From: Candidatus Sungiibacteriota bacterium | Lineage (GTDB): Bacteria; Patescibacteriota; Minisyncoccia; Sungbacterales; HO2-52-23 | NCBI GenBank assembly: GCA_016206285.1 | Contig: JACQRW010000007.1 | Span: 16,455-80,454 of the forward strand | DNA length: 64,000 nucleotides | Reading direction: 5' to 3' | Shown here: positions 1-64,000 of the stretch, one piece after another | Layout: each line of letters opens with the position of its first letter | Numbering within the stretch: the first letter of the stretch is position 1 | The notes under the pieces: generated by a model | Seen by the model: only the letters and a program-made list of their open reading frames with translations | Told to the model about the DNA's origin: nothing | The model's database searches: none | Position numbers and translations under genes: made by a program

Positions 1-1103
1 CCAGAGAGGATTTTTGGGCGCTCAGGGATATCAACTTCACCGTTGAACAGGGCGAGGTCATAGGTATCATCGGCAAGAACGGCGCCGGCAAGTCAACGAT
101 GCTTAAAATTCTGACCGGCATCACGCCTCCCACCACAGGCGAGGCGCGCATGCACGGCCATGTTTCTTCTCTTCTGGAAGTCGGCACCGGCTTTCATCCG
201 GAACTTACGGGCCGCGAAAATATTTTTCTCAACGGCGCGATTCTCGGCATGTCCCGCCGCGATATCGTAAAAAACTTTGATGCCATTGTCGCATTTGCCG
301 GCATTGACCAGTTTCTCGACACCCCGGTGAAATATTATTCAAGCGGCATGCATGTGCGGCTTGCATTTTCCGTAGCAGCGCATTTGAAACCCGACATCCT
401 GCTGGTTGATGAAGTGCTCGCAGTCGGCGATGCCGAATTCCAGAAAAAATGCCTGGGCAAGATGGAGGAAGTGACCAAACAAGACGGCAGAACCATTCTT
501 TTCGTGAGCCACAATATGTCTGCAATTCTTAATCTCTGCACGAAAACGATCCTCCTGGATAAGGGAAAAATCGTTGAGATCGGAGAAACGCCAAAAGTAA
601 TCGATCGCTACCTCGGCAATGCGCACATGAATGCGGCAATTGATTTTCCCCAAGACCCCTCAAAGGATATACAAATCTCCCGCATCTCAATACTGAACGA
701 AACAGGAGAACCAAGCGCGCGCATTCCCATCAGCGAGAAAAGTACGATTGAGGTTGAATTCGAGGCACGCACCTCAGTGGAAGGCGCGCTGCTCTCGCTC
801 CTCATATACGCAAACGGCGAAATGCTCCTCTGGTCATCCGAATCGGACAAAAATGCTTCGTTAACCGACTACGCCCCTGGAAAATATAAAACAACAATTG
901 CGCTGCCGGCATTTCTTCTCAACGTCGGAACTTATTTTTTTGACATACGCCTGCACAAGCCATGGGTCGTGCTGCTCGATGAAAGAGCAAACCTTCCCCT
1001 GGAAATTCTTGATGTCAACAATCCCAAATCCCAGATTATGCGGGGGCATCACCCGGGCAGACTTGCAGCAGTCCTGGATTATGCCACAACAAGAACATCA
1101 TGA
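1..1103 (+). CDS. wzt: ABC transporter ATP-binding protein, Wzt/TagH-like polysaccharide exporter, 5'-truncated at window edge; carries a ~130-aa C-terminal extension typical of Wzt glycan-terminus-binding domains
   Basis: Frame of ORF 99..1103 stays open back to position 3. Upstream in-frame codons encode GKNGAGKST (Walker A). LLVDEVLAVGD (Walker B) and SHN (H-loop) are present. The nucleotide-binding domain is followed by an extra C-terminal domain (ISRISILNETGEP...). Confidence 0.85.
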   Translation, partial: REDFWALRDINFTVEQGEVIGIIGKNGAGKSTMLKILTGITPPTTGEARMHGHVSSLLEVGTGFHPELTGRENIFLNGAILGMSRRDIVKNFDAIVAFAGIDQFLDTPVKYYSSGMHVRLAFSVAAHLKPDILLVDEVLAVGDAEFQKKCLGKMEEVTKQDGRTILFVSHNMSAILNLCTKTILLDKGKIVEIGETPKVIDRYLGNAHMNAAIDFPQDPSKDIQISRISILNETGEPSARIPISEKSTIEVEFEARTSVEGALLSLLIYANGEMLLWSSESDKNASLTDYAPGKYKTTIALPAFLLNVGTYFFDIRLHKPWVVLLDERANLPLEILDVNNPKSQIMRGHHPGRLAAVLDYATTRTS

Positions 1104-1828
1104 TGAACTTACGCGCATACCGAAAAAAAATTGCTGCACGCCTTCCTGAACCGCTTCTTGAAGCGTATGTCGGCATAAAGAAAAAACTGCGCCGCATACC
1201 GCCTCATGAGCGCGTGAAATTCAACCCTCGGTCTATCTTTAAAGGCCATTTGCGCGTTACCTACCGGGGAATACCCGCAATCCGCTGTCCATTCGACTAT
1301 GTGCTGTACCAAATGCTCATCTTCGACGTAAAACCCGATCTTATTATAGATATCGGAACCAATATGGGCGGAGGCACGTTATATATGGCAGACCTCCTGA
1401 ATGCCATCGGACACGGCACGATCCATACCATTGATCTTATTGCGCAAGCGGATCCGATTATCAAAAGCCACCCCCGCATTCAGACATTCATCGGCGGGTG
1501 GCAAAATTACGACCTCGCACAAGCCAACGGCTTTAAAAAAATATTGGTGATCGAGGACGGAAGCCATATGTATGAGGACTCGATCGGAGCCTTGCGGAAA
1601 TTCTCGCCATTGGTAAGCATAGGCTCGTATTACATTGTCGAAGACAGCATCGTGTCTGAACTTGCGGATAAAAAAACAGTCATGAGAAACTACCACGGCG
1701 GTCCGCTTCGCGCCATCCGGGAATTCCTTGCATCAACCGACGCATTTGAAATCGATAAGACATACTGCAATATGTTCGGCCTCAACGCAACATTTAATAT
1801 CAACGGATATCTCAAAAAGCTAAAATAG
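1100..1828 (+). CDS. CmcI/cephalosporin-hydroxylase-family class I SAM-dependent O-methyltransferase (rhamnosyl/glycan O-methyltransferase-like)
   Basis: DLIIDIGTNMGGGTLYMA SAM-binding motif and overall CmcI-like layout. ATGA overlap with wzt stop indicates translational coupling. Confidence 0.6.
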   Translation: MMNLRAYRKKIAARLPEPLLEAYVGIKKKLRRIPPHERVKFNPRSIFKGHLRVTYRGIPAIRCPFDYVLYQMLIFDVKPDLIIDIGTNMGGGTLYMADLLNAIGHGTIHTIDLIAQADPIIKSHPRIQTFIGGWQNYDLAQANGFKKILVIEDGSHMYEDSIGALRKFSPLVSIGSYYIVEDSIVSELADKKTVMRNYHGGPLRAIREFLASTDAFEIDKTYCNMFGLNATFNINGYLKKLK

Positions 1829-1832
1829 CCGC

Positions 1833-2831
1833 ATGAAAATCCTTCTTACCGGCGGCGCCGGATTTATCGGCCACCATTTTGTCGAGCATGTGCTCAAGAA
1901 TACCGATTGGGATATTTTTATTCTTGACCGCCTGAACTATGCATCCAACGGCCTTGAGCGGTTGCGGGATATACGCGTGTTCGATGAAAAGCGGGTATTC
2001 GTATTTACCGCCGACTTTACCAAACCGATCGAGGAGGGTTTGCAGCAAGAAATCGGGCAGGTTGATTACCTTATCCATATGGGTGCAGAAACCCATGTGG
2101 ATAATTCGATTTCAGACCCCCGGAAATTCGTGTACGCAAACGTGGTCGGTACGCTTGAAGTTCTCGAGTTTGCCCGCCGCCAGAAAAATTTGAAAAAATT
2201 CATCTATTTTTCAACCGACGAAGTATTCGGACCCGCCCCTGAAGGCGTTGCATACAAAGAGTGGGACAGATACAATTCGGGCAATCCGTATGCCGCCACT
2301 AAAGCCGGCGGCGAAGAGCTGTGCCTCTCGTATGCAAACACCTATAACCTTCCCGTCATCATAACGCACACCATGAACGTGTTCGGCGAACGGCAGCACC
2401 CGGAAAAATTCATTCCCAAAGTCGTCAACCAAGTTCTCGCCGGAAAGACGGTCACTATTCATGCCAACAAAGAAAAAACCAAAGCAGGATCGAGGTTTTG
2501 GATTCACGCGCGCAATGTGGCCGGTGCGCTCCTGTTTTTACTCAGTCACGAAACAAAAAATGGCGACAAATACAATATAGTCGGCGAAAAAGAGGTTGAC
2601 AATCTTGCATTGGCCCAACTGATAGCCGCTGTCTTGAACAAAGAACTGAAATATGAAATGACGGATTTTCACTCATCCCGCCCCGGACATGACCTGCGCT
2701 ATGCTCTTGACGGAAAAAAGATGCGCGATATGGGCTGGACAATACCGCGGTCATTCGAATCGTCTCTTGAAAGCACAATCAGGTGGATGATCCATCCGGA
2801 CAATGCGCGGTGGCTCCGCATGGAAATATAA
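1833..2831 (+). CDS. NAD-dependent NDP-sugar 4,6-dehydratase/epimerase (RfbB-like extended SDR)
   Basis: N-terminal GGAGFIGHHF Rossmann motif, STDEVFG, catalytic YAATK (YxxxK); about 330 aa. Confidence 0.75.
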   Translation: MKILLTGGAGFIGHHFVEHVLKNTDWDIFILDRLNYASNGLERLRDIRVFDEKRVFVFTADFTKPIEEGLQQEIGQVDYLIHMGAETHVDNSISDPRKFVYANVVGTLEVLEFARRQKNLKKFIYFSTDEVFGPAPEGVAYKEWDRYNSGNPYAATKAGGEELCLSYANTYNLPVIITHTMNVFGERQHPEKFIPKVVNQVLAGKTVTIHANKEKTKAGSRFWIHARNVAGALLFLLSHETKNGDKYNIVGEKEVDNLALAQLIAAVLNKELKYEMTDFHSSRPGHDLRYALDGKKMRDMGWTIPRSFESSLESTIRWMIHPDNARWLRMEI

Positions 2832-2832
2832 T

Positions 2833-3753
2833 ATGGCAAAAGTATTTATCGGCATGCCCGCATACAATGGCGAGCGCTTTATCAGGGAGGCGATCGAATC
2901 CATCATCAACCAGAGCTATGCGGACTGGATCTTGTTTATTTCAGACGATGCCTCGACAGACAACACGCCTACCATCTGCAAGGAGTACGCGAAAAAAGAC
3001 AGCCGCATTGTCTATTATCGCCAGGAGAAAAATCTCGGCATATTTCCGAGTTTCAAATTCCTTCTTGACCGCGCCGAGAGTGAATATTTCATGTGGGCGG
3101 CCCATGACGATATCAGGGAAAAAGATTATTTGAAAGTATGCGTAGAGCACATGGAACAAAACACAAAACTTGGTCTTGCGACCACGCGCATGGCGGCGAT
3201 TGATTCGTTCGGCAGAACTCTGGTAGAGGAATTAGCGCTCACCCGCTTGTCCGGCAAACCGGGTTATCTCAATGTTGCACGGTATGTGCTTCAACCCGAG
3301 ATTCTCGGCAAATGCAACTTGATGTACGGCCTTTTCCGGCTTGATGCCGCCCGCGCCACATGGCAGGCCTATCCCCAAAGGCATGTCTGGGGCCAGGATT
3401 ACATGTTCTCGCTCGCATTGATAAGCCGCTATGAAATTTACGTTGACCCGCAAATTCTATTTAAAAAACGCCTGGGCGGAATTTCAAGCCCCCGGGCGCT
3501 TCTTGATGACAAAAAGGACAGCGTGCAGAAACTTGAATTCAAACAGCCAAAAAACCACATGTTTCCATTCGGAAGATTTAAGGGTTATTTTATGGGACAT
3601 ATGGAGGCATTGGCCGGAACCCCCTATCGCCCGCTCGCGGCAGTACTTTTGTTTATACGGCTGCCGCGAGCTTTTATTATCCATGTAAAGGAACGAAGCT
3701 TCAAAAAAGCCTTTAAACGCATCTTCGCTAAAATACTACTACTATGGCAATAA
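2833..3753 (+). CDS. Glycosyltransferase family 2
   Basis: MAKVFIGMPAYNGERFIREAIESIINQSY...FISDDASTDNT GT-A/GT2 N-terminal signature. ATG at 2833 lies 2 nt after the upstream stop; the ORF-track start at 2803 is likely an upstream alternative start. Confidence 0.8.
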   Translation: MAKVFIGMPAYNGERFIREAIESIINQSYADWILFISDDASTDNTPTICKEYAKKDSRIVYYRQEKNLGIFPSFKFLLDRAESEYFMWAAHDDIREKDYLKVCVEHMEQNTKLGLATTRMAAIDSFGRTLVEELALTRLSGKPGYLNVARYVLQPEILGKCNLMYGLFRLDAARATWQAYPQRHVWGQDYMFSLALISRYEIYVDPQILFKKRLGGISSPRALLDDKKDSVQKLEFKQPKNHMFPFGRFKGYFMGHMEALAGTPYRPLAAVLLFIRLPRAFIIHVKERSFKKAFKRIFAKILLLWQ

Positions 3754-4637
3754 TCGTAAAAACAGTCGGCGGATTGGGCAATCAGCTCTTCCAATATGCC
3801 CTTGGTAAGGCGGTTTCTTCGCGGCTCAATACGGAACTGCTGCTTGATATCGACACAAGTGTGATCTGGCAAGGAGTGCGGGTCCATGAATTTTCACTTG
3901 GCAATTTCAATATACCCGTACGAAAAGCGCGCGGGACAGATATGTTCGGTTTCGTAGCCTTGCGCAGGCACAAAAAATTTTTTAATTTTCTGTACCGCCA
4001 TCTGAGATTGAAAAGAAAACTCCTCCCCTTCTACTATCCGGAGCGGACATTTGCGTATGACCCGGATGTATTTTTGCAAAAAAATAATACATACTTTGAC
4101 GGTTTCTGGCAGACGGAAAAATATTTCCATGGCATCGAGAGCGAATTGCGAAAACAAATCACGCTCGCCAAACCGTTTTCGGAATACAGTCAAACAATAA
4201 GCAACGAGATCAAAAAAACCAACGCAGTGTCGCTGCACGTGCGGCGCACCGATTATGTAACGGATCCCAAGTCAAGCGTTTTTCACGGCATATGTTCTAT
4301 GCAGTATTATCAAAAGGCCATCGAATATATCGCGCAGCGGGTCGACTCGCCTCATTTCTTCATTTTTTCAGACGACTACGAGTGGTCGGTCGAGAATTTC
4401 AAATTTTTACAGTTTCCCTATACCTGCATCAGCAACGGCGCCGATAAAAACTATGAGGATATGACGCTGATGTCCCAATGCCAATACCATATCATTGCCA
4501 ACAGCAGTTTCAGCTGGTGGGGCGCGTGGCTGGATCCGCGCAAAGATAAGATAGTCATCGCCCCGAAACAATGGTTTGCCAACGCCCCAAAAAACGATAC
4601 CAAAGACCTACTCCCAGATACATGGATAAAATTATAA
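3744..4637 (+). CDS. Alpha-1,2-fucosyltransferase-like glycosyltransferase family 11
   Basis: GGLGNQLFQYA (GT11 motif I), HVRRTDY and a C-terminal ANSSFSWWGAWL motif, as in FutC/WbsJ-type enzymes. Confidence 0.8.
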   Translation: MAIIVKTVGGLGNQLFQYALGKAVSSRLNTELLLDIDTSVIWQGVRVHEFSLGNFNIPVRKARGTDMFGFVALRRHKKFFNFLYRHLRLKRKLLPFYYPERTFAYDPDVFLQKNNTYFDGFWQTEKYFHGIESELRKQITLAKPFSEYSQTISNEIKKTNAVSLHVRRTDYVTDPKSSVFHGICSMQYYQKAIEYIAQRVDSPHFFIFSDDYEWSVENFKFLQFPYTCISNGADKNYEDMTLMSQCQYHIIANSSFSWWGAWLDPRKDKIVIAPKQWFANAPKNDTKDLLPDTWIKL

Positions 4638-4676
4638 ATGCCCGCATAACCGAAGCTATGCAGGCATACGTGATAC

Positions 4677-5069
4677 TTAAAAATGAAGAGGCGCTGTTAT
4701 GCGTTGAAAAACAAACCATGCATCCGTGCTGAATGCACCGTCAAAATCAGGTAAAATGACTGTGCGCTCCGAAAGTTTCCAAGAGACCCCATAAGCCTTT
4801 CGTGCCTCGGGATCAAGACTAACTATAGCCATGAAATCCATGCCAAGATCACGATAAAGTTCAGGGGCGCACTCGCCTATTTCAAAACAGGCGACAGGCC
4901 CAATGGGACGAAGCTGGTGTTCCCGGCTCCATGCGAGCACAGACGCACTGCCGCTATAACGGTCAGGAAAATTCAGAAAAATAAATTCCCGCGGCATCCC
5001 GTTCATTGGTATTGTCAAAATGCGAATTCTTCCTTCAGCCGGTGCAATGATTGGATTTTGTATGTTCAT
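4677..5069 (-). CDS. Hypothetical protein (130 aa)
   Basis: Open frame directly downstream of, and coupled to, the 5072..5872 gene on the minus strand; no recognisable motif. Confidence 0.4.
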   Translation of the reverse strand: MNIQNPIIAPAEGRIRILTIPMNGMPREFIFLNFPDRYSGSASVLAWSREHQLRPIGPVACFEIGECAPELYRDLGMDFMAIVSLDPEARKAYGVSWKLSERTVILPDFDGAFSTDAWFVFQRITAPLHF

Positions 5070-5071
5070 GA

Positions 5072-5872
5072 CTATCTCCTTTCCGAATTGAGCGCGCCAA
5101 GTTTCCGAAACGCATCACAAAGGGCATCACGCTGCCAGATACGCTTCTGCATCATCTCCTCACTCAACGTGCTTTCCTCTTCGACGCGCTGCATCGGGGG
5201 ATACTGGAAATCCAGTTCCGGCGAAGCAATAACGCGCAGCCCGTCTCGATGTGCCAGGATGGGCGCATAGCCCTGAATATAGGTGTCCTCGACTCCGTAG
5301 TCAGCAGGATTCATGAGAACAAGATACTTCCCGACTGCCTGTATCGAAAATGCAACAGGACCGACCATGACATCGGGCACATTAAGACCCGTGGCCTCCA
5401 TATACACTTTGTTAGCATATGCTTCTGTTTCTTGTTGAAACACCGGATAAGTCTCGCGAGAAGCGGCGCTACGTGTTGCGATAACTACATCTGCTTCGCC
5501 TGAAATAATCGGGGCAGTGATGACTTTAATAAAACGAAGCATGCCGTGCTTTTCCGGCTCCAGCCACTGCACAACCCTACAGTCAGAGTGAGTCTTGCAG
5601 TATTCGAGCGCATAAAAATATGCTTCCCGACGACTCGGACCAATGCCTTTGGTCTGCTGCCGATACACTATCGCTCCATAAGCAGTAAGCTCTTCAGCGA
5701 TCATGGAAACAGGAGAACCGTCCACAATAATTAGCGGATAGCCATGAAGTTGCGCACGCATAGTCATCTCTAAAGCAAGACTGAATCGTGTCTCGTCAAG
5801 GGAACGATAAAAAGTCGTTGTTACCAGAACCACCTGATTTTGAGTTTTCAAGGTACACCTCCTTTTTTTCAA
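5072..5872 (-). CDS. Hypothetical protein (266 aa); possibly a nucleotide-binding alpha/beta-fold enzyme
   Basis: Long ORF with typical codon usage and an ATG start (MKKRR). No confident family assignment from sequence alone. Confidence 0.5.
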   Translation of the reverse strand: MKKRRCTLKTQNQVVLVTTTFYRSLDETRFSLALEMTMRAQLHGYPLIIVDGSPVSMIAEELTAYGAIVYRQQTKGIGPSRREAYFYALEYCKTHSDCRVVQWLEPEKHGMLRFIKVITAPIISGEADVVIATRSAASRETYPVFQQETEAYANKVYMEATGLNVPDVMVGPVAFSIQAVGKYLVLMNPADYGVEDTYIQGYAPILAHRDGLRVIASPELDFQYPPMQRVEEESTLSEEMMQKRIWQRDALCDAFRKLGALNSERR

Positions 5873-5880
5873 AAAGTTCT

Positions 5881-5888
5881 TGTATAAT
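5881..5888 (+). promoter_or_regulatory. Candidate extended -10 element (TGTATAAT) upstream of the asnB-like gene
   Basis: tgtataat lies about 125 nt upstream of the ATG at 6012, in a divergent intergenic region. Confidence 0.3.
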
Positions 5889-6011
5889 CAGTAGCACGCA
5901 AAGAGCAGATGGTCAAGTTACGTGCGGGGCAAGAAAGTATATACTTTACATAATGACAATTCATCATTGCGCAACCAAAGGCATGTCAGAAGCGTTTTAA
6001 AAAGAAATCAT

Positions 6012-7790
6012 ATGTGCGGCATTATTGCTTTAACCGGAAACAAGATACGCGAGATATCGCCTTCGCACATTGATGCGATGCTGGACTTGCTTTCCCACCG
6101 CGGGCCCGATGACCGCGGGCTTTTACCATTTTCCTCGTGCATACTGGGACAGACGCGGCTTTCGATCATTGATCTGTCCGGCGGGCATCAGCCCATGAAA
6201 GATAATCAAAAAAATATTGCGGTTACATTCAATGGGGAAATTTACAACTACCGCGAACTCAAAACCGACCTTGAACAAAAGGGGCATGTTTTCTCAACCA
6301 AGTCAGACACTGAAGTGATCCTGAAAGCATATATTCAATACGGCATTGACTGTCCAAAATATCTTGAAGGCATGTTTGCATTTGCACTCTGGGACGAAGA
6401 AAAAAAGATGCTTTTCGGCGCACGGGATCGTTTTGGTGAAAAACCCTTGTACTATGCAAAAACAAAATCAGGAGACTTTATATTCGCATCCGAGATAAAA
6501 GCGCTGCTCGCCTCGGGCACCATTGAGCCGGTTATCAATAAAGAAGCCCTAGACATCTATTTGAGCCTGGCATATGTACCGCCGCACATGACCGTCTATG
6601 AAAATATTTCCGTAGTGCCGCCGGCTTCATGTTTCGTGCTTAAAAACAGCGAGATCAAGATAGAAACATACTGGGAACTCACAAAAAAAGAGGTGTCCGT
6701 TACCTACGCGGACGCCAAAGAGGAAGTAAGAAGGATGCTCGAACAGTCAGTCAAAAAAATGATGGTCGCGGATGTGGAAGTGGGCGCGCTGCTGTCCGGC
6801 GGGGTGGACTCCACATTGGTCACCTGCTTTAGCCAGCAAACATCAAGTTTTCCGATTAAAACTTTTTCAGTCGGGTACGAACACTATATAAATGAACTGC
6901 CGTTTGCCGAACAGGTGTCGAAGAAATTCCACACCGACCACCATACGCTCCAGGCAACCGGAGAGATGGCGGAAAGTTTGCGTATGGTTTGCGGGTCGCT
7001 GGACGAACCTCACGGGGATCCCTCCAATTTTCCCCAATATCTCGTTTCTCAATTCGCCGCCTCAAAAGTAAAAGTGGCTCTTACCGGCGACGGCGCAGAC
7101 GAATTATTCATGGGATACGGCTGGTACTGGAAACACCTCAATCTCTCATGGAAAGCTGATTTTTGGGAAAAGGCATTTCCGCGGCCGTTCAAAAACTTTA
7201 TCCGAAGTATCGAAATCTTCACCGCAACCCAAAAGCGCGGACTGCTCGCCCACTCCCCCCTTCGCGCCGCTGACTTTATTCCGGAACATATTCTGCATGC
7301 GGCCGGAGACGATATCGAAAAAATAAATCTTTTCGATCTCTCTTTTTATCTGCCCGGCAAGCTTTTGTCAAAAGTAGACCGCACCGCCATGATGAGTTCG
7401 CTGGAAACCAGATGTCCGTTTCTTGACCGCGAACTTGCCGAGTTTGTCTATAACCTGCCGCGAAATTTCAAGACGGACAAAAACAGCGGAAAGATCATCC
7501 TAAAAGACATCTTGTCCGATATCATGCCGCGCGATTTCGTATACCGCAAAAAACAGGGATTCGGAGCGCCGGTCAAAGTCTGGCTTGAAATCGAGACCAT
7601 GAGAAAGCTCGTTGCCGAAACCTTTGACAACAATGCGCCATTCTATGAATACATAGATAAAGAAGAGGTGCAGAAACTGCTTAAAAATTTTTACAGCAAA
7701 ACAGACGAGACGGTATATTATAAGATATGGACACTGCTTTGTCTCGGCCTTTGGTTTCAAACTCATCCTTCGACTAGCTCAGGATTGTAA
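6012..7790 (+). CDS. asnB: Asparagine synthase (glutamine-hydrolysing) family amidotransferase (AsnB/WbpS-like)
   Basis: N-terminal MCGI (class II glutamine amidotransferase Cys nucleophile), SGGVDS PP-loop and the whole AsnB architecture. Start taken at the internal ATG encoding MCGIIAL. Confidence 0.85.
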   Translation: MCGIIALTGNKIREISPSHIDAMLDLLSHRGPDDRGLLPFSSCILGQTRLSIIDLSGGHQPMKDNQKNIAVTFNGEIYNYRELKTDLEQKGHVFSTKSDTEVILKAYIQYGIDCPKYLEGMFAFALWDEEKKMLFGARDRFGEKPLYYAKTKSGDFIFASEIKALLASGTIEPVINKEALDIYLSLAYVPPHMTVYENISVVPPASCFVLKNSEIKIETYWELTKKEVSVTYADAKEEVRRMLEQSVKKMMVADVEVGALLSGGVDSTLVTCFSQQTSSFPIKTFSVGYEHYINELPFAEQVSKKFHTDHHTLQATGEMAESLRMVCGSLDEPHGDPSNFPQYLVSQFAASKVKVALTGDGADELFMGYGWYWKHLNLSWKADFWEKAFPRPFKNFIRSIEIFTATQKRGLLAHSPLRAADFIPEHILHAAGDDIEKINLFDLSFYLPGKLLSKVDRTAMMSSLETRCPFLDRELAEFVYNLPRNFKTDKNSGKIILKDILSDIMPRDFVYRKKQGFGAPVKVWLEIETMRKLVAETFDNNAPFYEYIDKEEVQKLLKNFYSKTDETVYYKIWTLLCLGLWFQTHPSTSSGL

Positions 7791-7793
7791 ATC

Positions 7794-8969
7794 ATGTATA
7801 ATCCATCTGAAATCTTTTGGGCATATCGGAACAAAATCACCAACAAACTGTGGGGCATGGTGCATATGCCCGCCCGCAGCACCATTCGACACGCTCATGG
7901 CAGGCAGAAAGGAATTATTCTCATCTCCTATATCACCGAGCCGTTCACGCTGGCGCCGTGGGAAAAGTTTTCCAATTTTCACACCATGTATTGGGAATGC
8001 CGCGAGATCGCGCGCCTGTTCGCGGAAAAAGGATATGCGTCTGACATTGTGAGCGCGGAAAATCTCTCCTTTGTCCCGACCAAACCCTATGCATTTTGCA
8101 TTGATGTGGAAGACGGCCTGCTGCGCCTTTCAAAACATCTTCCCGCCAACTGCAAAAAAATATTCCGTATTCTCAATCCCCATTGGAAAGCGTACAACGA
8201 TGCAGAACAGTTGCGGCTTGACTGGCTTGAAAAACGGCGGGGAGTACGCTTGCTGCCGCACCGCACAAGGCGACCTTCGCAAAATGCCGAGCTTGCGGAC
8301 TTTCTTGAAGGCTTTGGAAACAAAGCCGTATTCGGCACGTTTCGCCAATTCAACAAACCGATATTTTTCGTGCCGATTTCCGCAGTCATCCATTTTGACT
8401 TTCCGGAGAAGAAAGATTTTGCCGCCGCAGCCGAACACTTTATGTGGATAGGCGGAGGAGGGGCAGTACTGAAAGGCCTTGATCTTTGTTTGGAAGCATT
8501 TGCGAAAACGCCCGATCTGCATCTGCACGTATGCGGGCCGATCTACGGTGAGAAAGATTTTACTGACGAGTATAAAAAAGAACTGGAGCAGACCCCGAAT
8601 ATCCATGTGTACGGCAGAATAGACGTAGGCGGCGAACAATTTGCCAAACTTATCGAAACCTGCGGTGCCGTAATCTATCCATCCGGCGGAGAAGGCACCT
8701 CCGGCGCGATTGTGCAGGCCATGCATGCGGGCTTGGTGCCGATCATCACGCACATTACCGGCATACAGGAAGACGCCGGATACATTCAACTGGATGATAA
8801 CCCGACACCAGAGTCCATGGTGCAGGCCGCGCGCGATTTTTCCAACATGCCGCCTGACGAGATCCGTGATCTCTCCAAAAAAATCTGGGGGTACGCGCGC
8901 AAAACGTATACCCGCGAAGAATTCAGCAAGGCGTACAGGCGTTTCATCGAAGACGTGCTAAAATTATAA
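7794..8969 (+). CDS. Glycosyltransferase, GT-B fold (GT4-like C-terminal domain)
   Basis: C-terminal YPSGGEGTSGAIVQAMHAGLVPII motif, the E-x7-E-like region of retaining GT4 enzymes. Confidence 0.7.
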   Translation: MYNPSEIFWAYRNKITNKLWGMVHMPARSTIRHAHGRQKGIILISYITEPFTLAPWEKFSNFHTMYWECREIARLFAEKGYASDIVSAENLSFVPTKPYAFCIDVEDGLLRLSKHLPANCKKIFRILNPHWKAYNDAEQLRLDWLEKRRGVRLLPHRTRRPSQNAELADFLEGFGNKAVFGTFRQFNKPIFFVPISAVIHFDFPEKKDFAAAAEHFMWIGGGGAVLKGLDLCLEAFAKTPDLHLHVCGPIYGEKDFTDEYKKELEQTPNIHVYGRIDVGGEQFAKLIETCGAVIYPSGGEGTSGAIVQAMHAGLVPIITHITGIQEDAGYIQLDDNPTPESMVQAARDFSNMPPDEIRDLSKKIWGYARKTYTREEFSKAYRRFIEDVLKL

Positions 8970-9005
8970 GTATACAAATTCTCACGATCGTGAGAATTTG
9001 TATAC
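8970..9005. promoter_or_regulatory. 36-bp perfect palindrome GTATACAAATTCTCACGATCGTGAGAATTTGTATAC between two glycosyltransferase genes
   Basis: Begins 1 nt after the stop of the upstream gene and ends 9 nt before the next ATG. A second copy of the same architecture occurs at 29596..29631. Confidence 0.55.
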
Positions 9006-9014
9006 TAACGATAC

Positions 9015-9884
9015 ATGAATAGTCAGAAACAGCTCATCAGCGTTATCATACCGGTCTACAATTGCGAAAAGACGATTGCAATCGCGATTGATTCCATAAT
9101 CAACCAGACATACAAAAATCTGGAGATTATTGTCGTAAATGACGCGAGTACCGATACTACCAAAAGCATTGTGCAAACGATCGCGCAAAAAGATTCCCGC
9201 ATCAAGCTCGTAGATGCCGAAGACGACCCGGATCGCTTTGACGCGAAACTCAACCGCAACGTGAATGCTGGCTGGTCAGCCCGCAATACCGGTTTTCAAC
9301 ATGCACATGGAGAGCTTATCACCTTTCAGGATGCGGACGATGCTTCGCTCCTCAACCGCATTGAAATCCAGTATGATCTGCTGGCAAAATACGGCGCAAC
9401 GCACGTGTGTATTGACTGGATACAGTTTGACGAAAAATATCTTGGCACAAAAATCGACCCGTCCACATACCTTGATGATACCCGGATCATAAAGCCGCAG
9501 GAGATCTACGCCATGTCCCAACGCTCCAAAGGTCTCATCGCCAAAATCTTCCCGTCGCTGAACCGCGCAATACCCTTTCACCTGAAAAGAAAAAGAGTCA
9601 TCAATAAACTATTCTTCGGCTCGCTCGAAAACTACCCGGGCCAGGGCAACTGTCCTCTGTTCAGGCGCGAAGTCCTCGAAAAAGTCCGATTCCGAAAACT
9701 TGCGGACCGCGTCTGGCCGTCATTTATGGGCCGCGGTGCGGACAAAGACTTTAATTTCCAGGTCGCCGAAACATTCCATAACAACTACATATTTTTCATC
9801 CCCCTCTACCTGTGGCGCGTGAAAGACCAAAACCAGCGGTACCCGAACGGCATTGACAATATGGCTATTATGCCCGACAAATAG
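9015..9884 (+). CDS. Glycosyltransferase family 2
   Basis: ISVIIPVYNCEKTIAIAIDSIINQTYKNLEIIVVNDASTD motif. Confidence 0.8.
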   Translation: MNSQKQLISVIIPVYNCEKTIAIAIDSIINQTYKNLEIIVVNDASTDTTKSIVQTIAQKDSRIKLVDAEDDPDRFDAKLNRNVNAGWSARNTGFQHAHGELITFQDADDASLLNRIEIQYDLLAKYGATHVCIDWIQFDEKYLGTKIDPSTYLDDTRIIKPQEIYAMSQRSKGLIAKIFPSLNRAIPFHLKRKRVINKLFFGSLENYPGQGNCPLFRREVLEKVRFRKLADRVWPSFMGRGADKDFNFQVAETFHNNYIFFIPLYLWRVKDQNQRYPNGIDNMAIMPDK

Positions 9885-9928
9885 AAGCAGATATTTAACA
9901 TCAACTGACTCATACAAGGAGAAAAAAG

Positions 9929-10909
9929 ATGCAGACAAAAACACTTGGGAGAACCGGAATCAAGGTCTCTATTATCGGGCTGGGCGGGGCAAATCTTGGC
10001 TTGCCTACGAGCAAGGCTCCATACTACCAGCATGTTGATAATCCGGAACACAATGCATACATGGTTGAATCCCTTGGCATTGCAACCGTTCATGCAGCGC
10101 TTAGAAGAGGGGTCACGCTGATTGATACGGCGCCGAAATATGGATACGGTATGAGCGAACAGATTATTGGAAAAGCTCTCCGGATGCGCCCCAATCTTGC
10201 AAGAAACTGCATGGTTACCACTAAAGTTGGGCTGGTGTATGCGGGAGACGGTTTTGACTACTCGCATGAGACCACTATGGAATGTATGTTCAGCAGTTCC
10301 GTGCGTCTTGGAATGGAACGCTTCTCGATCGTCTACCTTCACGACCCGATGGATTTTCCTATGGATTTCGTGATGAGCGAGAGTGGAGCCATGGGAGCTT
10401 TGCGTGAACTTCAGCGACGCGGGATTGTCCGTTATATTGGCATCGCGGCGGATGAACCGGAGACCGCCGCCGATTATATCGAGACCGGAGAGTTTGATGT
10501 TGCAACCGTTTCCGGCGCATGGAGCTTGATCAACCAAAAGGCGGCTGAACGTATTTTACCGGCCGCCAGAAAGCATAATGTCGGTATTGTGGCAACTACA
10601 GTGATAGAACGGGGTCTGCTCGCAACAGGCAAGCCGATCCCCGGGGTTCGCTATATCCAGCGGGATTTCTCGCCGGAACTTCTGGCGCATGTCGAAACAA
10701 TCGATGCGCTCTGTCACGAATTCGACATTCCGTTACTGGCCGCGGCATTGCAATGGGCAACCCGAGATCCGCAGATCGCAACCGCCATACCAGGCGCACG
10801 CACTCCGGAAGAGGCCCGCGAAAATGCCCTCGCCGGTATGATGTACATTCCCGAAAGTTTCTGGAAAGTGCTGGAATCCCTCATCCGCCATTTTGACACC
10901 CGCGTATAG
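9929..10909 (+). CDS. Aldo/keto reductase family oxidoreductase
   Basis: LGRTGIKVSIIGLGG, IDTAPKYG and overall AKR layout. Strong AGGAG ribosome-binding site upstream. Confidence 0.8.
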   Translation: MQTKTLGRTGIKVSIIGLGGANLGLPTSKAPYYQHVDNPEHNAYMVESLGIATVHAALRRGVTLIDTAPKYGYGMSEQIIGKALRMRPNLARNCMVTTKVGLVYAGDGFDYSHETTMECMFSSSVRLGMERFSIVYLHDPMDFPMDFVMSESGAMGALRELQRRGIVRYIGIAADEPETAADYIETGEFDVATVSGAWSLINQKAAERILPAARKHNVGIVATTVIERGLLATGKPIPGVRYIQRDFSPELLAHVETIDALCHEFDIPLLAAALQWATRDPQIATAIPGARTPEEARENALAGMMYIPESFWKVLESLIRHFDTRV

Positions 10910-10920
10910 TTATATCTACG

Positions 10921-11979
10921 CTAACCTTTTGAGCCCTTGCCGATGCGAGGGCTCGTTTTCATATAATCTTTCTGCCATTCGATAGTGCGTGCCAAGCCTT
11001 TTGAGAATGGAGTGAATCTGAATTTTTTCATTTCGCGTTTTATCTTGGCAAGATTAAGTTTTACAAGTTCCGGATCTTTTCCGATATGCGCGAGACCGGA
11101 AGTTTGAGCCGGAATGGCGTAGTCCGCATGACAGTATTTGGCAATTTTTTTTGCGAGATCAAGAATTGAGAGACTGTCTTTGCCGCCGACATTGTAGACC
11201 ATCTCGCGGCTTTCAAATGCGACAAATAAAATCATGGCAACGATATCGGCAATATATCCATACGTCTTTACCGATGTTCCCTGGTCAAGCAGAGAGATCT
11301 TTTTTTTCGTCAGGGCTTTTTGTATAAATTCGCTCATGACGCGCGTATCATCCGGAGGCAGGCCAGGGCCGTAGACATGCGAGATGCGGACAATTTTCGC
11401 ATTCACTCCCTTATTTTTTTTGTATGCCGCACACAACGCTTCGCCCAGGCGTTTTGATTCGGCATAGACGGATCTCGGCATATGCAACGGACAGTTCCCG
11501 TTAAAATCTTCTCTGACAGGGATAAGGCGGCTTGGAATATTGCCATAAATCTCCGCTGAACTGAAAAATACAAAAGTCGCGGACCGGGACGCTTCCAGAA
11601 GCGAGCGCGTGGCATCAACATTAATTGCGACGGTCGAAGCCGGATCTTGGACGAATTTCGCCGGCTGTGCATAGCCGGCTGCGTGAAAAATATAATCATA
11701 TCCTGCAAGATTGAACGGATGCGACAGATCAACGCGGCGATACGAAATACGCTTGTCATACCGCATCAGCGACTGTATGACCGGCCGGGGCCCGCTTAAA
11801 CTGACTGCATGGATCGTACAGCCAAGCCCAAGCTCGCGATTCGCGAGCGAGAGAACGCTCACGAGATACTGGCCCAGAAACCCGTTGGCCCCGGTAATCA
11901 GTATCTTCTTCCCTTTTGCCTTTCTTATGTTCACGCGGGCAAGAATTTCCCGGCAGTCAGCCTCAATGATATTATTCAT
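10921..11979 (-). CDS. UDP-glucuronate decarboxylase-like extended SDR (UXS/ArnA-decarboxylase-like)
   Basis: KKILITGANGFLGQYLV Rossmann motif; HVYGPGLPPDDTRVMSEFIQKAL resembles UXS YGPRMxxNDGRVVSNFI. Start taken at the internal ATG (MNNIIE), 2 nt after the upstream stop. Confidence 0.65.
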   Translation of the reverse strand: MNNIIEADCREILARVNIRKAKGKKILITGANGFLGQYLVSVLSLANRELGLGCTIHAVSLSGPRPVIQSLMRYDKRISYRRVDLSHPFNLAGYDYIFHAAGYAQPAKFVQDPASTVAINVDATRSLLEASRSATFVFFSSAEIYGNIPSRLIPVREDFNGNCPLHMPRSVYAESKRLGEALCAAYKKNKGVNAKIVRISHVYGPGLPPDDTRVMSEFIQKALTKKKISLLDQGTSVKTYGYIADIVAMILFVAFESREMVYNVGGKDSLSILDLAKKIAKYCHADYAIPAQTSGLAHIGKDPELVKLNLAKIKREMKKFRFTPFSKGLARTIEWQKDYMKTSPRIGKGSKG

Positions 11980-13813
11980 GAGTTTCAGTTTTTTTTCCTT
12001 TGATGCCACCGCCCGGAAGCGGAGGAGTTTCCCATCCCTCGACCGGATCAATGAGCATATTTTTGCGAAACTCGTCACGGGGCAAATAGGGATACATGTC
12101 TTCGATGGGAGTGGCCCATCCGAACACGCGCGGCTCATAAGTATACCAGTTGCCGCAGTCAACATCACAGACAACCGGCCCGTCATAGGCAAGAACTTCT
12201 TGGATCATTTTTTGAGCATCATCATTGTTTACCAGCCGCCGCGCAGGAATACCGTAGGCATCAACAACCTTCACAAAATCCGGAGGCGTGTATCCCTTGG
12301 GGCCGGACGCTTCATAGCGCCCCTCCACATTTGTTTCCTGAAACGCCTTGATGATGCCGTATACATGGTTGTTGATAATGAAAGTTTTTATTTTAATGCC
12401 ATACATGAGCAACGTCTGCAATTCCTGGATATTCATGGTAAATCCCCCGTCTCCGATAATGCAGACGACATTGCCCTTTTTATCGGAGCCAAACCATGCG
12501 CCCATAGCCCCGCAAAAAGAGAACCCCATAGGCGAATTGCCATTATTGGTAAGGTAACGCTGTCCATTTTTGGTCTCAAACGCATGATTACTGGTCACAA
12601 TATTGCCGCCGCAGTCGGCAATCAGAATATCCTGCTCCTTCATCTCCTGCGACAAAATCCTCATAAATGCGTACGGATTCACATATCCCTGCTGCTTGAA
12701 AAATTCAGGACGCACCGGATCATACTTTTCTTTCCATTCTAAAACCTGTTTCGTCCACGCCGATACGTCCGGCAGTGCAGCGCCTGCAAGTTTCTTTTCA
12801 AGCCGCTCCAGAAAAAGTTTTGCATCGCATAAAATACTCACATCAAACGGCACCTGCTGCAATTTTTTCTGCAGAAGCGCCGGATCAACGTCCACCACAT
12901 ATTTTTTCGCCGCACGCGCGAATGTTTTTAGATTTCCGCCGGTAATGCGGCCGGATATCCGGCTTCCCACCGCAAGCAGGAGATCGCTATTTTGAAGCCC
13001 GAAGTTTCGTCCTCTGCCGCCATACGTCCCCACACGCCCGCCATAATACTCATAATCGGAGGGGACGATATCAAGCGCATTCCATGTCGGAAAAACCGGG
13101 ATTTTCAGGATACGCCCTACGCGCTGCAGAAGTGCTTCTGCATGCGCTATCCCAACTCCCCCGCCTGCCAATATGGCAGGACGTTTGGCCTTCCGGAGAT
13201 CTTCCAAAAATCCGTCTATTCTTTTATCAATAACAGCAACATCATACGCAGTACGACTCGCCTCAATATCAAATCCAACCAACTTTTCCGGATCTACCTG
13301 GACTTTTTGAAGATTCTGCGGAATATCCAAAAGCACCGGCCCGGGCCGGCCGTCGGTCGCAAGAAACAATGCTTTCTCAAGCTCATACTTAATATCCTCG
13401 GCCTTGGTAACAAGCTTGGCGTATTTGGCAATGGGAGATACGATCGAAACAATATCCGTTTCCTGAAATCCCACTTGCCGGATAGAGGGATCGGAGCGCA
13501 GAAACTCCGAGTTAATCTGCCCGGTAATGAAAAGTGCCGGAACCGAATCGTAATAACAATTGCCTATGGGAGTGACCAGATTCATGCCGCCAGGACCGCT
13601 GGTGGCGATGGCAACGCCCGGTACACCTTTTATTTTTGCATAACCTTCCGCGGCAAACCCGGCTGCCTGTTCGTGCGCCATTGCCACGTATCCGGTCTTG
13701 TCCGTCCGGGTGAATGCATCAATCAGATAGGCATTTGCGGCGCCCGATACGACAAACATTTTGTCGATCCCCCGGCCGGCAAGATATTGAATGACAAAAT
13801 CTGCAAGTTGCAT
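11972..13813 (-). CDS. Thiamine-pyrophosphate-dependent enzyme, acetolactate-synthase-large-subunit family (YerE-like candidate)
   Basis: 613 aa with N-terminal TPP Pyr domain, a central domain, and a C-terminal TPP-binding GDGGF...N motif (IIGDGGFTMN). Confidence 0.8.
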   Translation of the reverse strand: MQLADFVIQYLAGRGIDKMFVVSGAANAYLIDAFTRTDKTGYVAMAHEQAAGFAAEGYAKIKGVPGVAIATSGPGGMNLVTPIGNCYYDSVPALFITGQINSEFLRSDPSIRQVGFQETDIVSIVSPIAKYAKLVTKAEDIKYELEKALFLATDGRPGPVLLDIPQNLQKVQVDPEKLVGFDIEASRTAYDVAVIDKRIDGFLEDLRKAKRPAILAGGGVGIAHAEALLQRVGRILKIPVFPTWNALDIVPSDYEYYGGRVGTYGGRGRNFGLQNSDLLLAVGSRISGRITGGNLKTFARAAKKYVVDVDPALLQKKLQQVPFDVSILCDAKLFLERLEKKLAGAALPDVSAWTKQVLEWKEKYDPVRPEFFKQQGYVNPYAFMRILSQEMKEQDILIADCGGNIVTSNHAFETKNGQRYLTNNGNSPMGFSFCGAMGAWFGSDKKGNVVCIIGDGGFTMNIQELQTLLMYGIKIKTFIINNHVYGIIKAFQETNVEGRYEASGPKGYTPPDFVKVVDAYGIPARRLVNNDDAQKMIQEVLAYDGPVVCDVDCGNWYTYEPRVFGWATPIEDMYPYLPRDEFRKNMLIDPVEGWETPPLPGGGIKGKKTETHE

Positions 13814-13837
13814 ACAATCGATATTAATTAGTTTACA

Positions 13838-15058
13838 CTATAGCGCTTTTGCCGCAGCCCGTGCAAGTCTCCGGCAGCCTTCCAATAATTTTTGCGAAGT
13901 GTTTGCATAGCATATGCGGATATATTTTTTCCCTCCGGGGCCGAATCCGGAACCGGGACAAACCACCACGCCGTGTTTTTGCATGGCGTATTCGGCAAAT
14001 TGATCTCCGTCCATACCGGTCTTTGAAACATCTATAAAAAGGTAAAAGGCGCCGGATGGTTTTGAAAATTCGAACTTTTCAACTTTACCAAGCTCGCGCA
14101 AAACGATTTGGCGCAAACGCGCATATTCTCTCAAATATCGGGCGGAAAATTCATGGCGGCGCTCAAGCGCGGTCACGCATGCATCCTGCAAAAAAGGCGG
14201 AACGCACGAAACAATCGTCTGGGAAAGCAGAGCTATTTTCTCGATGATCTGCTCCGGCCCTATGGCATACCCAACCCGCCAGCCGGTCATGGCAAACGGC
14301 TTTGAAAAACCGTTGGTCACAATCACTCGCTCGCGGCATGAATCAAGCGTCCCCGGAGAAAAATGCGCCCCCTCATATACCAACCGTGAATAGATTTCAT
14401 CACTCAAGATGAATACGTTATGTTTTTTTGCCAGCGCATAAATTTTTATAATATCGCTTTTCGGATATACGCTGCCGGTAGGATTTGAAGGAGAATTAAT
14501 AACAATAAGGCGCGTTTTTGACGTAATACGCTTCTCAACCTCTGCCGGATCAAAACGAAAATTGTTCGTATGGGTTATTGGCACGCGCACGCCCTTGATC
14601 TTGAGCATATCAAGCACGGCGTTATAGGTAACAAAAGCGGGATCAGTCAGGATCACTTCCTCGCCCGAATTTACCAGCACGGCAAGAACATAATAAATCA
14701 GCGGGTTCGCCCCGGAAGTCACCACGATTTGGGACAAATCCGGCGTAAACTTGAAATCTTCTTTGACCGCCTTCTGAATCGCTACGCGCAATGTGTGTTC
14801 TCCATATGAGCTGCCGTAGTGCGTATGTCCGGCTTTCAACGCCGCAATCGCACTTTTCTTTACCTCCGACGGCATTTCAAGATGCGTATCTCCTATTTCA
14901 AAATGGATAAGGTCTTTACCCTGCCGCTCTAAATCCTGTGCCGCACCCAATATCCGAAACATAGATTGACCCACAATCCGCTTGGCAAAATCCGAAAACA
15001 CCAGACTCGATCGTGCCGCAGATATTTCTTTCCGGGTTTTTCTCTCTGATGTACTCAT
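13838..15058 (-). CDS. Class I/II PLP-dependent aminotransferase (aspartate-aminotransferase family)
   Basis: NGFSKPFAMTGWRVGY PLP-lysine motif and overall AAT layout. Start taken at the internal ATG (MSTSERK), consistent with the upstream gene ending at 15072. Confidence 0.8.
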   Translation of the reverse strand: MSTSERKTRKEISAARSSLVFSDFAKRIVGQSMFRILGAAQDLERQGKDLIHFEIGDTHLEMPSEVKKSAIAALKAGHTHYGSSYGEHTLRVAIQKAVKEDFKFTPDLSQIVVTSGANPLIYYVLAVLVNSGEEVILTDPAFVTYNAVLDMLKIKGVRVPITHTNNFRFDPAEVEKRITSKTRLIVINSPSNPTGSVYPKSDIIKIYALAKKHNVFILSDEIYSRLVYEGAHFSPGTLDSCRERVIVTNGFSKPFAMTGWRVGYAIGPEQIIEKIALLSQTIVSCVPPFLQDACVTALERRHEFSARYLREYARLRQIVLRELGKVEKFEFSKPSGAFYLFIDVSKTGMDGDQFAEYAMQKHGVVVCPGSGFGPGGKKYIRICYANTSQKLLEGCRRLARAAAKAL

Positions 15059-15071
15059 GCGCGATAGACCG

Positions 15072-16040
15072 CTATATCTCTTTCGGGAGAAAAGGTTTTT
15101 TAAGCAGTCTTTTTGTATTCCGCACCACGGAGATTTTGAGCGCCGCCAGCGCCGCACGTCCGGAAACCTGCGGGCGCACCCAGTCGGAAAACCACTCCGG
15201 TAAATGCGGGGATTTCTCTTCAATCTTTTTATGAATCAGGTTTGACTGGTGTACCGCCTCGATCACGGCCATATTTTTCCCCTGCGCCTTATGCCACGCA
15301 AAAAACGCATGCGTATCCTTGGGCAGGCAATGGCCGCCGTATGAGCGCCCGTACCGGAGATAGCCCTTTTCTTCAAAAATAAAATTGAGCATCGCCTCGT
15401 TTCTGCTCACTGCCGCCTCATCGGTCGGAAGCGCTATGGCATTGCCGAATTCGTTGACAAAAGCTACCCGGAGCGAATTCCAGATGTTAGACAAATATTT
15501 GAGGTATGAGGCTTCTTCCGGCGTGCCGTAAAAAGTCTTGACCGCGGCGTTTTCCCAGCGGTCGAAAAAACTCGGCCTTGGCGCGTCTTCTTTAGTGCGC
15601 GAGCCGACAATAAAATAATGCGGCACCATGCACTCCTCCACTGCTTTTTTTTCATGGAGAAATTCCGGCACATAGTAATCAAACTCAAGCGTCTTCAGGT
15701 GCCCCGGCAATACGGTCGAACGAAGGATCACGCCGCCCTTTGCCTCTTTAAGCGGCTCCAGCGCTTTGCGGATCGCGGAAATATCCTGCTCGCCGTCCGG
15801 CATGACCCGGTCGCCCACGCACACCATATACCACGTATCCGGCCCATCCTTCTCAAGCACCCGGGACAAGGGTTTTATCCTGTCATAGGTCTTTTGGTGC
15901 GTATCCGCATAACGGAGCACCGGCGTCTGCACGTCGTAATAAAAGACATCGTAACCCGCATGTGAGAGCGCCAGGGCATTGGCCTGCCCGACCCAGCCGA
16001 ACCCCACGATAACCACCTTCTCTTGTGATGATGAACTCAT
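15072..16040 (-). CDS. Nucleotide-sugar dehydrogenase family protein (UDP-glucose/GDP-mannose 6-dehydrogenase-like), unusually short
   Basis: VVIVGFGWVG (Rossmann), VPEFLHEKKAVEE and GGHCLPKD catalytic-Cys motif. Only 322 aa, so the C-terminal domain is reduced. Confidence 0.65.
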   Translation of the reverse strand: MSSSSQEKVVIVGFGWVGQANALALSHAGYDVFYYDVQTPVLRYADTHQKTYDRIKPLSRVLEKDGPDTWYMVCVGDRVMPDGEQDISAIRKALEPLKEAKGGVILRSTVLPGHLKTLEFDYYVPEFLHEKKAVEECMVPHYFIVGSRTKEDAPRPSFFDRWENAAVKTFYGTPEEASYLKYLSNIWNSLRVAFVNEFGNAIALPTDEAAVSRNEAMLNFIFEEKGYLRYGRSYGGHCLPKDTHAFFAWHKAQGKNMAVIEAVHQSNLIHKKIEEKSPHLPEWFSDWVRPQVSGRAALAALKISVVRNTKRLLKKPFLPKEI

Positions 16041-16184
16041 AAGATATTTACTTCAGTTCTACGATAATGTAATGTATAGTATAATCGCTTTTTGAGAGAT
16101 ACGCAAGCCATGCCTACCGGCAGACAGGCCAAGTTTATAGATAGCAGTATAACGAGAAAACGATATAAAAAGTTTCCACACAGT

Positions 16185-16727
16185 ATGAATAAAAAAATAA
16201 AAACCGTAGTACCGCAGTCTCGATGGATCCCGGACGAGCTTTTTCAGGCAATCCAGAAAAACATGCCGGTTGCGTGCGTTGATTTGATCGTACTCCGCCG
16301 CAGACAAAAGGGTATGCTCGAAACGCTCCTCATCAAAAGGAAAATTTATCCGGAACAGAGAAAATGGTGCCTGATCGGCGGGCGCATACTCAAAAACGAA
16401 TACACCAAAGACACCATCAAGCGGCAGGCCAAAGAAGAACTCGGCGTATCGGTTAAAATCCTGCCGCCGTGGAATGAAACGAATCCTTTTGCGGTTTTCA
16501 ATGATCCGATTTCCGACAAACAAAAACATTTTGTTGCGCTCGCCTATCCGGTCGTGATCACTAAAGGCGCACTGAATGCCACCGGCCCGGAATTCAGCGA
16601 AGCACGCTGGTTCCCACTTGATAAACTTCCCGCACGAATCGGCTTCTACCACCCAAAAGTGCTCGCAATGTTTTCCCGCGCTATGAAAAAAGGCCAGCAA
16701 AAGCCGACCGTTAATCTGTCTCAATAA
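16185..16727 (+). CDS. Nudix hydrolase (NDP-sugar hydrolase candidate)
   Basis: Nudix box GGRILKNEYTKDTIKRQAKEELGV. Start taken at the internal ATG (MNKKIK). Confidence 0.75.
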   Translation: MNKKIKTVVPQSRWIPDELFQAIQKNMPVACVDLIVLRRRQKGMLETLLIKRKIYPEQRKWCLIGGRILKNEYTKDTIKRQAKEELGVSVKILPPWNETNPFAVFNDPISDKQKHFVALAYPVVITKGALNATGPEFSEARWFPLDKLPARIGFYHPKVLAMFSRAMKKGQQKPTVNLSQ

Positions 16728-16739
16728 GAGGATAAGCGA

Positions 16740-17315
16740 CTAGTCGAGGAGATAGTCCAAGGCAAGCGTAAGCGCCACCCATGACATAGCAATTTCCAAA
16801 TGCATGTCATCAAGACGACCTCGCAGAAGATTTCTGGCGCGTTTCGGATCGATAAGCACGACTTCGCTCTCCGGCATCTTCACCAGATACGCCCCCGTAG
16901 CAAGAAAAAAGTAATGTTCGCCACCGTCAATTTTGTCGGAAAAGTCAACCATTGGATCCTCCCGAAGTATGATCCAGTTTGTCGCTCCATAACCGGTTTC
17001 CTCAGTAAATTCACGTTTGGCGGCATCTAAAGGTGTCTCATCTTTTTTCACTCCGCCGGTAGCTGCCGTGAGCATGCGCTTCATCTGACCATACTTTGGC
17101 TCGCGTACCAAGATAATGTTGCCCGCATTGGTATGACCAATGACAACAGAAAAAGACCTTCCTTGCCGGTCCCACAGAAATTGCGGTTCGCGAATTATTC
17201 CACCTGAAGTTTCCACTATACGGCGGGTAACTTTGAAAAATGGGTTATCGTAGGCGATTGATTCTGAAACAATTTTGCCGACTTCCGTAGTATCATTTGG
17301 TTGTCGTTGACTCAC
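16740..17315 (-). CDS. Nudix hydrolase
   Basis: Nudix box GGVKKDETPLDAAKREFTEETGY. Confidence 0.75.
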   Translation of the reverse strand: MSQRQPNDTTEVGKIVSESIAYDNPFFKVTRRIVETSGGIIREPQFLWDRQGRSFSVVIGHTNAGNIILVREPKYGQMKRMLTAATGGVKKDETPLDAAKREFTEETGYGATNWIILREDPMVDFSDKIDGGEHYFFLATGAYLVKMPESEVVLIDPKRARNLLRGRLDDMHLEIAMSWVALTLALDYLLD

Positions 17316-17395
17316 TTGTATTTCTCCTCTTTCTTTATTATTATGATGTGAAAGATCAATTCAAGTAGGATAGTATCTTTAGTAAAAAAGTCAAT

Positions 17396-18385
17396 ATGTC
17401 AAAAATACTTATCACCGGCGGAACCGGATTTATCGGATATCATCTGGCAAAACGCTTGGTCGGCCAGGAGCACGAAGTCGTGCTCGCGGATAATTTTTTC
17501 CGCAGCGAGCGCGATGCCGATCTTATAGCGCTTCTTGAACAGCCCAATATCAAACTCATCGAAGCAGATCTGACTGATCCGGCATTATGGGACGCGCTTG
17601 GCACCGGATATGATTATGTGTACCACCTGGTGGGCATTAACGGGACAAAGCTCTTTTACGAAATCCCCCACGAAGTGCTGCGCATCGGAGTCACTACTAC
17701 GCTCAATGCGCTTGACTGGTTCAGAACCAAAAACAATCAGCCAAACGCGAAGATACTTTATACCTCCTCCAACGAGGCATATGCCGGAGCGCTTGATGCA
17801 TTCGGCAAGCTCTTGATCCCCACGCCGGAAAACGTACCGCTGGTGATCGCCGACCCCTACAACCCGCGGTGGTCGTACGCCGGACAAAAACTCATCGGAG
17901 AGCTTTTGTTCATCCACTATGCAAAAGCATACGGTTTTCGCATGTCCATAGTACGACCGCATAATTTTTACGGCCCGCGCGAGGGATATTTGCACGTGAT
18001 ACCGGAGATTATCGAGCGCATCCACGAGCAGCCCGATCCGTTTCCCATTTTTGGAGCCGATACTACGCGCTCTTTCTGCTATATTGATGACGCAGTGGAA
18101 GCGATCCAGACCGTCATGGAATCGGACAAGACGGATAACGGCACCTACCATATAGGCACGCACGAGGAGACGCTGATTAAAAACCTGATCGAAAATCTGT
18201 TCACGCTCATGAACTGGCATCCGAAAGAATTGGATATTCAAAACTCGCCCGAAGGCAGCGTAAAGCGCCGCCTGGCTGACGTCTCCAAAATCAAGGCCGA
18301 CATTGGATGGGAAGCAAAAATCGGATTGGAAGAAGGTCTGCGAAAAACTATTGAATGGTATACGGCGCATCCGCATAAAAAATAG
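17396..18385 (+). CDS. NAD-dependent epimerase/dehydratase (extended SDR), tandem paralog A
   Basis: ILITGGTGFIGYHL Rossmann motif and catalytic SYAGQK (YxxxK). Confidence 0.8.
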   Translation: MSKILITGGTGFIGYHLAKRLVGQEHEVVLADNFFRSERDADLIALLEQPNIKLIEADLTDPALWDALGTGYDYVYHLVGINGTKLFYEIPHEVLRIGVTTTLNALDWFRTKNNQPNAKILYTSSNEAYAGALDAFGKLLIPTPENVPLVIADPYNPRWSYAGQKLIGELLFIHYAKAYGFRMSIVRPHNFYGPREGYLHVIPEIIERIHEQPDPFPIFGADTTRSFCYIDDAVEAIQTVMESDKTDNGTYHIGTHEETLIKNLIENLFTLMNWHPKELDIQNSPEGSVKRRLADVSKIKADIGWEAKIGLEEGLRKTIEWYTAHPHKK

Positions 18386-19399
18386 ATGTCAAAAATACTT
18401 ATAACCGGCGGGGCCGGTTTTGTCGGATACCATCTGGCAAAACGGCTGGCGGATCAGGAACACGAAATAGTACTCGTTGATAATTTTTCGCGCAACGGAC
18501 GCGATGCCGATTTACTGACCCTGCTTCAACGGCCGAACACCAAGCTTATCGAAGGAGACCTTACCGATCCGGCATCATATGAGAAATTTGGCACCGGATA
18601 TGATTATGTATACCACCTCGCAGGCATCAACGGATTCCGGCAGTTCATGGACATGCCGCATGAAGTGCTGCGAGTCGGCGCTGCCACGGCTTTAAATATC
18701 CTTGACTGGTTCCGGACAAAAAACAATCCGCCGGCAGGCGGACAAGGCGCAAAAATTCTTTTTACCTCAAGCAACGAAGTATTCACCGGAGCACACGAGG
18801 CATTTGGTGCACTGCCCGTTCCCACGCCGGAAAATGTGCCATTGGTGATCGCCGACCCCTACAACCCGCGGTGGTCGTATGCCGGTTCAAAGATCATCAG
18901 CGAATTGTTGTTCATCCACTATGCCAAAGTGTATAACCTGCGCATGGTGATTGTGCGGCTCCACAATCTTTACGGCCCCGGTGCCGGATATGATGCCATG
19001 ATCCCAAAATTCATTGGACGCACTCATAATCGCCTTGACCCGTTCCCCATGTTCGGTCCGGACGATCTCCGCGCATCATGCTATATCGCAGACGCGGTCG
19101 AGGCTATGCAGACAGCCATCGAATCTTCCGCCACTGACGGACAAACATACCATATCGGCGACTCCCGCGAGGCCACGATAAAAACCATTTTGGAAACCAT
19201 GTTTGAGATCATGCAGTGGCATCCGAAAGAATTTGACATCAAACCGTCTCCGAATGGTCCGCCAACTGGCGGATCAACCCGAGATATACTCGACGTCTCC
19301 AAAATCAAGACCGACATTGGATGGGAAGCAAAAACCTCGCTTGAGCAGGGATTACGAAAAACCATCGAGTGGTACCTGGCGCATCCGGCCCAATCCTAA
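18386..19399 (+). CDS. NAD-dependent epimerase/dehydratase (extended SDR), tandem paralog B
   Basis: ILITGGAGFVGYHL and SYAGSK; about 60-65% identical to paralog A over the full length. Confidence 0.8.
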   Translation: MSKILITGGAGFVGYHLAKRLADQEHEIVLVDNFSRNGRDADLLTLLQRPNTKLIEGDLTDPASYEKFGTGYDYVYHLAGINGFRQFMDMPHEVLRVGAATALNILDWFRTKNNPPAGGQGAKILFTSSNEVFTGAHEAFGALPVPTPENVPLVIADPYNPRWSYAGSKIISELLFIHYAKVYNLRMVIVRLHNLYGPGAGYDAMIPKFIGRTHNRLDPFPMFGPDDLRASCYIADAVEAMQTAIESSATDGQTYHIGDSREATIKTILETMFEIMQWHPKEFDIKPSPNGPPTGGSTRDILDVSKIKTDIGWEAKTSLEQGLRKTIEWYLAHPAQS

Positions 19400-19477
19400 T
19401 TATCAAAAATCAGTATAATCATCTAAACAATTACTCGACGATCGTCAGAAGATTGTTAAGATGATTAACAACAAAAA

Positions 19478-19514
19478 AGCGCGGGCTGAACTTCAGCGCC
19501 GCGCTCGTTTTTTT
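19478..19514. terminator. Bidirectional rho-independent terminator between convergent genes
   Basis: AAAAAA-AGCGCGGGCTGAACTTCAGCGCCGCGCT-CGTTTTTTT: a GC-rich hairpin with an A-run upstream and a T-run downstream. Confidence 0.65.
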
Positions 19515-19596
19515 ACTAAAATAGACAATAATCGTCTTGCGTTTTAGTATGAAAAAAACAATCCACGAGAATCAAAATATCTATAAATTTTTACAT

Positions 19597-20847
19597 TCAG
19601 AAAATCTCCGGCTTGGGAAGCGGCATGATGAATTTGCCTTTGTAGCCGGCGGCGCGAAGTTTATCCATGAGCTCGTGGCCAATGTGCCAGGAAAGCATGA
19701 GTGCGAATTCGGGCTGATCCTCGAAGAGTTGTTTTTCATCAAGCACCGGAATATGCGTGCCGGGAGTGAACATGCCGATCTTTGGCGAGCCGGCGCGCTC
19801 TACGGCGTAGTCGAGCAATTGCTCGTCTATCTTGGCAAATCCGAGCAGCGTATTCGATCGACACGGGCTGCCGATACCCACAATGCGGCCGCCCGTCTGC
19901 TTGCACTCGATCAGCACGCGCAGCAATTCGTGTTTTGCGCCAACCGCATCAGCCGCAAACTCGCGGAGTTTCTTAATATCGTATAGCCCGGCTTCTTTTT
20001 CTTTTTTCATGAGTTCTTTGACCCGTACAGATGGAGCGTGCTTTCCCTTCATGGCATACACGCGAATGGAACCTCCGGCAGCGGTAATGCGCTCCGCATC
20101 CACAATACTCATGCCATACTGGCTAAAAAGATATTGCAAAGGTTTCAATCCATAAAACCGCAAGTGCTCGTGATACACCGTATCAAACTCAAGCTTTTCG
20201 ATAATGTCCATCAGGTATTGCGATTCGGAAACAAACACGCCGTCTTTATCCAAAACGGTTTTGATGCTTGCCATAAGCTCCGGCATGTTGATGATATGGG
20301 CAAACACATTAGTCGCGGTCACAAAACGCGCCTTGCCGTATTTTTTGACAACTGCGCGTGCAGTTTTCAAATCAAGAAACGCCTGAATCGTCGGGATCTT
20401 GTTTTTGTTCGCCACCTTTGCCGCGTCAGTCGGCTCAATGCCCAGCACCCGCAGCCCCCTTTCTTTGAATTGCGCGAGCAACGAGCCGTCGTTGGAGCCG
20501 ATGTCTATAATCAGATCTTTGGGCTTGAAATGGTATTGCTCATCCATAGTCTCGGCAAGCTGGCGGAAATTGCGGATAAGCATGTTGGTCATGCCGGTGC
20601 GGTACGGATAGTTTTTCGGAAACACGATCTCCGGATCAATGATATAGTCCACCTGGGTCAGCCCGCACTTGGTGCAAAATTGCAGATTGAGCGGATAGGT
20701 CATCTCATGCACTAATCTGTCAGTAAGATACTCCTGCGGAATGGGCTGATGCCCCAAAGAGAGCACCGGCTGCAATTTCGTATTCCCGCACACCTGGCAT
20801 TTGATAACCGGCCCGATATGGCGCGATGTGGTTTTTTTTGTAGGCAT
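19597..20847 (-). CDS. NDP-hexose C-methyltransferase family (zinc-ribbon + class I SAM MTase + C-methyltransferase C-terminal domain; TylCIII/TcaB9-like)
   Basis: N-terminal CQVCGNTKL...HQPI zinc ribbon, IIDIGSNDGSLL SAM motif, about 416 aa, typical of sugar C3/C5-methyltransferases. Confidence 0.75.
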   Translation of the reverse strand: MPTKKTTSRHIGPVIKCQVCGNTKLQPVLSLGHQPIPQEYLTDRLVHEMTYPLNLQFCTKCGLTQVDYIIDPEIVFPKNYPYRTGMTNMLIRNFRQLAETMDEQYHFKPKDLIIDIGSNDGSLLAQFKERGLRVLGIEPTDAAKVANKNKIPTIQAFLDLKTARAVVKKYGKARFVTATNVFAHIINMPELMASIKTVLDKDGVFVSESQYLMDIIEKLEFDTVYHEHLRFYGLKPLQYLFSQYGMSIVDAERITAAGGSIRVYAMKGKHAPSVRVKELMKKEKEAGLYDIKKLREFAADAVGAKHELLRVLIECKQTGGRIVGIGSPCRSNTLLGFAKIDEQLLDYAVERAGSPKIGMFTPGTHIPVLDEKQLFEDQPEFALMLSWHIGHELMDKLRAAGYKGKFIMPLPKPEIF

Positions 20848-20995
20848 AGATTTTGTTGTGTTATGAAATTTGAAACGAAAAAAAACACGTTATGGTAACG
20901 TGAATATAGCATCTTGAAACCGGAAGCGCAAGTAAAAAATTTTGGTAGGGTGCGCACAAGTTTCCTCATACGCACCCCGATGACTGACGAGACGA

Positions 20996-21823
20996 CTACT
21001 CGATGCCGAAAAGCAGCATCAAAGTCGCCGCCCCCGTCGGGAGGAACTTCTCGGTATCGAGCATCCTCCGGACTTCGGACTCGGAGAACGCTCCAACCTT
21101 CCCCTCCCACGAATCTTTCGCCGTTGTTGCCCGCGCGAGAACTTCTTTCGCGGACAGGTTAACTTCGGCATAAAAGCAAACTTCCTCCGCCGCACTGTCC
21201 CGAGGCAACTGCAGTGCCAACCCGAGCTGTTTGACGAACCGAACGTCACAACTCAAGACGTTCAGTTCCTCTTGCAATTCCACCAAACATTGCAGGAGCG
21301 GGGTACGGGTCTCCATCGCCAAGTTCAGGTCACAGTATCCGGCGGCGCTCGTGTGGAGCATACCGCCGAAATGCGATTGACCTTTCGACCGGGACGCCAG
21401 TACCAGCAGGTCATCCGACGTCCGCACCAGACAATTTACAGTGAGCACATTGAAGTGCTCTTCCAGCGGGAGTGCCTCCCGCACATCTCCCCGCGACATG
21501 AGCACGTACTGCGCCCATGTCACCGGGAAGCAACAGATCACACCACGCTCTGATTCTGAAAATGAACCGAGTCTTGTTGGATAAAAAGAGGAAATCCCCA
21601 CGCGATGGGGCAGCATATCCCTTTTGGGAAATGGTTGCCCTTTCGCGTCCCGCCATGCCGCAACTCGCGCATCAAGCGTAGGCGTGGGGACATTCTCGTC
21701 AAAAGCCAGACGGTACGGAACCGTGCTGGCATCCAACAACTTGACCTCGTGCTTCTGCCACAAGTTCATGGCAGACCCCCCTTCTTCTTGTAAAGTTACG
21801 CTCTCCGGCAGGCGTTTGGACAA
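20996..21823 (-). CDS. Hypothetical protein encoded in a locally GC-rich segment
   Basis: 275-aa ORF with visibly higher GC and GC3 than its flanks. A hairpin (GGGTGCG...CGCACCC) plus T-run lies just downstream at about 20948..20977. Confidence 0.5.
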   Translation of the reverse strand: MSKRLPESVTLQEEGGSAMNLWQKHEVKLLDASTVPYRLAFDENVPTPTLDARVAAWRDAKGQPFPKRDMLPHRVGISSFYPTRLGSFSESERGVICCFPVTWAQYVLMSRGDVREALPLEEHFNVLTVNCLVRTSDDLLVLASRSKGQSHFGGMLHTSAAGYCDLNLAMETRTPLLQCLVELQEELNVLSCDVRFVKQLGLALQLPRDSAAEEVCFYAEVNLSAKEVLARATTAKDSWEGKVGAFSESEVRRMLDTEKFLPTGAATLMLLFGIE

Positions 21824-22005
21824 CCATTGCCCAACCTGCCGAATATGGCACTATATTACCACGTCCCGATACAAAAGTCAAATCTAATCTGGGTGGAAGG
21901 AAAGACAAAAACCGCAGAGCGGATCATGTGGTTTGGCTACAGTCAAATCAAAAACTTTGACGAGACCAAAAGAAAACGCTACACTTGCAGCATAATAAAG
22001 CCCCT

Positions 22006-22914
22006 ATGCCCCCCACCCTTTCCTACATCACCGCAACTAAAAATAAGCTGCCCTATTTTAAACAAGGAATAGAGAGATTGATCGCCCACAAAAAACCGGA
22101 CGAGGAGATTTTGGTTGCTGACGGGGCAAGCACGGACGGAACTCCGGAGTATCTGGCGGAGCTGAAAGCTGCGGGAAAGATTGACTGGTTCGTGTCTGAA
22201 CCGGACTTTGCGGAGTCGCATGCCTTGAACAAGCTTTTCCTGGCGGCACGGGGAGAAGTGATCAAGATCATCAATGACGATGATGCATATTATTTTCCGA
22301 CGATCGAGGCATGCAAGAAATTCATGCTGGAGCATCCGGAGATAGACTTTATGGGTACGGAAGGCGGGTCGTTCAAACATGAAACGCCGGAAAGGCAGGT
22401 GATCCGAAAAGTCGCTGGGTATGAGCAAAATTTCCGGAAGTGGAAGAGCGATCATACGCCGTTCGAGTTTGCGGTATTGGGGCTTATGTTTCGCCGGTCT
22501 TCCCTGCCCGTTTTGGGATTTTGGGATCTCTCGTTCAAAAATGCCGATGCGGAGTATACGTTTCGTTCCACCGCAGGCCCGGCAAAGCTTGCGTGGTGCC
22601 TGAATCCATCGTTTGTATTCATCCGCACCAAAGAAGGCGTGACCATGAACAATCTGAAGCGGATGCGTGAAGAGGCGCTGCGCTTGCGCAAATTTTATCT
22701 AGGCGAAAACCCGCCATCTCCTCTCTTGATCGCGGTCAAACGCCCGTTTCGGAACATGCGCGAGATGATGAGCGCACGAAAAAGCGAAGTGCTGAGAAAA
22801 GCGCCGGGTTCCGCATCTGATACACGCGGAGAATCATGGGCTGAACTGTATCAAGAAGGAGAGCAGTGGCTGATCGAGCAAAACCGCGGAAAAGAATTTG
22901 AATTTCTTTCGTAG
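22006..22914 (+). CDS. Glycosyltransferase family 2-like, tandem paralog A
   Basis: LSYITATKNKLPYFKQGIERLIAHKKPDEEILVADGASTDGT GT2 N-terminal signature. Start taken at the ATG for MPPTLSY, by alignment with paralog B. Confidence 0.65.
   Translation: MPPTLSYITATKNKLPYFKQGIERLIAHKKPDEEILVADGASTDGTPEYLAELKAAGKIDWFVSEPDFAESHALNKLFLAARGEVIKIINDDDAYYFPTIEACKKFMLEHPEIDFMGTEGGSFKHETPERQVIRKVAGYEQNFRKWKSDHTPFEFAVLGLMFRRSSLPVLGFWDLSFKNADAEYTFRSTAGPAKLAWCLNPSFVFIRTKEGVTMNNLKRMREEALRLRKFYLGENPPSPLLIAVKRPFRNMREMMSARKSEVLRKAPGSASDTRGESWAELYQEGEQWLIEQNRGKEFEFLS
22081..22180. repeat. About 100-nt tract nearly identical (4 mismatches) to 22990..23089 in the tandem GT2 paralog
   Basis: Direct comparison: atcgcccacaaaaaaccgga..ggagattttggttgc.gacggggcaagcacggacggaactccggagtatctggcggagctgaaagc.gcgggaaa.at. 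Confidence 0.8.
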
Positions 22915-22917
22915 AAT

Positions 22918-23823
22918 ATGACAACCCTTTCCTATATCATCGCCACGCGCAACAAGCTCCCCTATCTCAAAGCGGGGCTTGAAAAACTCATCGCCCACAA
23001 AAAACCGGATGAGGAGATTTTGGTTGCGGACGGGGCAAGCACGGACGGAACTCCGGAGTATCTGGCGGAGCTGAAAGCAGCGGGAAAAATCGAGTATTTT
23101 GTATCGGAGAAAGATTTCGGGCTTGCGCATGCGCTGAATAAATTGGTGCTGGTTTCAAACGGTACGCTTCTGAAATATCTGACCGATGACGACGCCTTTG
23201 ATTATGGAGTAATTCAAAAATGCAGAACGTTCATGCTTGAGCACCCGGAAGTTGATCTCGTGAACACCGAGGGCGGATCGCTCAACGATCCATCCCGCAT
23301 GGCTGCATACCAAGACCCGCTGCAGGTAGTGCGGGCGCTGAACTATGAAGAGCCGTACAAACAATGGCAACAAGACCACACGCCTTTTTATTTTTGCGAT
23401 CTGGGTATCATATTCCGGCGCTCGTCGCTGCCGGTGACGGGTTTTTGGAATGTGCTGTTCCCCGGACCCGACATTGAACTCTCCCTCCGGACAAGCAAAG
23501 GACGGGTAAATATCGCATGGTACACCGGCTACTCGTACGTCAATATCAGCAACCCCCAGAGCGTGAGCGTGGTATTCATGCAAAAAACGAAAAGACTGAC
23601 GGAGCGGCTGGACAAGCTCTATTTTGATAAAAATCCGGACTCTCTCATTGTGCGGAAGCTGAAAGTGCTGCGCAATAAACTGCGGAGCGGCTTGATGCCT
23701 AAAACCTCCGGCACATCAATACCCTTTCAGGAACAATGGCCGGAGCTTATCAAGACATCGGAAAAATGGCTTGAGCTTAAAAATCTGCAAAAAGAACCTG
23801 AGTTCCTCGTAAAGCCCCTATGA
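22918..23823 (+). CDS. Glycosyltransferase family 2-like, tandem paralog B
   Basis: LSYIIATRNKLPYLKAGLEKLIAHKKPDEEILVADGASTDGT; shares a ~100-nt near-identical tract with paralog A. Confidence 0.65.
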   Translation: MTTLSYIIATRNKLPYLKAGLEKLIAHKKPDEEILVADGASTDGTPEYLAELKAAGKIEYFVSEKDFGLAHALNKLVLVSNGTLLKYLTDDDAFDYGVIQKCRTFMLEHPEVDLVNTEGGSLNDPSRMAAYQDPLQVVRALNYEEPYKQWQQDHTPFYFCDLGIIFRRSSLPVTGFWNVLFPGPDIELSLRTSKGRVNIAWYTGYSYVNISNPQSVSVVFMQKTKRLTERLDKLYFDKNPDSLIVRKLKVLRNKLRSGLMPKTSGTSIPFQEQWPELIKTSEKWLELKNLQKEPEFLVKPL

Positions 23824-24893
23824 ATCTTCTTGAGTATCAGGGCAAAGAACTGTTGAAAAAATATGCGATCCCGGTACCGGATTCTTTTTTGATGTATCCG
23901 GAAAGCTTTCTTCCCGATCTTTCGATTCCATTTTTTCTCAAATCCCAGGTTGCGGCCGGAGACAGAAATAAATATGGGGGCATCGTGCAGGTCGAATCGG
24001 CGGCTGATTTTATATCCGCAAAAGAAAAACTTTTCAAAACTCCGATTGCGGGTCTCAAACCGGACGTACTTTTGGCCGAAAAGAAAATCGGGTATACGGG
24101 GGAGCTCTATCTCTCATTCAGCTATGATACCCGCACGCGTGCTCCCGCTCTGTCGCTCGCGCGCCAAGGAGGCAGCGGCGTAGCCGAGGCATGCGTGTTT
24201 CCGATTGACATTGTTACGGGACTTCAAGATTTTTTTATCCGAGATGCCCTGCTTTCTGCAGGGCTTCCGCTCCATGCGGAATTGAAAGGGATCATACAAA
24301 AACTCTGGCGCCTGTTCGAATCAGAACACGCTCTTGTTGCCGAGATCAATCCCCTTTTTGCCACAGGAGAAACGGGCTACATTGCGGGTGATGCAAAAAT
24401 AATCCTGGACGACTACCATGCAAATCCCGAATACCGTCCGTTTATTGATCTTCCGGGCGACATCGCCATTATCGCATCGGGCGGGGGCGCGTCCATGCTC
24501 AATATTGACGCGCTTATGCATGCCGGAGGCAAACCCGCCAATTATGCGGAATACTCCGGCAATCCGCCGGCAAGCGTGGTGGAAGAACTTACAGTCCGCA
24601 TTTTGACCAAACCGGGCTTAAAAGGCTGCTGGGTGATCGGCGGCACGGCAAATTTTACCGATATCTATGAAACCATGCTCGGCTTTGTCGCCGGACTCCG
24701 CAAGATCAGCCCCAAGCCGGATTTTCCCATTGTGATCCGCCGCGACGGCCCGCGACGTGAAGAGGCATTTCAAATGCTTCAGGAAGTTGCTTCGCGCGAG
24801 GGATATACCTTCTCGCTTTTCGGCCCTGAAGTTCCTATGGCATACACGGCAGAATATCTTGTGAAAAAAATATATGAGCATTCTGATAGATAA
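23820..24893 (+). CDS. Succinyl-CoA-synthetase beta-subunit-like ATP-grasp protein (citryl-CoA synthetase/ACL small-subunit-like)
   Basis: MNLLEYQGKELLKKYAIPVP N-terminus typical of SucC/ACL ATP-grasp; about 357 aa. Overlaps the next gene (coupled). Confidence 0.7.
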   Translation: MNLLEYQGKELLKKYAIPVPDSFLMYPESFLPDLSIPFFLKSQVAAGDRNKYGGIVQVESAADFISAKEKLFKTPIAGLKPDVLLAEKKIGYTGELYLSFSYDTRTRAPALSLARQGGSGVAEACVFPIDIVTGLQDFFIRDALLSAGLPLHAELKGIIQKLWRLFESEHALVAEINPLFATGETGYIAGDAKIILDDYHANPEYRPFIDLPGDIAIIASGGGASMLNIDALMHAGGKPANYAEYSGNPPASVVEELTVRILTKPGLKGCWVIGGTANFTDIYETMLGFVAGLRKISPKPDFPIVIRRDGPRREEAFQMLQEVASREGYTFSLFGPEVPMAYTAEYLVKKIYEHSDR

Positions 24894-25785
24894 AAATACC
24901 AAGGTGCTGGTGCAGGGCATTACCGGAAAAGAGGGGGGACGCGCGGCTGAAGATATGCTCGCCTACGGTACGGCTGTCATAGGGGGCACGTCTCCGGGAA
25001 AAGGCGGCGCGCGCGAAAAAAATAATCTGCCTGTTTTCAACAGCGTGGCTGAGGCAATGGCCGCATACCCGGATATCGGCGCGTCCATGATCGCGGTTCC
25101 GGCTCCGTTTGTGTTCGATGCGGCTATGGAGGCGATCGCATCGCGAATCCCCCTTATCGTGATCTTGTCGGAAAAAGTCCCGGTCAGCCACGTTGCCAAG
25201 ATAATCGCGCACGCAAAATTGAATGGCGTGCGGATCGTGGGGCCAAGCTCCATCGGGATCATCTCGCCGGGACGCGCAAAGATCGGCAGCGTGGGCGCGG
25301 CGGGCATCGCTGACCGGATATTTTCACCGGGCACGGTGGGCGTGATCTCAAAAAGCGGAGGCATGACGGCAGAACTGTCGCGCATACTTACCGATGCGGG
25401 CATTGGCCAGAGCACGGCAATCGGCATAGGCGGAGATCTGCTGATCGGCACCGATTTTGTTGACGCCGCACTTTTATTCGAGCAAGATAAAGACACCAAA
25501 GCTTTGGCTATCTTCGGAGAAATCGGCGGCACCTATGAAGAACAGCTTGCGGACGCGATCCGGCAAAAGAAGATCACCAAACCGGTTGTCGCGCTTATCG
25601 CCGGGCAATTTTCCGAACAGCTTGCTACAGGAGCAGTATTGGGCCATGCCGGAGCGATCGTGATGAAAGGAGCGGGGTCGTTTACGTCCAAAATCAAAGC
25701 GCTGCGCGAGGCCGGAGCGATCGTAGCCGAGACTCCCGAAGATATTCCGGTACACCTTCAGCAACTTTTAGGTAAAACCATATGA
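24874..25785 (+). CDS. Succinyl-CoA-synthetase alpha-subunit-like CoA-binding/ligase protein with phosphohistidine loop
   Basis: VLVQGITGKEGG CoA-binding motif and GAVLGHAGAIV (GHAGA catalytic His loop). Confidence 0.8.
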   Translation: MSILIDKNTKVLVQGITGKEGGRAAEDMLAYGTAVIGGTSPGKGGAREKNNLPVFNSVAEAMAAYPDIGASMIAVPAPFVFDAAMEAIASRIPLIVILSEKVPVSHVAKIIAHAKLNGVRIVGPSSIGIISPGRAKIGSVGAAGIADRIFSPGTVGVISKSGGMTAELSRILTDAGIGQSTAIGIGGDLLIGTDFVDAALLFEQDKDTKALAIFGEIGGTYEEQLADAIRQKKITKPVVALIAGQFSEQLATGAVLGHAGAIVMKGAGSFTSKIKALREAGAIVAETPEDIPVHLQQLLGKTI

Positions 25786-26486
25786 AAATAAAAACAGAGA
25801 TCAGCGCTTCGCAAGATCACGAACATAATATCCGCGGGAAACCGCTTGGCGATCTTATCCGGAATCATTCGTTTGTCGAAACTCTTTTTTTGCTTTTTCG
25901 CGGCAACATGCCAAACAAAGCTGAAGAGGATCTCCTGAATGCCCTGCTGGTCAGCGCAGCAGAACATGATATTGAGGCACCTTCTCTCTTCGTACCCAGG
26001 ATAAGCACATCTGTCGGCAATCCGCCGCAGGCCGCACTCGCCGCTGGCATCTTGTCCATCGGTCCCAGCCATGGAGGCGCGGGATGGGAGGCGGCCCGGC
26101 TCCTTGCAGGCCCGGAAACGCCGCAAGAGATCGTAACAAGATTTTTAAAAGAACATGCGCCGATACCCGGTTACGGGCACAGGATATATAAAGATGCAGA
26201 CCCGAGAGTTTCCGTCATCGAAGAAAAGATCCGCGTATCCGGCGTTTCGGGGACGCATTTTGACCGCGCCCGGGCGATTGAAAAAGAACTTGCAACGCAA
26301 AAAGGAAAACATATTCCCTTGAACATAGACGGCGCTTTTGCCGCATGCGTTCTTGACCTTGGTTTTGCGCCGGAAACCGCCCTGGAACTTTTCATTCTTG
26401 CCCGCATCGCAGGCATGTCGGCGCATATCAACGAAGAACGGCAACAGCATAATCCGTACTATCGGCTTGAAAATGGTTCATTATGA
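25782..26486 (+). CDS. Citrate-synthase-fold protein (citryl-CoA-lyase / ATP-citrate-lyase C-terminal-domain-like)
   Basis: PGYGHRIYKDADPRV matches the citrate-synthase active-site signature. 234 aa, the size of Ccl-type citryl-CoA lyases. Confidence 0.7.
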   Translation: MKIKTEISASQDHEHNIRGKPLGDLIRNHSFVETLFLLFRGNMPNKAEEDLLNALLVSAAEHDIEAPSLFVPRISTSVGNPPQAALAAGILSIGPSHGGAGWEAARLLAGPETPQEIVTRFLKEHAPIPGYGHRIYKDADPRVSVIEEKIRVSGVSGTHFDRARAIEKELATQKGKHIPLNIDGAFAACVLDLGFAPETALELFILARIAGMSAHINEERQQHNPYYRLENGSL

Positions 26487-27199
26487 AAAAGATTATCCGA
26501 AAATTCATGCCGGAGCTCGTTCTTTTTTTGCGCGTGCAGTATCTCAAAGCAAAGCAAAACAGGCATGAGCTGCAAAAATACGCAAGCCTTCAGGCTGCAG
26601 ACTCTGTGTCCGTATCCGGAACATGCGCATTCGGCGATCACACCAAGGCCGGAGAACGCACCCGCCTGTTTGACGTTTCGCTCGGGAACCATTCGTATTT
26701 TATGGAGGATTGCTTTGCCAGAAATTGCACGATCGGCGCGTACTGTTCCATTGCTCCTCATGCGGTCATCGGTCTGGGGCAGCACCCTGTGAACTTCGTC
26801 TCAACCCATCCTGCATTTTATTTCGATACAAAACAAAAAATGTTTACCTACGCGGACGAAAAATACGTCCAAGAATTTCCGCAAAGCGCGCATATCATGA
26901 TCGGCAATGATGTATGGATCGGACAGGGAGCGCTGGTAAGAGACGGCGTTGCCATAGGCAACGGCGCGATTATCGGCGCCGGAGCCGTAGTCGTAAAAGA
27001 TGTCGAGCCGTACAGTATTGTGGGCGGGGTTCCGGCGCGTCTGATCCGCTATCGTTTTGAACCCGAAGAAATAGCATTTTTGCAAAAATTCAAATGGTGG
27101 GAAAAAAACGAAGCATGGCTGAAAGAGAATTGGAAGTACTTTTCGGACATCAAAAAATTGATGGCGAAATACGCAAAAACCGGCATGCCTGATGCCTAA
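26483..27199 (+). CDS. Hexapeptide-repeat (left-handed beta-helix) acetyltransferase, xenobiotic/Vat/CatB-like
   Basis: Repeated [LIV]GxxxxIG hexapeptides (IGNDVWIGQGALV, IGNGAIIGAGAVV); ATGA overlap with the upstream gene. Confidence 0.8.
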   Translation: MKKIIRKFMPELVLFLRVQYLKAKQNRHELQKYASLQAADSVSVSGTCAFGDHTKAGERTRLFDVSLGNHSYFMEDCFARNCTIGAYCSIAPHAVIGLGQHPVNFVSTHPAFYFDTKQKMFTYADEKYVQEFPQSAHIMIGNDVWIGQGALVRDGVAIGNGAIIGAGAVVVKDVEPYSIVGGVPARLIRYRFEPEEIAFLQKFKWWEKNEAWLKENWKYFSDIKKLMAKYAKTGMPDA

Positions 27200-27247
27200 C
27201 GCCCGTTTGATAAAAAAGACGATCCATACTATACTGGGAAACAGAAT

Positions 27248-28039
27248 ATGTTTTATACATTACGGGTGCGGGCGCGCAATAATTCATTTCTCAAACGCGC
27301 CGTGCGCAAAACAAAAAAAATAATCGGGGTTAAAGACGCATCAAGCGATTTTTTTGATAATGCCGCGCTGGTAAAGAAATACACACCGGGAAAATCATTT
27401 GCCGATATAGGCTGCATGTGGGGCGTAGACGGATTTTTTTCTTTTCTGGCGGAAGAAAACGGAGCCGCCAAAGTAATGTCGGTTGATATATATCCGGAAA
27501 GCGCGAAGTTTTCAGAAGAAAAAGAACGCCGCAATTCCAAGATACAATTTGTGCAGGGAGATATTAATCTGCCGGACGTAACTGATACCATAGGCATATG
27601 CGACGTGGTATTTTGCTCCGGAGTGCTGTATCATACCCCGGACCCGGTCCATATGCTGACCCGCCTGCGCGTGATTTGCGGCGAAACGCTTATCCTGAAT
27701 ACCGCATCAATCCCGGAAATGCCCGGCATAAGAAACGCGGCTGTCTTTTATCCGTTTCTAAACGCCAAGCAGCGGAAAATCTGGAACCGGCATATCGGCA
27801 GCCAAAAAGGTATCACTGGACCATACGAGCCCGAAAGCGGTTATGGAAATTGGATGTGGGGCATGACTCCAAGCGCAATCGAATCCATGCTTCAATGCGC
27901 AGGATTTAAAGTGCAAGAGCGTTATATTTCACCGTTTCGCTCCGTATTCGTATGCAAAACAATTCCCATCCAATTCGTTGCCGAATCCGGCGAGTGGACC
28001 ACGCCCAAAAGCGGCGACTCTCTCAAATTTAGAAAATAG
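27248..28039 (+). CDS. Class I SAM-dependent methyltransferase
   Basis: DIGCMWGVDG SAM motif I; acidic residue after beta-2 (SVDIY); about 263 aa. Confidence 0.65.
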   Translation: MFYTLRVRARNNSFLKRAVRKTKKIIGVKDASSDFFDNAALVKKYTPGKSFADIGCMWGVDGFFSFLAEENGAAKVMSVDIYPESAKFSEEKERRNSKIQFVQGDINLPDVTDTIGICDVVFCSGVLYHTPDPVHMLTRLRVICGETLILNTASIPEMPGIRNAAVFYPFLNAKQRKIWNRHIGSQKGITGPYEPESGYGNWMWGMTPSAIESMLQCAGFKVQERYISPFRSVFVCKTIPIQFVAESGEWTTPKSGDSLKFRK

Positions 28040-28047
28040 AAGCACCT

Positions 28048-28824
28048 ATGCATATGAGCATCCGCGACCGGCTTAAGCGCATTACTCTTTTAAAAATTTT
28101 GGTTGTTATCTGGCGGGTATTCCGCAATAGGCACGGTTTTTTTGCCAAGATACGGGCGCTTGGTTCTTTCTTTGAATCATGGTCGGCATTCCGGCATATG
28201 CCCCGCAACAGTGCTTTCTTATTGAAAACGCATGACCTCTATCCCCGTTTGTTCGATAATACGCATGGAACCCCTATTGATCCGGTATATTTTTATCAAG
28301 ATACATGGTGCGCCGGAAAAATTTTCAGCCAGAAGCCGGAGCATCACTATGACATTGCGTCGGAAGCTGAATTTATCGGTATCATTTCGCAATTTGTGCC
28401 AACCACTATGGTGGACATCCGGCCGTTGCCGGTTACGCTGCCCAATCTTTCATTTATGCAGGGAGACACCACGCGGCTTCCATTTGACGACAGCAGCATC
28501 GCGTCATTGAGTTCCATTTGCGTGATCGAACACATCGGTCTTGGACGGTACGGAGATCCGCTTGATCCCTTCGGCTCTGAAAAAGCTCTTGCAGAAATGA
28601 TCCGCGTACTGGCGCCGGGCGGATCGCTTTATATTTCGGTGCCGATTGATGCGGAAAATAAGGTTTACTTCAACGCGCATCGCGCATTTTCCCCAAACTA
28701 CATTTTCAAACTCTGCATGCCTCTTACGCTCATTGAAGAGCGCTATGTATACGGCAACCGCATGGAACAAACATATGACCCCAAAAAGGGATTCGGCACC
28801 GGCCTTTATCATTTTAAAAAATGA
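28048..28824 (+). CDS. SAM-dependent methyltransferase-like protein (DUF268/Methyltransf_11-like)
   Basis: MVDIRPLPV..LSFMQGD..LPFDDSSI..ICVIEHIG..LAPGGSLYISVP pattern. Confidence 0.5.
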   Translation: MHMSIRDRLKRITLLKILVVIWRVFRNRHGFFAKIRALGSFFESWSAFRHMPRNSAFLLKTHDLYPRLFDNTHGTPIDPVYFYQDTWCAGKIFSQKPEHHYDIASEAEFIGIISQFVPTTMVDIRPLPVTLPNLSFMQGDTTRLPFDDSSIASLSSICVIEHIGLGRYGDPLDPFGSEKALAEMIRVLAPGGSLYISVPIDAENKVYFNAHRAFSPNYIFKLCMPLTLIEERYVYGNRMEQTYDPKKGFGTGLYHFKK

Positions 28825-29576
28825 AAAAACGTATGCATATAAAGCTCTCCTCGCATCGTACCGTCAAATTCATTCTTTTTCAGCGCTCGCAATATTTGCT
28901 TTGGCGCCGCAATAAAACTATACAGCGATTTGCTCGCGCGTTGCCCAGACGGCTTGCGTTCAGCCTTGAGGCGCTGGCAAGCAACTTCAATGCAACCGTA
29001 TCTCTGGAGGCGCTATTTACGAGAAAAAGCGTAGAAAAACTTTTCAGTGAAGAGATGACGCTGGAATACAACCAAATGAAACCCTATCTGCCGGCGCACG
29101 CCCGCACGATTCTTGATATCGGAGCAGGCGTAGGCGGCATTGACATACTGCTTGGCAAGCACTATGAGCAGGACAAGCCTATGATCTATCTGCTCGATAA
29201 GACAGAAATGCCTGCCAAGGTGTATTATAGCTTGCGGGAAAAAGGATGTTTTTATAACTCGCTGGAGCTTGGCCGGGATATGCTGGTTGAAAACGGCATC
29301 AAACCCGAACAAATTTTTTTGCAAGAGGCAACCGATGACAACCGCATTATCTCCGACACGAAATTCGATCTGATTGTCTCCCTTATCTCATGGGGATTCC
29401 ACTATCCCATCGCAACTTACCTTGACCAGGTATATGACAAGCTGGCCGAAGGCGGGGCGGTGATCACGGATGTGCGGAGACACGGCAACGGCATTGAGCT
29501 GCTGCAAAAAAAGTTTCCGAAAACCAAGATTATTTTTGAAGCGCAAAAACATGTTCGCATCGTTGCGTGGAAATAA
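28821..29576 (+). CDS. Class I SAM-dependent methyltransferase, paralog A
   Basis: ILDIGAGVGGIDILL motif I; LAEGGAVI. Confidence 0.6.
   Translation: MKKRMHIKLSSHRTVKFILFQRSQYLLWRRNKTIQRFARALPRRLAFSLEALASNFNATVSLEALFTRKSVEKLFSEEMTLEYNQMKPYLPAHARTILDIGAGVGGIDILLGKHYEQDKPMIYLLDKTEMPAKVYYSLREKGCFYNSLELGRDMLVENGIKPEQIFLQEATDDNRIISDTKFDLIVSLISWGFHYPIATYLDQVYDKLAEGGAVITDVRRHGNGIELLQKKFPKTKIIFEAQKHVRIVAWK
29082..29212. repeat. 131-nt tract 100% identical to 30867..30997 in the methyltransferase paralog
   Basis: ccctatctgccggcgcacgcccgcacgattcttgatatcggagcaggcgtaggcggcattgacatactgcttggcaagcactatgagcaggacaagcctatgatctatctgctcgataagacagaaatgcc occurs in both copies. Confidence 0.85.
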
Positions 29577-29595
29577 CAAAAGTAATTATCAGTCA

Positions 29596-29631
29596 GTATA
29601 CAAATTAAAACGATCGTCGAAATTTGTATAC
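29596..29631. promoter_or_regulatory. Second copy of the 36-bp GTATACAAATT-N14(CGATCG core)-AATTTGTATAC dyad element
   Basis: GTATACAAATTAAAACGATCGTCGAAATTTGTATAC has the same 11-bp arms and CGATCG centre as 8970..9005, and the same position between a stop codon and the next start (ATG at 29649). Confidence 0.55.
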
Positions 29632-29648
29632 TAAGAGAGAACCATAAT

Positions 29649-30620
29649 ATGAAGAAACATCTGATCATCCTCCGCCATAACAGCGGCAAGGGCGGCCACG
29701 GGCGGCTCGCAAACCAGCTTTGGAATTTTATGAGCATCTATGCGTATGCGCTTGAACGCGGATACGATCTTGAAAATTATTCGTTCTTTGAATACCATGA
29801 TTGCTTTCAGATTCCTCCGGTGCGAAATTTTCCGGTGCGGTGCCTTTTTTTCTCGCCATTTCCTTTTCTTGCAAAAAAGTTCGGGCAAACGCGTGCAGCA
29901 ATTTTTACCCGCAAAGTCTACAAGCTGTATGTAATGGCGGTCAGACTAAGACATGGCAAAACTTTGTTGAATTCCTACAACTCTCCCGATATTGCGGGAA
30001 TCTTTTATCTTCCGCCCTCCGAACCGGCCAGACCCGCGCTTCAGAAACTCGAGGACAACCCGCGCATCAAAAACATATACTTTGACGGCTGGCTTTTCCG
30101 AAACCCGGCCGGTGTAATGAAATATCACTCCGAAATTCTTGAATACTTCAAGCCAAAAGACGAGACGCGCAAAACGATAGCAGCATTTATGGAACCGCTG
30201 AAAACACAGTACGACAACCTGGTTGGCGTTCATATCCGGCAGGATGATTATAAAACGTTCAAAGGAGGCCGGTACTTTGTGGAGCAGGCGCGTATTCGGG
30301 AGATCCTTGACGAATATCTGCGGGAATTCAAAAAAGATCCGGAGCATACCTGTTTTATCATTACCTCGAACGGTCCCATTAAACGCGAGATATTTCAGGG
30401 ATTACATTTTGAAATAAGCAATCTCGGATTCATTGAAGATTTGTTCTTGCTTGCCTCATGCACTGCCATAATCGGCTCCGATTCAAGCTTTGGCAATTTC
30501 GCAGCCTACTACGGCAACACGCCGCATATTGTCTTTCAAAAAGAACCCATGGACTGGGAATACTACGCCGGAAAAACAAAATATTTCTGGAACAAGTATT
30601 GCACACTCGTGCATTTTTAA
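29649..30620 (+). CDS. Putative glycosyltransferase with GT11-like motifs (divergent)
   Basis: GKGGHGRLANQLWNFMSIYAYA resembles GT11 motif I (GGLGNQ.FQYA). C-terminal IIGSDSSFGNFAAYYG resembles the GT11 SSFSWWGAWL motif. Weak assignment. Confidence 0.4.
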   Translation: MKKHLIILRHNSGKGGHGRLANQLWNFMSIYAYALERGYDLENYSFFEYHDCFQIPPVRNFPVRCLFFSPFPFLAKKFGQTRAAIFTRKVYKLYVMAVRLRHGKTLLNSYNSPDIAGIFYLPPSEPARPALQKLEDNPRIKNIYFDGWLFRNPAGVMKYHSEILEYFKPKDETRKTIAAFMEPLKTQYDNLVGVHIRQDDYKTFKGGRYFVEQARIREILDEYLREFKKDPEHTCFIITSNGPIKREIFQGLHFEISNLGFIEDLFLLASCTAIIGSDSSFGNFAAYYGNTPHIVFQKEPMDWEYYAGKTKYFWNKYCTLVHF

Positions 30621-30650
30621 TTGCCATGCAAGCCCTTTTTTAGTACACTT

Positions 30651-31355
30651 ATGACTATGATTATCCCGAATAAAGCAATTAAATACATACTATTCCAGCG
30701 GACGGAATATCTGCTCTCCATGAAAAGTCCGTTATTAAACCGTTTCGTGGTACGCGTACCATCGCGCATGTACAATCTGGCAGTTACACTGGAGGCTCTC
30801 CTGACCAAACCGCGGGTCAAGCGTCTGTTTCAAGAAGACATGGAGCGCGAGTATGCCATTTTGAAGCCCTATCTGCCGGCGCACGCCCGCACGATTCTTG
30901 ATATCGGAGCAGGCGTAGGCGGCATTGACATACTGCTTGGCAAGCACTATGAGCAGGACAAGCCTATGATCTATCTGCTCGATAAGACAGAAATGCCCAA
31001 AAAAGTCTACTACGGCCTGGAACAAAAGGGCTGTTATTACAACTCGCTTTCTTTGGCAAAAGATATGCTCGTTCAAAATGGCCTTACTGCCGGCCATATT
31101 ATCACTCAAGAAGCAGACAATGATTACCGAATCAATTTTGATGCAAAATTCGATCTGGTGATCTCGCTGATTTCATGGGGATTTCACTATCCTATTGCGA
31201 CCTATCTTGATCAGGTTTACGCGCTGCTGGCACCTGGCGGCATACTTATCCTTGACGTGCGCAAGGGCACAGAAGAAGAGATAATGAAAAAATTCGGTAA
31301 CGCAACAAAAATTTTTGAAGCGCGGAAATATTTCAGAGTCATGGCGCGAAAATAG
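30651..31355 (+). CDS. Class I SAM-dependent methyltransferase, paralog B
   Basis: ILDIGAGVGGIDILL; contains a 131-nt tract 100% identical to paralog A. Start taken at the first ATG (MTMIIP); the ORF-track start at 30621 is a TTG. Confidence 0.6.
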   Translation: MTMIIPNKAIKYILFQRTEYLLSMKSPLLNRFVVRVPSRMYNLAVTLEALLTKPRVKRLFQEDMEREYAILKPYLPAHARTILDIGAGVGGIDILLGKHYEQDKPMIYLLDKTEMPKKVYYGLEQKGCYYNSLSLAKDMLVQNGLTAGHIITQEADNDYRINFDAKFDLVISLISWGFHYPIATYLDQVYALLAPGGILILDVRKGTEEEIMKKFGNATKIFEARKYFRVMARK

Positions 31356-31380
31356 ACTTTAAACTTTTTTATATCGCCTT

Positions 31381-32544
31381 GTGCGGCTCATCTACCTCAC
31401 CTCAAAAAGTTATCCGGCAAGCACTGCAGACCATATCTATATCCTCCAGCTCGCGCGAGGTTTTTTTCACGTACTCAGAGAAGATTTTTTGCTCGTAGTG
31501 GCCGGCAACCGATCTGAACCGGTCCGATCAAGCCATCAAGACGGACAGACGTCTGATCACACAACTGCATCGGATGATTTCCGGAATCTGCCGGTATACA
31601 GAGTCGGCTGGCGCTATGGAAGATTCCGAACGATTTTCTATTTTTTTTGGCTTCCCTATTTTATTATTTCACATAAGCATGCCGGGCACAGCACTGTCTT
31701 TTTTTCAAACGATCCGAATCTGCTGCTGGTGCTTATCTTCTGGCGGATAGTCTTTTACTATCGCATCGTATCTGACTGGCATATGCTTTTTAACGACTGG
31801 CGGGACCGCTTCATCATGCAAAAAAGCGACCAGCTTATCACTACCTCGCAGAAATTGAAAAACGCGATGATACAAACCTCCGGCATCCGGGAAGAGACGA
31901 CCTGCGTTGCATACGGAGGCATTAATCTTGCGCTCTATCAACCTCTTGACCAAAGTGCGGCGCGCACATTACTGCGCCTCCCGCAAGATAAATATATTGT
32001 GGCATATATCGGTTTTTTTAAAACGCTTGGTATGGAAAAAGGAGTGGGTACTATGATCGAGGCTCTGCCGCTCCTGCCGGAGAATATTCTTATGCTTTTT
32101 GTCGGGGGTAGCGACCGCGAGATAACGGAATATCAGAAGTTTGCGGATGCACGGCATGTCGGCAACCGGTGCATATTTATAGGCAAGAAAAAACCAACGG
32201 AACTTCCGCCATATGAACAGGCGGCCGATCTCCTCTCCATCCCCTATCCGGATTTGCCGCATTTCAGGGATTACGGCTTCCCCATGAAAGTATACGAGTA
32301 CATGGCGAGCAGACGGCCGATTGTCTACTCAAAACTTGAGCTTGTCGAAGAAGTGATCGGCGACTGCGCATTTGGTTTTATCCCAGGCAGTATGCAGGAT
32401 TTTGCCCGGGCAGTGCAGGAAGCTGCTTCCCACCCGGATCAAGCAAAAGCATACGCAGAATCGGCGTATGCTAAAGTGCAGAATTATACATGGAATAGAA
32501 AGGCGGAGCAGATTGCGGACTTCATCACTTCTTCTTCCCGATGA
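31381..32544 (+). CDS. Glycosyltransferase family 4-like (GT-B)
   Basis: C-terminal FPMKVYEYMASRRPIV motif (EX7E-type). Confidence 0.7.
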   Translation: MRLIYLTSKSYPASTADHIYILQLARGFFHVLREDFLLVVAGNRSEPVRSSHQDGQTSDHTTASDDFRNLPVYRVGWRYGRFRTIFYFFWLPYFIISHKHAGHSTVFFSNDPNLLLVLIFWRIVFYYRIVSDWHMLFNDWRDRFIMQKSDQLITTSQKLKNAMIQTSGIREETTCVAYGGINLALYQPLDQSAARTLLRLPQDKYIVAYIGFFKTLGMEKGVGTMIEALPLLPENILMLFVGGSDREITEYQKFADARHVGNRCIFIGKKKPTELPPYEQAADLLSIPYPDLPHFRDYGFPMKVYEYMASRRPIVYSKLELVEEVIGDCAFGFIPGSMQDFARAVQEAASHPDQAKAYAESAYAKVQNYTWNRKAEQIADFITSSSR

Positions 32545-34162
32545 TATAGAGATGCGCCGCCACGGCATCGGCTCCGGGCATGCTCATGAACAGGAGGTCG
32601 AGGTACTTGAGGGGGCCGAGTACAAGCATGAAAACGTGCGCCAAAACAGGCGCTATTTTTTTTGATCCGAACGCGAAAATCACGCCAAGCCAGTATGCAA
32701 GAAACATAAGAAACGCGCTCCATGGTCCGGATCGCACGCCGCTCTCAATAATCTCAAGATCAGGAAAAAGCTGTTTGAGCCCGCTGACGGTCCAGCGGTT
32801 AAAATCGTCCGGAGAGGCGTGATACGGGTGCACAAACGGCGCACTCACATAGAGAAGACCGCCGGGTTTGAGCACGCGCGACATCTCGGCCGCAACTTTC
32901 ACCGGATCTGCTACATGCTCCAAGAGAGACTCGCTCACCACGCCGTCCGCCGTACCGGCAGGAAACGGAAGAGCCGAGGCATCGGCCACCACGTCAACCT
33001 GCGGAAACGGGTACACGTCAATGTTGATGAATTCCTCACCGAGCCGTTCGGGCCCGGATCCAACATCAAGAAGGATCGGGCCATCGGGAAGCATGGGAAG
33101 AATTTTTCGGGGACCGTTGCGTATCATAAGCACCGGACAAAAAAGATGCCAGATGCCATAATACAGTTTCGGAAATTGCTTGAGAAATGACTTGAGCCAA
33201 TTCACCCCGGATACATGCTCTTCGGTGTTTAATGCAAGCGCATCTTGGCTGATCAGCAAGGGTCTGCCTGCAGAATCAACGGCAAAACTACCGTGTTCGG
33301 CACAAACATAACCGGAGTCCCACGCCGATTGCGGAAGAAAATTCACAGATACGAGCATTGGTACGGGCGCGCCTGCATAAGGTACGGAAGATGAAGACTG
33401 TAACATCTTGCCGCAAAACGGACAACAAAGAAGCTTTGAGACATCTTTGGGAACATAGGCAATCGGTTTCCGGAGATATAAAAGCCGGTCTCCGGCCAAA
33501 GCAAGTACGGCATGAATTCCATCGCGATATGTTATCTTTTTGCCTTGAGCAACCGGCCGCGGATTGTGCGATATCGGCACCTCGCCGATAGACAATCCCC
33601 TGCGCGCGAGTGCCGCAGTAAAGAGCAACTCGGATTCGAAACCTCCGGCTCGGAAATCGCGTGCGGCCGATGCGGGAAAAAGTTTGTAGCACGTCCATGC
33701 ATCGGTCAGAGAAAGTCCGTACGACAGATTGAGAAGCCGGGTAATAGCCCATACGCCGGCACGGGGTATCAAGAAACCCTCGCGCTTTTTTTTACTCAAA
33801 TTGCGCGAACCGTAAATCACATTTCCCTTGCCTTCTTCAAGCCCCCGGATGAGACTTGGAATTTCGTTCGGATCATATTCAAGATCGGCATCCTGGATAA
33901 GCGCGTATTGCCCGGTCGCCTCTTGAAGCCCTTGGCGAACCGCTGAACCTTTTCCCCCATTCTTTTCCTGCAGGATCACCTTGATGTGGTCTTGGTATGC
34001 GGCCAAGATATCTCTGGTGCCATCGTGCGATCCGTCATCAACCACAATGATTTCTTTTTCCCATGATCCGGGCAATTGCACCTGCTCCACCCGGTGAAGC
34101 AGTTCGCGGATCGTTTCCCGCTCGTTGTAGCAGGGAATAATAATCGAAAGTTTTTTAGTCAT
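32525..34162 (-). CDS. Fusion protein: GT2 (Dpm1/polyprenyl-phosphate sugar synthase-like) + Trm112-like zinc ribbon + class I SAM methyltransferase + C-terminal TM helix
   Basis: LSIIIPCYNERETI...VVDDGSHDGT (GT2), CPFCGKML (zinc ribbon), LLDVGSGPERLG...LKPGGLLYVSAP (MTase), hydrophobic C-terminus. Start taken at the ATG for MTKKLSIII. Confidence 0.75.
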   Translation of the reverse strand: MTKKLSIIIPCYNERETIRELLHRVEQVQLPGSWEKEIIVVDDGSHDGTRDILAAYQDHIKVILQEKNGGKGSAVRQGLQEATGQYALIQDADLEYDPNEIPSLIRGLEEGKGNVIYGSRNLSKKKREGFLIPRAGVWAITRLLNLSYGLSLTDAWTCYKLFPASAARDFRAGGFESELLFTAALARRGLSIGEVPISHNPRPVAQGKKITYRDGIHAVLALAGDRLLYLRKPIAYVPKDVSKLLCCPFCGKMLQSSSSVPYAGAPVPMLVSVNFLPQSAWDSGYVCAEHGSFAVDSAGRPLLISQDALALNTEEHVSGVNWLKSFLKQFPKLYYGIWHLFCPVLMIRNGPRKILPMLPDGPILLDVGSGPERLGEEFINIDVYPFPQVDVVADASALPFPAGTADGVVSESLLEHVADPVKVAAEMSRVLKPGGLLYVSAPFVHPYHASPDDFNRWTVSGLKQLFPDLEIIESGVRSGPWSAFLMFLAYWLGVIFAFGSKKIAPVLAHVFMLVLGPLKYLDLLFMSMPGADAVAAHLYIIGKKK

Positions 34163-35582
34163 AAATTGGAAATACTCTCCTGAGTAGTCGGCTGCCAAGC
34201 AGTGTAAACCCATAGACGGCAAACGTCAAAATAAGCGCATTGACCGGGATACGGAAACGCGCATTAACACCGAGCCCGTTTATGGCCGTAGTAAGCGCAA
34301 AGTATGCGATCAGAAACAGTGCAATTGTTCCGGGCAAATGAAAACGGCGGTCCCGGAAAAACAGCACAATCCCGCATAAAAACAAGAGCGTACCCAGAAT
34401 CCAAATCATGCGGGCACACATAACGATAATTGCCGGAGAAAACAGCATGTCTTTGAGGAGAGGCATCGCGCGAATCGGATTTTGCAGTGCAAGGATGAAC
34501 GACGGCCGGCTGCCCGCCATCGGCAGACTGATGCCCGCATGCTGCAACACCACGAGCATGCCGTCATGCGTGAAAAATGTAGTTAGCGTAACGCCTATAG
34601 ATTTGATAATTCCTGCCGGATGTTTTTTTAGCTCTGCGACCGCCCGATCCTGATAGGTCTTGGATGTGGCAAGCGTAATATCCCGCCAATCAAGATTTTG
34701 TTCCCGAAACCATCGGTCATACTCTGTTTGAAAACCGGTTCCATTTTCAAGTGCCCGCACCGAAGGAACCAGATAGACCATAAGATTGAAGCTCGGCTGT
34801 GCGCTCATGCCAAGCACGCCGAATTCATGTCTATTGCGCAGAAGCCACGGAGCGATAATTGCAAGAAATACCATAAAAAATAATGCGAATTGCCCGAGCA
34901 ATTTTTTTGACCAACGGTCGCGCCGTTCGACTGAGCTCACGGTCGAAGTCCAATACCATGCCAGCCCCGCCGGCAACAAAATCGGAAGGTATTGCACGGT
35001 GGGTTTGACCAGTGTTGCCAGACCGAGAAACAAGCCGGCCATCGCGCTCGAGCGCAATGATGGCATTTCCGTATAACGGAACAGGTATAGAAGAAAGAGA
35101 AGAAACAGCGCCGTAAAAAGCGTTTCTGTGTAAAAAATAAAAGAAAGCAGAATCGAATACGGTTCAAACGCAAGCAGCCACCCAACCCACCAACTCATGC
35201 TCCGCGATCCGGTGATCTGTCGGCTGACCAGCATGCCCAGCAGCGGGATCAGACTTCCGACAAGCATCTGACACAAAGCAACGACCCAATAGCTTCCGGT
35301 CAGGTATAAAGGAATGGCAAGAAAAAGAGGATACACCGGGGGGCGCAAAGGATTTGGCAGATAGGGCGCATGATCCTCCCAACTTATTCCGTGCCCTTGG
35401 ACCAGATTCCTGCTCAACTCAAAATAACCGTCGTCCCCATGGATGGTATTGATGAGATTCCCCTGCTCCGCATGCAGATTGATGCTGAACAAAACAATCC
35501 GCGCCAGCAGTGCTACGCAAAAAAGAAGAATTTCAACTTTATACTTTTTTACCCACGAGGTAATTCGCAGATTAAACGCCAT
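34155..35582 (-). CDS. GT-C fold membrane glycosyltransferase (PMT_2/ArnT/GT39-GT83-like)
   Basis: Multi-TM protein with the GDDGYFELSRNLVQGHGIS...PLRPPVYPLFLA N-terminal region typical of dolichyl/undecaprenyl-phosphate-sugar-dependent transferases. Confidence 0.7.
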   Translation of the reverse strand: MAFNLRITSWVKKYKVEILLFCVALLARIVLFSINLHAEQGNLINTIHGDDGYFELSRNLVQGHGISWEDHAPYLPNPLRPPVYPLFLAIPLYLTGSYWVVALCQMLVGSLIPLLGMLVSRQITGSRSMSWWVGWLLAFEPYSILLSFIFYTETLFTALFLLFLLYLFRYTEMPSLRSSAMAGLFLGLATLVKPTVQYLPILLPAGLAWYWTSTVSSVERRDRWSKKLLGQFALFFMVFLAIIAPWLLRNRHEFGVLGMSAQPSFNLMVYLVPSVRALENGTGFQTEYDRWFREQNLDWRDITLATSKTYQDRAVAELKKHPAGIIKSIGVTLTTFFTHDGMLVVLQHAGISLPMAGSRPSFILALQNPIRAMPLLKDMLFSPAIIVMCARMIWILGTLLFLCGIVLFFRDRRFHLPGTIALFLIAYFALTTAINGLGVNARFRIPVNALILTFAVYGFTLLGSRLLRRVFPIYD

Positions 35583-35587
35583 GTCAG

Positions 35588-36418
35588 CTATAAAGACTGG
35601 ATAAGCTTGGTAAGAGCTTTCTGATCGTTGACTGCAAGCCAGCACTGCCCAGGAATCCCAAACGAGTAGAGTTTCCGCTCTTCAACCAGCAAGGGAAACA
35701 AAACACTCTCAAAATCAATTTTTTTATTGAGATCAAACAGCCGCGGAAAGTACTCGTACGCCGCGGGAGAAAACAGAGTTACGCCGATATGCGCCGGAAC
35801 CGGAATATGCGGGTACATCTCGGTTTGTACAACCACCCCATCTTTGATCTTCATGCCGGTAAACGCATACGGAGAGCCATCCGCGACCACTGAGGTTGCG
35901 ATCATACCCCGCCGGGTACCGGCAAGATGCGCGGCAACAGCATCCCGGACAAAATCTCCATCATAGTTGATGATTTGATCGTCGGGATTATGCACGATAC
36001 AACTCCGATCCAGAGCGATTGATCCGTTTTCAAGCGCATGACGCATCGCACCTCCTTTGCCAACAGGCTGTTTAGGATCGCGGCTGTATGTTATGCTGAT
36101 TCCGAGTCGGCTGCCATCACCCAGTAAATTTATAATAGAGTCGGCATTATGAAAAACGAGTGCGGCGAAGTTTTTAAACCCGGCATCGCGGTACATGCGG
36201 ATTGTCCGCTCAATCATGGTGTCGCCATTGGGAAGCGTCACCGAATTTTTCTGAACATGGTGGGAATCGGAAATTGTTTTGAAGCGCGAACCTTCCCCGC
36301 CCGCCATAAGCGCCACCACACAGTTTTGTGTGAACGCGCTCCATGCGGCATCGTCGAGTTGTTCCCGGCTTCCCTGGCTGTATATTTCCTGCTGCAGTTT
36401 TTTGAGCGCATCTTTCAT
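35588..36418 (-). CDS. Sugar-phosphate nucleotidyltransferase-like protein
   Basis: VVALMAGGEGSRF resembles the (L)xGGxGTRL NTP-transferase motif. Start taken at the internal ATG (MKDALKK), just downstream of the preceding gene's stop. Confidence 0.65.
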   Translation of the reverse strand: MKDALKKLQQEIYSQGSREQLDDAAWSAFTQNCVVALMAGGEGSRFKTISDSHHVQKNSVTLPNGDTMIERTIRMYRDAGFKNFAALVFHNADSIINLLGDGSRLGISITYSRDPKQPVGKGGAMRHALENGSIALDRSCIVHNPDDQIINYDGDFVRDAVAAHLAGTRRGMIATSVVADGSPYAFTGMKIKDGVVVQTEMYPHIPVPAHIGVTLFSPAAYEYFPRLFDLNKKIDFESVLFPLLVEERKLYSFGIPGQCWLAVNDQKALTKLIQSL

Positions 36419-36426
36419 AAAATGAA

Positions 36427-37584
36427 TTATCGCGGACGTTCCATAAAACCCAAGATTGCCCGTGCACGATTTTCCCATGTGTACTGCTGCACTTTGACAA
36501 ATGCAGCCGGGACAAGCGCCTCGGCGATTTCCGGATGCTCCATTGCCTTTTGTATGCCCGCGGCAAGTTCCAGCGGATCATCCGGCACCACAAGAATCGC
36601 GCTTGCATCATCCACAATCTCGGTGATTGAAGGGATGCGGGATGCTACAATCGGCCGCTTGCTCGCCATATATTCAAACAGCTTCATCGGCGAGGTATAG
36701 TATTTTGAAATATCCTCTTTTGCGGTATTAGGCAGCACCAGGACATCGCCAGCTTTTTGCCATAGCGGCATTTCCTGATGAGAACGATAACCCTCGATCC
36801 GTATCTTTGGGTTGCTGCCGTACGCTTGACGAAAACGCATAATATCGTCTCCCGAACCTCCTATAAATACCACCAGAAAGCCGTCCGGAAGGTAATTGGC
36901 GGCCTCGGCCAGCGTATCCACACCCTTCCAGACAAACAAACTTCCCGTATAGATAACCATATATCGCTTATGCTCCAGATGCAAGAGGCGCCGCGCTTCT
37001 TCCTTGGTTGCCGTAATGTCAAAAAGCCCTATGTCCACGGCATTAGGCTGGTACAAAACCTTAGGCGCACTTTCGGGAAAGAGCTCCTGAAATTTCTTTG
37101 CTTTCCATTTGTTGTGGATCAAAATCCAGCGCATACTGCGGCAAAAGCGGGCAAAGAGAAACAGCTTGCTTTCCGGAAAGTCATGCATCTCATAAAACGT
37201 ATTGCAAAAAGAAAAAGAACACAGCCATAGCGGCAAGATCTCATTCGAGTAGACGATATCCGTTTTTACCGCACATCGCAGAAGATATCGCCAAGAGCTT
37301 AGCGCAAAAGATAAAGAGATCAGAAAAAAATTAACCGCATCAGGGATCCCCCATCGATAGCCATCCATTATAGGAAGGAAGATAACGGAAAAGTTTTTAC
37401 GGATGCCGTAATGCGTAAACGGATCCGCTACCAGACGTCCGATACGCCGAGGCACCAACAGCGTCACGTCCACTCCCTCTGCCGCAAACACTTCGCAGCT
37501 TTTCGCGGCAAAAAGCGCCGCCGCCTTCTCGCTCGGAAATCTGCCCCCATACATGACAAACATGCGCCGTCTTTGTTTTTGCAT
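36427..37584 (-). CDS. Glycosyltransferase family 4
   Basis: SPMKLFEYMASKRPIVAS EX7E motif. Confidence 0.75.
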   Translation of the reverse strand: MQKQRRRMFVMYGGRFPSEKAAALFAAKSCEVFAAEGVDVTLLVPRRIGRLVADPFTHYGIRKNFSVIFLPIMDGYRWGIPDAVNFFLISLSFALSSWRYLLRCAVKTDIVYSNEILPLWLCSFSFCNTFYEMHDFPESKLFLFARFCRSMRWILIHNKWKAKKFQELFPESAPKVLYQPNAVDIGLFDITATKEEARRLLHLEHKRYMVIYTGSLFVWKGVDTLAEAANYLPDGFLVVFIGGSGDDIMRFRQAYGSNPKIRIEGYRSHQEMPLWQKAGDVLVLPNTAKEDISKYYTSPMKLFEYMASKRPIVASRIPSITEIVDDASAILVVPDDPLELAAGIQKAMEHPEIAEALVPAAFVKVQQYTWENRARAILGFMERPR

Positions 37585-37606
37585 AATCTATCGTTTTACG
37601 ATGTCC

Positions 37607-38662
37607 TTATATTTTTAGTTCCATTATGCACATGATTTTCTCGATCAACCCTTCGACGCGATGATGTTCAACCACAATAGCACGCATTGAGTGCCTAAGA
37701 TCGTCACGAGCAAGAATATCCATGTGCATGAGCACCATGAGCTTTTTTGCAAGCTCAACAGAGTTCTTTTTTTCAAACATGAGCAGGTCGCAATGTTTTC
37801 CAAGTACGTCCATATACGCCTCGTTGCACGTCAACACAGGGAGTCCGGTTGCCATGGCCTCGAGCCCGGCTTTGTCGAGACTGCCGGTAAGTCCGGTGTT
37901 CACGAAAATATCGGCACTTTGAAGATACACCAAAATATCTTTATGCGGCACTCCGCCAATAAACCGGATATGCGGTCCCATTTTTTTTTCTTTAACCGCA
38001 CGATACAGTTCCTCGGCATAGGACTCCTGCCCCCCACGACCCGCACTGCCGATAATATCCGCCTCAAACCGCTCGCCAGCCTCCGCAAGCAATACAAGCG
38101 CTTGTATCAGCGTCTGCTGATCTTTTGCCGGGGAAAGTCTGCCAATCATGATAATCTTTGGCACTACATTTTCTTGCCGCACGATAGGAGCAAAGTGATC
38201 CGTATCAATCCCCTGGCCGACAATACGCACCTTCTTACTTGGCAGTCTGAAGCCGCTTGCTGTCGAGGTAAATATGACATCAGCCATTTTCTCCCCGGCG
38301 CGCAAAGACATACTTATTGCCCCATGCGCATACCAAAGTGATATTTTTTTCCGAAGCAGCCGCCACTCCAACCATCCCAATATGACATAAATCTGATTCA
38401 TATGCACAAACACCGCATCATATGCATTTCGCTCGCGCCAGATTAAATACCAGAAACGCAGCGCGTATCGTAAGCGGGATGACCCGCGCTCTTTTCCCAG
38501 AGAAAAAACTTTCACGTTCTGCGGCAAATGATGCGTTCCTTCTTCAAGACAAATCACCGCCAGCGCCTCGCACCGTTTGGCGAATTCCTCGATCCACCGG
38601 TGCATAAATCCAAGCACCTGGTCCCGCTCGTCAACTTTTTGCGTGATAATCAGTAATTTCAT
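37607..38662 (-). CDS. Glycosyltransferase family 4
   Basis: GLEAMATGLPVL and overall GT-B layout. Confidence 0.75.
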   Translation of the reverse strand: MKLLIITQKVDERDQVLGFMHRWIEEFAKRCEALAVICLEEGTHHLPQNVKVFSLGKERGSSRLRYALRFWYLIWRERNAYDAVFVHMNQIYVILGWLEWRLLRKKISLWYAHGAISMSLRAGEKMADVIFTSTASGFRLPSKKVRIVGQGIDTDHFAPIVRQENVVPKIIMIGRLSPAKDQQTLIQALVLLAEAGERFEADIIGSAGRGGQESYAEELYRAVKEKKMGPHIRFIGGVPHKDILVYLQSADIFVNTGLTGSLDKAGLEAMATGLPVLTCNEAYMDVLGKHCDLLMFEKKNSVELAKKLMVLMHMDILARDDLRHSMRAIVVEHHRVEGLIEKIMCIMELKI

Positions 38663-38681
38663 AACAGATAAGACTGCTATC

Positions 38682-39863
38682 CTACTCCTTCCTCTTGCGT
38701 GTCTGTATATAGACTATTTCGTCTTTACTAATTTGAAACGCACTAGAGCTATCTCCATCTTTCCCAACGACGAAGACAAATTGACTAGATTCTCCAATCA
38801 AGAATAAATGCCGCTCCTTAGAAAGAGGAAGTTCTTGCTTCATTTTAACCTCGACTTCTCTAGGCTCACCACCACCAATAGAGAAAGGGATCCTTGGAAA
38901 AATGATTTGCCCAAACAAAATAAGAGCGCCGATAATTGGAATAAAGATGTGCTGAAATGTTAGTTGCAAGCTGTTAAGTGAGTTCACACTGCCGAAACTT
39001 TTGAATATATCCAACGATAATCCATCTTTAGGAAGATAGAAGTTCAGAAAAAAGTAAGTGGTGAGAATAGTGACATAGAACCATGCGAAAACTAAATTAG
39101 GAGTTAATGTTTGATGACTATTAAAAGAATTAAAATCAAATAGGCTGACTTTAAGTTTCAGATAGGAGTAATAAGCGATACTTGCTAAGACGCAGAGAAT
39201 GAGAGTCTCTATAGAACACCTTAAGAGATATAACGGGGTTAAGAGCTTTTTTTCCGCTTTGGGATTTTCTTGAATCTCTTCTTTTTTTACTTCATCGGCA
39301 CTAAGGGGTTCTTTTTTTCTTCTTGGAACATTGTCTTGGATAATAAAAATGAGGACTAAAACCAGAAATGCGATGAGGGAGTACGAAAATGCGTATATGG
39401 CAAATTTAATAATAAAATTAGAACCACCGCCTAGTTTCAAGTTAAATCCATCGATAAAATAACCAATAAAATCATAATTTCCAAACCATGGTTTAAAAGT
39501 AAGACTCTCTTCCTTTGCTGGAGAGATGTACTTTCCTAGATCAAAGAATAAAGAGAGGGCATAGCTAGCACCCCATATTAGTGACCAAAACGTAAAGTAA
39601 GATTGAAAGCGATCAGACCAGCCCTCTACATCATAAATTTTTTTCAGAGAAACATCCTTGTATAACCGCCACACGATTAATAGGACAAGAGTAATTGCAA
39701 GAAAAGAGAAAAAGCCAGCAATAATAAATCGGGAATTAACTACATCGAAACTTACAATGCCAAAACGGGCAAAATATGAAGTTAGCGAGATAAAGCCAAA
39801 AAGATAAAGTACAACTCCGCAGGCAACAAATAATTTTGATATCTCTTTCACTTTCTCAAACAT
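38682..39863 (-). CDS. Polytopic integral membrane protein, low GC (candidate Wzy-like polymerase/ligase or other glycan-processing membrane protein)
   Basis: 393 aa with about 10 hydrophobic segments; markedly AT-rich relative to neighbours. Confidence 0.5.
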   Translation of the reverse strand: MFEKVKEISKLFVACGVVLYLFGFISLTSYFARFGIVSFDVVNSRFIIAGFFSFLAITLVLLIVWRLYKDVSLKKIYDVEGWSDRFQSYFTFWSLIWGASYALSLFFDLGKYISPAKEESLTFKPWFGNYDFIGYFIDGFNLKLGGGSNFIIKFAIYAFSYSLIAFLVLVLIFIIQDNVPRRKKEPLSADEVKKEEIQENPKAEKKLLTPLYLLRCSIETLILCVLASIAYYSYLKLKVSLFDFNSFNSHQTLTPNLVFAWFYVTILTTYFFLNFYLPKDGLSLDIFKSFGSVNSLNSLQLTFQHIFIPIIGALILFGQIIFPRIPFSIGGGEPREVEVKMKQELPLSKERHLFLIGESSQFVFVVGKDGDSSSAFQISKDEIVYIQTRKRKE

Positions 39864-39888
39864 ATAGATAATTTAAAAAGATTACCAA

Positions 39889-41016
39889 CTATACTGTACA
39901 TATCTCAAAACTCTTCCGGTACAATTCAAGATATTCGGCTTCGCTGTGGGGTTTTATTTCGGCAACCGTACGGCGGGCAGCATCTACAAATGCGCGCCGC
40001 TTTTCCGGATGGCGATAGAGATCAAGGACCGCATCCAGAAACGCCGGAGCGTCTCCAACCGGCACTACTCGGCCATTCACGCCGTCTTTGACCACCTCTC
40101 CGGCCAACCCTACATCCGTCATCACCAGCGACACTCCGGCCGCCATTGCTTCTATCGCAACCAATCCCCACCCTTCGTAGTTTGACGAAACCAACACAAT
40201 ATCGAAACATTTATAAAACGATGCAAGATCGTTGCGCCACGGTTCAATGAGAACATTTTTCTCCAATTGATAATTGATAATTGATAATTGATAATTTTTC
40301 CTGTCCGGTCCATCGCCGACCAGCACGAGTACCGTGCGAGGTTCTTGCTTCACCAACTCAGCCATCATCTCGATCAACATGCTGAAATTCTTTTCCTTGT
40401 CTACAAAACGCCCGACTGCGATCATACGAAAGGCATATTCTTTGAGACGGGACAGATCCTCAGCCTTGGGAGATGAATAAGAGAACGACGCAAGATCTGT
40501 ATATATCGGCAATACGGAAATTTTCGATTTCGGGATACGCAACCCGGCAAGCAATGAACGCTTGATGCGCTCGCTCACTACGCGTACGCAATCAGCCCGC
40601 GGGAGCAGAAATCGAGCCAGTAGAACACGAAAATATTCCTTCAGGGATGCCCGCCGGTACAGCGGATTCAAGACATCGGTATGCACTTGCAGCTGCAGTT
40701 TAATGCCAAAACGCCGGGAAATATGAAAAGCAATCAATCCGACTTCGTCAGGCCCTTGTGTGCTAACCACGTCAAAATGAACGGAGCGAGCAAGCGAACG
40801 CGCAATCGTACGCATGCGCCAGCGGCCCATAAATGGATTTTTAGCCGATGCCGGATACAGAAAAAGTTTCCCGCTTTGCTGATTTTCAGACTCGGGCCCT
40901 GCCAATACTACGACATGCAACTCATCAAAAAGCTCCGCATAGCGCTCTATGCGTTTTCGCGCGTTGCTTCCGGCAACGCAGATATTCGGGTCTTCTGAAA
41001 GCATTAAAATCTTCAT
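39889..41016 (-). CDS. Glycosyltransferase family 4 (contains an internal 7-nt x4 tandem repeat)
   Basis: GLVAIEAMAAGVSLV GT4 C-terminal motif. AATTGAT x4 at 40264..40296 encodes NYQLSIINYQL. Confidence 0.75.
   Translation of the reverse strand: MKILMLSEDPNICVAGSNARKRIERYAELFDELHVVVLAGPESENQQSGKLFLYPASAKNPFMGRWRMRTIARSLARSVHFDVVSTQGPDEVGLIAFHISRRFGIKLQLQVHTDVLNPLYRRASLKEYFRVLLARFLLPRADCVRVVSERIKRSLLAGLRIPKSKISVLPIYTDLASFSYSSPKAEDLSRLKEYAFRMIAVGRFVDKEKNFSMLIEMMAELVKQEPRTVLVLVGDGPDRKNYQLSIINYQLEKNVLIEPWRNDLASFYKCFDIVLVSSNYEGWGLVAIEAMAAGVSLVMTDVGLAGEVVKDGVNGRVVPVGDAPAFLDAVLDLYRHPEKRRAFVDAARRTVAEIKPHSEAEYLELYRKSFEICTV
40264..40296. repeat. Tandem heptanucleotide repeat (AATTGAT)x4 plus partial, inside a GT4 coding sequence
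   Basis: Direct reading of the sequence: aattgataattgataattgataattgataatt. Confidence 0.8.
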
Positions 41017-43250
41017 ATGTTTTTAAGCAGTGTTGAAATCTCGTTCAGCATTCGCGCAGTGGAAAATGATTCAGCTTTTTTCCGTGCACGCTCAGACAAC
41101 CTACCGGCGAAATGATGATCATTCAGAATTCGCATAACCGCAGCCTGCATTTGGCCAATATCGTTCCAATCGAAAAATAATCCAGTTTCTCCGTCCTGAA
41201 TGAGTTCAATATTTCCTCCGGCCCTGGTTGTGCAGATCGGAATACCGACTGCCATTGCCTCAAGCAGCGTGTGGGAAAACCCCTCGTAGGCAGTATTGAG
41301 TATAAAAATATCTCCCGCAACAAACGCCGCAAGCACATCCTCATGGGATAGATTGCCGGCAAGCGAAACAATTGCCTCTGTATGATACTCGTGAATCTTT
41401 TGAGCGAGAGATTCGCGCTCCGGACCACTGCCGATAATCACAATATGAATATCGGGAATATCCTTTTGTAGTTCTCTACCAAGCTCGATAAGGGCGTTAA
41501 AGCCCTTCCATGGCACAAGCCGGCCCACAGAAACGAGAACAGTCCCTACAAGACCAAGCTTTTTTCGCGCCTCATCTTTGGAAAGCGTACGCGCCGGAAG
41601 ATCAAACGCGTTATAAATCACCGTAATCCGTTCCGGTTCAATGCCCCATTGTGTTATAACATCCCGCAAATATTCGCTGGGTACCACAATCGCATCAGCA
41701 CGATTGGCGCTCCACTTTTGCAATCGGCGAAACAACTCCACTTTCCATCCGTATTTTTTCTTCAAAAATTGATCCAGCCGGTCAGATATGCCGAACCGCT
41801 GGCTGCCCTGCTCCCATGCGTAATCACCCACGATTTTAAGCACGAATTTCTTGCGAAGCAGTATTGCAGCCACGGCCACAGGAATCCCGACCGAAACCGG
41901 ATCTTGGGCAAAAATAACATCAGCATGAATGCTCTTTAAAAATACTTTCCAGAAATATGCGACATGACGGACCAGCTTCGGCATATGCCGCACGGTACGA
42001 AACGGCAACACCGTCACCGCAAGCCCGGCTTTTGGCAATTCCTCCTGCAGCAGCTTACTGTACGTCGCCGGCCCGCCGATTTCAGGCGGGAAAATTCCAG
42101 TGGCAATCAGAATATGCCTGCGAGCCGCCAACACCCGACCAAAGACCTCTTCATACTGTTTGGCAATCGAATCCCAAAGGAAGCGCTCTCGTACCATCTT
42201 ATTTCCGTTCTCAATAATTGATGTGCGTAACTGCGGATCATGCAGCAGGAGCATTATCTTTTCCGCGGCATCTTGCGAATCGTCCACATGCGCAAATAAT
42301 CCAGTTTTCCCATCGGCAATAATATCCGTGATCCCGCCCACCGGAGTACCGATGATAGGGAGACCCGCGGCAAGCGCCTCTACAAAAGAAACCCCCATGC
42401 CTTCGGACCGGGACAAACGCACAAAAATATCAGCCCGGGCAAGATGCGATGGCACGTCCGCAAAAGGAATGCTGCCTAAAAATTTGACCTCGTTTTCAAC
42501 TCCGAAATCCCGTGCAAGACGCTCAAGCGCCATCCTATCCGGCCCGTCTCCAAGAATATGGCACTGGATGAGTTTGACAGTCTTTTTTAACAGAGCAATT
42601 GCGTGAATAAGCGTATCAACGCCGTTTTTTTCCACTAAGCGCGAGGTAGTGATGATAACAGGCGCAGTGATTGAAGTCTCACTTCGATCAAATTTCGGGG
42701 TAAATTTTTCAATGGTGACACCGTTATGGATGGTATCAATCACGCCTTCATAGCCATAGGCACGGGCGACATTTCCCAGATATGAAGAAATAACAGTGAC
42801 TCCGTCCGCGTGATTTAGCATCTGCCGAAGTGCCGCGCCGATCATGCCAAGTCTGCCCGACGCAAGCCGGCTATCGCCGTACCCGTATTGGATATTAAGA
42901 ACAAACGGGCATCGGGGCAGCAGTATTTTACAAAACAAAGCGGCAACGGAACCTTGTGAAATATCTACTCCCAATAATACGGCCTTCTCTCCTTTGCCGA
43001 TATTCCGCCAAGCAACAATACAACCCAAAAATGGCAGGAGCCACTTATCCAGTCCGGAGCCAAAGCCCACCCTGATCACATTTCCTTCGGCACGAGCCTC
43101 GCGCTTTGGGAGAGCGCGGGAAAACCTGGCCGTCACAATAGAAACATCAAATGTATCCTGAAGTCTTAAGCTTATTTCCTTGATTGCCGTCTCAACCCCT
43201 CCGACAAAGGGATAATATGCGGTCGTGAAAATAATAAGTTTTCTTTTCAT
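41013..43250 (-). CDS. Bidomain glycosyltransferase (two GT4/GT-B modules fused, 745 aa)
   Basis: Two separate GT4 C-terminal motif regions (RSEGMGVSFVEALAAGLPII and YEGFSHTLLEAMAVGIPI). Confidence 0.75.
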   Translation of the reverse strand: MKRKLIIFTTAYYPFVGGVETAIKEISLRLQDTFDVSIVTARFSRALPKREARAEGNVIRVGFGSGLDKWLLPFLGCIVAWRNIGKGEKAVLLGVDISQGSVAALFCKILLPRCPFVLNIQYGYGDSRLASGRLGMIGAALRQMLNHADGVTVISSYLGNVARAYGYEGVIDTIHNGVTIEKFTPKFDRSETSITAPVIITTSRLVEKNGVDTLIHAIALLKKTVKLIQCHILGDGPDRMALERLARDFGVENEVKFLGSIPFADVPSHLARADIFVRLSRSEGMGVSFVEALAAGLPIIGTPVGGITDIIADGKTGLFAHVDDSQDAAEKIMLLLHDPQLRTSIIENGNKMVRERFLWDSIAKQYEEVFGRVLAARRHILIATGIFPPEIGGPATYSKLLQEELPKAGLAVTVLPFRTVRHMPKLVRHVAYFWKVFLKSIHADVIFAQDPVSVGIPVAVAAILLRKKFVLKIVGDYAWEQGSQRFGISDRLDQFLKKKYGWKVELFRRLQKWSANRADAIVVPSEYLRDVITQWGIEPERITVIYNAFDLPARTLSKDEARKKLGLVGTVLVSVGRLVPWKGFNALIELGRELQKDIPDIHIVIIGSGPERESLAQKIHEYHTEAIVSLAGNLSHEDVLAAFVAGDIFILNTAYEGFSHTLLEAMAVGIPICTTRAGGNIELIQDGETGLFFDWNDIGQMQAAVMRILNDHHFAGRLSERARKKAESFSTARMLNEISTLLKNI

Positions 43251-44659
43251 GAGATGAGAAAATGCTTCACGAAGAAAAACCCGATTGCGCCAAGCGCGCT
43301 TAGTCCGATTGCTCCGGCAAACATCATCCGGGATGAAACGGAAAACCCTGCCGCAATTGCCGCGGGATTGTGAGACTCATTGTGTATATTCTGTGAAGCG
43401 GCGCTTTCATCAGGCGCAAAATCCATGGGATGCGATGCTTCTTGAGACTGCGGTACGGCGCTTTTCGGTGAGGAAGCGCCCGCCGTAAGATTTGCCGCTG
43501 ACGCGTTTTGAATCTTTGCCGGCTGGGAGGATGTTGCTATGGATCCGGCAGGACTGTTTGGAGTCTCCGGCTCAATATACGAAAGGGCGATCGTGCCATT
43601 CGGATACTGAATCGTAAGCGAATTCCGCACTCCGGCCATAAGAAGTCCGGTCACCGCATTGGAGAGCGACAGATCTCCCCCGGCCGCAATTTTGGTCTTT
43701 GGGGGAATAAAAAACTCCTTATGTGACCCGTCTTCGATGATCCAATCGCCAATATCTACTTCTGTTTTAAGCGGATTAACAAGCTGTATATATCCCTCTC
43801 CTCCGGATACAACGCGGCCAACACGCATTTGGTTCTCAAGCACCCGGACTGTCGCATAGTCAGAAGACGAGTATTCACCCGAAGAAACATGCAGTCCCAC
43901 AATATACGTGCCGGGAATGCGAAAAATATGCTCGATAACTTTCCCCTCCTGCGTCTCACCATCGCCGAAATTCCACCAGAAACGCGCAGGAGCCAGGGGC
44001 TCTTTTTTAAGCCCCAGCGCAATGCCCCTGAACTCAACCAGCGAACCTGCGGTTGACGTCTGATCCGAGCCTGCATCAACGCTGATCTGTGCGTTGGAAG
44101 AAATTGCCGGAGCAGATGCAGAAGGCGGTGGCGCAGCTCCGACGCTTCCGGTCGGAGCCCCGACCCCCTGCCCCGACGGTACCGTCGGGGTGAAGGGCGT
44201 CGGGGGAGTAAGAACACTGCTCGACCCGTCATTGGATACGGTAATCGCCTGACTGGTTGTCCATGATGTTCCCGATTCCTTGCCGCGTGCTTTTACCGTA
44301 AGCATATAAAGCCCCGGAGTGGAATCTCTGTAATAGAACGAGCGGTTTGCAGTTCCTTTGCTCATCACCCACGCACTCACGGGACTTGAACTTGCGTTCA
44401 CAAACTCTCCAGTTGAAGACGTCGAAGAAAATTCCAGATAAATAGTCTCTATGCTTTTGATTTCCTTGTCGTTCACATCCTGTGCCTGAATGGTCAGAGC
44501 GCCTGAACGTTTTGCCGGCTGTACGGTTTGCGGCTCTGTGGTAAATATGAAATGCGTAATTTCAGAAGCGGCAAAGACGCTTCCGGCAAAAGATACTATA
44601 TACACAAAAAGGAAAACAGCCAGAAGCTGTTTTCCTAAATTGCGCGCTCCTATTCCCAT
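43247..44659 (-). CDS. Surface-anchored protein with PKD-like domain, N-terminal signal/TM and C-terminal TM anchor
   Basis: WWNFGDGETQEG...GTYIVGLHV (PKD signature), hydrophobic N- and C-termini, Ser/Thr/Pro-rich linkers. Confidence 0.6.
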   Translation of the reverse strand: MGIGARNLGKQLLAVFLFVYIVSFAGSVFAASEITHFIFTTEPQTVQPAKRSGALTIQAQDVNDKEIKSIETIYLEFSSTSSTGEFVNASSSPVSAWVMSKGTANRSFYYRDSTPGLYMLTVKARGKESGTSWTTSQAITVSNDGSSSVLTPPTPFTPTVPSGQGVGAPTGSVGAAPPPSASAPAISSNAQISVDAGSDQTSTAGSLVEFRGIALGLKKEPLAPARFWWNFGDGETQEGKVIEHIFRIPGTYIVGLHVSSGEYSSSDYATVRVLENQMRVGRVVSGGEGYIQLVNPLKTEVDIGDWIIEDGSHKEFFIPPKTKIAAGGDLSLSNAVTGLLMAGVRNSLTIQYPNGTIALSYIEPETPNSPAGSIATSSQPAKIQNASAANLTAGASSPKSAVPQSQEASHPMDFAPDESAASQNIHNESHNPAAIAAGFSVSSRMMFAGAIGLSALGAIGFFFVKHFLIS

Positions 44660-44675
44660 ATCGAAGACCCGGAGA

Positions 44676-45428
44676 TTATTTCGCCTCGCGCTCATGCAGA
44701 CGCACAAGCGCTTTTTGCAAATTGGCATCATCAGGATTTGCCGCAATCCCCTGTTTCAAAACCTGCTCTGCCTGTGCCGCCTTTTCTTTGTAGAAAAAGA
44801 TATACAGATCGGAGAGTCCAAGATATCCCATGACATTTTTTGGTTCGGCCTTGATGGCGCCCTGATAGTTTTTTTCGGCCTTAGGATAGTCTTTCAGATA
44901 ATTCGTATACAGATCGCCCAAGTTCAGAAATGCGGTTGCTTCGCGCGGACGCGCGATGGTCACATAAATCCAGATATCCCGTGCGCCTTCATAGTCTTCA
45001 ATGGTTTTTTTAAGAATGGCTGTCTGAAGCCATGCCGCTATATATTCAGGACTTTCTTTGGCCATCTTGGCATACTTTCGGATATTTGCCGAGATATCAT
45101 CCCTATGCGCGACGCTCATGGATTGGAGTGCGGCCTGTCCGAATCTCACTTCGTCAAGAGGCCGACCGCGATATGCGACAACGGATTGGGTATGAGGGGT
45201 TCCGGAAGCGCCAGGAACACCCTGATCTGGCATATTACCGGACGAAGAAGTGGCAGTCTGGTCGCTGGAAATTTTTGATTGATCTGTTGATGGTGTTGAG
45301 GTTGATTCTATACCCTTATTTTCTTCCTGAACTTTCAAGGCGGAAGGAAAAATACTTGCGCGAAAGATAAACCCCGCGCCAACCAGCAACGCAATGACAA
45401 TTCCAATAATAATTTCTTTATATTGCAT
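44676..45428 (-). CDS. TPR-repeat protein with N-terminal TM helix
   Basis: N-terminal IIIGIVIALLVGAGFIF; TPR-like repeats (AEKNYQGAIKAEPKNVMGYLGLSDLYIFF...). Confidence 0.65.
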   Translation of the reverse strand: MQYKEIIIGIVIALLVGAGFIFRASIFPSALKVQEENKGIESTSTPSTDQSKISSDQTATSSSGNMPDQGVPGASGTPHTQSVVAYRGRPLDEVRFGQAALQSMSVAHRDDISANIRKYAKMAKESPEYIAAWLQTAILKKTIEDYEGARDIWIYVTIARPREATAFLNLGDLYTNYLKDYPKAEKNYQGAIKAEPKNVMGYLGLSDLYIFFYKEKAAQAEQVLKQGIAANPDDANLQKALVRLHEREAK

Positions 45429-45518
45429 ACAATCATGCTACCATAGCCGGCCAACAATGGTCAAACAAAAATCCCCCCGAAGGGGGATTTTGCACTCACA
45501 CACAAGGATTGTGAGATT

Positions 45519-48500
45519 TTACTGAGACTGCAAGCTCTCCTGTGTCGTACCGATTGCAGGCAGACCCTTGACCTGATATCCGTTGGTGAAATCAAGATCC
45601 TGGATCGTATTCTGCGTGGTGGTTGACACTGGCGACCAGATGAACGCATTGTTTGTGTCTGCATCCACCGAGCTGGTCACTGCCGTGCTGCCCTGGCTTC
45701 CTGCTTTCGACATGAGCGTTGCCGTGTTTACCGGATACGCCGAGTCACCTCTCAAGTTAACCGTAATGGTGTCCTTGCTGTTGGTGTTTGTCGAAACATT
45801 TGCCGCGGTTGCACGAAGCTGGAAGTAGCGTGTCGAACCATTCGGGACGATATAAGTCGTCGTTGCGCTGCTGTTGCAGCTTGTCTTGTCAGGATAGATC
45901 GAGATCGTTCTCGGACCCGCTGCGGTTGAAGACAACCCGTTGAAGCAGGTACCTGCGTTGACCAAACCGGTTGCGGAGAATGTCGAGTCAATCGTCGAGA
46001 ATCCTGAGTCAGTGTACGCATATACTGCATACGCGGAGGTCGTCGCCATGAGCGATGAGGAACCGATAGCAAACGAGAACTTATACAGTGCTACGTCGCC
46101 ATTCTGAGCTTTTACGCTGAACTTGTAGAGAATGTTGTCTGCTTTGCTGCTGACAATCTTCTCTGCGGAGCTCAATGCAATATAGCTTACGATCGGATAT
46201 GACCTCATGATCCGTACTCCGGCTGATGCCGAATCCGCGCTGGTCGGGGTAATGGTAGCTCCTGATGCAACACCGGTTCCGTAGTTACCGTTTACGCCGT
46301 TGTTTCCTCCGTCGTAATCAACAATCAACAGATCTCCGGATGCGGTCAGGTTTGCGCTCGGACCGATTGCCGAGATATCACCCTTGATGACCAAAGTCTT
46401 AGATCCGCCTTTTGGAATACGGAATGCTCCTGCCGTGATCAAGCTTGATGTCGCGTTGTCTCCTGATCCGAATGATGCGGTTCCGACAAGCGCCATGGTG
46501 TCTGCATCGTACAGAGACACTTTGTTGTCGGCCAAATCGTTCGGGGTGTTTGAAGCAACACCGGTCAATTGCAGCGCAATCTGCTTGACATCGACATCTT
46601 CATTCACTGCGCTGTACTTGATGCGCGCGAGTTCAACTCCGGTTGTGCCTCCCGTGACAATCGCGTAGCCCGGGCTGTTGGTGTCAAGTACTGTCGAGAG
46701 AGTTCCGCCCGATGATGCCGTCATTTGCTGGCCTGCCGCATCGGTGAATGTCTCGGCAATAGTTTGTCCGCTGCCCAAGCCAGTCACTCCGGTAAAGGAT
46801 GCGTTCTGTCCCGCATCAATACCCCACTGGTACACTCCGGTTGATCCGCTGCGGACATCACACTTCATGGAGAGCGTCTTTGAGTTCCCCTTGGCCAAGA
46901 CCAAGCCAGTTCCGTCAAAGGTAATGCTCGTGGAAGATGCAGTGTCGGTTGATACCGGATTCTTCTTATTGCTGCTGTTTACTGAAGTGGTTCCGTCATA
47001 GAGCTGACAATTGGTCAGATCGTTGCGGTTTCCTGAAACTGCGTTGAAGTAAAGCGGGATTGATACCACGCGCACATCTTCTCCGGATGCTGTCGTGTCA
47101 AAGATGTAGCGTGCGAATTCAAACTGCAAGGATCCTGCGATCACGGTCTGCGCAACCGGTACGGTTGCGACGTTTACCGTCAAGGCGCCGGTCTTTACCG
47201 TCATGGTGTTCATGGCGATTGCCGCTGCCGGTGACGGGGTGATCGAGTTGCCGCTGTTCTGACCTTTTGCCGAAGCAAAGTCAGTGCTTGGGGTGGTTGA
47301 TGCCTGGATCGTGACGTTGTTGGTTATGTCAGATCCCACCTTACCTTTGAGGGTATAGGTGTGAAGACCAACCGGGAAGGTAATGCTCGTTGAGAATACC
47401 AACACACCGTCAGCAGAACCGCCTGTATCAGTCGTGTCAGATGCGTTTCCGTCAACCGGACCGCCAATGACACTGCCGTTTTCGTCAACCAATGAAACGT
47501 TGGTCAGATCATCTACATCCATCGTAGCAACTGTCTCATCAACAAGCGTTACGTTGAATGCCACTTTGGTTACCGTGATCGGCTCACCCTTTACATCCGT
47601 AGTAAATGCTCCCAATGGAACATTGTTTACGTTTACGGCAATGTTTTGGGCAGCTACCGCGTTTGAAGTGCTGACGCTGATCGTACCTGCGGATACGGTT
47701 ACCGTACCGCCGGCATACCATGGATCCTCACTCGAAGTGAAGTTCGGGCTGGTGTGATCAGCAGCTGCCGTGCCGGTCTGCGGAGGCATAATGCCGAATC
47801 CGTAGGTCTGGCCGTTCAAGCCGATGTCAACACGTTTTGCGATATCGAAGATAATGGTGCGTCCGGATCCTCCGATAATGTCACCCTTGATCGAAAGTTC
47901 CTTTGAAAATCCCTTGTCGATCAAAAGTCCCTGACCGCTGTTGTCGGTAAATGTCGTTGTATAGTACTTGCCATCCGAGCTGACCACCGCGTCATATGCG
48001 ACGCCGTCTACATAGGTCTTGACGTTAGCAAGATCTCCTGATGCAACCGATCCAGTCTGGTTCCAGCGGATGTACTTGAGATATACCTTTTCCGCAGATC
48101 CTGCAGTTACGCGGACTGCTGAAAATGTGTATGCAAGCTCACCGATGTTTTTCGTGATCGCCGCACCCGGATCAGTTGATCCGCGCTGCATGCTAACCGT
48201 TCCGATTGAGACCGTACTGTTGTAGGTCTGGCCATTGCCGACAATCGGTGCTGTTGCGGAAACACCGTTTACTGCGGTTGTTCCTGCGTTTACTCCAACC
48301 AAAGCAATCTGAATCACCTGGCCGTTGTATGAGCTGTTTGCCGCAACCATGTTACCTGCAAGGGTAAGTGTTCGCGTGCTGCCAGCTTTTACTACTACCG
48401 GTTCATTCAATAATGCCTGATGAAGCGAGTTCAAAGTCTTGGAAAGGCCGAGCTGCGCTCCGTTCTCATCCAGCAATACTACGCTATCAAGCGCCGCATC

Positions 48501-49238
48501 GTTGGAAGGTCCTTTGCGCTCTACGGTGAGACCGGTAATGGTTACATCACCGTCTGCAGAAGCCATAAATTTGACTCGGGTAAACGGTACGCGTGCCGCT
48601 CCGCCCGGAGCAAGGTTTGCAACCGGCTGGTTTGCGTCAAGCATGACGCTCAATCCCGTTGCTACCGGTGTTACCGGCGTTGCAGGCGTTCCCGGGACAC
48701 CCGGGACACCTGGAACTCCTGGAATACCCGGTGTTGCCGGTGTCGGCGGAGTTGGTACCTGTGCTACCTGCGCATTGTATGCTGCGCGCGATATCGGTCC
48801 GAAGTATCCGGCTGCCGGAGAAACTCCTGCCGCTACCTGCCATTTAGCTACTGCGGCTCTGGTCAGGACACCAAAGTATCCGGTTGCCGCCACATTCAGA
48901 TACCCTCCTGCAATCAAGGTGTTTTGAAGGCAAGTGACATCATCTCCCCGAGATCCGACTGTCAGACTCCGGGTGAAGGTGCACTTTGCCCCGGTCATTG
49001 CGCCAGTTCCCGTACCCTGCTGCAATGCCGCGATCTGTGCTTGGAGCGCCGCGATCTGTGCCATCAGCGATTCGATGGTAACAGTCTGTGCGACTGCAGC
49101 CAACGGCATGATGATCGCCGCTCCTGAAATCGTGATGGCCGTTGCCAATGCCGCAACTTTCTTAAGTCCGCGGCTGCCACCACTAAAGGATAATATATTC
49201 ATAATGTTCGTATATTTTGCCATCCGCTGGCAGAACAA
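45519..49238 (-). CDS. Very large (1239 aa) secreted cell-surface protein: signal/TM, coiled-coil, peptidoglycan-binding domain, Pro/Thr linker, Thr/Ser/Gly/Val-rich beta-rich body (S-layer-like)
   Basis: LAAVAQT signal; IAALQAQIAALQQG coiled-coil; GSRGDDVTCLQNTLIAGGYL...GYFGVLTRAAVAKWQ PG_binding_1-like domain; PTPPTPATPGIPGVPGVPGVPGTPATPVTPV linker. Confidence 0.7.
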   Translation of the reverse strand: MFCQRMAKYTNIMNILSFSGGSRGLKKVAALATAITISGAAIIMPLAAVAQTVTIESLMAQIAALQAQIAALQQGTGTGAMTGAKCTFTRSLTVGSRGDDVTCLQNTLIAGGYLNVAATGYFGVLTRAAVAKWQVAAGVSPAAGYFGPISRAAYNAQVAQVPTPPTPATPGIPGVPGVPGVPGTPATPVTPVATGLSVMLDANQPVANLAPGGAARVPFTRVKFMASADGDVTITGLTVERKGPSNDAALDSVVLLDENGAQLGLSKTLNSLHQALLNEPVVVKAGSTRTLTLAGNMVAANSSYNGQVIQIALVGVNAGTTAVNGVSATAPIVGNGQTYNSTVSIGTVSMQRGSTDPGAAITKNIGELAYTFSAVRVTAGSAEKVYLKYIRWNQTGSVASGDLANVKTYVDGVAYDAVVSSDGKYYTTTFTDNSGQGLLIDKGFSKELSIKGDIIGGSGRTIIFDIAKRVDIGLNGQTYGFGIMPPQTGTAAADHTSPNFTSSEDPWYAGGTVTVSAGTISVSTSNAVAAQNIAVNVNNVPLGAFTTDVKGEPITVTKVAFNVTLVDETVATMDVDDLTNVSLVDENGSVIGGPVDGNASDTTDTGGSADGVLVFSTSITFPVGLHTYTLKGKVGSDITNNVTIQASTTPSTDFASAKGQNSGNSITPSPAAAIAMNTMTVKTGALTVNVATVPVAQTVIAGSLQFEFARYIFDTTASGEDVRVVSIPLYFNAVSGNRNDLTNCQLYDGTTSVNSSNKKNPVSTDTASSTSITFDGTGLVLAKGNSKTLSMKCDVRSGSTGVYQWGIDAGQNASFTGVTGLGSGQTIAETFTDAAGQQMTASSGGTLSTVLDTNSPGYAIVTGGTTGVELARIKYSAVNEDVDVKQIALQLTGVASNTPNDLADNKVSLYDADTMALVGTASFGSGDNATSSLITAGAFRIPKGGSKTLVIKGDISAIGPSANLTASGDLLIVDYDGGNNGVNGNYGTGVASGATITPTSADSASAGVRIMRSYPIVSYIALSSAEKIVSSKADNILYKFSVKAQNGDVALYKFSFAIGSSSLMATTSAYAVYAYTDSGFSTIDSTFSATGLVNAGTCFNGLSSTAAGPRTISIYPDKTSCNSSATTTYIVPNGSTRYFQLRATAANVSTNTNSKDTITVNLRGDSAYPVNTATLMSKAGSQGSTAVTSSVDADTNNAFIWSPVSTTTQNTIQDLDFTNGYQVKGLPAIGTTQESLQSQ

Positions 49239-49982
49239 AAGATTATTAAAGATTTTTGCTTTGCCCCGGACAACGTTACTAACAGAAACTTTTTTCTGTC
49301 TCTTCCTGTTTCAGTAAAGACAGAAAAAGCTTCGTGCCTCTGAACGCTTCACTTCTTATCCTTGTCGACGAACTGGATTTGAGATGAAGCGTATTTTGAT
49401 TTGAATAATGAAGAAGAAAAACTTTGGAGCCAAGTTCCCCTCATCCAGCCCCTATTTTCAACAGCAAGCTCAACATCACCAAACCTTGCGGCTGAAAATA
49501 GGAGCTGGACTTAAGGAGATCGACCGAATCTTGAAGCCCCAAGTAAGGAAACCTCCAACTGCGTTCGATATCTCAATTCCTTGTTTTCTCAATTGTCAAT
49601 GTTCTCTCCGATCAGCCAGTGACTTCCATGCATCCCATATAATAAGAAACGTTCCAAAATTGTAACCTTTCTTATTATATGAGTGCGGGACTTTTTCTGA
49701 TATACGTAAACCAAACCAAAAATGGCTTTCTTAAAAATTAGATGTAATCAGGCGTTCCACATACTTATATCATAAGTATACTGTTCTCACAAGCATGCGC
49801 AAGTGCACTTATCCACAAAAAGTATTTCCCTTAGATATCATGCAAATTGCGCTTATTTTCGAACTCTCTCCAGTATAGAGCCAGCTGCCTTGTTCGACAA
49901 GCCCTGGCCCTGTGGATAACATATATCATGCTTGCATATACACTCATTTGCGCCCATTTATAGAGCCTCTTAAGAGAGTATC

Positions 49983-50855
49983 TTATATATCAAGTTTTTT
50001 CAAGTACTGTCTGAACTGCTTGCCAATCTCCGGATGTTTAAGCCCGACCTGCACCATTGCCTTAGCAAATCCAAGTTTTTCTCCGCAATCCAGCAATATC
50101 CCCTCGTATTCATAGCCATACATCTCTCCCCCTTTTTTTAGATAGAGTTGGAATGCACCTGTTTGATATAATTCCCCTCCGGGACCAGGCTTCATGACTG
50201 CCAAAAGATCCAGGAGCTCGGGCGTATAGATATATTTGCCGCGTGACACAAGATTGGAAGGCGCCTCTTCAATCTTCGGCTTCTCAATCATATCGGTCAC
50301 TCTGAATGTCCGATTGGAAATCTTTTTTACGCCGACAATACCATATCTTGAAACCATTTTTTTAGGAACACGATCAAGTGCAAGTACTGGCTTATGATAT
50401 AAGTCAAAGACATCCATAAGCTGTTTCAAGCATGGCACTTTTGCGTCAACAACATCGTCTTCATAGAGAACAGCGACAGGCTCATCATGTCCGATAAGAT
50501 GTCTAGCTTGCAATACTGCGTGTCCGGGTCCCAACGGTTCGCTTTCACGGACATAAGTAAATTTTGCCAGAGACGATATTGCGTGAATGCGATCCGCAAG
50601 TTCGGTCTTCCCGCGATTACGGAGAAAATACTCAAGTTCCAGAGAATAGTCAAAGTGATCCTCTATAGCTCTCTTACCCCGACCGGTTACAAAGATAATA
50701 TCAGTAATGCCGGATGCAACTGCTTCCTCAACCAAAAACTGTATGACCGGCTTGTCGATCAAGGGCAGCATTGCCTTGGGTTGTGCTTTGGTTGCAGGAA
50801 GAAACCTGGTTCCAAGACCAGCAACTGGAATAATGACTTTAGTCAAAGGTCTCAT
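49983..50855 (-). CDS. galU: UTP--glucose-1-phosphate uridylyltransferase
   Basis: KVIIPVAGLGTRFLPATKAQPKAMLPLIDKPVIQF and VTGRGKRAIEDHFD motifs. Confidence 0.85.
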   Translation of the reverse strand: MRPLTKVIIPVAGLGTRFLPATKAQPKAMLPLIDKPVIQFLVEEAVASGITDIIFVTGRGKRAIEDHFDYSLELEYFLRNRGKTELADRIHAISSLAKFTYVRESEPLGPGHAVLQARHLIGHDEPVAVLYEDDVVDAKVPCLKQLMDVFDLYHKPVLALDRVPKKMVSRYGIVGVKKISNRTFRVTDMIEKPKIEEAPSNLVSRGKYIYTPELLDLLAVMKPGPGGELYQTGAFQLYLKKGGEMYGYEYEGILLDCGEKLGFAKAMVQVGLKHPEIGKQFRQYLKKLDI

Positions 50856-50942
50856 ATAGTTTGTCCCTTATATATGAAAAATGTCCTATATTCTATAAGA
50901 CATTTCCCATATATAAGATGTGTTATCCCCATAAATGAGAAA

Positions 50943-51779
50943 TTACTTGAGAGAATAGATCGTCCAACGTTTTTCGCCTTCTTTTTTAAGGACATCTTTT
51001 TGCACCAGATCGTGCAGATCGCGTTGGATAGTTTTAGCGCTTACATCAGCAAGCAGGGTCTGGAAATCACTTATTTTTGCCTGGGACACCTTTTCTACAA
51101 AGCTAAGTATATCTTTTTGGCGACCGGTTATACTGGCATTTTGACCGGAGTGGCGTAGCAAAGGTTTTTGAGAAACTTGCTTCTCACTGTCTTTGGCGGG
51201 GCCGTCAGAATCAATACGCCTGTTGGGCATGGACATTTCCGGACCGCTTTGTCTTGTCGCCTTCTGATTATGCCCGGTATATTCTGCGTTCGTTCGGTCA
51301 GGCGAAGCGTGCTGCTTCCCATGACTCTCACTCACTTGATTATACTCTGTATATTCGGCGTTCGCTCGGCCTCGAGAAATGGGTTTCTCGCGGCTCTCAC
51401 TCACTTGATTATAACCCGCTGCATCGGGGTTCCAGTCACGATTTTGGGAAATATTGTTCACGGCAAGTTCCTGCCTGAAAAAATGTTCAAGCGCTTCATA
51501 CTCGCGTTCAAGGATAGTCAGGTTGATCGGCCGGACCAGCCGCATGGCACGGCTCACGCGCAAATACCCTTTTATGGTTTCAACCCTGGCAAGCACACTA
51601 AGAGCCTCCGCTTCATGACTGCCGGCATAATCGTATTCGGTGACATTTCCAAAAATTTCGTTTGCCTTTTCCCGAAGCTGCCGCTTGAGCGCCTCCCCCT
51701 GCGGAAAAAAATCCGTTACGCGGTAGAGCGCCAGGGTGAGTTCAAACGCTTTGCGATGCAATTCTTGCGAAGTGTTCAT
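50943..51779 (-). CDS. Four-helix-bundle (23S-rRNA-IVS/Avd-family-like) domain fused to an internal 25-aa tandem repeat and a C-terminal winged-helix DNA-binding domain
   Basis: N-terminal LHRKAFELTLALYRVTDFFPQGE resembles the TIGR02436 family. YNQVSES...NAEYT is repeated twice (~75-nt DNA repeat at about 51290..51440). C-terminal ILSFVEKVSQAKISDFQTLLADVSAKTIQRDLHDLVQKDVL is a DeoR-like HTH. Confidence 0.5.
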   Translation of the reverse strand: MNTSQELHRKAFELTLALYRVTDFFPQGEALKRQLREKANEIFGNVTEYDYAGSHEAEALSVLARVETIKGYLRVSRAMRLVRPINLTILEREYEALEHFFRQELAVNNISQNRDWNPDAAGYNQVSESREKPISRGRANAEYTEYNQVSESHGKQHASPDRTNAEYTGHNQKATRQSGPEMSMPNRRIDSDGPAKDSEKQVSQKPLLRHSGQNASITGRQKDILSFVEKVSQAKISDFQTLLADVSAKTIQRDLHDLVQKDVLKKEGEKRWTIYSLK

Positions 51780-51855
51780 ACTATACTACTTTCATAACAA
51801 TAACTCCCCTTGCTGTCAATTTGGTGCACTCCCAAATGTTTGATAAAATGACTAA

Positions 51856-52557
51856 ATGAAAAAAGAAACATTTTCACAAAAGCAGGACCGGACGGACAAA
51901 ATTTTCTCACTGCTGAAAAAAACTTACCCGGACGCAGGCATGATCCTCCGGTTTTCCAACCCGTGGGAACTGCTGGTCGCAGTCATTCTCTCCGCACAGT
52001 GCACCGACAAAAAAGTAAACGAGGTAACTGAAAAACTTTTCCAAAAATATCGAACGCTCGATGCCTACGTCCGGGCAGGCACGAGCACGGCCGGAAGAAA
52101 AGAATTTGAACATATGATCCACTCCACCGGCTTCTATCGTGCAAAAGCAAAACATATTCTTGCAACAGCAAAACTTGTCAAAGAAAATTTCAACGGAAAA
52201 ATTCCGAAGACAATGGAAGAGTTGCTCACGCTCCGCGGCGTGGCGCGCAAAACCGCAAACGTAGTTCTGGGAAATGCGTACGGAGTTGTCGAGGGCATTG
52301 CCGTGGACACGCACGTCGCCCGCCTCTCGCAACGCCTCGAACTTTCCGCAGCGCATGATCCAAAAAAAATTGAACGCGATCTCATGGAGCTGCTCCCAAA
52401 AAAAAATTGGTTCCGCTCCACGTATCTGCTCATCGACCACGGCAGAAAAATCTGCACCGCAAAAGACCCGCGATGCGATCTGTGTCCATTGCAAAAAATT
52501 TGTCCGTCAGCATTCCAGTTTCCAAGATTTGAAAAGAACGTAAAACATAACACATAA
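51856..52557 (+). CDS. nth: Endonuclease III (DNA-(apurinic or apyrimidinic site) lyase)
   Basis: HhH motif LRGVARKTANVVL and 4Fe-4S cluster loop CTAKDPRCDLCPLQKIC. Confidence 0.85.
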   Translation: MKKETFSQKQDRTDKIFSLLKKTYPDAGMILRFSNPWELLVAVILSAQCTDKKVNEVTEKLFQKYRTLDAYVRAGTSTAGRKEFEHMIHSTGFYRAKAKHILATAKLVKENFNGKIPKTMEELLTLRGVARKTANVVLGNAYGVVEGIAVDTHVARLSQRLELSAAHDPKKIERDLMELLPKKNWFRSTYLLIDHGRKICTAKDPRCDLCPLQKICPSAFQFPRFEKNVKHNT

Positions 52558-52568
52558 CACGAAACACT

Positions 52569-52928
52569 ATGGAGCGGAAATTCCACGCTATCCTGAGAGA
52601 AAGAATGGATGACTTTGTACATTTGGTATACAAAGTTACAAAACAATTTCCAAGAGAAGAATTGTATGGATCAACTTCACAACTGAGGCGAGCATCGCTT
52701 TCAATCATCTTAAACTATATTGAGGGATACGCCCGCAAGAGAACACTTGTGAAAATCAATTTCTTTGAAACATCATTCGGCTCGCTTCAGGAAAGCAGAT
52801 ATCTCTTGGAATTTGCGAGAAAAGAAAACTGGCTTACCGAAACTGAATATGCTACCACATCACGCATAGCAGAAGAAATTGCCGCAATGCTTTGGAAGAC
52901 GATAGAGCATCTTCATCGTGATATGTGA
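52569..52928 (+). CDS. Four-helix-bundle protein (23S rRNA intervening-sequence protein / Avd-like family)
   Basis: KVTKQFPREELYGSTSQLRRASLSIILNYIEGYAR is a close match to the TIGR02436 consensus. Confidence 0.7.
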   Translation: MERKFHAILRERMDDFVHLVYKVTKQFPREELYGSTSQLRRASLSIILNYIEGYARKRTLVKINFFETSFGSLQESRYLLEFARKENWLTETEYATTSRIAEEIAAMLWKTIEHLHRDM

Positions 52929-53250
52929 TACGTTTTACGTGTATCGTTTCTCTTGTGGATAACTTTTCTTGACGTATTTTTATATATCTGGGATAATAAG
53001 AATCAGAAATTAGATGAATGATACATTTTCTGATTTCTCGCTTTGCAAAGCCAATATATTCGTTCTTTTTCAGAAATTTTTATTCAGATGATTTCTTTCA
53101 TCTCATTTCCGTTCTTTCAAAAAAACTCGCTGTATGCACAGCATATAAGCGAAAGTTATCTCTCTTTTCTATCGGTATCATTGCCGCAAAACAGGTCCGT
53201 AATCAAAACCTGATTTGCAAAATACGAATTTGTTTCGCGGTAATGATACC

Positions 53251-53283
53251 AAAAAAGTTTGGGCCACCTCTCGGTGGCCCTCT
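53251..53283. terminator. Rho-independent terminator downstream of clpB
   Basis: AAAAAAGTTT-GGGCCACC-TCTC-GGTGGCCC-TCTTT: an 8-bp GC stem flanked by A- and T-runs, immediately after the clpB stop (minus strand). Confidence 0.55.
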
Positions 53284-53287
53284 TTAA

Positions 53288-56011
53288 TTATCTTTTTGTC
53301 ATGGCGTGAGTCCGCGGCTTCACCTGTTTTACTGCAAGTTTTTTTGCATGCGGCGAGATGGTAATCTTGCCGTCTTTGACGCCGATCAAAATCGAGTCTC
53401 CGGAAACTATTTTCCCGGAAATAATTTCATGCGCAAGCGGATCGAGAATCATGCTCTGGATCGCGCGCTTGAGCGGACGTGCACCATAGTTTGCATCATA
53501 TCCTTTTTCCGCGATCACGCTCTTCACCTCGTCCGCAAACGCAATCGCGATCTCGCGGCCCTCCATGCGTTTGGCTACGCGATCCAGCTGTATCTCGACA
53601 ATCTTTTGAATCGTCGCCGGATTTAATGAGGAGAAGAAAATAATCTCATCAAGACGGTTGAGAAACTCGGGGCGGAAGTTGCGCTCCAACGCCCGACGGA
53701 TCCGTCCTTTCATGTCGGACTCTTTGCGCTCGCGCGTGTCTTCGTCTATTGTCATGAATCCGATCTGACCCATCTCGTGTACAAATTCGCTGCCTACGTT
53801 GGATGTCATCACAATGATCGTATTTTTAAAATTCACGGTGCGACCCTTGGCATCCGTCAGGCGGCCGTTGTCGAGAATCTGCAAAAGAATATTAAATACT
53901 TCCGGATGCGCTTTTTCAATTTCGTCAAAGAGTATGACCGAATACGGGCGATGCTTTACGAGCTCGGTGAGCTGCCCGCCCTCTTCATAACCGACGTATC
54001 CCGGAGGCGAGCCGATGAATTTTGCCGCAGTGTGACGCTCCATATATTCGGACATATCAATCCGGATGAGCGCCTTTTCATCGCTGAACAAAAATTCCGC
54101 GAGCGCTTTGGCAAGTTCTGTTTTGCCAACGCCTGTCTGCCCCAAAAACATGAAGGAGCCGATGGGGCGGTTCTCTTCGCCGATGCCCGCGCGGGAGCGC
54201 CGCACCGCGGATGCGATCCGTTCGATTGCTTCGTCTTGGCCGATCACGCGCTTCTTGAGTTCATCTTCCATCTTGATCAGGCGCGATGCCTCGGTTTCGA
54301 TAATTTTGGTCACGGGAATGCCGGTCCAGCGCGCAATCGCGGCTGCGATATCTTCTTCCGTAACTTCGCCGCGCAATAAATTCCGTGAATTCTGCAAGCT
54401 CACCAAACGCTTTTCCGCATCTTCCAGCTGTGTTTCAAGCTGCGGAATTTTCCCGTACCGCAATTCGGCAACCTTGCCAAACTCACCGCTGCGCTCCGCA
54501 ATATCCGACTCCTGGCGTGATTCGTCAAGATTTTTTTTGAATGCGCGTACTTCCTGAATCGTCTCTTTCTCTTTTGCCCATGTTTGCTCAAGCCCGCGGA
54601 TGCTTTCCTGCAGATCCGAGATTTCCTTTTCGATTTTCTTGAGGCGCTCTTTTTGCTTGCGGTCGGATTCTTTTTTGTCCGCCTGCGAAGATTCACTTAC
54701 CAAACCCGCACGCTCGATTTCAAGCCGCATGATTTTTCTCCGCGTCTCGTCCAGTTCTTTTGGCAGACTGTCCATCTCAAGCCGGAGCGAAGATGCAGCC
54801 TCATCCATCAGGTCAACTGCCTTATCCGGCAGGAATCGGTCCGTAATATACCGCGAAGACAACTGCGCCGCGGAAACCAAGGCCGCATCGGTAATTTTTA
54901 CGCCATGATGCGCCTCATACTTGCGCTTCAGCCCGCGCAAAATTGCAATCGTGTCTTCAACTGAAGGCTCATCCACATACACCGCCTGGAAACGCCGGGC
55001 AAGAGCCGGGTCCCGTTCAATATAGCGCTGATATTCGCGCAATGTGGTGGCACCGATTGCATGCAGCTCTCCGCGCGCAAGCGCAGGTTTCAACATGTTA
55101 GACGCATCAATGGCGCCTTCAGCGGCACCCGCACCAACAAGGGTATGCAGCTCATCAATAAAAATAATATATTTGCCGCCTCCGCGCTCGATTTCGCGCA
55201 CCACCGCTTTTAGGCGGTCTTCAAACTCTCCCCGGTATTTGGTACCCGCCACAATAGCTGCAATATCAATCGCGATTACTTCTTTTTCCTTCAGCGTCTC
55301 CGGCACATCACCCGCCACAATTCGCTCCGCAAGGCCTTCAGCAATCGCGGTCTTGCCTACCCCGGCCTCGCCGATCAGCACCGGATTGTTTTTAGTCCGG
55401 CGCGAGAGCACCTGCATTACGCGGCGGATTTCGTCGTCCCGGCCGATTACCGGATCAAGCTTTTCGGCACGCGCAAGGCGGGTCAGATTGCGCGCATATT
55501 TTTCCAGTACGTTATATTTTGTCTCCGGCTCCTGATCCGTAATGCGCTGGCCTCCGCGAAGCTCCGCGAGCGAGCGCAAAATAACTTCTTTTTGCAGGCC
55601 CTCGCGCGTCAGTATGTCTTTTGCCCGGGACTGCACATCCATAAGAGCCAGAAATAAATGCTCGGTCGAGATAAACTCATCTTTGAGCTGGCTGGCCTCC
55701 CGATGCGCCTGTTCGATCACCTTTGCAAGATCTTGGGTCAGGTAGACCTGCCCCAACGGAGTTGAGACCACGCTTCCACGCGGCATCGCGTCAAGCGCCT
55801 CGAACATACGATCCGCAAATGCCGATATGTCAATCTCCAATTTTTCTAAAATAGCATCAACGGTGCCCTCCTCCTGCAGCACCAGAGCCGCAAGCAAATG
55901 CAGCGCATCAATCTGCTGATGCGAACGTTCCAAAGCAAGGTCATGCGCCCGCTTAAGGGCTTCCTGCGCTTTAACCGTAAATTGTTGAAATGGCGGAAAT
56001 GATGGTGGCAT
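53288..56011 (-). CDS. clpB: ATP-dependent chaperone ClpB
   Basis: N-domain, two AAA+ modules (GEAGVGKT and GQTGVGKT Walker A motifs) and a long coiled-coil middle domain; 907 aa. Confidence 0.9.
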
Positions 56012-56179
56012 AAAGATAAAAAAGTTAAAATTGCTTATATTCTTGACTTAGAACACGAAAAGAATTCGTTTCGTCACATATTTCTACCGCAACTATATCA
56101 GAAAAATTTCAAAAAATCAAGTCCCCACTGGTTTCAGCGGGGTGTATAATCGGTATGCACTTCCTCGCTTAGCACAATA

Positions 56180-56911
56180 TCAAAACGTCAATCGGCGGAA
56201 TGTTTCCACGTACTTTATGCGTTTTTTCTTTCCGGCCTGCCTGCCGGTAGGCACGGCATCGCGAGCGCGATCGCGCATTCGTTTTTCCATTGCTTTGACA
56301 TCCTTGATCTGGCTTTCGTGAGCCCGAAGAGCTTGTATTTTTTTGTCCATGGTCTTTGACACGTCAACCCACAGATTCGGCTTGTCCGTACCCCAAAACC
56401 AGACTTCTTCAATCTGATGGGGCATGATATTGGCTTTGGCAAGCTCCGGGAAAAAACCAAGTGAACCTGCTGCGGGATAAATTGAATCAAACACCGCTTC
56501 AGCAGTTATCCGATGATCACGATGAAACCTGCCAAAGAGATCAAAGGCATGGTTTCCCGGGTCGTACGCAAGCACAATATCAGGGCGCGCTTCGCGTATC
56601 ACGCGCGTAAGCATTTTGCGCAATGCGAGCGTATTTTCAAGAGACCCGTCAGTCTGGCGAAGAAAAATAACCTCATCCACACCGGCTATTTTTGCCGCAG
56701 TGCGTTGTTCGGCCTCGCGCATGAGCGTCATTGCACGTTTTGACTGGCGCACGTTATGCACCCCCTTCTCACCATTCGTGATAATGCAATAGACTACTTC
56801 GTTACCTTCGCTGGTCAGCCGCGCAACAGTAGCGGAGCATCCGAAGTCAACATCATCGGGATGCGCGGAAAAAACCAGAAATTTTTTCTTTGATCCGACC
56901 AGCGATTTCAT
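56180..56911 (-). CDS. PIG-L/LmbE-family N-acetylglucosaminyl deacetylase
   Basis: VFSAHPDDVDFGCSATVARL (HPDDE-like motif) and overall LmbE layout. Confidence 0.75.
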   Translation of the reverse strand: MKSLVGSKKKFLVFSAHPDDVDFGCSATVARLTSEGNEVVYCIITNGEKGVHNVRQSKRAMTLMREAEQRTAAKIAGVDEVIFLRQTDGSLENTLALRKMLTRVIREARPDIVLAYDPGNHAFDLFGRFHRDHRITAEAVFDSIYPAAGSLGFFPELAKANIMPHQIEEVWFWGTDKPNLWVDVSKTMDKKIQALRAHESQIKDVKAMEKRMRDRARDAVPTGRQAGKKKRIKYVETFRRLTF

Positions 56912-58188
56912 TTCCGTTCCTCAAGTTTTACTTTCACGTCAAATTCCTTGTCATCTCGAAATATGCGCAACGTCACCGTTTCTCCGACTTTGTGCTTCTG
57001 GATCAACGCAGACAAGGGATGATCTATATCAATCCGTTCGCCGTCAAAGAACAAAATAATATCGCCTTCTTTGAGACCGGCAACCGATGCAGGACTTCCG
57101 GTCGCGACTCCTCCTTCGTTCTCGCCTTTTGCGACCAGCGCTCCATAATCGCGCTTCAACCCTTGTTTTGCAGCCAACTCTTTAGAGACAATCACATAAC
57201 GCACCCCAAGAAACGGATAAATAAAACGACCGTATGCTTTTATATTCTCCAGATCGCGCTTTGCCTTGTTAATCGGCAAGGCAAACCCAATACCCTGCGC
57301 GCCGCTTGCAACCGCCGTATTGATCCCAATCACCTCGCCGCGAATATTGAGCAAGGGCCCGCCGGAATTGCCAGGGTTAATCGCAGCATCAGTCTGGATC
57401 AACTCCTGCAAAGCTTCCGGTCCCGAAGCTCCGCCCTGCGCCACTATGGAGCGCTGCAAGCCGGAGATTACGCCAACCGAAACCGTATTGCGGAACTCGC
57501 CAAGCGCGTTGCCGATTGCGATCACCGTCTGGCCGATTTTCACCTGGCTTGAGTCGCCCGGACGCAGCGACGGAAAGTTCGATCCGACCACTTGAAGCAC
57601 GGCCAGGTCCTGGATCGGGTCGCGCGCCAGTACTTTTGCCGGCAGCTTTTTGCCGTCATTCATGAGTACCGTATAGCTCGCTTCTTTGTCCGCAACCACA
57701 TGCTTATTGGTAATGATCAATCCATCAGACGAGACAAAAAAACCTGTTCCCGCGGACACATCCTGTTTCCGAGTTCCTTTTTGGCGCAGCTGCGGAATCT
57801 GAATACTTGGTCCGTTATCTCCAAAAAATTGTTTGAACAAGGGATCATCTCCAAACGGGTCAACATAATATTGCTCCACAATCGGCACATCTTTGCTGGC
57901 AACCACGCTTACCACTGCCGGAGATGCCGATGCAACCACCTTTTCAACCGTGTCCTCCGGACGCACCGGAACCACAACATCATCTTTTATTTTTTCCGGA
58001 GTGGTCTGCGTTATTTTTTCAAGAAATGACGGCCTATGGTATACGATAGTTCCACCGCTTCCCGCCTCCGGCCCGGCAATAAGCGGCCCAAATACACTCA
58101 ATGAAAGAATTGTCCCGATAATCGAAACCACAAAACTTAAAACCACGCTGAATAAAATTAACTGCCGCGTTGTTGGTTGGTGTTCCAT
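56908..58188 (-). CDS. htrA: HtrA/DegP-family serine protease with N-terminal TM helix and C-terminal PDZ domain
   Basis: Catalytic GNSGGPLLN (Ser), His and Asp regions; PDZ-like C-terminus (GDIILFFDGERI). Confidence 0.85.
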   Translation of the reverse strand: MEHQPTTRQLILFSVVLSFVVSIIGTILSLSVFGPLIAGPEAGSGGTIVYHRPSFLEKITQTTPEKIKDDVVVPVRPEDTVEKVVASASPAVVSVVASKDVPIVEQYYVDPFGDDPLFKQFFGDNGPSIQIPQLRQKGTRKQDVSAGTGFFVSSDGLIITNKHVVADKEASYTVLMNDGKKLPAKVLARDPIQDLAVLQVVGSNFPSLRPGDSSQVKIGQTVIAIGNALGEFRNTVSVGVISGLQRSIVAQGGASGPEALQELIQTDAAINPGNSGGPLLNIRGEVIGINTAVASGAQGIGFALPINKAKRDLENIKAYGRFIYPFLGVRYVIVSKELAAKQGLKRDYGALVAKGENEGGVATGSPASVAGLKEGDIILFFDGERIDIDHPLSALIQKHKVGETVTLRIFRDDKEFDVKVKLEERK

Positions 58189-58190
58189 AT

Positions 58191-58424
58191 TTATATCGCC
58201 TCTACTCCGATAATCCCAGGCACCCGCATTTTAAGCAGCTCTTCAACGCCTCCTTTTAGAGTAAGCACGCTCAAGGGGCACCCATCGCACATGCCAAGCA
58301 TTTTAACATAAACTATCCCGTTTTCAAGCCTGACAAACTCAATATCCCCGAGATGCTGCGCCAGCATCGGCCGTATCTCTTCAAGCGCTTCTTTGACTTT
58401 TTTGAACATCATCGGCTGTTCCAT
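58191..58424 (-). CDS. nfuA: NifU C-terminal-domain (Nfu-type) Fe-S cluster carrier protein
   Basis: GIVYVKMLGMCDGCPLSVLTLKGGVEELL (CxxC motif of the Nfu domain). Start site uncertain (M23/M27). Confidence 0.6.
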   Translation of the reverse strand: MEQPMMFKKVKEALEEIRPMLAQHLGDIEFVRLENGIVYVKMLGMCDGCPLSVLTLKGGVEELLKMRVPGIIGVEAI

Positions 58425-58774
58425 CCTATTATTTTTCCTAAAATGTGCTGTTTGTTTATGACTCCGAAATTCCTGCTCGATGCCCCCCACAAAACCACAC
58501 TTCCAACATCATATCCGTCTACCCGCACACCAAGAACCTTTTTTACCAAAATCTGTCCGGAACCATTCGGGTTGCCAAACACGAGAAAATCCCCCGCTCC
58601 TATAGACCCCCATCCGCTTGCCCAATACAACTTGCCCTGCACTAAACTGGGCCAGCAGCTTTCACCGCTCACCCGCACCCGAAATAATATTTTCTTAATA
58701 GAGCTTATCGGTAATAGCCTGATATGCTTCATACCGTTCCGGAACTTTTTTTGCCTCGTAAAATATTTTTGCAA
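58409..58774 (-). CDS. Signal-peptidase-I (S26)-like small peptidase, candidate NiSOD maturation protease (SodX-like)
   Basis: SGESCWPSL (box B-like, Ser nucleophile), GDFLVF (box C), ILVKKVLGV (box D Lys) and GASSRNFG (box E-like). Lies immediately downstream of sodN. Start codon uncertain; overlaps sodN 3' end. Confidence 0.45.
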   Translation of the reverse strand: MQKYFTRQKKFRNGMKHIRLLPISSIKKILFRVRVSGESCWPSLVQGKLYWASGWGSIGAGDFLVFGNPNGSGQILVKKVLGVRVDGYDVGSVVLWGASSRNFGVINKQHILGKIIGWNSR

Positions 58775-59153
58775 TCCCGTCTACCGCCTCAACTAATTTT
58801 TGCGCCGCATCCGCGTTGACCTCCTGCTTATTTTTTGAACACAGCTTTACGGCATCCCAGAACAAAACATGCAGATTCGGAAACTGTTCCAGATGCTCCG
58901 ATTTAAAAAAATCCGTCCAGAGAATCAACAATTCTTTCTTACAAAGCTCGGCGTGCTGTTCTTTTACCGCGATACGCCGGCTGATCATGTTGGCGTGATT
59001 TGCAATCGAATGGCTGTCCGTGCTTTGGGGCGGCTGTATTTCATCCAATTGCTGTACCATCCGCGCCACAGTCTTTGCTGCGATCTTTGCCGGAGTCGGA
59101 TCATACACACCGCATGGAATGTCACAGTGGGCATCTGCAGTAATTGTAGGCAT
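58695..59153 (-). CDS. sodN: Nickel-containing superoxide dismutase precursor
   Basis: HCDIPCGVYDP Ni-hook motif preceded by a short leader (MPTITADA). Start taken at the ATG with a GGAA ribosome-binding site; upstream in-frame extension to 59309 is unlikely because it spans the dyad-repeat array. Confidence 0.75.
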   Translation of the reverse strand: MPTITADAHCDIPCGVYDPTPAKIAAKTVARMVQQLDEIQPPQSTDSHSIANHANMISRRIAVKEQHAELCKKELLILWTDFFKSEHLEQFPNLHVLFWDAVKLCSKNKQEVNADAAQKLVEAVDGIAKIFYEAKKVPERYEAYQAITDKLY

Positions 59154-59211
59154 AATTTCCGATAGATATTTTACAATTTGCATAGAAGTGATATTAATTT
59201 TTAATTTCCAG

Positions 59212-59311
59212 TTTTGAATTTTGAATGAAATTTGAATGACTGAATGAGGACTCGAAGCGCCGTTTCTTAATTCGCTCATTCTTACATTCATTCGAAATTC
59301 AGAATTCAAAA
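59212..59311. promoter_or_regulatory. Dyad-symmetric array of GAATG/TGAAT pentamers (left) and CATTC/ATTCA (right) flanking a 26-nt centre, upstream of sodN and downstream of the ferredoxin gene
   Basis: ttttgaattttgaatgaaatttgaatgactgaatgag ... ctcattcttacattcattcgaaattcagaattcaaaa: imperfect 37-nt inverted arms built from about 4 pentamer repeats each. Confidence 0.5.
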
Positions 59312-59324
59312 TTAGAAATGAACA

Positions 59325-59588
59325 TTACGGGTATATCTGATTTCCTTCTTCGTCAAAAATAAGTATGGCTTGGGTTGGACATGATTGAGCGGCCAGCAAG
59401 ATTGTTTCGGCATCCGCCCCCTTGTCGTTGTAGACTATCGCTTTATTTTCCGAATCAAGCTCAAACACTCCCGGCGCTACTGCAATGCACGACGCGGCCC
59501 CAATACACAAATTCCGATCGACAATAATCTTGCCGATCTTGAGCGTTTTTTTGGGAGGCAGCTGATTGTCTTCTTGTACAGGTTCCAT
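59325..59588 (-). CDS. fdx: Single-cluster 4Fe-4S ferredoxin
   Basis: CIGAASCIAVAP...C...SCP cysteine pattern; 87 aa. Confidence 0.75.
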   Translation of the reverse strand: MEPVQEDNQLPPKKTLKIGKIIVDRNLCIGAASCIAVAPGVFELDSENKAIVYNDKGADAETILLAAQSCPTQAILIFDEEGNQIYP

Positions 59589-59598
59589 CTCTTATACT

Positions 59599-59958
59599 CT
59601 ACACCATTCTTTGAATCGCCTCAAGAGCGGCCAAAGCACACTTCATCCGTGCCGGCATAACAGTAATACCCAGAAGTCCCTCTATATGCATATATGTCAT
59701 CTCTCGTATCTCTTGTTTCGTTTTACCTTGTATATCCTCAAATAGAAGTGATGCCGCAGCCCGGCTGATCACGCATCCTTCATGCTCAAAACATACCCCC
59801 GCAATCTGCTCACCGATAAAACGCATACGTACCGTAATCACGTCTCCGCACAAGGGATTTGAGTACCGTTGCTCCGCGCTAAACTCCGGCCATAGCCCGT
59901 AGTTGCGGGGGCGATAGTAATGCGACATGATTTTTTCGGAGTAAAGAGAATCGGACAT
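59599..59958 (-). CDS. sufU: SUF-system Fe-S cluster assembly scaffold/sulfur-transfer protein (SufU/IscU-like)
   Basis: NPLCGD, EHEGCVIS and RMKCA conserved Cys motifs. Confidence 0.8.
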   Translation of the reverse strand: MSDSLYSEKIMSHYYRPRNYGLWPEFSAEQRYSNPLCGDVITVRMRFIGEQIAGVCFEHEGCVISRAAASLLFEDIQGKTKQEIREMTYMHIEGLLGITVMPARMKCALAALEAIQRMV

Positions 59959-60049
59959 AAATTAAACGCGCGAGTTGATAGATAGATAAACTTGTGCTAC
60001 TCATTTATTATTATAGGGTTCGATCATTCACACAGAAAGGAACAAGAAC

Positions 60050-60469
60050 ATGCGTGACTATATAAAGCGATTTGGCTACTCTCCGGTAGAAAGGGCAATC
60101 GCCCGCATTATTATGGCTACAGAAATTTACCGGGATTGCCGCGATCTACGAGCGCGCGCAGAAAAGATAAGGAAATTTCAACATGATCCTGATAGATTTT
60201 CAACTGTTGCCGATAGTATAGCGCGAATAAGAGAACAATACGATAAGATATTTGCGCTTGTGGGCACCCCGGACGAATGGGGAAACTCGTGCAAAAATCC
60301 CCAAGCCGTTATTGCAGAGGCGATCATTGCAGTCGTAGAGACATATGGAAGCGCATATGGTGATCTTCTTTTCAGGATCAGAGATGCGAAATCTCTTGTC
60401 AATCTATGTACGCATGGTCTCACAGATCAACAACGTAAAATTTTTGCCGACTGGCACAATTATTTATAA
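60050..60469 (+). CDS. Hypothetical protein (139 aa) on opposite strand within the suf cluster
   Basis: ORF with AGGAA ribosome-binding site about 8 nt upstream; no recognisable motif. Confidence 0.45.
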   Translation: MRDYIKRFGYSPVERAIARIIMATEIYRDCRDLRARAEKIRKFQHDPDRFSTVADSIARIREQYDKIFALVGTPDEWGNSCKNPQAVIAEAIIAVVETYGSAYGDLLFRIRDAKSLVNLCTHGLTDQQRKIFADWHNYL

Positions 60470-60579
60470 CACCCCCAATATATTATGTATTGGGGAATTT
60501 TATTTCTCCTACCACTAAAGTAATATCCGATCGGTCATTACTGTAGTGGCAATATGCGCGGGCTTTTGGAAATTCATGG

Positions 60580-61803
60580 CTATCTGATCGCTAACAGAGC
60601 CGAAGCCTTTTCAATCCCCTCTGTCAGACGCTCAACATCTTCTTTCGTATTATACACCCAAAAACTTGCGCGCGAAGTTGCCGGTACGCCAAGGTGCCGC
60701 ATGAGCGGCTGCGCGCAGTGGTGGCCGGCGCGGATGCAGATGTTATCGCGATCGAGGATCGTAGCAAGATCGTGCGGATGAATACCTTTGAGCATAAAAC
60801 TTGCCACGCCGCCACGGTCTTTCGCATCAGACGGACCAAATATTTTCATGCCCTTTATGCCGCCGAGTCGGGAAAATAATTCGGTTGTCAATTCCTCGTC
60901 GATTTTTCTGATCTCGTCAAATCCAATTTTTTGAATATATGTGATTGCTGCAGCAAGCCCGACTGCCCCGCTCACATTCGGCGTACCCGCTTCAAACTTT
61001 GCCGGCAATAAGGCAAATTCCGTATGTTCAAAAGAGACCTCGTTAATCATGCCCCCGCCGCGCAAAAACGGCGGCATATCTGCCAGTAATTCTTCACGGC
61101 CATACAGTACGCCAATACCGGTCGGCCCTCCCATTTTATGTCCGGAAAATACCAGAAAGTCACAGCCGATGTCTTGCACGTCTGTCGCCAGATGGCCGAT
61201 GCTTTGAGCAGCATCCACCAAAAATAAAATATTGCGCTCGCGAAAAAGTTTTCCCATCTCCGCAACCGGATTGATCGTACCCAGCACGTGCGATACATGC
61301 GAAAACGCCGCAAGTTTCGTCCGTGGATGCAGCATGTTAAACACCGAGTGTTTAACATCGATCAGCCCGTCCTTATCTGCATCAACGACATCCAGTACTA
61401 TTCCTTTTTCTTCCGCCAGCATCTGCCACGGCAGCATATTGGAGTGATGCTCCGCACGAGAAATCAAAACATGATCGCCTTCAACGAGTATGCTCTTCCC
61501 AAGCGCGTACGCAACCAGATTAATACCTTCGGTCGTGTTGCGCGTAAAAATAATCTCATTCACCGACCGGGCATTTATAAATGCCCGCACCGTTTCCCGC
61601 GCAGCCTCGTATTTTTCCGTTGCCAATTCCGACAGCGCATAAATTCCCCGGTGCACATTTGCATGCGCTTCCTCATCATGTTGCCGAACCGCATCAATCG
61701 CCTGCTGCGGCATCTGGGCCATAGCCGCAGAATCCAAATAGACCAAGGACTTGTCCTGTTTTTTGTAACGGTTAAAGATGGGAAAATCACTTTTATAGTT
61801 CAT
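60580..61803 (-). CDS. sufS: Cysteine desulfurase SufS (class V aminotransferase)
   Basis: FSGHKMGGPTGIGVL (PLP Lys) and RAGHHCAQPL (catalytic Cys loop). Start taken at the ATG for MNYKSDFPIF. Confidence 0.85.
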   Translation of the reverse strand: MNYKSDFPIFNRYKKQDKSLVYLDSAAMAQMPQQAIDAVRQHDEEAHANVHRGIYALSELATEKYEAARETVRAFINARSVNEIIFTRNTTEGINLVAYALGKSILVEGDHVLISRAEHHSNMLPWQMLAEEKGIVLDVVDADKDGLIDVKHSVFNMLHPRTKLAAFSHVSHVLGTINPVAEMGKLFRERNILFLVDAAQSIGHLATDVQDIGCDFLVFSGHKMGGPTGIGVLYGREELLADMPPFLRGGGMINEVSFEHTEFALLPAKFEAGTPNVSGAVGLAAAITYIQKIGFDEIRKIDEELTTELFSRLGGIKGMKIFGPSDAKDRGGVASFMLKGIHPHDLATILDRDNICIRAGHHCAQPLMRHLGVPATSRASFWVYNTKEDVERLTEGIEKASALLAIR

Positions 61804-61892
61804 GCAAGATCTTGAAAAAAATATGCAGTAGTATATCTTAGACAAAATGTACCTTCAAAAACTGGCTATATAAAAATAAGGAGCTACGTGCA

Positions 61893-62336
61893 ATGGCGAC
61901 TATTATCTACGCTCATCCGATTTTGACCGTGATTATAATTCTTTATATCCCCTTCTTAGTATACTCCCTCTGCCTATATTATCAGCGGTGCATAAAACCG
62001 GAATTGGGTCGATCAACGCCTCTGGGTCTATTTCTTCTTTTCGTAAATGGCGTAACCGCGGTATGTCTTACTCCATGGATTATGGCGCTCAACTCTCTGT
62101 TTTTCAGATTGCCTTATTATATAACCCGCATGGGCGTACAACAAAAGATCGCAAATATCATTGTTCACTCTCCGCTCTTTGCTGTTATTACGTATATCTT
62201 ATGGATCATCATAAACTTTTTAACCGAATACACTCCGATTCAGTTCGAGAGAGCAGCACTATGGACTGTCTCTTTCATCTGCAGCATATGGTTCAATATC
62301 ATCTTTGAGATAATATGGCCACACTACGAAAAATAA
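61893..62336 (+). CDS. Small hydrophobic membrane protein (147 aa, about 4 TM), AT-rich
   Basis: Strongly hydrophobic ORF on the opposite strand between sufS and sufD; no motif. Confidence 0.4.
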   Translation: MATIIYAHPILTVIIILYIPFLVYSLCLYYQRCIKPELGRSTPLGLFLLFVNGVTAVCLTPWIMALNSLFFRLPYYITRMGVQQKIANIIVHSPLFAVITYILWIIINFLTEYTPIQFERAALWTVSFICSIWFNIIFEIIWPHYEK

Positions 62337-62346
62337 AGGCCACGGT

Positions 62347-62934
62347 TTACGCTATAGAACTTTGAAAAAATTTTCTCCGATCTTCGTCTGCCAAACTCTT
62401 CACCGCATCCCGGAAAAATTCCGCGAGGAGCAAGCGCTTTCCCTCCTCCTCCGCAATACCGCGGCTTTGCAGATAAAACAATTGCCGCTCGTCAATCCTG
62501 CCGATGCTCGTGCCATGCGACGCCTTTACCTCGTCAGTCAAAATTTCAAGATACGGACACACCTCCGCTCGGGCCTTTGGCGAGACCAGCAGCGCTTTTG
62601 CAAGCAGATACGAATCCGCCCCCTTCGCTCCTTCCCGTATATCAAGCATCCCCTTTACCGTCAGCCGCGACTCATCAAACAGCGCGGCTTTTATAATCGC
62701 CCGGCCGTACGTCTCCGGCGCTTCATGTACAATCGCAATATTCATTTCAGTCTCATCCTTATTTCTGCCAATGTAAAGCATCGTTACTTCCGCCCTGCTT
62801 GCCCGTCCCGCCAACCGGATATTCAGATCAACCGTCTTCGGCAAGTCATCAACAAAAAGAAAAACCTTAACAAAAGCTTCCCGATCTTCCGAAAGAACGA
62901 TTTCTTTTTTTAAAATTCTTGATTCATCGTTCAT
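62347..62934 (-). CDS. sufD: Fe-S cluster assembly protein SufD (short form)
   Basis: C-terminal SHGTSIGRIDERQLFYLQSRGI motif typical of the SufB/SufD C-terminal helix region. Confidence 0.7.
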   Translation of the reverse strand: MNDESRILKKEIVLSEDREAFVKVFLFVDDLPKTVDLNIRLAGRASRAEVTMLYIGRNKDETEMNIAIVHEAPETYGRAIIKAALFDESRLTVKGMLDIREGAKGADSYLLAKALLVSPKARAEVCPYLEILTDEVKASHGTSIGRIDERQLFYLQSRGIAEEEGKRLLLAEFFRDAVKSLADEDRRKFFQSSIA

Positions 62935-62944
62935 AAGCAGTTCT

Positions 62945-64000
62945 TTACCCCACCGCGCCTTCCATTTCCAGTTTTATCAAGCGATTCATCTCAACTGCAT
63001 AATCAACCGGCAGGTATTTCATGAGCGGCTCGAAGAAGCCGGTTACGATGAGGGAAGATGCCTCCACTTCGGACAGGCCGCGCGAGCGGAGATAAAACAA
63101 TTCTTTCTCGCCGATCTTCGATACTTTTGCCTCATGCTCCACGCGCACGTCCTCTTCATCTATCTTTAAAGTGGGGTAGGTATCGGAGCGGGACTGCGGA
63201 TCAAGAATGAGGGCATCGCACCGCACCGTGATGCGCGAGTTTTTTGCTCCCCGAACCGCACGGCTCAAACCCCGATATGAAGTTCTGCCGCCGCCGAACG
63301 AAACCGATTTTGAAATTACATTTGATCTCGTATCCGGCGCCATATGTATCATCTTTGCTCCGGCATCCTGATGCTGGCCCGGACCTGCCATGGCGATCGA
63401 GAGCGTATCCGCGCTCGCTCCCCTGCCCGAGAGAAAAACAGACGGATACTTCATGGTTACTTTTGATCCAAGGTTGCAATCAATCCATTCCACAAATGCG
63501 CCCTCTTCAGCACGCGCACGCTTGGTCACCAGATTGTATACGTTGTTCGACCAGTTTTGCACGGTCATGTACCGCACCCGGCTGTGCGGCTTTGCAATAA
63601 TCTCCACCACTGCGGCATGCAGCGAATCAGTGGCGTAGACAGGAGCGGTGCATCCCTCCAGATACTGCACCTCGCTTCCCTCGTCCGCGATAATAAGCGT
63701 ACGCTCGAACTGGCCGAAATTTTGCGCATTGATGCGGAAATACGCCTGCAGCGGCATCTCCACCTTCACGCCCGGCGGCACATAAATAAAACTACCGCCC
63801 GACCACGCCGCGGAGTTGAGTGCGGCAAATTTATTATCTCCCATGGGAATCACCGTACCGAAATATTGTTTGACCAGATCGGGATATTCCCGCACCGCCG
63901 TATCCATATCCACGAATATCACTCCCTTGCGCAGCAGGTTTTTGCGCAACGCATGGTAGATCACGTCCGAATCATACTGCGCTGCGGCACCGGCAAAAAA
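62945..64000 (-). CDS. sufB: Fe-S cluster assembly protein SufB, N-terminus beyond window end
   Basis: [25 protein letters not shown] and the beta-helix core ([24 protein letters not shown]). Frame is open to the window edge. Confidence 0.85.

What the first reader, a model, noticed from the sequence alone, without database searches (positions are those of the whole stretch)
1..43250. Exceptionally large ABC-transporter-dependent glycan locus with 7 methyltransferases and a Wzt carrying a terminus-recognition domain
The window opens inside a wzt gene; the wzm permease is presumably upstream, outside the window. The Wzt has an extra C-terminal domain, as in E. coli O8/O9a, where it binds a methyl/phosphomethyl chain-terminating cap. 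The locus contains at least 7 SAM methyltransferase domains: 1100, 19597, 27248, 28048, 28821, 30651, and within 32525..34162. In Wzt-dependent systems, non-reducing-end methylation regulates chain length. So many methyltransferases suggest a heavily O-/C-methylated and capped polymer. No Wzx flippase or confidently assigned Wzy was seen, consistent with the ABC route.
Basis: partly seen in the sequence, partly recalled or inferred. Interest (0 to 1): 0.6.

Follow-up and report, generated by a model that had tools for sequence, protein, structure and literature searches.

The report
Capped-glycan ABC export island in CPR bacterium
A tiny-genome candidate-phylum (Sungbacteria) bacterium devotes at least 50 kb to building methylated, probably fucose-containing surface sugars, exported by a known type of ABC pump that checks the end of the sugar chain; the machinery is familiar, but it has not been described in this lineage.

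Summary
The window opens inside wzt. A 99.6%-identical contig shows wzm directly upstream. The Wzt C-terminus is a true Wzt carbohydrate-binding domain: Pfam scores it just above threshold, and an AlphaFold model's top 17 PDB matches are all Wzt CBDs, best the Aquifex CBD bound to 3-O-methyl-mannose. All seven methyltransferase domains are real: five pass Pfam thresholds and two are divergent class-I paralogues. The window has no Wzx or Wzy. A Wzy_C+TPR protein lies about 5 kb upstream of wzm and is probably a ligase or O-oligosaccharyltransferase.

The source is a Candidatus Sungbacteria MAG (Patescibacteria/CPR), a group reported to lack LPS. The closest analogue is therefore Gram-positive S-layer glycan clusters, not the O9a O antigen. 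Relatives keep a core of gmd-fcl-degT-wzm-wzt-MT-GT2-GT11-asnB-GT4-GT2. In one relative the CBD, the adjacent methyltransferase and GT2 diverged together while their neighbours stayed 77-95% identical, which supports a cap-and-reader link.

The remaining 30 kb is modular: sugar tailoring, an ATP-citrate-lyase-like triad, and a polyprenyl-P-sugar synthase-MT fusion with a GT-C enzyme. "One heavily methylated polymer" is unproven. I rate it a new member of a known kind, of moderate interest.

The parts
3..1103 (+). wzt, 5'-truncated by the window edge. The nucleotide-binding domain runs to about base 600 and the C-terminal Wzt-type carbohydrate-binding domain spans about 600-1100.
   Evidence: Pfam gives ABC_tran and Wzt_C. 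The best PDB sequence hit is Aquifex Wzt (E 3e-69). The CBD model has pLDDT 89.6, and its top 17 Foldseek hits are all Wzt CBDs.
1100..1828 (+). RMNT_CmcI-family O-methyltransferase overlapping the wzt stop; candidate cap-forming enzyme.
   Evidence: 116 bits. An MT at or near this position is conserved in relatives. It co-varies with the CBD.
1833..2831 (+). SDR nucleotide-sugar dehydratase/epimerase.
   Evidence: It resembles dTDP-glucose 4,6-dehydratase at 263 bits, below the cutoff.
2803..3753 (+). GT2 glycosyltransferase (GT2a); candidate transferase for the terminal residue.
   Evidence: It is 52% identical in L004 while its neighbours are 77-95% identical.
3744..4637 (+). GT11 (alpha-1,2-fucosyltransferase family) glycosyltransferase.
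   Evidence: gmd and fcl lie upstream.
5922..7790 (+). Glutamine-dependent AsnB-type amidotransferase; part of the conserved core.
   Evidence: The P. alvei S-layer glycan cluster has an asparagine synthase homologue, WsfA.
7794..9884 (+). GT4 (7794-8969) and GT2 (9015-9884); the end of the conserved core.
9929..21823 (.). Tailoring and nucleotide-sugar block: aldo-keto reductase, SDR (10921-11970, -), ALS-like ThDP enzyme (11972-13813, -), class I/II aminotransferase (13838-15223, -), NDP-sugar-dehydrogenase-like gene (15072-16040, -), two NUDIX genes, two 4,6-dehydratase-like SDRs (17396-19399, +), sugar C-methyltransferase (19597-20847, -) and an unknown gene (20996-21823, -).
   Evidence: The SDR and ThDP enzyme are syntenic in L004 at 83% and 90% identity.
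21985..23823 (+). Two GT2 glycosyltransferases.
23820..26486 (+). Split ATP-citrate-lyase-like triad: a succinyl-CoA-synthetase-beta-like subunit with a citrate-binding domain, an alpha subunit, and a citryl-CoA-lyase-like protein.
26483..27199 (+). Hexapeptide-repeat acyl/acetyltransferase.
27248..29576 (+). Three methyltransferases: Methyltransf_11 (27248-28039), DUF268 (28048-28824) and the divergent class-I MTx1 (28821-29576).
29649..32544 (+). GT11 (29649-30620), the MTx2 paralogue (30621-31355) and GT4 (31381-32544).
32525..34222 (-). Fusion of a polyprenyl-phosphate-sugar-synthase-type GT2, a class-I methyltransferase and two C-terminal TM helices.
   Evidence: The best PDB hits are DPMS, ArnC and GtrB.
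34155..35645 (-). GT-C glycosyltransferase (PMT_2) with at least 8 TM helices.
   Evidence: It is adjacent to the fusion gene in seven other loci.
35588..38662 (-). Nucleotidyltransferase (35588-36478) and two GT4 genes (36427-37584 and 37607-38662).
38682..39863 (-). 393-aa polytopic membrane protein of unknown family; not Wzy, Wzx or WaaL.
39889..43250 (-). GT4 (39889-41016) and a two-module GT4-GT4 protein (41013-43250).
   Evidence: two GT4 stretches, 263 bits.
43247..50855 (-).

Best explanation
The region is a glycan-biosynthesis island of a Candidatus Sungbacteria (Patescibacteria/CPR) bacterium. Its conserved core is a cap-gated, ABC-transporter-dependent pathway.

Shown:
- gmd and fcl (GDP-L-fucose supply) and a DegT-type enzyme lie just upstream.
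- They are followed by wzm, a wzt carrying a jelly-roll carbohydrate-binding domain, an O-methyltransferase, GT2, GT11, an AsnB-type amidotransferase, GT4 and GT2.

Inferred mechanism:
- Cytoplasmic glycosyltransferases build a fucose-containing, O-methylated glycan on a polyprenol carrier.
- A terminal residue is added (candidate enzyme: GT2 at 2803) and O-methylated (candidate enzyme: the RMNT_CmcI methyltransferase at 1100).
- The Wzt CBD reads this cap, and Wzm/Wzt then exports the finished chain.
- The upstream Wzy_C+TPR protein transfers the chain to a surface acceptor. CPR bacteria are reported to lack LPS, and Wzy_C+TPR is the architecture of S-layer and pilin O-oligosaccharyltransferases, so the acceptor is most likely a protein.

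The other 30 kb adds separate modules:
- Nucleotide-sugar tailoring, including a C-methyltransferase.
- An operon of GT2s, an ATP-citrate-lyase-like triad, an acetyltransferase, four methyltransferases, GT11 and GT4.
- A minus-strand operon in which a polyprenyl-P-sugar synthase-methyltransferase fusion and a GT-C enzyme perform extracytoplasmic glycosylation, alongside five GT4 modules.

Most of the seven methyltransferases probably methylate internal or side-chain sugars rather than the cap.
For: - Identity of the parts.
- Organism.
- CBD: Pfam Wzt_C above threshold. The full-length protein aligns with Aquifex Wzt into the CBD. The AlphaFold model has pLDDT 89.6. Foldseek's best hit is 8dky, the Aquifex CBD with 3-O-methyl-mannose (E 6e-7, TM 0.65/0.75), followed by 5hno and 2r5o.
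- In that system a methyl cap is read by the CBD together with a hinge-helix Tyr (PMC9445017). Here Y256, L319/L320 and H371 align with Tyr232/233, Ile299/Leu300 and His350.
- Core synteny in four CPR relatives, each with an O-methyltransferase next to or near wzt.
- In L004 the CBD is 59% identical, the methyltransferase 29% and GT2a 52%, against 77-95% for Wzm, the NBD and seven other neighbours. In L036 all three are 77-80%.
- The CBD evolves faster than the NBD: median 42% versus 76% identity over 120 homologues.
- Wzy_C+TPR lies upstream and is adjacent to wzm in L037. The S-layer glycan clusters provide the precedent: Wzm/Wzt, a methyl cap, a Wzy_C(+TPR) O-OTase and an AsnB homologue.
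- The GT2-MT fusion is of the DPMS/ArnC/GtrB type and is always paired with the GT-C. The three-component precedent, including in ABC-dependent systems, is in PMC11127046.
Against: - There is no biochemical or glycan-structure data.
- The Pfam Wzt_C score is marginal, and a CBD-only profile finds no solved CBD by sequence.
- The Aquifex pocket residues Asn313, Thr346 and Ala348 are replaced here by Glu, Asp and Arg, and no equivalent of Trp362 could be aligned. The ligand is therefore unknown.
- The co-variation argument rests on one divergence event.
- No initiating phosphoglycosyltransferase, no flippase for the polyprenyl-P-sugar and no coiled-coil terminator was found in the window.
- The ATP-citrate-lyase-like triad usually sits in non-glycan or UDP-GlcNAc contexts elsewhere, so part of the region may not be glycan-specific.
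- wzm and the Wzy_C gene were seen on a 99.6%-identical contig, not on the window's own contig.
Confidence: 0.6

Rival explanations
1. One reading: all 14 glycosyltransferase genes and seven methyltransferases across 1-43250 build a single heavily O-/C-methylated polymer. Wzm/Wzt exports it after a methyl or phosphomethyl cap, as in E. coli O8/O9a.
For: - The genes are contiguous and tightly packed, with overlapping stops and starts.
- Homologues from all three parts of the window (GT4a/GT2b, GT2d/C-MT/DUF268/GT11b/MTx, PMT_2/GT2-MT/GT4s) cluster together within 17-21 kb in metagenome loci L043 and L045.
- A two-module GT4 resembles the WbdA polymerase architecture.
Against: - ABC-dependent polymers usually need few glycosyltransferases.
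- The minus-strand module occurs in seven loci with no wzm/wzt within 10 kb.
- A GT-C with a polyprenyl-P-sugar synthase acts outside the cytoplasm, after export.
- No locus protein matched a kinase family in the Pfam or NCBIfam scans, and no coiled-coil ruler was found.
- The organism is not expected to make LPS.
Confidence: 0.15
2. The CBD reads something other than a methyl group, for example a unique terminal sugar, an acyl or amide substituent, or an internal epitope. The methyltransferase next to wzt then methylates internal residues.
For: - Solved Wzt CBDs with the same fold bind different caps: methyl, methyl-phosphate and Kdo.
- Only part of the Aquifex methyl pocket is conserved (one search compared).
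- In L038 the gene next to wzt is not a methyltransferase, and the RMNT_CmcI gene lies 7 kb away.
- AsnB and acyltransferase genes offer other terminal chemistries.
Against: - The best structural match is the methyl-sugar-bound CBD.
- An O-methyltransferase immediately follows wzt here, in L036 and in L037, and is one gene away in L004.
- The methyltransferase shows the sharpest co-divergence with the CBD.
Confidence: 0.2
3. The transporter is a TagGH-like exporter for a teichoic-acid-type polyol-phosphate polymer of a monoderm envelope.
For: TarH and TagH are significant PDB hits to the NBD (E 2e-54 to 2.5e-45). CPR cells are thought to be monoderm.
Against: - Aquifex Wzt scores better and aligns into the C-terminal domain.
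- The C-terminal domain has the Wzt CBD fold.
- No locus protein matched a glycerol/ribitol-phosphate transferase family in the Pfam scans; the one nucleotidyltransferase in the locus (35588-36478) has no specific assignment.
Confidence: 0.03

Closest known systems
Aquifex aeolicus WzmWzt O-antigen ABC transporter with cap-binding CBD (PDB 7k2t, 8dku, 8dky, 6o14; PMC9445017)
   Same: It is the best sequence hit to the full Wzt (E 3e-69, with the alignment running into the CBD) and the best structural hit to the CBD model. Both have an ABC-2 permease plus an NBD-CBD fusion. A hinge-helix Tyr and a CBD His are retained. A deoxyhexose/hexose glycan with an O-methyl cap is plausible in both.
   Different: CBD identity is only 19%. 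Pocket residues Asn313, Thr346 and Ala348 are not conserved, and no Trp362 equivalent could be aligned. Aquifex is a diderm that ligates the polymer to lipid A-core, whereas this organism belongs to a group reported to lack LPS. The sugar supply here is GDP-L-fucose (gmd and fcl), not D-rhamnose/mannose.
S-layer glycan (slg) clusters of Geobacillus stearothermophilus NRS 2004/3a and Paenibacillus alvei (PMC2943079)
   Same: Both are ABC-dependent glycan pathways in bacteria without LPS, with wzm-wzt placed just upstream of the glycosyltransferases. Chain termination there is by O-methylation of the terminal sugar, which Wzt is predicted to read. Both have a Wzy_C O-oligosaccharyltransferase with a TPR region (WsfB) and an asparagine synthase homologue (WsfA). 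Start and stop codons overlap in both.
   Different: In Geobacillus the methyltransferase is a domain of the trifunctional WsaE, whereas here it is a standalone 242-aa RMNT_CmcI protein. The slg clusters are much smaller than this region (my own recollection, about 16-24 kb, not checked here), against at least 50 kb here. They use dTDP-rhamnose rather than GDP-fucose. The acceptor protein here is unknown.
E. coli O9a/O8 and K. pneumoniae O3/O5/O7/O12 terminator-Wzt systems: WbdD, WbdA, WbbB (PMC3482155, PMC11231755)
   Same: Export requires a capped chain that a Wzt C-terminal module reads. The CBD fold is the same (2r5o and 5hno rank among the top hits). Multi-module GT4 polymerase-like proteins are present in both.
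   Different: Those terminators carry a coiled-coil molecular ruler, and in O9a/O3/O7 a kinase as well. Neither was detected here (no kinase family matched). CBD identity is 11-16%. Their product is LPS O antigen.
Three-component extracytoplasmic glycosylation: GtrA/GtrB/Gtr*, ArnC/ArnT, Ppm1/Pmt (PMC11127046)
   Same: A GT2 of the DPMS/ArnC/GtrB type lies next to a GT-C enzyme, and the pair is conserved in seven other loci. Such systems are known to decorate ABC-exported polymers.
   Different: The synthase carries an inserted class-I methyltransferase domain between the GT2 and the two TM helices. No GtrA, SMR or MATE flippase was found in the window.

Membership tests
CBD-dependent Wzm/Wzt ABC-transporter glycan export | An ABC-2 permease (Wzm) encoded next to the ATPase. 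| tested here: met
   L001 is 99.6% identical over the 4331-nt overlap. Its ABC2_membrane gene (7015-7833) lies directly upstream of wzt (7840-9099). The same arrangement is seen in L004, L036, L037 and L038. The gene lies outside the window itself.
CBD-dependent Wzm/Wzt ABC-transporter glycan export | A Wzt nucleotide-binding domain closer to O-polysaccharide Wzt than to other ABC ATPases. | tested here: met
   Aquifex Wzt scores E 2.6e-69, against TarH 2e-54, TagH 1e-51 and mycobacterial RfbE 2e-43.
CBD-dependent Wzm/Wzt ABC-transporter glycan export | A C-terminal jelly-roll carbohydrate-binding domain (Pfam Wzt_C). | tested here: met
   PF14524 scores 32.3 bits against a gathering score of 30.4. 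Most homologues carry PF14524. The model has pLDDT 89.6. Foldseek ranks 1-17 are all Wzt CBDs, E 6e-7 to 4e-5. The CBD alone finds nothing by sequence in the PDB.
CBD-dependent Wzm/Wzt ABC-transporter glycan export | A cap-binding pocket that recognises a specific non-reducing-end modification. | tested here: inconclusive
   Y256, L319/L320 and H371 align with Aquifex Tyr232/233, Ile299/Leu300 and His350. Asn313, Thr346 and Ala348 align with Glu333, Asp367 and Arg369. The ligand cannot be inferred.
CBD-dependent Wzm/Wzt ABC-transporter glycan export | A dedicated chain-terminating enzyme in the locus. | tested here: inconclusive
   An RMNT_CmcI methyltransferase overlaps the wzt stop. An O-methyltransferase is conserved at or near that position and co-diverges with the CBD. 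Its activity and its position on the glycan are untested.
CBD-dependent Wzm/Wzt ABC-transporter glycan export | No Wzx flippase or Wzy polymerase is needed. | tested here: met
E. coli O9a / Klebsiella-type terminator with molecular ruler (WbdD, WbbB) | A terminator protein carrying a long coiled coil that sets chain length. | tested here: not met
   A crude heptad heuristic found no segment longer than 35 residues in any locus protein. The candidate terminator is only 242 aa. The method is weak and no dedicated coiled-coil predictor was available.
E. coli O9a / Klebsiella-type terminator with molecular ruler (WbdD, WbbB) | A kinase domain for a methyl-phosphate cap (O9a, O3, O7). | tested here: not met
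   No locus protein matched a kinase family in the Pfam or NCBIfam scans.
LPS O antigen | The polymer is ligated to lipid A-core by WaaL. | not testable with these tools
   The rest of the genome is not available. A related Parcubacterium was reported to lack lipid A/LPS genes (PMC5220378). The term 'O antigen' is therefore not applied.
Gram-positive S-layer glycan (slg) pathway | A Wzy_C-domain O-oligosaccharyl:protein transferase, often with TPR. | tested here: met
   L001:3-2192(-) scores Wzy_C 59.6 bits (gathering score 31.7) with a weak TPR_19 match of 20.5 bits, below its gathering score of 25. A 35%-identical 725-aa Wzy_C protein with faint TPR hits is adjacent to wzm in L037. WsfB and PglL have the same architecture. 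Transferase activity is untested.
Gram-positive S-layer glycan (slg) pathway | A glycosylated S-layer protein as acceptor. | not tested
   No S-layer protein was identified. The PKD/LTD and 1239-aa PG_binding proteins downstream are only candidate acceptors.
Three-component extracytoplasmic glycosylation | A polyprenyl-phosphate sugar synthase (GT2, GtrB/ArnC/DPMS type). | tested here: met
   The best PDB hits are DPMS 5mlz (1e-19), ArnC (3.5e-17) and GtrB (4e-13). Two C-terminal TM helices are present.
Three-component extracytoplasmic glycosylation | A GT-C glycosyltransferase. | tested here: met
   PMT_2 scores 30.8 bits against a gathering score of 26.1, with at least 8 TM segments. The gene is adjacent to the synthase here and in seven loci. 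It has no PDB sequence hit.
Three-component extracytoplasmic glycosylation | A small flippase (GtrA, SMR or MATE). | tested here: not met
   No such ORF was found in a six-frame TM scan of the window.

The most novel reading that the evidence does not exclude
Patescibacteria/CPR bacteria widely use a cap-and-reader ABC pathway of the S-layer-glycan type to coat surface proteins with methylated, fucose-rich glycans. The cap-forming GT2 and methyltransferase and the Wzt CBD are exchanged together as a cassette, giving strain-level surface variation that could govern host attachment or phage evasion. A CPR-specific ATP-citrate-lyase-like module supplies the acetyl-CoA needed to acetylate amino sugars.
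Probability: 0.25. Interest if true: 0.65.

Novelty: new member of a known kind. Interest (0 to 1): 0.45.

Why it matters
CPR bacteria have very small genomes and live attached to or dependent on other cells, yet the make-up of their envelope is still called unclear (PMC5220378). This genome spends at least 50 kb, with 14 glycosyltransferase genes and seven methyltransferases, on surface glycans. One Parcubacterium genome was reported to have 20 glycosyltransferases in total.

The same wzm-wzt(CBD)-methyltransferase-GT2-GT11-asnB core recurs across many Patescibacteria. This suggests that a capped, methylated, fucose-type glycan is a major and conserved surface feature of the group. No paper in the searchable library connects Wzt with Patescibacteria, CPR or Saccharibacteria.

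The joint divergence of the CBD, the methyltransferase and GT2 gives a testable handle on how cap and reader co-evolve. The mechanism itself is well known from Aquifex, E. coli/Klebsiella and Gram-positive S-layer glycans, so this extends a known system rather than revealing a new principle.

Tried and rejected
- Searching the CBD alone against the 5.8-billion-protein word index found nothing. That search was wasted.
- The CBD alone by phmmer, and a 25-sequence CBD profile, against PDB sequences gave only spurious hits such as WD40 proteins. Only the fold comparison worked.
- The exact NCBI Wzt (P0016) is not on record in the contig index. The upstream context therefore comes from a 99.6%-identical Logan contig.
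- I tested the hypothesis that the ATP-citrate-lyase-like triad is a glycan-specific acyl-CoA supplier tied to the hexapeptide transferase, and did not find support. The triad is conserved in about 24 Patescibacteria genomes, but the acyltransferase accompanies it only once. The contexts vary: GlmS/GlmU in two, a ThDP enzyme with an aldolase in two.
- Teichoic-acid export (TagGH) was considered and rejected, as set out under the rival explanations.
- NCBIfam gave no equivalog-level names for most tailoring enzymes, so sugar identities beyond GDP-fucose remain open.
- Mann et al. 2019 (Glycobiology), a survey of Wzt CBMs and terminators, is not held. I could not check whether CPR sequences were included there.

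Full report
**What is in the sequence**

Six-frame ORF listing and Pfam/NCBIfam scans give a dense gene map. Bases 3-1103 encode the last 366 residues of an ABC ATPase. It scores ABC_tran at 79 bits and Wzt_C at 32.3 bits, against a gathering score of 30.4.

Downstream on the plus strand lie:
- an RMNT_CmcI O-methyltransferase (1100-1828, overlapping the wzt stop);
- an SDR, a GT2 and a GT11;
- an AsnB-type amidotransferase, a GT4, a GT2 and an aldo-keto reductase.

A mixed-strand block from 10.9 to 21.8 kb holds an SDR, an acetolactate-synthase-like ThDP enzyme, a class I/II aminotransferase, a nucleotide-sugar-dehydrogenase-like gene, two NUDIX genes, two 4,6-dehydratase-like SDRs, a sugar C-methyltransferase and an unknown gene.

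A plus-strand operon (21985-32544) holds two GT2s, a split ATP-citrate-lyase-like triad, a hexapeptide acyltransferase, four methyltransferases, a GT11 and a GT4.

A convergent minus-strand operon runs from at least 49238 down to 32525. In order it encodes a 1239-aa PG_binding protein, a TPR protein, a PKD/LTD protein, a two-module GT4, a GT4, a 393-aa membrane protein, two GT4s, a nucleotidyltransferase, a PMT_2 GT-C enzyme and a GT2-methyltransferase fusion.

In total, 1-43250 holds 14 glycosyltransferase genes (15 soluble GT modules plus the GT-C) and seven methyltransferase domains.

**Checking the observation**

wzm is outside the window. Logan contig L001 overlaps the window start with 16 mismatches in 4331 nt. 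It carries an ABC2_membrane gene directly upstream of a 419-aa wzt.

Five methyltransferase domains pass Pfam thresholds. The two that do not (28821-29576 and 30621-31355) are 59%-identical paralogues with a 45-residue identical block and the SAM motif ILDIGAGVGG. A search of 1.84 billion representatives found 1437 relatives. A profile of 60 of them hits only SAM methyltransferases in the PDB (best RlmG, E 4e-5). Of those 60 members, 39 individually match the Pfam MTS model. They are a divergent class-I methyltransferase family.

**The Wzt C-terminal domain**

By sequence alone it is hard to place. phmmer and a 25-sequence profile of the domain find no solved CBD.

The full-length protein aligns best with Aquifex aeolicus Wzt (E 3e-69), and that alignment runs into the CBD.

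An AlphaFold model of the domain is confident (pLDDT 89.6, pTM 0.85). Its top 17 Foldseek matches in the PDB are all Wzt CBDs:
- first the Aquifex CBD bound to 3-O-methyl-D-mannose (8dky, E 6e-7, TM 0.65/0.75, 19% identity);
- then the Kdo-cap-binding O12 domain (5hno);
- then the E. coli O9a domain (2r5o).

In Aquifex the methyl cap is held by Ile299, Leu300, Asn313, Thr346, Ala348, His350, a trap loop, Trp362 and the hinge-helix Tyr233 (PMC9445017). By the alignment the equivalents here are L319, L320, E333, D367, R369, H371 and Y256. The hydrophobic pair, the His and the Tyr are kept and the rest is not. The fold and general mechanism transfer, but ligand specificity does not.

**Whose genome it is**

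Exact matches to two window proteins are NCBI proteins of a MAG named Candidatus Sungbacteria bacterium, on a 104,717-bp contig. This organism belongs to the Parcubacteria/Patescibacteria group.

The 120 best Wzt homologues listed are 57-100% identical over the full length. Those that carry a source organism name are labelled Patescibacteria-group lineages such as Paceibacterota, Pacebacteria and Vogelbacteria, and most carry Wzt_C.

Among these homologues the CBD is much less conserved than the NBD: median 42% versus 76% identity. This is what one expects of a specificity domain.

A curated Parcubacterium genome was reported to have 20 glycosyltransferases in all, no lipid A/LPS genes and an envelope of unclear structure (PMC5220378). 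The O-antigen vocabulary is therefore inappropriate here.

**Comparative anatomy**

Upstream on L001 lie three sugar genes:
- gmd (515 bits, cutoff 415);
- fcl (498 bits, cutoff 500);
- an RfbH-like DegT enzyme.

This is a GDP-L-fucose supply, and it matches the two GT11 genes.

Further upstream, on the opposite strand, is a 730-aa protein with Wzy_C (59.6 bits) and a weak TPR match below the Pfam threshold.

Four relatives keep the core wzm-wzt(CBD)-[O-methyltransferase]-GT2-GT11-asnB-GT4-GT2:
- L036: an RMNT_CmcI methyltransferase immediately follows wzt.
- L004: RMNT_CmcI is one gene away.
- L037: a TylF-type methyltransferase follows wzt, and a Wzy_C(+TPR) protein adjoins wzm.
- L038: the RMNT_CmcI-GT2-GT11 trio lies 7 kb downstream.

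The identities are informative:
- L036: CBD, methyltransferase and GT2a are 80%, 79% and 77% identical to the window, much like their neighbours.
- L004: Wzm is 95%, the NBD 87% and seven other neighbours 77-87%. The CBD is 59%, the methyltransferase 29% and GT2a 52%.

This joint divergence of exactly three genes or domains is the best evidence here that GT2a plus the methyltransferase make the feature the CBD reads. It is a single event, so it is suggestive rather than proof.

**The rest of the region**

The GT2 of the 565-aa fusion is of the polyprenyl-phosphate-sugar synthase type. Its best PDB hits are DPMS, ArnC and GtrB. It has two C-terminal TM helices and an inserted class-I methyltransferase domain.

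A metagenome scan found 35 relatives. In seven loci with enough flank, the PMT_2 GT-C lies immediately upstream, with homologues of GT4c-e, the two-module GT4, MTx, GT11b and DUF268 nearby. None has wzm or wzt within 10 kb.

This is the logic of three-component extracytoplasmic glycosylation, which is also known to decorate ABC-exported polymers (PMC11127046). No small flippase was found here.

In L043 and L045, homologues from all three parts of the window cluster together. The modules therefore tend to travel together, but whether they feed one glycan or several cannot be decided from sequence.

The methyltransferases are paired with glycosyltransferases: DUF268 with GT11 in five loci, MTx with GT11/GT4, and the fusion protein. 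This argues that most methyl groups go on internal or side-chain residues.

The ATP-citrate-lyase-like triad is conserved in about 24 Patescibacteria genomes. In two of them it lies between GlmS and GNAT/CofD/GlmU-like genes. In two others it follows an HMGL-like aldolase and a ThDP enzyme. It is probably a general CPR module for acetyl-CoA or another acyl-CoA, co-located here with an acetyltransferase, and not a glycan-specific invention.

**Mechanism and comparison**

The best-supported model is a cap-gated ABC pathway of the kind worked out in Aquifex, E. coli/Klebsiella and Gram-positive S-layer glycan clusters.

The last of these is the closest overall. Those clusters have wzm-wzt just upstream of the glycosyltransferases, a terminal O-methyl cap that Wzt is predicted to read, a Wzy_C O-oligosaccharyltransferase with TPR (WsfB), and an asparagine synthase homologue (WsfA) (PMC2943079).

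Two features differ from the O9a/Klebsiella paradigm. No coiled-coil ruler was found by a crude heuristic (PMC11231755). No locus protein matched a kinase family in the scans.

**Shown versus inferred**

Shown here:
- the gene content;
- the CBD fold;
- the synteny;
- the co-divergence.

Inferred:
- the methyl cap;
- its reading by the CBD;
- the protein acceptor;
- the role of the GT-C module.

**Verdict**

It is a new member of a known kind of system in a lineage where it has not been described; no paper in the library links Wzt with Patescibacteria, CPR or Saccharibacteria. Interest is moderate.

Noticed in passing
window 23820-27199; loci L008-L031: A split ATP-citrate-lyase-like triad (SCS-beta-like with a citrate-binding domain, SCS-alpha-like, citryl-CoA-lyase-like) is translationally coupled to a GT2 upstream and a hexapeptide acyltransferase downstream. 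The triad is conserved at 45-62% identity in about 24 Patescibacteria genomes. In L011 and L009 it lies between GlmS and GNAT/CofD/GlmU-like genes. In L016 and L024 it follows an HMGL-like aldolase and an ALS-like ThDP enzyme. It may supply acetyl-CoA for amino-sugar acetylation in organisms that are thought to lack a TCA cycle.
   Followed up: partly
window 32525-34222 (-) with 34155-35645 (-); loci L041-L045, L056, L071: An unusual fusion combines a DPMS/ArnC/GtrB-type polyprenyl-P-sugar synthase, a class-I methyltransferase and two TM helices. It is always directly downstream of a PMT_2 GT-C enzyme. This suggests the lipid-linked sugar donor, or the product, is methylated.
   Followed up: partly
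window 28821-29576 and 30621-31355: Two paralogous divergent methyltransferases are 59% identical and share a 45-residue perfectly identical block. The underlying 215-nt DNA repeat is 85% identical. This looks like recent duplication or gene conversion. The family has about 1400 representative members and no Pfam model of its own.
   Followed up: yes
window 38682-39863 (-): A 393-aa membrane protein family has about 15 members. It has a nearly invariant C-terminal motif, F-P-R-I-P-(F/Y)-x-(I/M)-G-G-(G/A)-(E/Q)-P-R (window sequence FPRIPFSIGGGEPR), followed by a small beta domain. It has no Pfam or NCBIfam match and no recognisable fold. It is embedded among GT4 genes here but sits in unrelated contexts elsewhere.
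   Followed up: yes
L001 3-2192 (-), about 5.8 kb upstream of the window start: A 730-aa Wzy_C+TPR protein (truncated by the contig end) is oriented divergently from the gmd-fcl-degT-wzm-wzt operon. A 35%-identical homologue adjoins wzm in L037. It is a candidate glycan ligase or O-oligosaccharyltransferase.
   Followed up: partly
window 43247-49238 (-): Three predicted envelope proteins lie upstream of, and in one case overlap (ATGA), the glycosyltransferase operon: a PKD/LTD protein with N- and C-terminal TM segments, a TPR protein with an N-terminal TM, and a 1239-aa protein with PG_binding_1. They are possible glycosylation substrates or cell-wall anchors.
   Followed up: no
window 10921-16040 (-); L004, L036, L038: The ALS-like ThDP enzyme is 90% identical in L004, more conserved than Wzt. 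In L036 and L038 it is replaced by transketolase/E1-like genes at the same position. This suggests interchangeable two-carbon-transfer chemistry for an unusual sugar or acyl substituent.
   Followed up: no
window 62347-63964 (-): Two adjacent ORFs (195 aa and 339 aa) both match the SufBD core domain, next to SufS-like (60580-61845) and NifU-like (59599-59958) genes. This is an ordinary Fe-S assembly cluster, unrelated to the finding.
   Followed up: no

What the first reader, a model, noticed from the sequence alone, without database searches (positions are those of the whole stretch)
8970..9005. Repeated 36-bp dyad element GTATACAAATT-N14-AATTTGTATAC placed exactly between genes (two copies, 20 kb apart)
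Copy 1 at 8970..9005 is a perfect palindrome, starting 1 nt after a stop codon and ending 9 nt before the next start. Copy 2 at 29596..29631 has identical 11-bp arms, an identical central CGATCG and the same 36-bp length, but different bases at the 4 positions flanking the centre on each side. Conserved arms and centre with a variable inner spacer point to a dimeric DNA-binding-protein operator rather than a pure RNA hairpin, since a hairpin would show compensatory changes. Neither copy is followed by a T-run, so neither is a canonical intrinsic terminator. Both precede glycosyltransferase genes (GT2 at 9015 and a GT11-like gene at 29649). They could co-regulate or insulate sub-operons of the glycan locus, or act as a REP-like or recombination element.
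Basis: seen in the sequence. Interest (0 to 1): 0.55.

Follow-up and report, generated by a model that had tools for sequence, protein, structure and literature searches.

The report
REP-like hairpin repeats in a CPR bacterium
The two 36-bp dyads are real and belong to a previously undescribed family of about 38-bp hairpin-forming palindromes, all centred on CGATCG/CGGCCG, that sit just after stop codons in a group of tiny Sungbacteria (candidate phyla radiation) genomes; they resemble the REP elements of E. coli more than a regulator's binding site.

Summary
In detail: two copies with identical 11-nt arms and an identical 8-bp core (ACGATCGT), none expected by chance. They are not a private feature of the glycan locus. 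The window (a Candidatus Sungbacteria MAG) holds four intergenic palindromes centred on CGATCG, all just 3' of stop codons. Three related genomes carry eight to nine more, centred on CGATCG, CGGCCG or CGGTCG (consensus CGRYCG). All share one geometry: invariant C:G at the hexamer ends, a mismatch-tolerant inner zone, and a 10-bp outer stem whose sequence differs between families but stays paired (about 38 bp in total). Elements are inherited at orthologous junctions, after GT1, the epimerase and SufS. They are also gained, replaced or decayed elsewhere: one empty site, one half-relic, and one sporadic copy in a Wolfebacteria-like genome. Copy 1 and its orthologue are almost identical although neutral sites differ by about 50%, and their inner positions changed without compensation. 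Best reading: a REP-like repeat family transcribed inside operons, folding into hairpins of -12 to -27 kcal/mol that probably protect or process mRNA segments, with the CGRYCG apex recognised by an unknown factor. A classical operator, a terminator and a promoter are each poorly supported.

The parts
8969..9006 (.). Copy 1 (c1): perfect 38-nt palindrome AGTATACAAATTCTC-ACGATCGT-GAGAATTTGTATACT between the GT1 and GT2 genes
   Evidence: RNA fold -23.7 kcal/mol, z = -7.6. Orthologue at L101:11153-11188.
29595..29632 (.). Copy 2 (c2): same outer arms and core, inner 3+3 positions unpaired (AAA/CGA)
   Evidence: RNA fold -12.4 kcal/mol, z = -2.2: a 12-bp outer stem with a large apical region.
19416..19467 (.). 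Class member c3: longer palindrome with core ACGATCGT, 16 nt after the stop of the second epimerase and just upstream of a canonical terminator
   Evidence: Fold -18.7 kcal/mol, z = -4.7. Orthologue at L101:19722-19759 with diverged but still paired arms.
60512..60549 (.). Class member c4: palindrome with core CCGATCGG between convergent genes (a 139-aa ORF and SufS)
   Evidence: Fold -19.2 kcal/mol. Orthologues directly after SufS in L095, L093 and L098.
9007..9014 (+). 8-nt remainder of the spacer (AACGATAC) between c1 and the GT2 start codon; no Shine-Dalgarno sequence; conserved in the L101 orthologue apart from its last base
7794..8969 (+). GT1/GT4-family glycosyltransferase gene whose TAA stop abuts c1
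   Evidence: Pfam. Syntenic homologues.
9015..9884 (+). GT2 glycosyltransferase gene downstream of c1
   Evidence: Pfam.
28821..29576 (+). Gene upstream of c2 (no Pfam hit; paralogue of 30621-31355)
29649..30620 (+). GT11-like gene downstream of c2
   Evidence: Pfam.
19472..19515 (+). Canonical GC-rich intrinsic terminator with a T-run directly after c3, showing that c3 is not needed as the terminator
   Evidence: Sequence.
60473..60503 (+). Ordinary hairpin plus T-rich tail (CCCCAATATATTATGTATTGGGG AATTTTATTT) terminating the 139-aa ORF, next to c4
   Evidence: Sequence.

Best explanation
Copies 1 and 2 are two members of one sequence subfamily (arms GTATACAAATT) of a lineage-specific family of REP-like extragenic palindromes in Candidatus Sungbacteria. 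Every member is about 38 bp. It has a CGRYCG centre (mostly CGATCG), an inner zone that tolerates mismatches, and a 10-bp outer stem. The elements occupy short spacers just after stop codons, either inside operons or in 3' UTRs. They are therefore transcribed with the upstream gene and fold into a hairpin of about 17 bp. The most likely effect is post-transcriptional: a 3'-exonuclease barrier and/or an endonuclease processing site that sets the relative stability of mRNA segments on either side (as in selective RNA processing and stabilisation, and REP elements), without terminating transcription. The invariant palindromic apex and the strongly conserved arms of the copy-1 subfamily imply that an unidentified protein reads the element sequence-specifically; the same recognition may be how the family spreads and is kept uniform. 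Shown here: the family, its geometry, its placement, pairing with covariation, orthologous inheritance, gain and loss, and sequence constraint. Inferred: transcription, RNA-level action, the existence of a recognising factor, and mobility.
For: Family and geometry. In the window, 4 of 5 intergenic CGATCG sites are centres of long palindromes, against 0 of 19 coding sites. Three of the five best zero-loop palindromes in the window are centred on CGATCG. Relatives carry the same kind of element: L095 x3, L101 x2, L093 x2 (CGGCCG), L098 x2 (CGATCG and CGGTCG), and a weaker one in L103. In a centre-anchored stack of 15 elements, the hexamer's C:G pairs in 15/15, positions k7-16 pair in 11-15/15 with 2-5 Watson-Crick pair types per position, k>=17 falls to near background, and slid-partner controls give about 4/15. 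A geometry scan with no constraint on the centre gives 24 hits in 167 kb against about 5 in shuffles, and 12 of the 24 are centred on CGRYCG.

Stable folds. Energies are -12 to -27.5 kcal/mol; 11 of 14 have z <= -3.2.

Placement. All 13-14 Sungbacteria members lie 0-93 nt after a stop codon, and 8 are in co-directional spacers 9-59 nt before the next start.

Inheritance and constraint. Copy 1 has an orthologue at the same GT1/GT2 junction in L101 with 6/45 differences, although 4-fold sites differ by about 50% (P about 3e-7). The c3 and c4 orthologues keep the core and the pairing while their arms diverge.

Turnover. The same junction is empty in L104 (ATGA overlap) and holds a different hairpin in L103. 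L097 has a half-relic. L001, a Wolfebacteria-like CPR genome, has a sporadic identical-arm copy that is absent from its syntenic relative L106.

Functional precedent. Intercistronic stem-loops that mostly lack U-runs protect upstream cistrons and are conserved at orthologous junctions (PMC4423207).
Against: There are no expression data, so transcription through the elements and any effect on mRNA are inferred. G-T and A-C mismatches are equally frequent in the stems, so nothing favours RNA over single-stranded DNA or cruciform pairing. A palindromic loop (GAUC/GGCC) has no known RNA-stability advantage and is not needed for an RNA hairpin, which hints at a DNA-level or protein-recognition constraint that this model leaves unexplained. 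c3 and c4 sit beside canonical terminators, where an extra protective hairpin looks redundant, and L093's second element lies downstream of a terminator-like hairpin. No RAYT or other transposase was seen in about 170 kb of lineage DNA (and the gene tables). Copy number per genome could only be extrapolated, at about 1 per 10-16 kb.
Confidence: 0.5

Rival explanations
1. Operator for a dimeric (or tetrameric) DNA-binding regulator. The protein reads the outer arms GTATACAAATT and the core ACGATCGT on double-stranded DNA and controls the downstream glycosyltransferase genes.
For: Arms and core are identical in c1, c2, the L101 orthologue and L001, while the inner linkers vary without compensation. 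The c1 spacer is conserved far beyond neutral expectation. The whole element, centre included, is two-fold symmetric. There is a precedent for a terminator palindrome that is also a TF site (LexA at ruvA; bioRxiv 10.64898/2026.08.19.745784). L001's copy lies upstream of ruvB.
Against: Other class members in the same genomes share only the centre, and their arms covary to keep pairing, which has no meaning for a duplex-binding protein. The sites lie after stop codons and inside operons, not in promoter regions. Arm spacing is 14 nt in Sungbacteria but 12 nt in L001. The ruvB-upstream copy is absent from the syntenic relative L106. The targets share no function (glycosyltransferases, ruvB, a relic after ClpB). 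No regulator gene lies next to either copy.
Confidence: 0.12
2. Selfish or neutral miniature mobile DNA (REP/MITE-like) with no host function. The CGRYCG centre and the arms are the recognition site of the enzyme that copies it, and the post-stop location simply reflects where insertions are tolerated in a very compact genome.
For: Each genome has its own arm families with several copies: GTATACAAATT x2 in the window; TCAACA(C)TTC x3 in the L095/L101 genome; TACTAAGC x2 in L093. There is presence/absence and replacement at one junction and a decayed half-copy. An identical-arm copy occurs in a distant CPR lineage and is missing from that lineage's relative. Intergenic DNA is only 8% of the window.
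Against: No transposase was found in any sampled DNA. There are no target-site duplications. The c1 spacer, including the leader outside the palindrome, is under strong purifying selection across about 50% neutral divergence. The post-SufS element is retained in four genomes. These findings are more easily explained if the elements do something for the host. This rival overlaps with the best explanation on origin and differs only on function.
Confidence: 0.2
3. Factor-dependent or U-tract-independent transcription terminators or attenuators that partly stop transcription between sub-operons.
For: They are strong hairpins directly after stop codons. Internal terminators that tune operon stoichiometry are known (PMC9045158, listed).
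Against: No T-run follows any member on the sense strand. The stems are AT-rich. The next start codon is only 9-20 nt away in several cases, with no room for a promoter. The same genome uses canonical GC-rich hairpin plus T-run terminators at operon ends (10930, 19472, 4638). c3 sits immediately upstream of one.
Confidence: 0.1
4. Internal, symmetric promoter: TTnnnA-N16-TATACT formed by the inner arm and the element's right edge, driving the downstream glycosyltransferase genes.
For: The consensus scan flags TTCTCA-16-TATACT at c1 on both strands. L101 has TTGATA-16-TATACT, and both window copies end in TATACT.
Against: It scores only 9/12, at a level where the region yields 35 such hits against 26 in shuffles. 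The putative -35 falls in the variable linker. L001 has TATACC, lacking the key final T. Other class members have no such hexamers. A palindromic promoter would also fire antisense into the upstream gene.
Confidence: 0.04

Closest known systems
REP / PU elements (repetitive extragenic palindromes) of Enterobacteria and Pseudomonas, mobilised by RAYT (TnpA_REP) transposases
   Same: They are 20-40-bp imperfect palindromes. They are strictly extragenic but lie within transcription units, in intercistronic spacers and 3' UTRs. Their sequence families are species-specific, with a consensus that outlasts neutral divergence. Individual sites are gained and lost. They form hairpins known to stabilise upstream mRNA.
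   Different: No GTAG/CTAC head. No doublet (BIME/REPIN) arrangement: all copies here are solitary. No RAYT gene has been seen so far. Here the invariant part is the centre (CGRYCG) and the stem varies, whereas in REPs the stem is conserved and the loop varies. The host is a CPR genome of about 1 Mb.
Intercistronic stem-loops of selective RNA processing and stabilisation (SRPS), e.g. the Clostridium cellulolyticum cip-cel operon (PMC4423207); also the malE-malF REP and T7 RNase III sites
   Same: They are hairpins of similar energy (-7 to -32 kcal/mol) at the 3' ends of cistrons inside operons, mostly without U-runs, and conserved at orthologous junctions.
   Different: SRPS stem-loops are unrelated in sequence to one another. 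The elements here share a fixed size, a fixed centre and repeated arms, so they form a repeat family.
HIP1 (GCGATCGC) of cyanobacteria (PMC5861425)
   Same: It contains the same CGATCG hexamer and is a lineage-specific palindromic signature of unknown function.
   Different: HIP1 is an 8-mer that is hyper-abundant inside genes as well. Here CGATCG is not enriched (24 found, 28.8 expected), its flanks are A...T or C...G rather than G...C, and the motif matters only as the centre of long intergenic palindromes.
Integron attC sites
   Same: They are imperfect palindromes placed directly after the stop codon of each gene, with structure conserved more than sequence, and they act as folded single strands.
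   Different: attC sites are 55-140 bp with R''/R' core sites (RYYYAAC/GTTRRRY) and extrahelical bases. Those features are absent here, and there is no integrase.

Membership tests
REP/RAYT elements | Short (20-40 bp) imperfect palindrome able to form a hairpin | tested here: met
   about 38 bp, folds of -12 to -27 kcal/mol.
REP/RAYT elements | Extragenic, in intercistronic or 3'-UTR positions | tested here: met
   plus the gene tables. All members lie after stop codons; one (L101:19722) overlaps the last 30 nt of a called CDS.
REP/RAYT elements | Many copies per genome (dozens to hundreds) | not testable with these tools
   Only partial genomes were available. Observed density is 4 per 64 kb, 5 per 42 kb, 2 per 33 kb and 2-3 per 27 kb. 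The exact-arm subfamily has 2 copies in 64 kb.
REP/RAYT elements | Conserved GTAG/CTAC tetranucleotide at the foot of the hairpin | tested here: not met
   Alignment. The ends are AGTA..., TCAAC... or TACTAA...; there is no common GTAG.
REP/RAYT elements | Cognate RAYT (Y1 HUH transposase, PF01797) in the genome, often flanked by REPs | tested here: inconclusive
   None found in the window (Pfam) or in the precomputed Pfam tables for about 100 kb of relatives. Whole genomes were not searchable.
REP/RAYT elements | Frequent arrangement as inverted doublets (BIME/REPIN) | tested here: not met
   All members are solitary.
Intrinsic (Rho-independent) terminator | GC-rich stem followed by a U-tract on the transcribed strand | tested here: not met
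   stem GC is about 30% and there is no T-run on the sense strand. Canonical terminators exist elsewhere in the window.
HIP1 | GCGATCGC octamer hyper-abundant genome-wide, including in coding DNA | tested here: not met
Integron attC | R''/L''...L'/R' architecture with GTTRRRY, length of at least 55 bp, nearby integrase or cassette array | tested here: not met
   Sequences. No integrase in the Pfam scans.
Transcription-factor operator (e.g. LexA-type SOS box upstream of ruvB) | Conserved at orthologous promoters of the regulon, with fixed half-site spacing | tested here: not met
   L106 lacks it upstream of ruvB. Arm spacing is 12 versus 14 nt. Sungbacteria copies are not in promoter regions.
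TIGR-Tas arrays (Patescibacteria, 36-nt tigRNAs) | Tandem arrays of alternating short repeats or stem-loops next to a Nop-domain Tas gene, with box C/D motifs | tested here: not met
   The copies are solitary and 20 kb apart. There is no tandem array and no Nop-domain hit in any Pfam scan of the window ORFs examined. Definition taken from PMC12045711.
Known RNA families (Rfam 15) | Match at the gathering threshold | tested here: not met
   only sub-threshold generic hairpin matches to miRNA precursor models.

The most novel reading that the evidence does not exclude
The fixed 38-bp geometry together with the invariant, self-complementary CGRYCG apex could be the recognition module of a dedicated, still unidentified CPR protein. 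Candidates are a hairpin-specific endoribonuclease that 'punctuates' polycistronic mRNAs at gene boundaries (as RNase III sites do in T7, or tRNA punctuation does in mitochondria), or a single-strand hairpin transposase of a new type. The AT -> GT -> GC series at the two central bases (CGATCG, CGGTCG, CGGCCG at orthologous sites) behaves like covariation of a base pair. That cannot form within one hairpin, so it would imply a symmetric dimeric reader or loop-loop (kissing) pairing between two elements.
Probability: 0.2. Interest if true: 0.75.

Novelty: new variant of a known kind. Interest (0 to 1): 0.5.

Why it matters
CPR/Patescibacteria have streamlined genomes of about 1 Mb with very little intergenic DNA, and almost nothing is known about how they organise transcription or mRNA decay. 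A repeat family that fills a sizeable share of the spacers after stop codons, is kept at orthologous junctions across about 50% neutral divergence, and carries an invariant palindromic apex points to an uncharacterised layer of operon-level control, or to an uncharacterised mobile element, in these organisms. It also gives a precise motif with which to look for the cognate protein. On the practical side, these perfect palindromes break de Bruijn-graph assemblies: two independent Logan contigs end inside copy 1 or its orthologue. This matters for MAG reconstruction of these lineages.

Tried and rejected
1. Genome-wide motif (HIP1-like): CGATCG is not enriched.
2. Same-arm hairpins elsewhere: the genome, metagenome and viral scans for GTATACAAATT-N6-30-AATTTGTATAC gave 33 + 52 + 5 loci. 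All except L001 are unrelated hairpins that happen to use the same 11-mer (Acinetobacter, gut Bacteroidales-like bidirectional terminators, a giant-virus repeat, termite spirochaetes). None has the ACGATCGT core.
3. LexA/SOS operator, prompted by L001's position upstream of ruvB: rejected because the syntenic relative L106 lacks it.
4. Rfam families: none.
5. Phage, plasmid, vector or synthetic origin (the element contains BstZ17I and PvuI sites): no BLAST hits and no viral pattern hits.
6. TIGR arrays: wrong architecture.
7. Integron attC: wrong size and no core sites.
8. Target-site duplications: the TAA on both sides of c1 is not repeated at c2 or L001.
9. Strand bias of G-T versus A-C mismatches, to separate RNA from DNA pairing: 6 versus 6, uninformative.
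10. The count of structure pairs on the MAFFT alignment: not usable because MAFFT introduced symmetric one-column shifts, so the statistics were computed on a gapless centre-anchored stack instead.
11. One contig look-up was wasted: the exact window SufS protein (P0001) is not on record.

Full report
OBSERVATION. Both copies exist exactly where stated. Copy 1 (c1, 8970-9005) is a perfect palindrome, 38 nt long if the flanking A/T pair is counted. Copy 2 (c2, 29596-29631) has the same 11-nt arms. A search allowing 3 mismatches finds only these two sites, and none is expected in 100 shuffles. The copies differ at three positions on each side of the centre, not four, so the shared core is the 8-mer ACGATCGT. 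Both are preceded by A and followed by TAA. c1 starts directly after the TAA stop of a GT1-family gene and ends 9 nt before the ATG of a GT2 gene. c2 lies between an unannotated gene and a GT11-like gene. Neither is followed by a T-run on the sense strand.

THE TWO COPIES ARE PART OF SOMETHING LARGER. An inverted-repeat scan showed two more intergenic palindromes centred on CGATCG. c3 (19416-19467, core ACGATCGT) follows the second of two tandem epimerase genes and precedes a canonical terminator. c4 (60512-60549) lies between a small ORF and SufS. CGATCG itself is not enriched (24 sites, 28.8 expected). However, 4 of the 5 intergenic sites are centres of long palindromes, against 0 of 19 coding sites, and three of the five best zero-loop palindromes in the window have this centre. 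No other intergenic CGRYCG site in the window folds this way.

ORGANISM AND RELATIVES. SufS is 100% identical to a protein of a Candidatus Sungbacteria MAG (Patescibacteria/CPR). Contigs from relatives with 80-82% SufS identity carry the same kind of element. L095/L101 (GCA_964371935.1) have five, all centred on CGATCG. L093 (GCA_016196115.1) has two, centred on CGGCCG. L098/L103 have one on CGATCG, one on CGGTCG and a weaker one on CGGCCG. More distant relatives lack them (L097 at 72% and L099 at 62%), apart from a half-relic in L097.

ARCHITECTURE. I stacked 15 elements on their central hexamer without gaps. The terminal C:G of the hexamer pairs in 15/15, the next position in 14/15, positions k4-6 only in 6-11/15, and positions k7-16 in 11-15/15 with two to five different Watson-Crick pair types per position. 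Beyond k16, pairing falls to near background, and slid-partner controls give about 4/15. So the elements have a fixed size of about 38 bp: a 10-bp outer stem, a mismatch-tolerant zone, a short apical stem and a 4-nt loop (GAUC, GGCC or GGUC). Predicted folds run from -12 to -27.5 kcal/mol. A scan for this geometry with no requirement on the centre finds 24 sites in 167 kb of lineage DNA, against about 5 in shuffles, and 12 of the 24 are centred on CGRYCG. Each genome has its own repeated arm families: GTATACAAATT (c1, c2) in the window, TCAACA(C)TTC (three copies) in the L095/L101 genome, and TACTAAGC (two copies) in L093.

PLACEMENT. Every Sungbacteria member lies 0-93 nt downstream of a stop codon, and many lie within 0-19 nt. 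Eight sit in co-directional spacers, 9-59 nt before the next start. The rest lie between convergent genes or at operon ends (gene tables). None lies in a purely divergent promoter region, although with 13-14 elements that absence is only suggestive. The elements follow SufS, ClpB, ProRS, an epimerase, a transketolase half and others, so they have no special link to glycosyltransferases.

EVOLUTION. The glycan locus is syntenic in three relatives. At the GT1/GT2 junction, L101 has the orthologue of c1: TAA-GTATACAAATT-GAT-ACGATCGT-GAG-TGTTTGTATAC-TAACGATAT-ATG. Four-fold degenerate sites in five flanking or nearby genes differ by 40-51% between these two genomes. The 45-nt spacer differs at only 6 positions, five of them in the inner zone. 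P(<=6 of 45) is about 3e-7 at 50% divergence and about 0.008 even at 30%. The inner changes are not compensatory, so L101's inner stem is broken, as it is in c2.

By contrast, the orthologues of c3 (after the epimerase) and c4 (after SufS, in four genomes) have heavily diverged arms that still pair, and they keep the core. At the central two bases the SufS-linked elements read AT, GT and GC in different genomes.

The same GT1/GT2 junction is empty in L104, where the genes overlap as ATGA. In L103 it holds a different 93-nt GC-rich hairpin (-48.8 kcal/mol) that uses two G-U pairs on the sense strand. L093 has an element after ClpB that the window lacks. At that location L097 has AGTATACATTTCAATTG-ACGATCGT followed by non-complementary sequence, which looks like a decayed c1-type copy.

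Collection scans for the arm pair found many unrelated hairpins and one true relative. This is L001, a Wolfebacteria-like CPR MAG, with GTATACAAATT-CA-ACGATCGT-TG-AATTTGTATAC between rpmF and ruvB. A syntenic relative of that organism, L106, lacks it.

INTERPRETATION. The elements combine complementary but variable arms, fixed size, strictly extragenic post-stop placement, genome-specific repeated families, inheritance with turnover, and a family consensus that outlives neutral divergence. That is the behaviour of REP-type elements, and the intercistronic location and fold energies match hairpins known to protect or process operon mRNAs (PMC4423207). I therefore read c1 and c2 as two members of a REP-like family that act as transcribed hairpins at gene boundaries.

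Two features go beyond a plain hairpin. One is the invariant palindromic apex CGRYCG. The other is the sequence-level conservation of the c1-type arms. Both argue for a sequence-specific reader, which I could not identify: there is no transposase, DNA methyltransferase or adjacent regulator in the window or the sampled relatives. Whether pairing matters in RNA, in single-stranded DNA or as a cruciform is not resolved, because wobble and A-C mismatches are equally frequent.

RIVALS. A duplex-binding operator explains the conserved arms and core and the uncompensated linkers. It does not explain the covarying arms of sister elements, the post-stop location, the different arm spacing in L001 or the absence from L106. 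Termination is unlikely: there is no U-tract, the stems are AT-rich, the next starts are 9-20 nt away, and canonical terminators are present, one of them right after c3. The promoter-like TTnnnA-N16-TATACT is weak, lies partly in the variable linker and is absent from other members. HIP1, attC, CRISPR/TIGR arrays, all Rfam families and a vector origin were each tested and excluded.

NOVELTY. Full-text searches found no description of such elements in CPR bacteria, nor of palindromes centred on CGATCG apart from HIP1. This is a new variant of a known kind: REP-like extragenic palindromes whose conserved part is the centre rather than the stem. Interest is moderate. It would be higher if a dedicated reader protein exists.

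Noticed in passing
L034 (starts at window 8977) and L102 (ends 27 nt after the GT1 stop): Two independent Logan assemblies break inside copy 1 or its orthologue. Perfect palindromes of this class appear to fragment de Bruijn-graph assemblies of these genomes.
   Followed up: partly
L103:11156-11248: At the same GT1/GT2 junction, a third genome has a 93-nt GC-rich insert that folds into a long hairpin (-48.8 kcal/mol, z = -5.8) with two sense-strand G-U pairs. Its outer arms, GCAAACCGA...TCGGTTTGC, would form a CGATCG-centred palindrome if joined, as if a class element had been split at its centre by a nested insertion. No Rfam match.
   Followed up: partly
window 28821-29576 and 30621-31355; also 17396-18385/18386-19399 and 21985-22914/22918-23823: There are three pairs of paralogous genes in the glycan locus (70-85% nucleotide identity over parts). 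The first pair brackets the GT11-like gene that follows copy 2.
   Followed up: no
window 23820-26486: Three adjacent genes inside the glycan locus look like an ATP-citrate-lyase/citryl-CoA-type module (ATP-grasp_2 + Citrate_bind; CoA_binding + Ligase_CoA; citrate synthase C-terminal domain). This is unexpected in a CPR polysaccharide cluster.
   Followed up: no
window 49636-49681 and 50867-50917: Two long AT-rich hairpins (22-24-bp stems with 2-3-nt loops) do not have the CGRYCG centre. They lie in the spacers around a nucleotidyltransferase gene and a gene with a weak DeoR-type HTH match. They are a different kind of element from the class described here.
   Followed up: no
window 51244-51432: Three imperfect 48-nt direct repeats spaced about 70 nt apart, inside the ORF 50943-51779 (minus strand).
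   Followed up: no
L097:3719-7390: SufB in this Sungbacteria relative is 1223 aa and carries two intein/LAGLIDADG insertions. The same locus also has AbiEii and HicA toxin genes.
   Followed up: no
L098:2860-4212: A reverse-transcriptase (RVT_1) gene, possibly a group II intron or retron, lies about 1.4 kb from a class element (L098:1385-1420).
   Followed up: no
L101:19722-19759 versus window 19385-19399: In L101 the orthologue of c3 overlaps the last 30 nt of the called epimerase CDS (C-terminus ...WYLAHPFSIQHSLTIVR* versus ...WYLAHPAQS* in the window). The element seems to have supplied a new C-terminal tail and stop codon.
   Followed up: partly
L002, L003, L027 (termite-gut Treponema/Spirochaetaceae MAGs): Hairpins GTATACAAATT-CAC-NNNN-GTG-AATTTGTATAC have the same 11-nt arms as copy 1 but an ordinary 4-nt loop. 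There are three loci in two MAGs. Whether they are related to the CPR element is unknown.
   Followed up: no

Follow-up and report, generated by a model that had tools for sequence, protein, structure and literature searches.

A proposed aminotransferase, YerE-like carboligase and SDR cassette for C-branched nucleotide sugars in a bacterial glycan cluster

The four-gene operon analysed here contains a conserved unit made of a class-I aminotransferase (AT), a ThDP-dependent enzyme and an extended SDR, which we call SDR8, while the short UGDH-like dehydrogenase gene that precedes them is accessory. By sequence comparison, the ThDP enzyme belongs with the YerE-like, ketone-accepting carboligases and not with IlvB/AHAS. 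We propose that the cassette supplies the surrounding glycan cluster with a nucleotide sugar bearing a C-branch, either acyl or hydroxyalkyl. We give this model about an even chance and regard the cassette as most likely an uncharacterised variant of the yersiniose-type branching pathway. If this is true, an amino-acid-derived carbon side chain is attached to a sugar, in a variation on yersiniose-type branching.

The operon and its surroundings

The window, by which we mean the whole 64-kb stretch of DNA that was analysed, carries four tightly packed minus-strand ORFs at 16040..10921 (Table 1). Along the operon, successive genes are separated by 13 and then 24 nt, and the last two overlap by 8 nt (ATGAATAA). 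The ORFs lie where the sequence-only reading had placed them, and an independent gene call on an identical metagenome contig reproduces the 8-nt overlap. The four family labels given in that reading are right at the superfamily level; an NCBIfam equivalog cut-off is reached by none of the four operon proteins. The exact start of the AT ORF is uncertain. Position 16040 is the true operon start, and a 221-aa minus-strand ORF at 16059..16724, considered as an additional upstream gene, was rejected as an antisense shadow of the plus-strand gene for NUDIX hydrolase B, whose frame is 79% identical to the closest relative (locus L005), as against 55% for the shadow ORF. All four operon genes also occur together in L005.

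The setting is a large cell-surface glycan cluster of the ABC-transporter type in an uncultured bacterium, probably one of the Patescibacteria, and Pfam annotation bears out the earlier description of a glycan cluster with a sugar C-methyltransferase. In particular, the C-methyltransferase is syntenic in L005 (92% identical), and the AsnB-GT1-GT2 block is syntenic in the Patescibacteria relatives L005, L008, L009 and L011, with L006 having GT1 and GT2 only. The window also carries a GalU-like enzyme and a second NTP-transferase. The RmlB-type dehydratase, an orthologue of which adjoins an NTP-transferase in L016, could be the source of a 4-keto-sugar acceptor. NUDIX genes, as found next to the operon, also lie beside the ThDP gene in L017, L018, L085-L089 and L093.

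Table 1. Features of the operon and of the neighbouring glycan cluster
Feature	Coordinates	Strand	Basis or remark
RmlB-type NDP-hexose 4,6-dehydratase	1833..2831	+	STDE and YAATK motifs; TIGR01181, 263 bits
AsnB-type amidotransferase, GT1 and GT2, convergent neighbour block	5922..9884	+	Pfam; TIGR01536, 481 bits, above cut-off
SDR8, extended SDR, 352 aa	10921..11979	-	8-nt overlap with ThDP gene; best solved homologue human UXS1
YerE-like ThDP-dependent carboligase, 613 aa	11972..13813	-	Cassette core; Pfam, PDB matches, NJ tree
Class-I aminotransferase (AT), 406 aa from first ATG past upstream stop	13838..15058	-	Pfam
Short UGDH-like dehydrogenase, 322 aa	15072..16040	-	First operon gene; Pfam
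NUDIX hydrolase B	16110..16727	+	Nudix box in translation; Pfam NUDIX 1e-16; diverges from operon start
NUDIX hydrolase A	16740..17315	-	Pfam NUDIX
Two tandem paralogous UXS-like SDRs	17396-18385, 18386-19399	+	Best PDB match hUXS1, 101 bits
NDP-sugar C-methyltransferase, TylC3-like domain set	19597..20847	-	Pfam Methyltransf_13/14/23

The carboligase and its donor suppliers

The ThDP enzyme contains all three Pfam domains of its superfamily (TPP_enzyme_N/M/C), and its best PDB matches, JanthE (8rph, 344 bits) and PpYerE (5ahk, 267 bits), come ahead of a plant AHAS (251 bits). Its top NCBIfam model is IlvB (TIGR00118), with 390 bits against a cut-off of 538, and it stays under every IlvB equivalog cut-off. 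In the neighbour-joining (NJ) tree it groups with JanthE in 98/100 bootstrap replicates, and the YerE-like group is split from AHAS in 100/100. The earlier assignment as YerE-like and not IlvB thus stands. With the IlvB/AHAS large subunit the enzyme shares the three-domain fold, the catalytic Glu of the HEQ motif and the GDGG motif, but the window holds neither a regulatory subunit nor ilvCD neighbours. The closest characterised and solved homologue is JanthE of Janthinobacterium sp. HH01, which in vitro couples C3-C6 2-oxo acids to ketones and has in common with the window's enzyme the C-terminal tail PxEDxxPxxPRD; identity is only about 33%, and the ThDP motif is CDG in JanthE, as opposed to the canonical GDGG in the window's family. 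This family forms its own clade, approximately 31-33% identical to PpYerE and JanthE.

Homologues sharing at least 52% identity with the ThDP enzyme (52-89%) were collected from 88 loci; the family is highly conserved, and these loci lie in glycan clusters only. They come from uncultured Patescibacteria, Nitrospira, Prochlorococcus and marine taxa, and the wider family is surrounded by Gmd, Fcl-like, RmlC and DegT nucleotide-sugar genes. The ilvN, ilvC and ilvD genes are absent from both the window and the 88 loci, and the latter contain no branched-chain amino-acid genes.

The AT was described earlier as an AspC-type class-I enzyme and not one of the DegT/ArnB family, and the Pfam scores agree (207 bits for Aminotran_1_2, 33 bits for DegT). 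Its best PDB matches are the aromatic and aspartate aminotransferases of Pyrococcus (246 bits); its top NCBIfam models are aspartate aminotransferases, at scores far under the curated cut-offs. It is a class-I alpha-amino-acid/2-oxo-acid aminotransferase resembling AspC subgroup Ib. What is more, the PLP-binding Lys, Asn, Asp and Tyr and the Arg that binds the alpha-carboxylate are invariant in all 22 cassette-linked AT homologues, and the substrates would therefore be amino or keto acids.

Within four genes of the ThDP gene, a class-I AT is found in 22/88 loci and a PanB-like 2-oxo-acid enzyme in 29/88 (324 bits with Pfam), but the two never occur together (0/88; Fisher p = 4e-5, phylogeny being ignored). 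One or the other is present in 37 of the 46 loci with full flanks; neither is found in 37/88, many of them incomplete. A DegT sugar aminotransferase is additionally present in 11 of the 22 AT-bearing loci, and the class-I AT is therefore not a mere stand-in for DegT. We propose that the AT would supply a 2-oxo-acid donor to the ThDP enzyme.

SDR8 and the short dehydrogenase

SDR8 matches human UXS1 best among solved structures (106 bits), followed by HS5.17 of Campylobacter jejuni, the CDP-6-fructose reductase or CDP-6-D-glucitol synthase (PDB 8v4g; 92 bits, identity approximately 25-30%). S140, Y172 and K176 are invariant, and the two positions used by HS5.17 for NDP-pyrophosphate binding are kept in nearly all homologues (R169 in 113/116, K/R238 in 116/116). 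HS5.17 simply reduces a nucleotide-linked ketone with NADPH, and SDR8 also shares with it an atypical N-terminal helix that precedes the Rossmann fold, a GANG motif and an x-E pair; however, Arg56 and Lys60, which bind the 2'-phosphate in HS5.17, are not conserved in SDR8, and the partner of HS5.17 is a cytidylyltransferase, whereas that of SDR8 is the ThDP enzyme. Where UXS has its NAD-binding Asp, SDR8 has A or C, with D/E one position earlier in just 29% of homologues. Glu143 is shared by 88% of homologues, and the UXS Glu is replaced by Ala in a marine subgroup. JGI pipelines annotate SDR8 homologues as UDP-glucuronate decarboxylases; the UXS-like label reflects sequence similarity only. 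SDR8 lies within four genes of the ThDP gene, mostly directly adjacent, in 20/88 loci, and 28 contigs are common to the two match lists. In L003, L064, L069 and L012 it is found alongside Gmd or CDP-type 4,6-dehydratases, by which a keto sugar is already supplied. By analogy with YerF, we propose that SDR8 would be an NDP-sugar branch ketoreductase.

The short dehydrogenase, on the other hand, accompanies the ThDP gene in only 2/88 loci, the window and L005, with four common contigs. It has the Pfam UDPG_MGDP_dh_N and central domains only, lacking the C-terminal NDP-binding domain, which a single helix replaces in the AlphaFold (AF2) model (pLDDT 90.9); it scores 103 bits with TIGR03026 (cut-off 189.8) and conserves the catalytic motif GGHCLPKD. 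All of the top 50 Foldseek matches of this model are NDP-sugar 6-dehydrogenases. That the short length is an artefact can be rejected, given the model and the more than 100 homologues of 306-342 aa, besides a few fragments and methyltransferase fusions of about 545 aa. In L099, L100 and L101, which have no ThDP gene, the UGDH-like gene overlaps the gene for another UXS-like SDR, with translational coupling between the two, and that SDR shares 57-69% identity with the tandem SDRs of the window. The first of these retains the NAD Asp (ADNF), SSNE, NFYGPR and TRSF; the second retains the NAD Asp and SSNE, with the other two motifs diverged (NLYGPG, LRAS). The short UGDH-like gene thus has its conserved partners in UXS-like SDRs of this type, and not in SDR8.

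Proposed pathway and rival readings

In the proposed pathway, the AT would deaminate an alpha-amino acid to a 2-oxo acid, and the YerE-like enzyme would decarboxylate this acid and transfer the resulting acyl-anion equivalent onto an NDP-4-keto sugar at its keto carbon, giving a tertiary alcohol that bears an acyl branch. Finally, SDR8 would act like YerF, ErwF and MygF and reduce the ketone of the branch, leaving a 1-hydroxyalkyl group. The family placement of the ThDP enzyme is observed and its chemistry is presumed, as are the donor, the acceptor and the reaction of SDR8. The acceptor could derive from the RmlB-type dehydratase or, less likely, be a 4-keto-pentose from the short UGDH-like enzyme and the tandem UXS-like SDRs.

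The same predicted logic, from 2-oxo-acid donor through NDP-4-keto sugar to branch-ketone reduction, applies to YerE/YerF of Yersinia pseudotuberculosis (yersiniose A) and to the ErwE/ErwF/ErwI/ErwJ, MMAR_2332 and MyGE clusters (erwiniose, caryophyllose, gastriose). Characterised clusters combine a donor supplier, a ThDP enzyme, an NAD(P)H oxidoreductase and keto-sugar genes; the donors of JanthE, ErwE and MyGE are C3-C8 2-oxo acids, and ketones also serve as acceptors for JanthE and ErwE (PMC9306805, PMC12247030, PMC12188165). There are differences, however. Namely, the donor supplier is an aldolase in the yersiniose-type clusters and a class-I aminotransferase here, and, since the 64-kb window lacks the canonical genes for CDP-3,6-dideoxy-4-keto-glucose (it has no DegT/E1 gene), the acceptor must differ from the yersiniose-type one. 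It should also be noted that the cassette model gives the co-transcribed short UGDH-like gene no explained role, and that a decarboxylase (UXS1) as the best solved homologue of SDR8, together with a mostly conserved Glu143, counts against it.

In an alternative, whose UGDH and UXS hexose-to-pentose pair comes from the sequence-only reading, the short dehydrogenase would oxidise an NDP-hexose to the uronate, SDR8, as a UXS/ArnA-type enzyme, would turn it into an NDP-4-keto-pentose, the ThDP enzyme would branch this sugar as proposed for eurekanate, and the AT would aminate the product. The hUXS1 match, the S-x-E and YxxxK motifs, the JGI labels, co-transcription of the four genes in the window and L005, and the pentose-derived acetyl-branched sugar proposed for everninomicin (PMC10338323) all speak for it, and we still consider it unlikely. 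SDR8 tracks the ThDP gene, but the dehydrogenase does not, and elsewhere its overlapping partner is an SDR of the 17396-18385 type; SDR8 is without the NAD-binding Asp, its marine subgroup is without the UXS Glu, and the S/A-E pair and unusual N-terminal helix are also found in a plain NADPH reductase, HS5.17; finally, the AT retains an alpha-carboxylate Arg that an NDP-sugar aminotransferase does not need. In the everninomicin system (EvdS6 with EvdU5/EvdS3), where a UXS-type SDR and ThDP-dependent acyl transfer to a 4-keto-pentose are proposed, EvdS6 is a proven NAD+ decarboxylase, and the ThDP enzyme is a pyruvate-dehydrogenase-E1-like heterodimer, unlike that of the window. The alpha-carboxylate Arg of the AT also argues against placing the AT after the ThDP enzyme, where it would convert the branch ketone to an amine, yielding a 1-aminoalkyl-branched sugar, with SDR8 performing another step such as epimerisation or C-4 redox. 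This reading, too, strikes us as improbable: reviews do list transaminases, along with reductases and oxygenases, as modifiers of acetyl branches, and the AT adjoins the ThDP gene in 22 loci, but the known sugar aminotransferases are of the DegT family, which half of these loci encode in addition, and an AT acting on a sugar would leave the strict exclusion between AT and PanB-like enzymes difficult to account for.

The gene order AT-ThDP-reductase also parallels the Ehrlich pathway, and the acceptor sugar of the cassette model remains putative, so one can imagine a non-sugar module that turns an amino acid into a 2-oxo acid, an aldehyde or acyloin (ThDP enzyme) and an alcohol (SDR), the small substituent later being joined to the glycan. 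This is quite improbable, as the ThDP enzyme groups with carboligases rather than simple decarboxylases, both NDP-pyrophosphate-binding residues are kept in SDR8, itself an extended SDR, and the wider family sits among nucleotide-sugar genes. Housekeeping branched-chain amino-acid metabolism (IlvB with AspC/IlvE), lying in a glycan cluster by chance, is effectively refuted: it is suggested by the top NCBIfam models of the ThDP enzyme and AT, but both proteins score far under those cut-offs, the family falls outside AHAS, and ilv neighbours are lacking. The earlier suggestion of a keto acid that is built by the ThDP enzyme and then transaminated is improbable on chemical grounds: the products would be acyloins, which are no alpha-keto acids, and IlvC/IlvD are not present. 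The comparative sequence data suggest that the reverse order, with the AT feeding the ThDP enzyme, fits better. In L012, sister to the window's ThDP family and grouping with JanthE, NeuB and an HAD phosphatase occupy the place of the donor gene; since relatives thus swap the AT for a PanB-like enzyme or for NeuB and a phosphatase, side-chain diversity would arise through exchange of donor genes.

Operon layout and glycan-cluster setting

The four minus-strand reading frames of the operon were recovered exactly where the sequence-only reading had put them, and the four-gene finding is real and goes beyond routine annotation. The operon starts at 16040. Its first three genes are spaced by 13 and then 24 nt, and the ThDP gene overlaps by 8 nt that of the extended SDR which we call SDR8; the same overlap comes out when genes are called independently on identical metagenome contigs. 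None of the four proteins (0/4) reaches an NCBIfam equivalog cut-off, and a scan of the window for promoters and terminators returned counts equal to the shuffled expectation. A six-gene operon, with a NUDIX gene and a 221-aa unknown in front, was dropped because the 221-aa frame is an antisense shadow. Namely, it lies on the minus strand of 16059-16727, has no family match and shadows a plus-strand NUDIX gene, which is itself convergent with a second NUDIX gene. Several unrelated loci carry NUDIX genes next to the ThDP gene.

A single large glycan cluster takes up the first ~43 kb of the window, and the sugar C-methyltransferase previously named as part of the setting is indeed present within it. 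The closest relative is L005, a contig from the MAG of an uncultured 'Candidatus Saccharibacteria' member, with 82-92% identity across syntenic genes; Sungbacteria, Parcubacteria and other Patescibacteria come next, and the window thus probably belongs to a Patescibacteria genome as well. The aldo/keto reductase gene that converges on the 3' end of the operon, across an 11-nt gap, is missing from the syntenic L005. Further along the cluster, four overlapping genes encode succinyl-CoA-ligase-like beta (ATP-grasp_2 and Citrate_bind) and alpha subunits (the latter at 287 bits, under its cut-off), a 234-aa protein resembling citryl-CoA lyase (199 bits; cut-off 212) and a hexapeptide acyltransferase; together they look like a module for an unusual acyl-CoA used in glycan acylation.

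Features of the operon and of the surrounding glycan cluster
Feature	Position	Strand	Description
UGDH-like dehydrogenase	16040..15072	-	322 aa; N-terminal and central UDP-glucose/GDP-mannose dehydrogenase domains, without C-terminal domain
Aminotransferase (AT)	15058..13838	-	406 aa; class I/II aminotransferase, Aminotran_1_2 207 bits
ThDP enzyme	13813..11972	-	613 aa; Pfam N, M and C ThDP-enzyme domains
SDR8	11979..10921	-	352 aa; extended SDR
RmlB-type 4,6-dehydratase	1833-2831		STDE motif
Aldo/keto reductase	9929-10909	+
Plus-strand NUDIX gene	~16110-16727	+
Second NUDIX gene	17315..16740
SDR_17396, SDR_18386	17396-19399	+	tandem paralogues
Four overlapping genes	23820-27199	+	within glycan cluster
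Wzt-type ABC transporter ATPase			with C-terminal domain
Glycosyltransferases, methyltransferases			many GT1, GT2 and GT11 glycosyltransferases, plus methyltransferases
AsnB-type amidotransferase
NTP-transferases			two, one GalU-like

The ThDP enzyme and its neighbours

The ThDP enzyme belongs with the YerE-like carboligases. Its catalytic Glu segment (H47-E48-Q49) and ThDP-binding GDG motif (G454-D455-G456-G457) are invariant among 22 sequences, and its top NCBIfam model, IlvB (TIGR00118), gives 390 bits where 538 are required. Among solved structures, the characterised YerE-like enzymes JanthE (PDB 8rph, 344 bits) and PpYerE (5ahk, 267 bits) outscore plant AHAS, an IlvB-type enzyme (251 bits). 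Pairwise identity fails to separate the two sides (33.5% to JanthE, 32.0% to AHAS), and the placement is therefore based on HMMER scores and on bootstrapped NJ trees. In the tree, which holds a single AHAS reference (A. thaliana), the window's ThDP family is monophyletic (100/100) and joins JanthE and the enzyme of the related locus L012 (98/100), while the YerE-like group is split from the A. thaliana AHAS and two distant homologues (100/100). In other words, the earlier suggestion of a YerE-like rather than an IlvB-type enzyme holds, on structure-homologue scores and bootstraps alike. What is more, the C-terminal tail PxEDxxPxxPRD is common to JanthE and the window's enzyme, whereas AHAS and PpYerE are without it. 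JanthE and PpYerE join 2-oxo acids to ketones (PMC12247030, PMC12188165). We consider it likely that the window's enzyme C-branches a sugar, and the pipeline labels 'acetolactate synthase' and 'UDP-glucuronate decarboxylase' given to these genes are probably wrong.

Conservation in the family is unusually high: none of the best 120 clusters falls below 65% identity, the homologues in 80 metagenome loci are 52-80% identical, and identities of 52-89% span very distant uncultured lineages. It has members in Patescibacteria, Nitrospira and Prochlorococcus and in many metagenomes from the sea and from groundwater. In order to survey its neighbours, ORFs were called and clustered in 88 loci whose ThDP homologue is 52% identical or more; the ORF calling leaves some of the start sites and gaps approximate. 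All 88 are nucleotide-sugar or glycan loci, with Gmd, Fcl-like SDRs, RmlC, DegT, GHMP kinase and NTP-transferase, glycosyltransferases and NUDIX proteins among the neighbours; as expected of YerE-like C-branching carboligases, ilvN, ilvC and ilvD are found neither in the window nor in any of these loci.

A class-I AT lies at most four genes from the ThDP gene in 22 of the 88 loci and a PanB-like ketopantoate hydroxymethyltransferase (Pfam 324 bits) in 29, and the two never occur together (0/88; Fisher p = 4e-5, with phylogeny ignored); one or the other is present in 37 of the 46 loci with complete flanks. In L012, whose ThDP enzyme is sister to the window's family, NeuB and a HAD phosphatase occupy the same position. 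Aminotransferases, PanB and NeuB all yield 2-oxo acids. We regard the family as an uncharacterised, widespread YerE-like clade with a swappable donor supplier, which can be of the aminotransferase, PanB-like or NeuB kind.

The aminotransferase and the dehydrogenases

AT is of class I and not of the DegT/ArnB type, in agreement with the sequence-only reading: Aminotran_1_2 is its dominant Pfam domain, with DegT reaching 33 bits over a partial stretch. The PLP Lys, the Asn, Asp and Tyr, and the alpha-carboxylate-binding Arg are invariant in all 22 cassette-linked ATs. Against the P. horikoshii ArAT/AspAT the protein scores 246 bits, and it reaches no housekeeping aminotransferase equivalog: the best of the 25 listed models gives 315.6 bits where 550 are required, and the others likewise stay under their cut-offs. 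Since makers of 2-oxo acids swap at its position, since the alpha-carboxylate Arg is kept and since a DegT sugar aminotransferase is also present in half of the 22 AT loci, AT is best read as a donor supplier rather than a sugar aminotransferase, a role that we favour by a narrow measure. Patescibacteria are generally regarded as amino-acid auxotrophs, and for them amino acids taken up from outside would be a sensible source of 2-oxo acids.

Among solved structures SDR8 comes closest to human UXS1 (106 bits), which justifies the label 'UXS-like' as far as similarity goes. Next, at 92 bits, is HS5.17, the C. jejuni CDP-6-D-glucitol synthase, an ordinary NADPH-dependent reductase that acts on a nucleotide-linked ketone and has in common with SDR8 an atypical N-terminal helix and an x-Glu pair. 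Across 116 SDR8 homologues the catalytic S140, Y172 and K176 are invariant, and the acidic residue with which UXS binds NAD at the end of beta2 is missing, the aligned position being A or C and the flanking ones D/E in at most 29%. E143, at the site of the Glu that hUXS needs for decarboxylation (E120), is found in 88% of homologues, with Ala in a marine subgroup; HS5.17 and RMD, reductases that do not decarboxylate, have this Glu too. The residues with which HS5.17 binds the NDP pyrophosphate are retained (R169 in 113/116, K/R238 in 116/116). Use of NADP(H), proposed from HS5.17 homology, was set aside, as the 2'-phosphate ligands Arg56 and Lys60 are not conserved and Arg208 is also in UXS; as for the cofactor, the sequence allows only the loss of the NAD-binding Asp to be stated.

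SDR8 lies at most four genes from the ThDP gene, and mostly directly adjacent to it, in 20 of the 88 loci, and the hit lists of the two proteins have 28 contigs in common. It also occurs where Gmd or a CDP-type 4,6-dehydratase already gives a keto sugar (L003, L064, L069, L012), and a UGDH-like gene is found near it, as near the ThDP gene, in the window and L005 only. A YerF-like reduction of the branch ketone fits SDR8 best, and for this part of the model we lean slightly in favour; a decarboxylase is less likely in the light of the HS5.17 resemblance and of the residues lost and kept. In L013, a Bacteroides locus with a YerE-like ThDP enzyme, the SDR is a different one, of 306 aa.

The short UGDH-like dehydrogenase is a genuine, Patescibacteria-wide family of ~310-325 aa. 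Its catalytic Cys motif (G236-H237-C238-L239-P240-K241-D242), K181 and N185 do not vary across 35 sequences, the tail LPEWFSEWVRP is conserved, and in some members a class-I SAM methyltransferase is fused on (~547 aa in all). The window's protein has no UDPG_MGDP_dh_C match and reaches 103 bits with TIGR03026 against a cut-off of 189.8; in its structure model (pLDDT 90.9), for which the top 50 Foldseek matches are all NDP-sugar 6-dehydrogenases, a single helix (residues 294-314) replaces the C-terminal NDP-binding domain. In L099, L100 and L101, loci without a ThDP gene, the UGDH-like gene overlaps, and is translationally coupled to, a UXS-like SDR which is 57-69% identical to SDR_17396 and SDR_18386, two SDRs encoded in tandem in the window, and ~25% identical to SDR8. 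L099 resembles the window's cluster minus the AT-ThDP-SDR8 cassette. Since the dehydrogenase is coupled elsewhere to the SDR_17396 type, a dehydrogenase-decarboxylase pair in the window, if there is one, is formed with the tandem SDRs and not with SDR8. SDR_17396 has UXS1 as its best match and keeps the NAD Asp and the SSNE, NFYGPR and TRSF motifs; in SDR_18386 the NAD Asp and SSNE persist, its NFYGPR and TRSF sites having diverged. Their L005 orthologues are 90% and 77% identical.

A proposed branched-sugar pathway and its alternatives

Taken together, the cassette could work as follows. AT would convert an amino acid into a 2-oxo acid, the YerE-like enzyme would decarboxylate it and add the acyl-anion equivalent to an NDP-4-keto sugar, and SDR8 would turn the new ketone into a 1-hydroxyalkyl branch. 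The acceptor could be the product of the RmlB-type dehydratase; less likely, it would be a 4-keto-pentose from the UGDH-like/SDR_17396 module. For the chain as a whole, from AT through the ThDP enzyme to SDR8, we see the case as evenly balanced. The working logic is like that of the YerE/YerF and ErwE/ErwF/ErwI systems. The scheme of Steitz et al. 2022 puts beside the ThDP gene an NAD(P)H-dependent oxidoreductase, a place that SDR8 takes in the window; the functionalised 2-oxo-acid donor, however, comes in the scheme from a pyruvate aldolase, which the window lacks, having a class-I AT instead, and whose place is taken in its relatives by PanB-like or NeuB genes. The genes for CDP-3,6-dideoxy-4-keto-glucose (CDP-Glc 4,6-dehydratase and DegT-like E1) are likewise absent from the window, where this check found only the RmlB-type 4,6-dehydratase. 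In the characterised erwiniose, caryophyllose and gastriose clusters, the 2-oxo-acid donor is the product of an aldolase encoded next to the ThDP gene (PMC9306805).

The sequence-only reading had envisaged oxidation and decarboxylation of a hexose to a pentose by the UGDH-like enzyme and SDR8, with amination of the sugar. This proposal could draw on the resemblance of SDR8 to UXS1 and on a dehydrogenase in the same operon, but it is not supported in view of the loss of the NAD Asp from SDR8, the SDR_17396-type partner of the dehydrogenase elsewhere and the reading of AT as donor supplier, and we now think a pentose route via SDR8 improbable. We are equally doubtful that AT aminates the branch, given its alpha-carboxylate Arg and the DegT genes that coexist with AT in half of the AT loci. 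No DegT-family gene is found anywhere in the 64-kb window. An Ehrlich-type non-sugar module made of the same enzymes is unlikelier still, set beside the glycan setting of every surveyed locus, and housekeeping Ilv metabolism, for which the IlvB profile as top model might speak, is hardly credible next to the tree, the missing ilv neighbours and the equivalog scores of AT.

Returning to the branching pathway, branched-chain sugars are rare and strongly antigenic parts of bacterial surfaces, and YerE-like enzymes are sought as biocatalysts for chiral tertiary alcohols. We tentatively suggest, with somewhat more doubt than belief, that the ThDP family makes undescribed C-branched surface sugars with side chains from swappable suppliers, and that the window's product carries a C-C-linked amino-acid skeleton. 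Such wiring, with AT, PanB-like enzymes or NeuB, would broaden the predicted range of natural branched sugars as well as the enzyme toolbox. In a bolder variant, the acceptor is a 4-keto-pentose from the domain-lacking UGDH-like enzyme and its coupled UXS-like SDR; were this true, the product would be the second pentose-derived branched sugar after eurekanate. To our knowledge, the glycans of Patescibacteria are essentially unknown, and the family would offer a concrete, testable handle on their surface chemistry.

The swappable suppliers are often accompanied by B12-radical-SAM enzymes. In marine loci, including a Prochlorococcus genome, the PanB-like gene lies directly upstream of the ThDP gene (L010, L035, L037, L038, L041-L047, L051, L052, L056, L058, L060, L061 and others), often with B12-binding radical-SAM enzymes, RmlC, Fcl-like SDRs and DegT alongside. 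The Verrucomicrobia locus L012:5088-13199 runs from a CDP-Glc-type 4,6-dehydratase through a DegT/E1-like protein, an SDR8-like SDR, NeuB, the HAD phosphatase and the JanthE-grouping ThDP enzyme to an FkbM methyltransferase, an order that points to a ulosonic acid as donor of a long polyhydroxylated branch. Finally, a second arrangement recurs in L004, L024, L026-L031 and L033, where GHMP kinase, NTP-transferase, a class-I PLP enzyme and a B12-radical-SAM enzyme precede the ThDP gene; the PLP enzyme is ~30% identical to the window's AT and might be a CobD-like decarboxylase instead of a transaminase, and several of these loci continue with a multi-domain methyltransferase/glycosyltransferase of ~1750-2150 aa.
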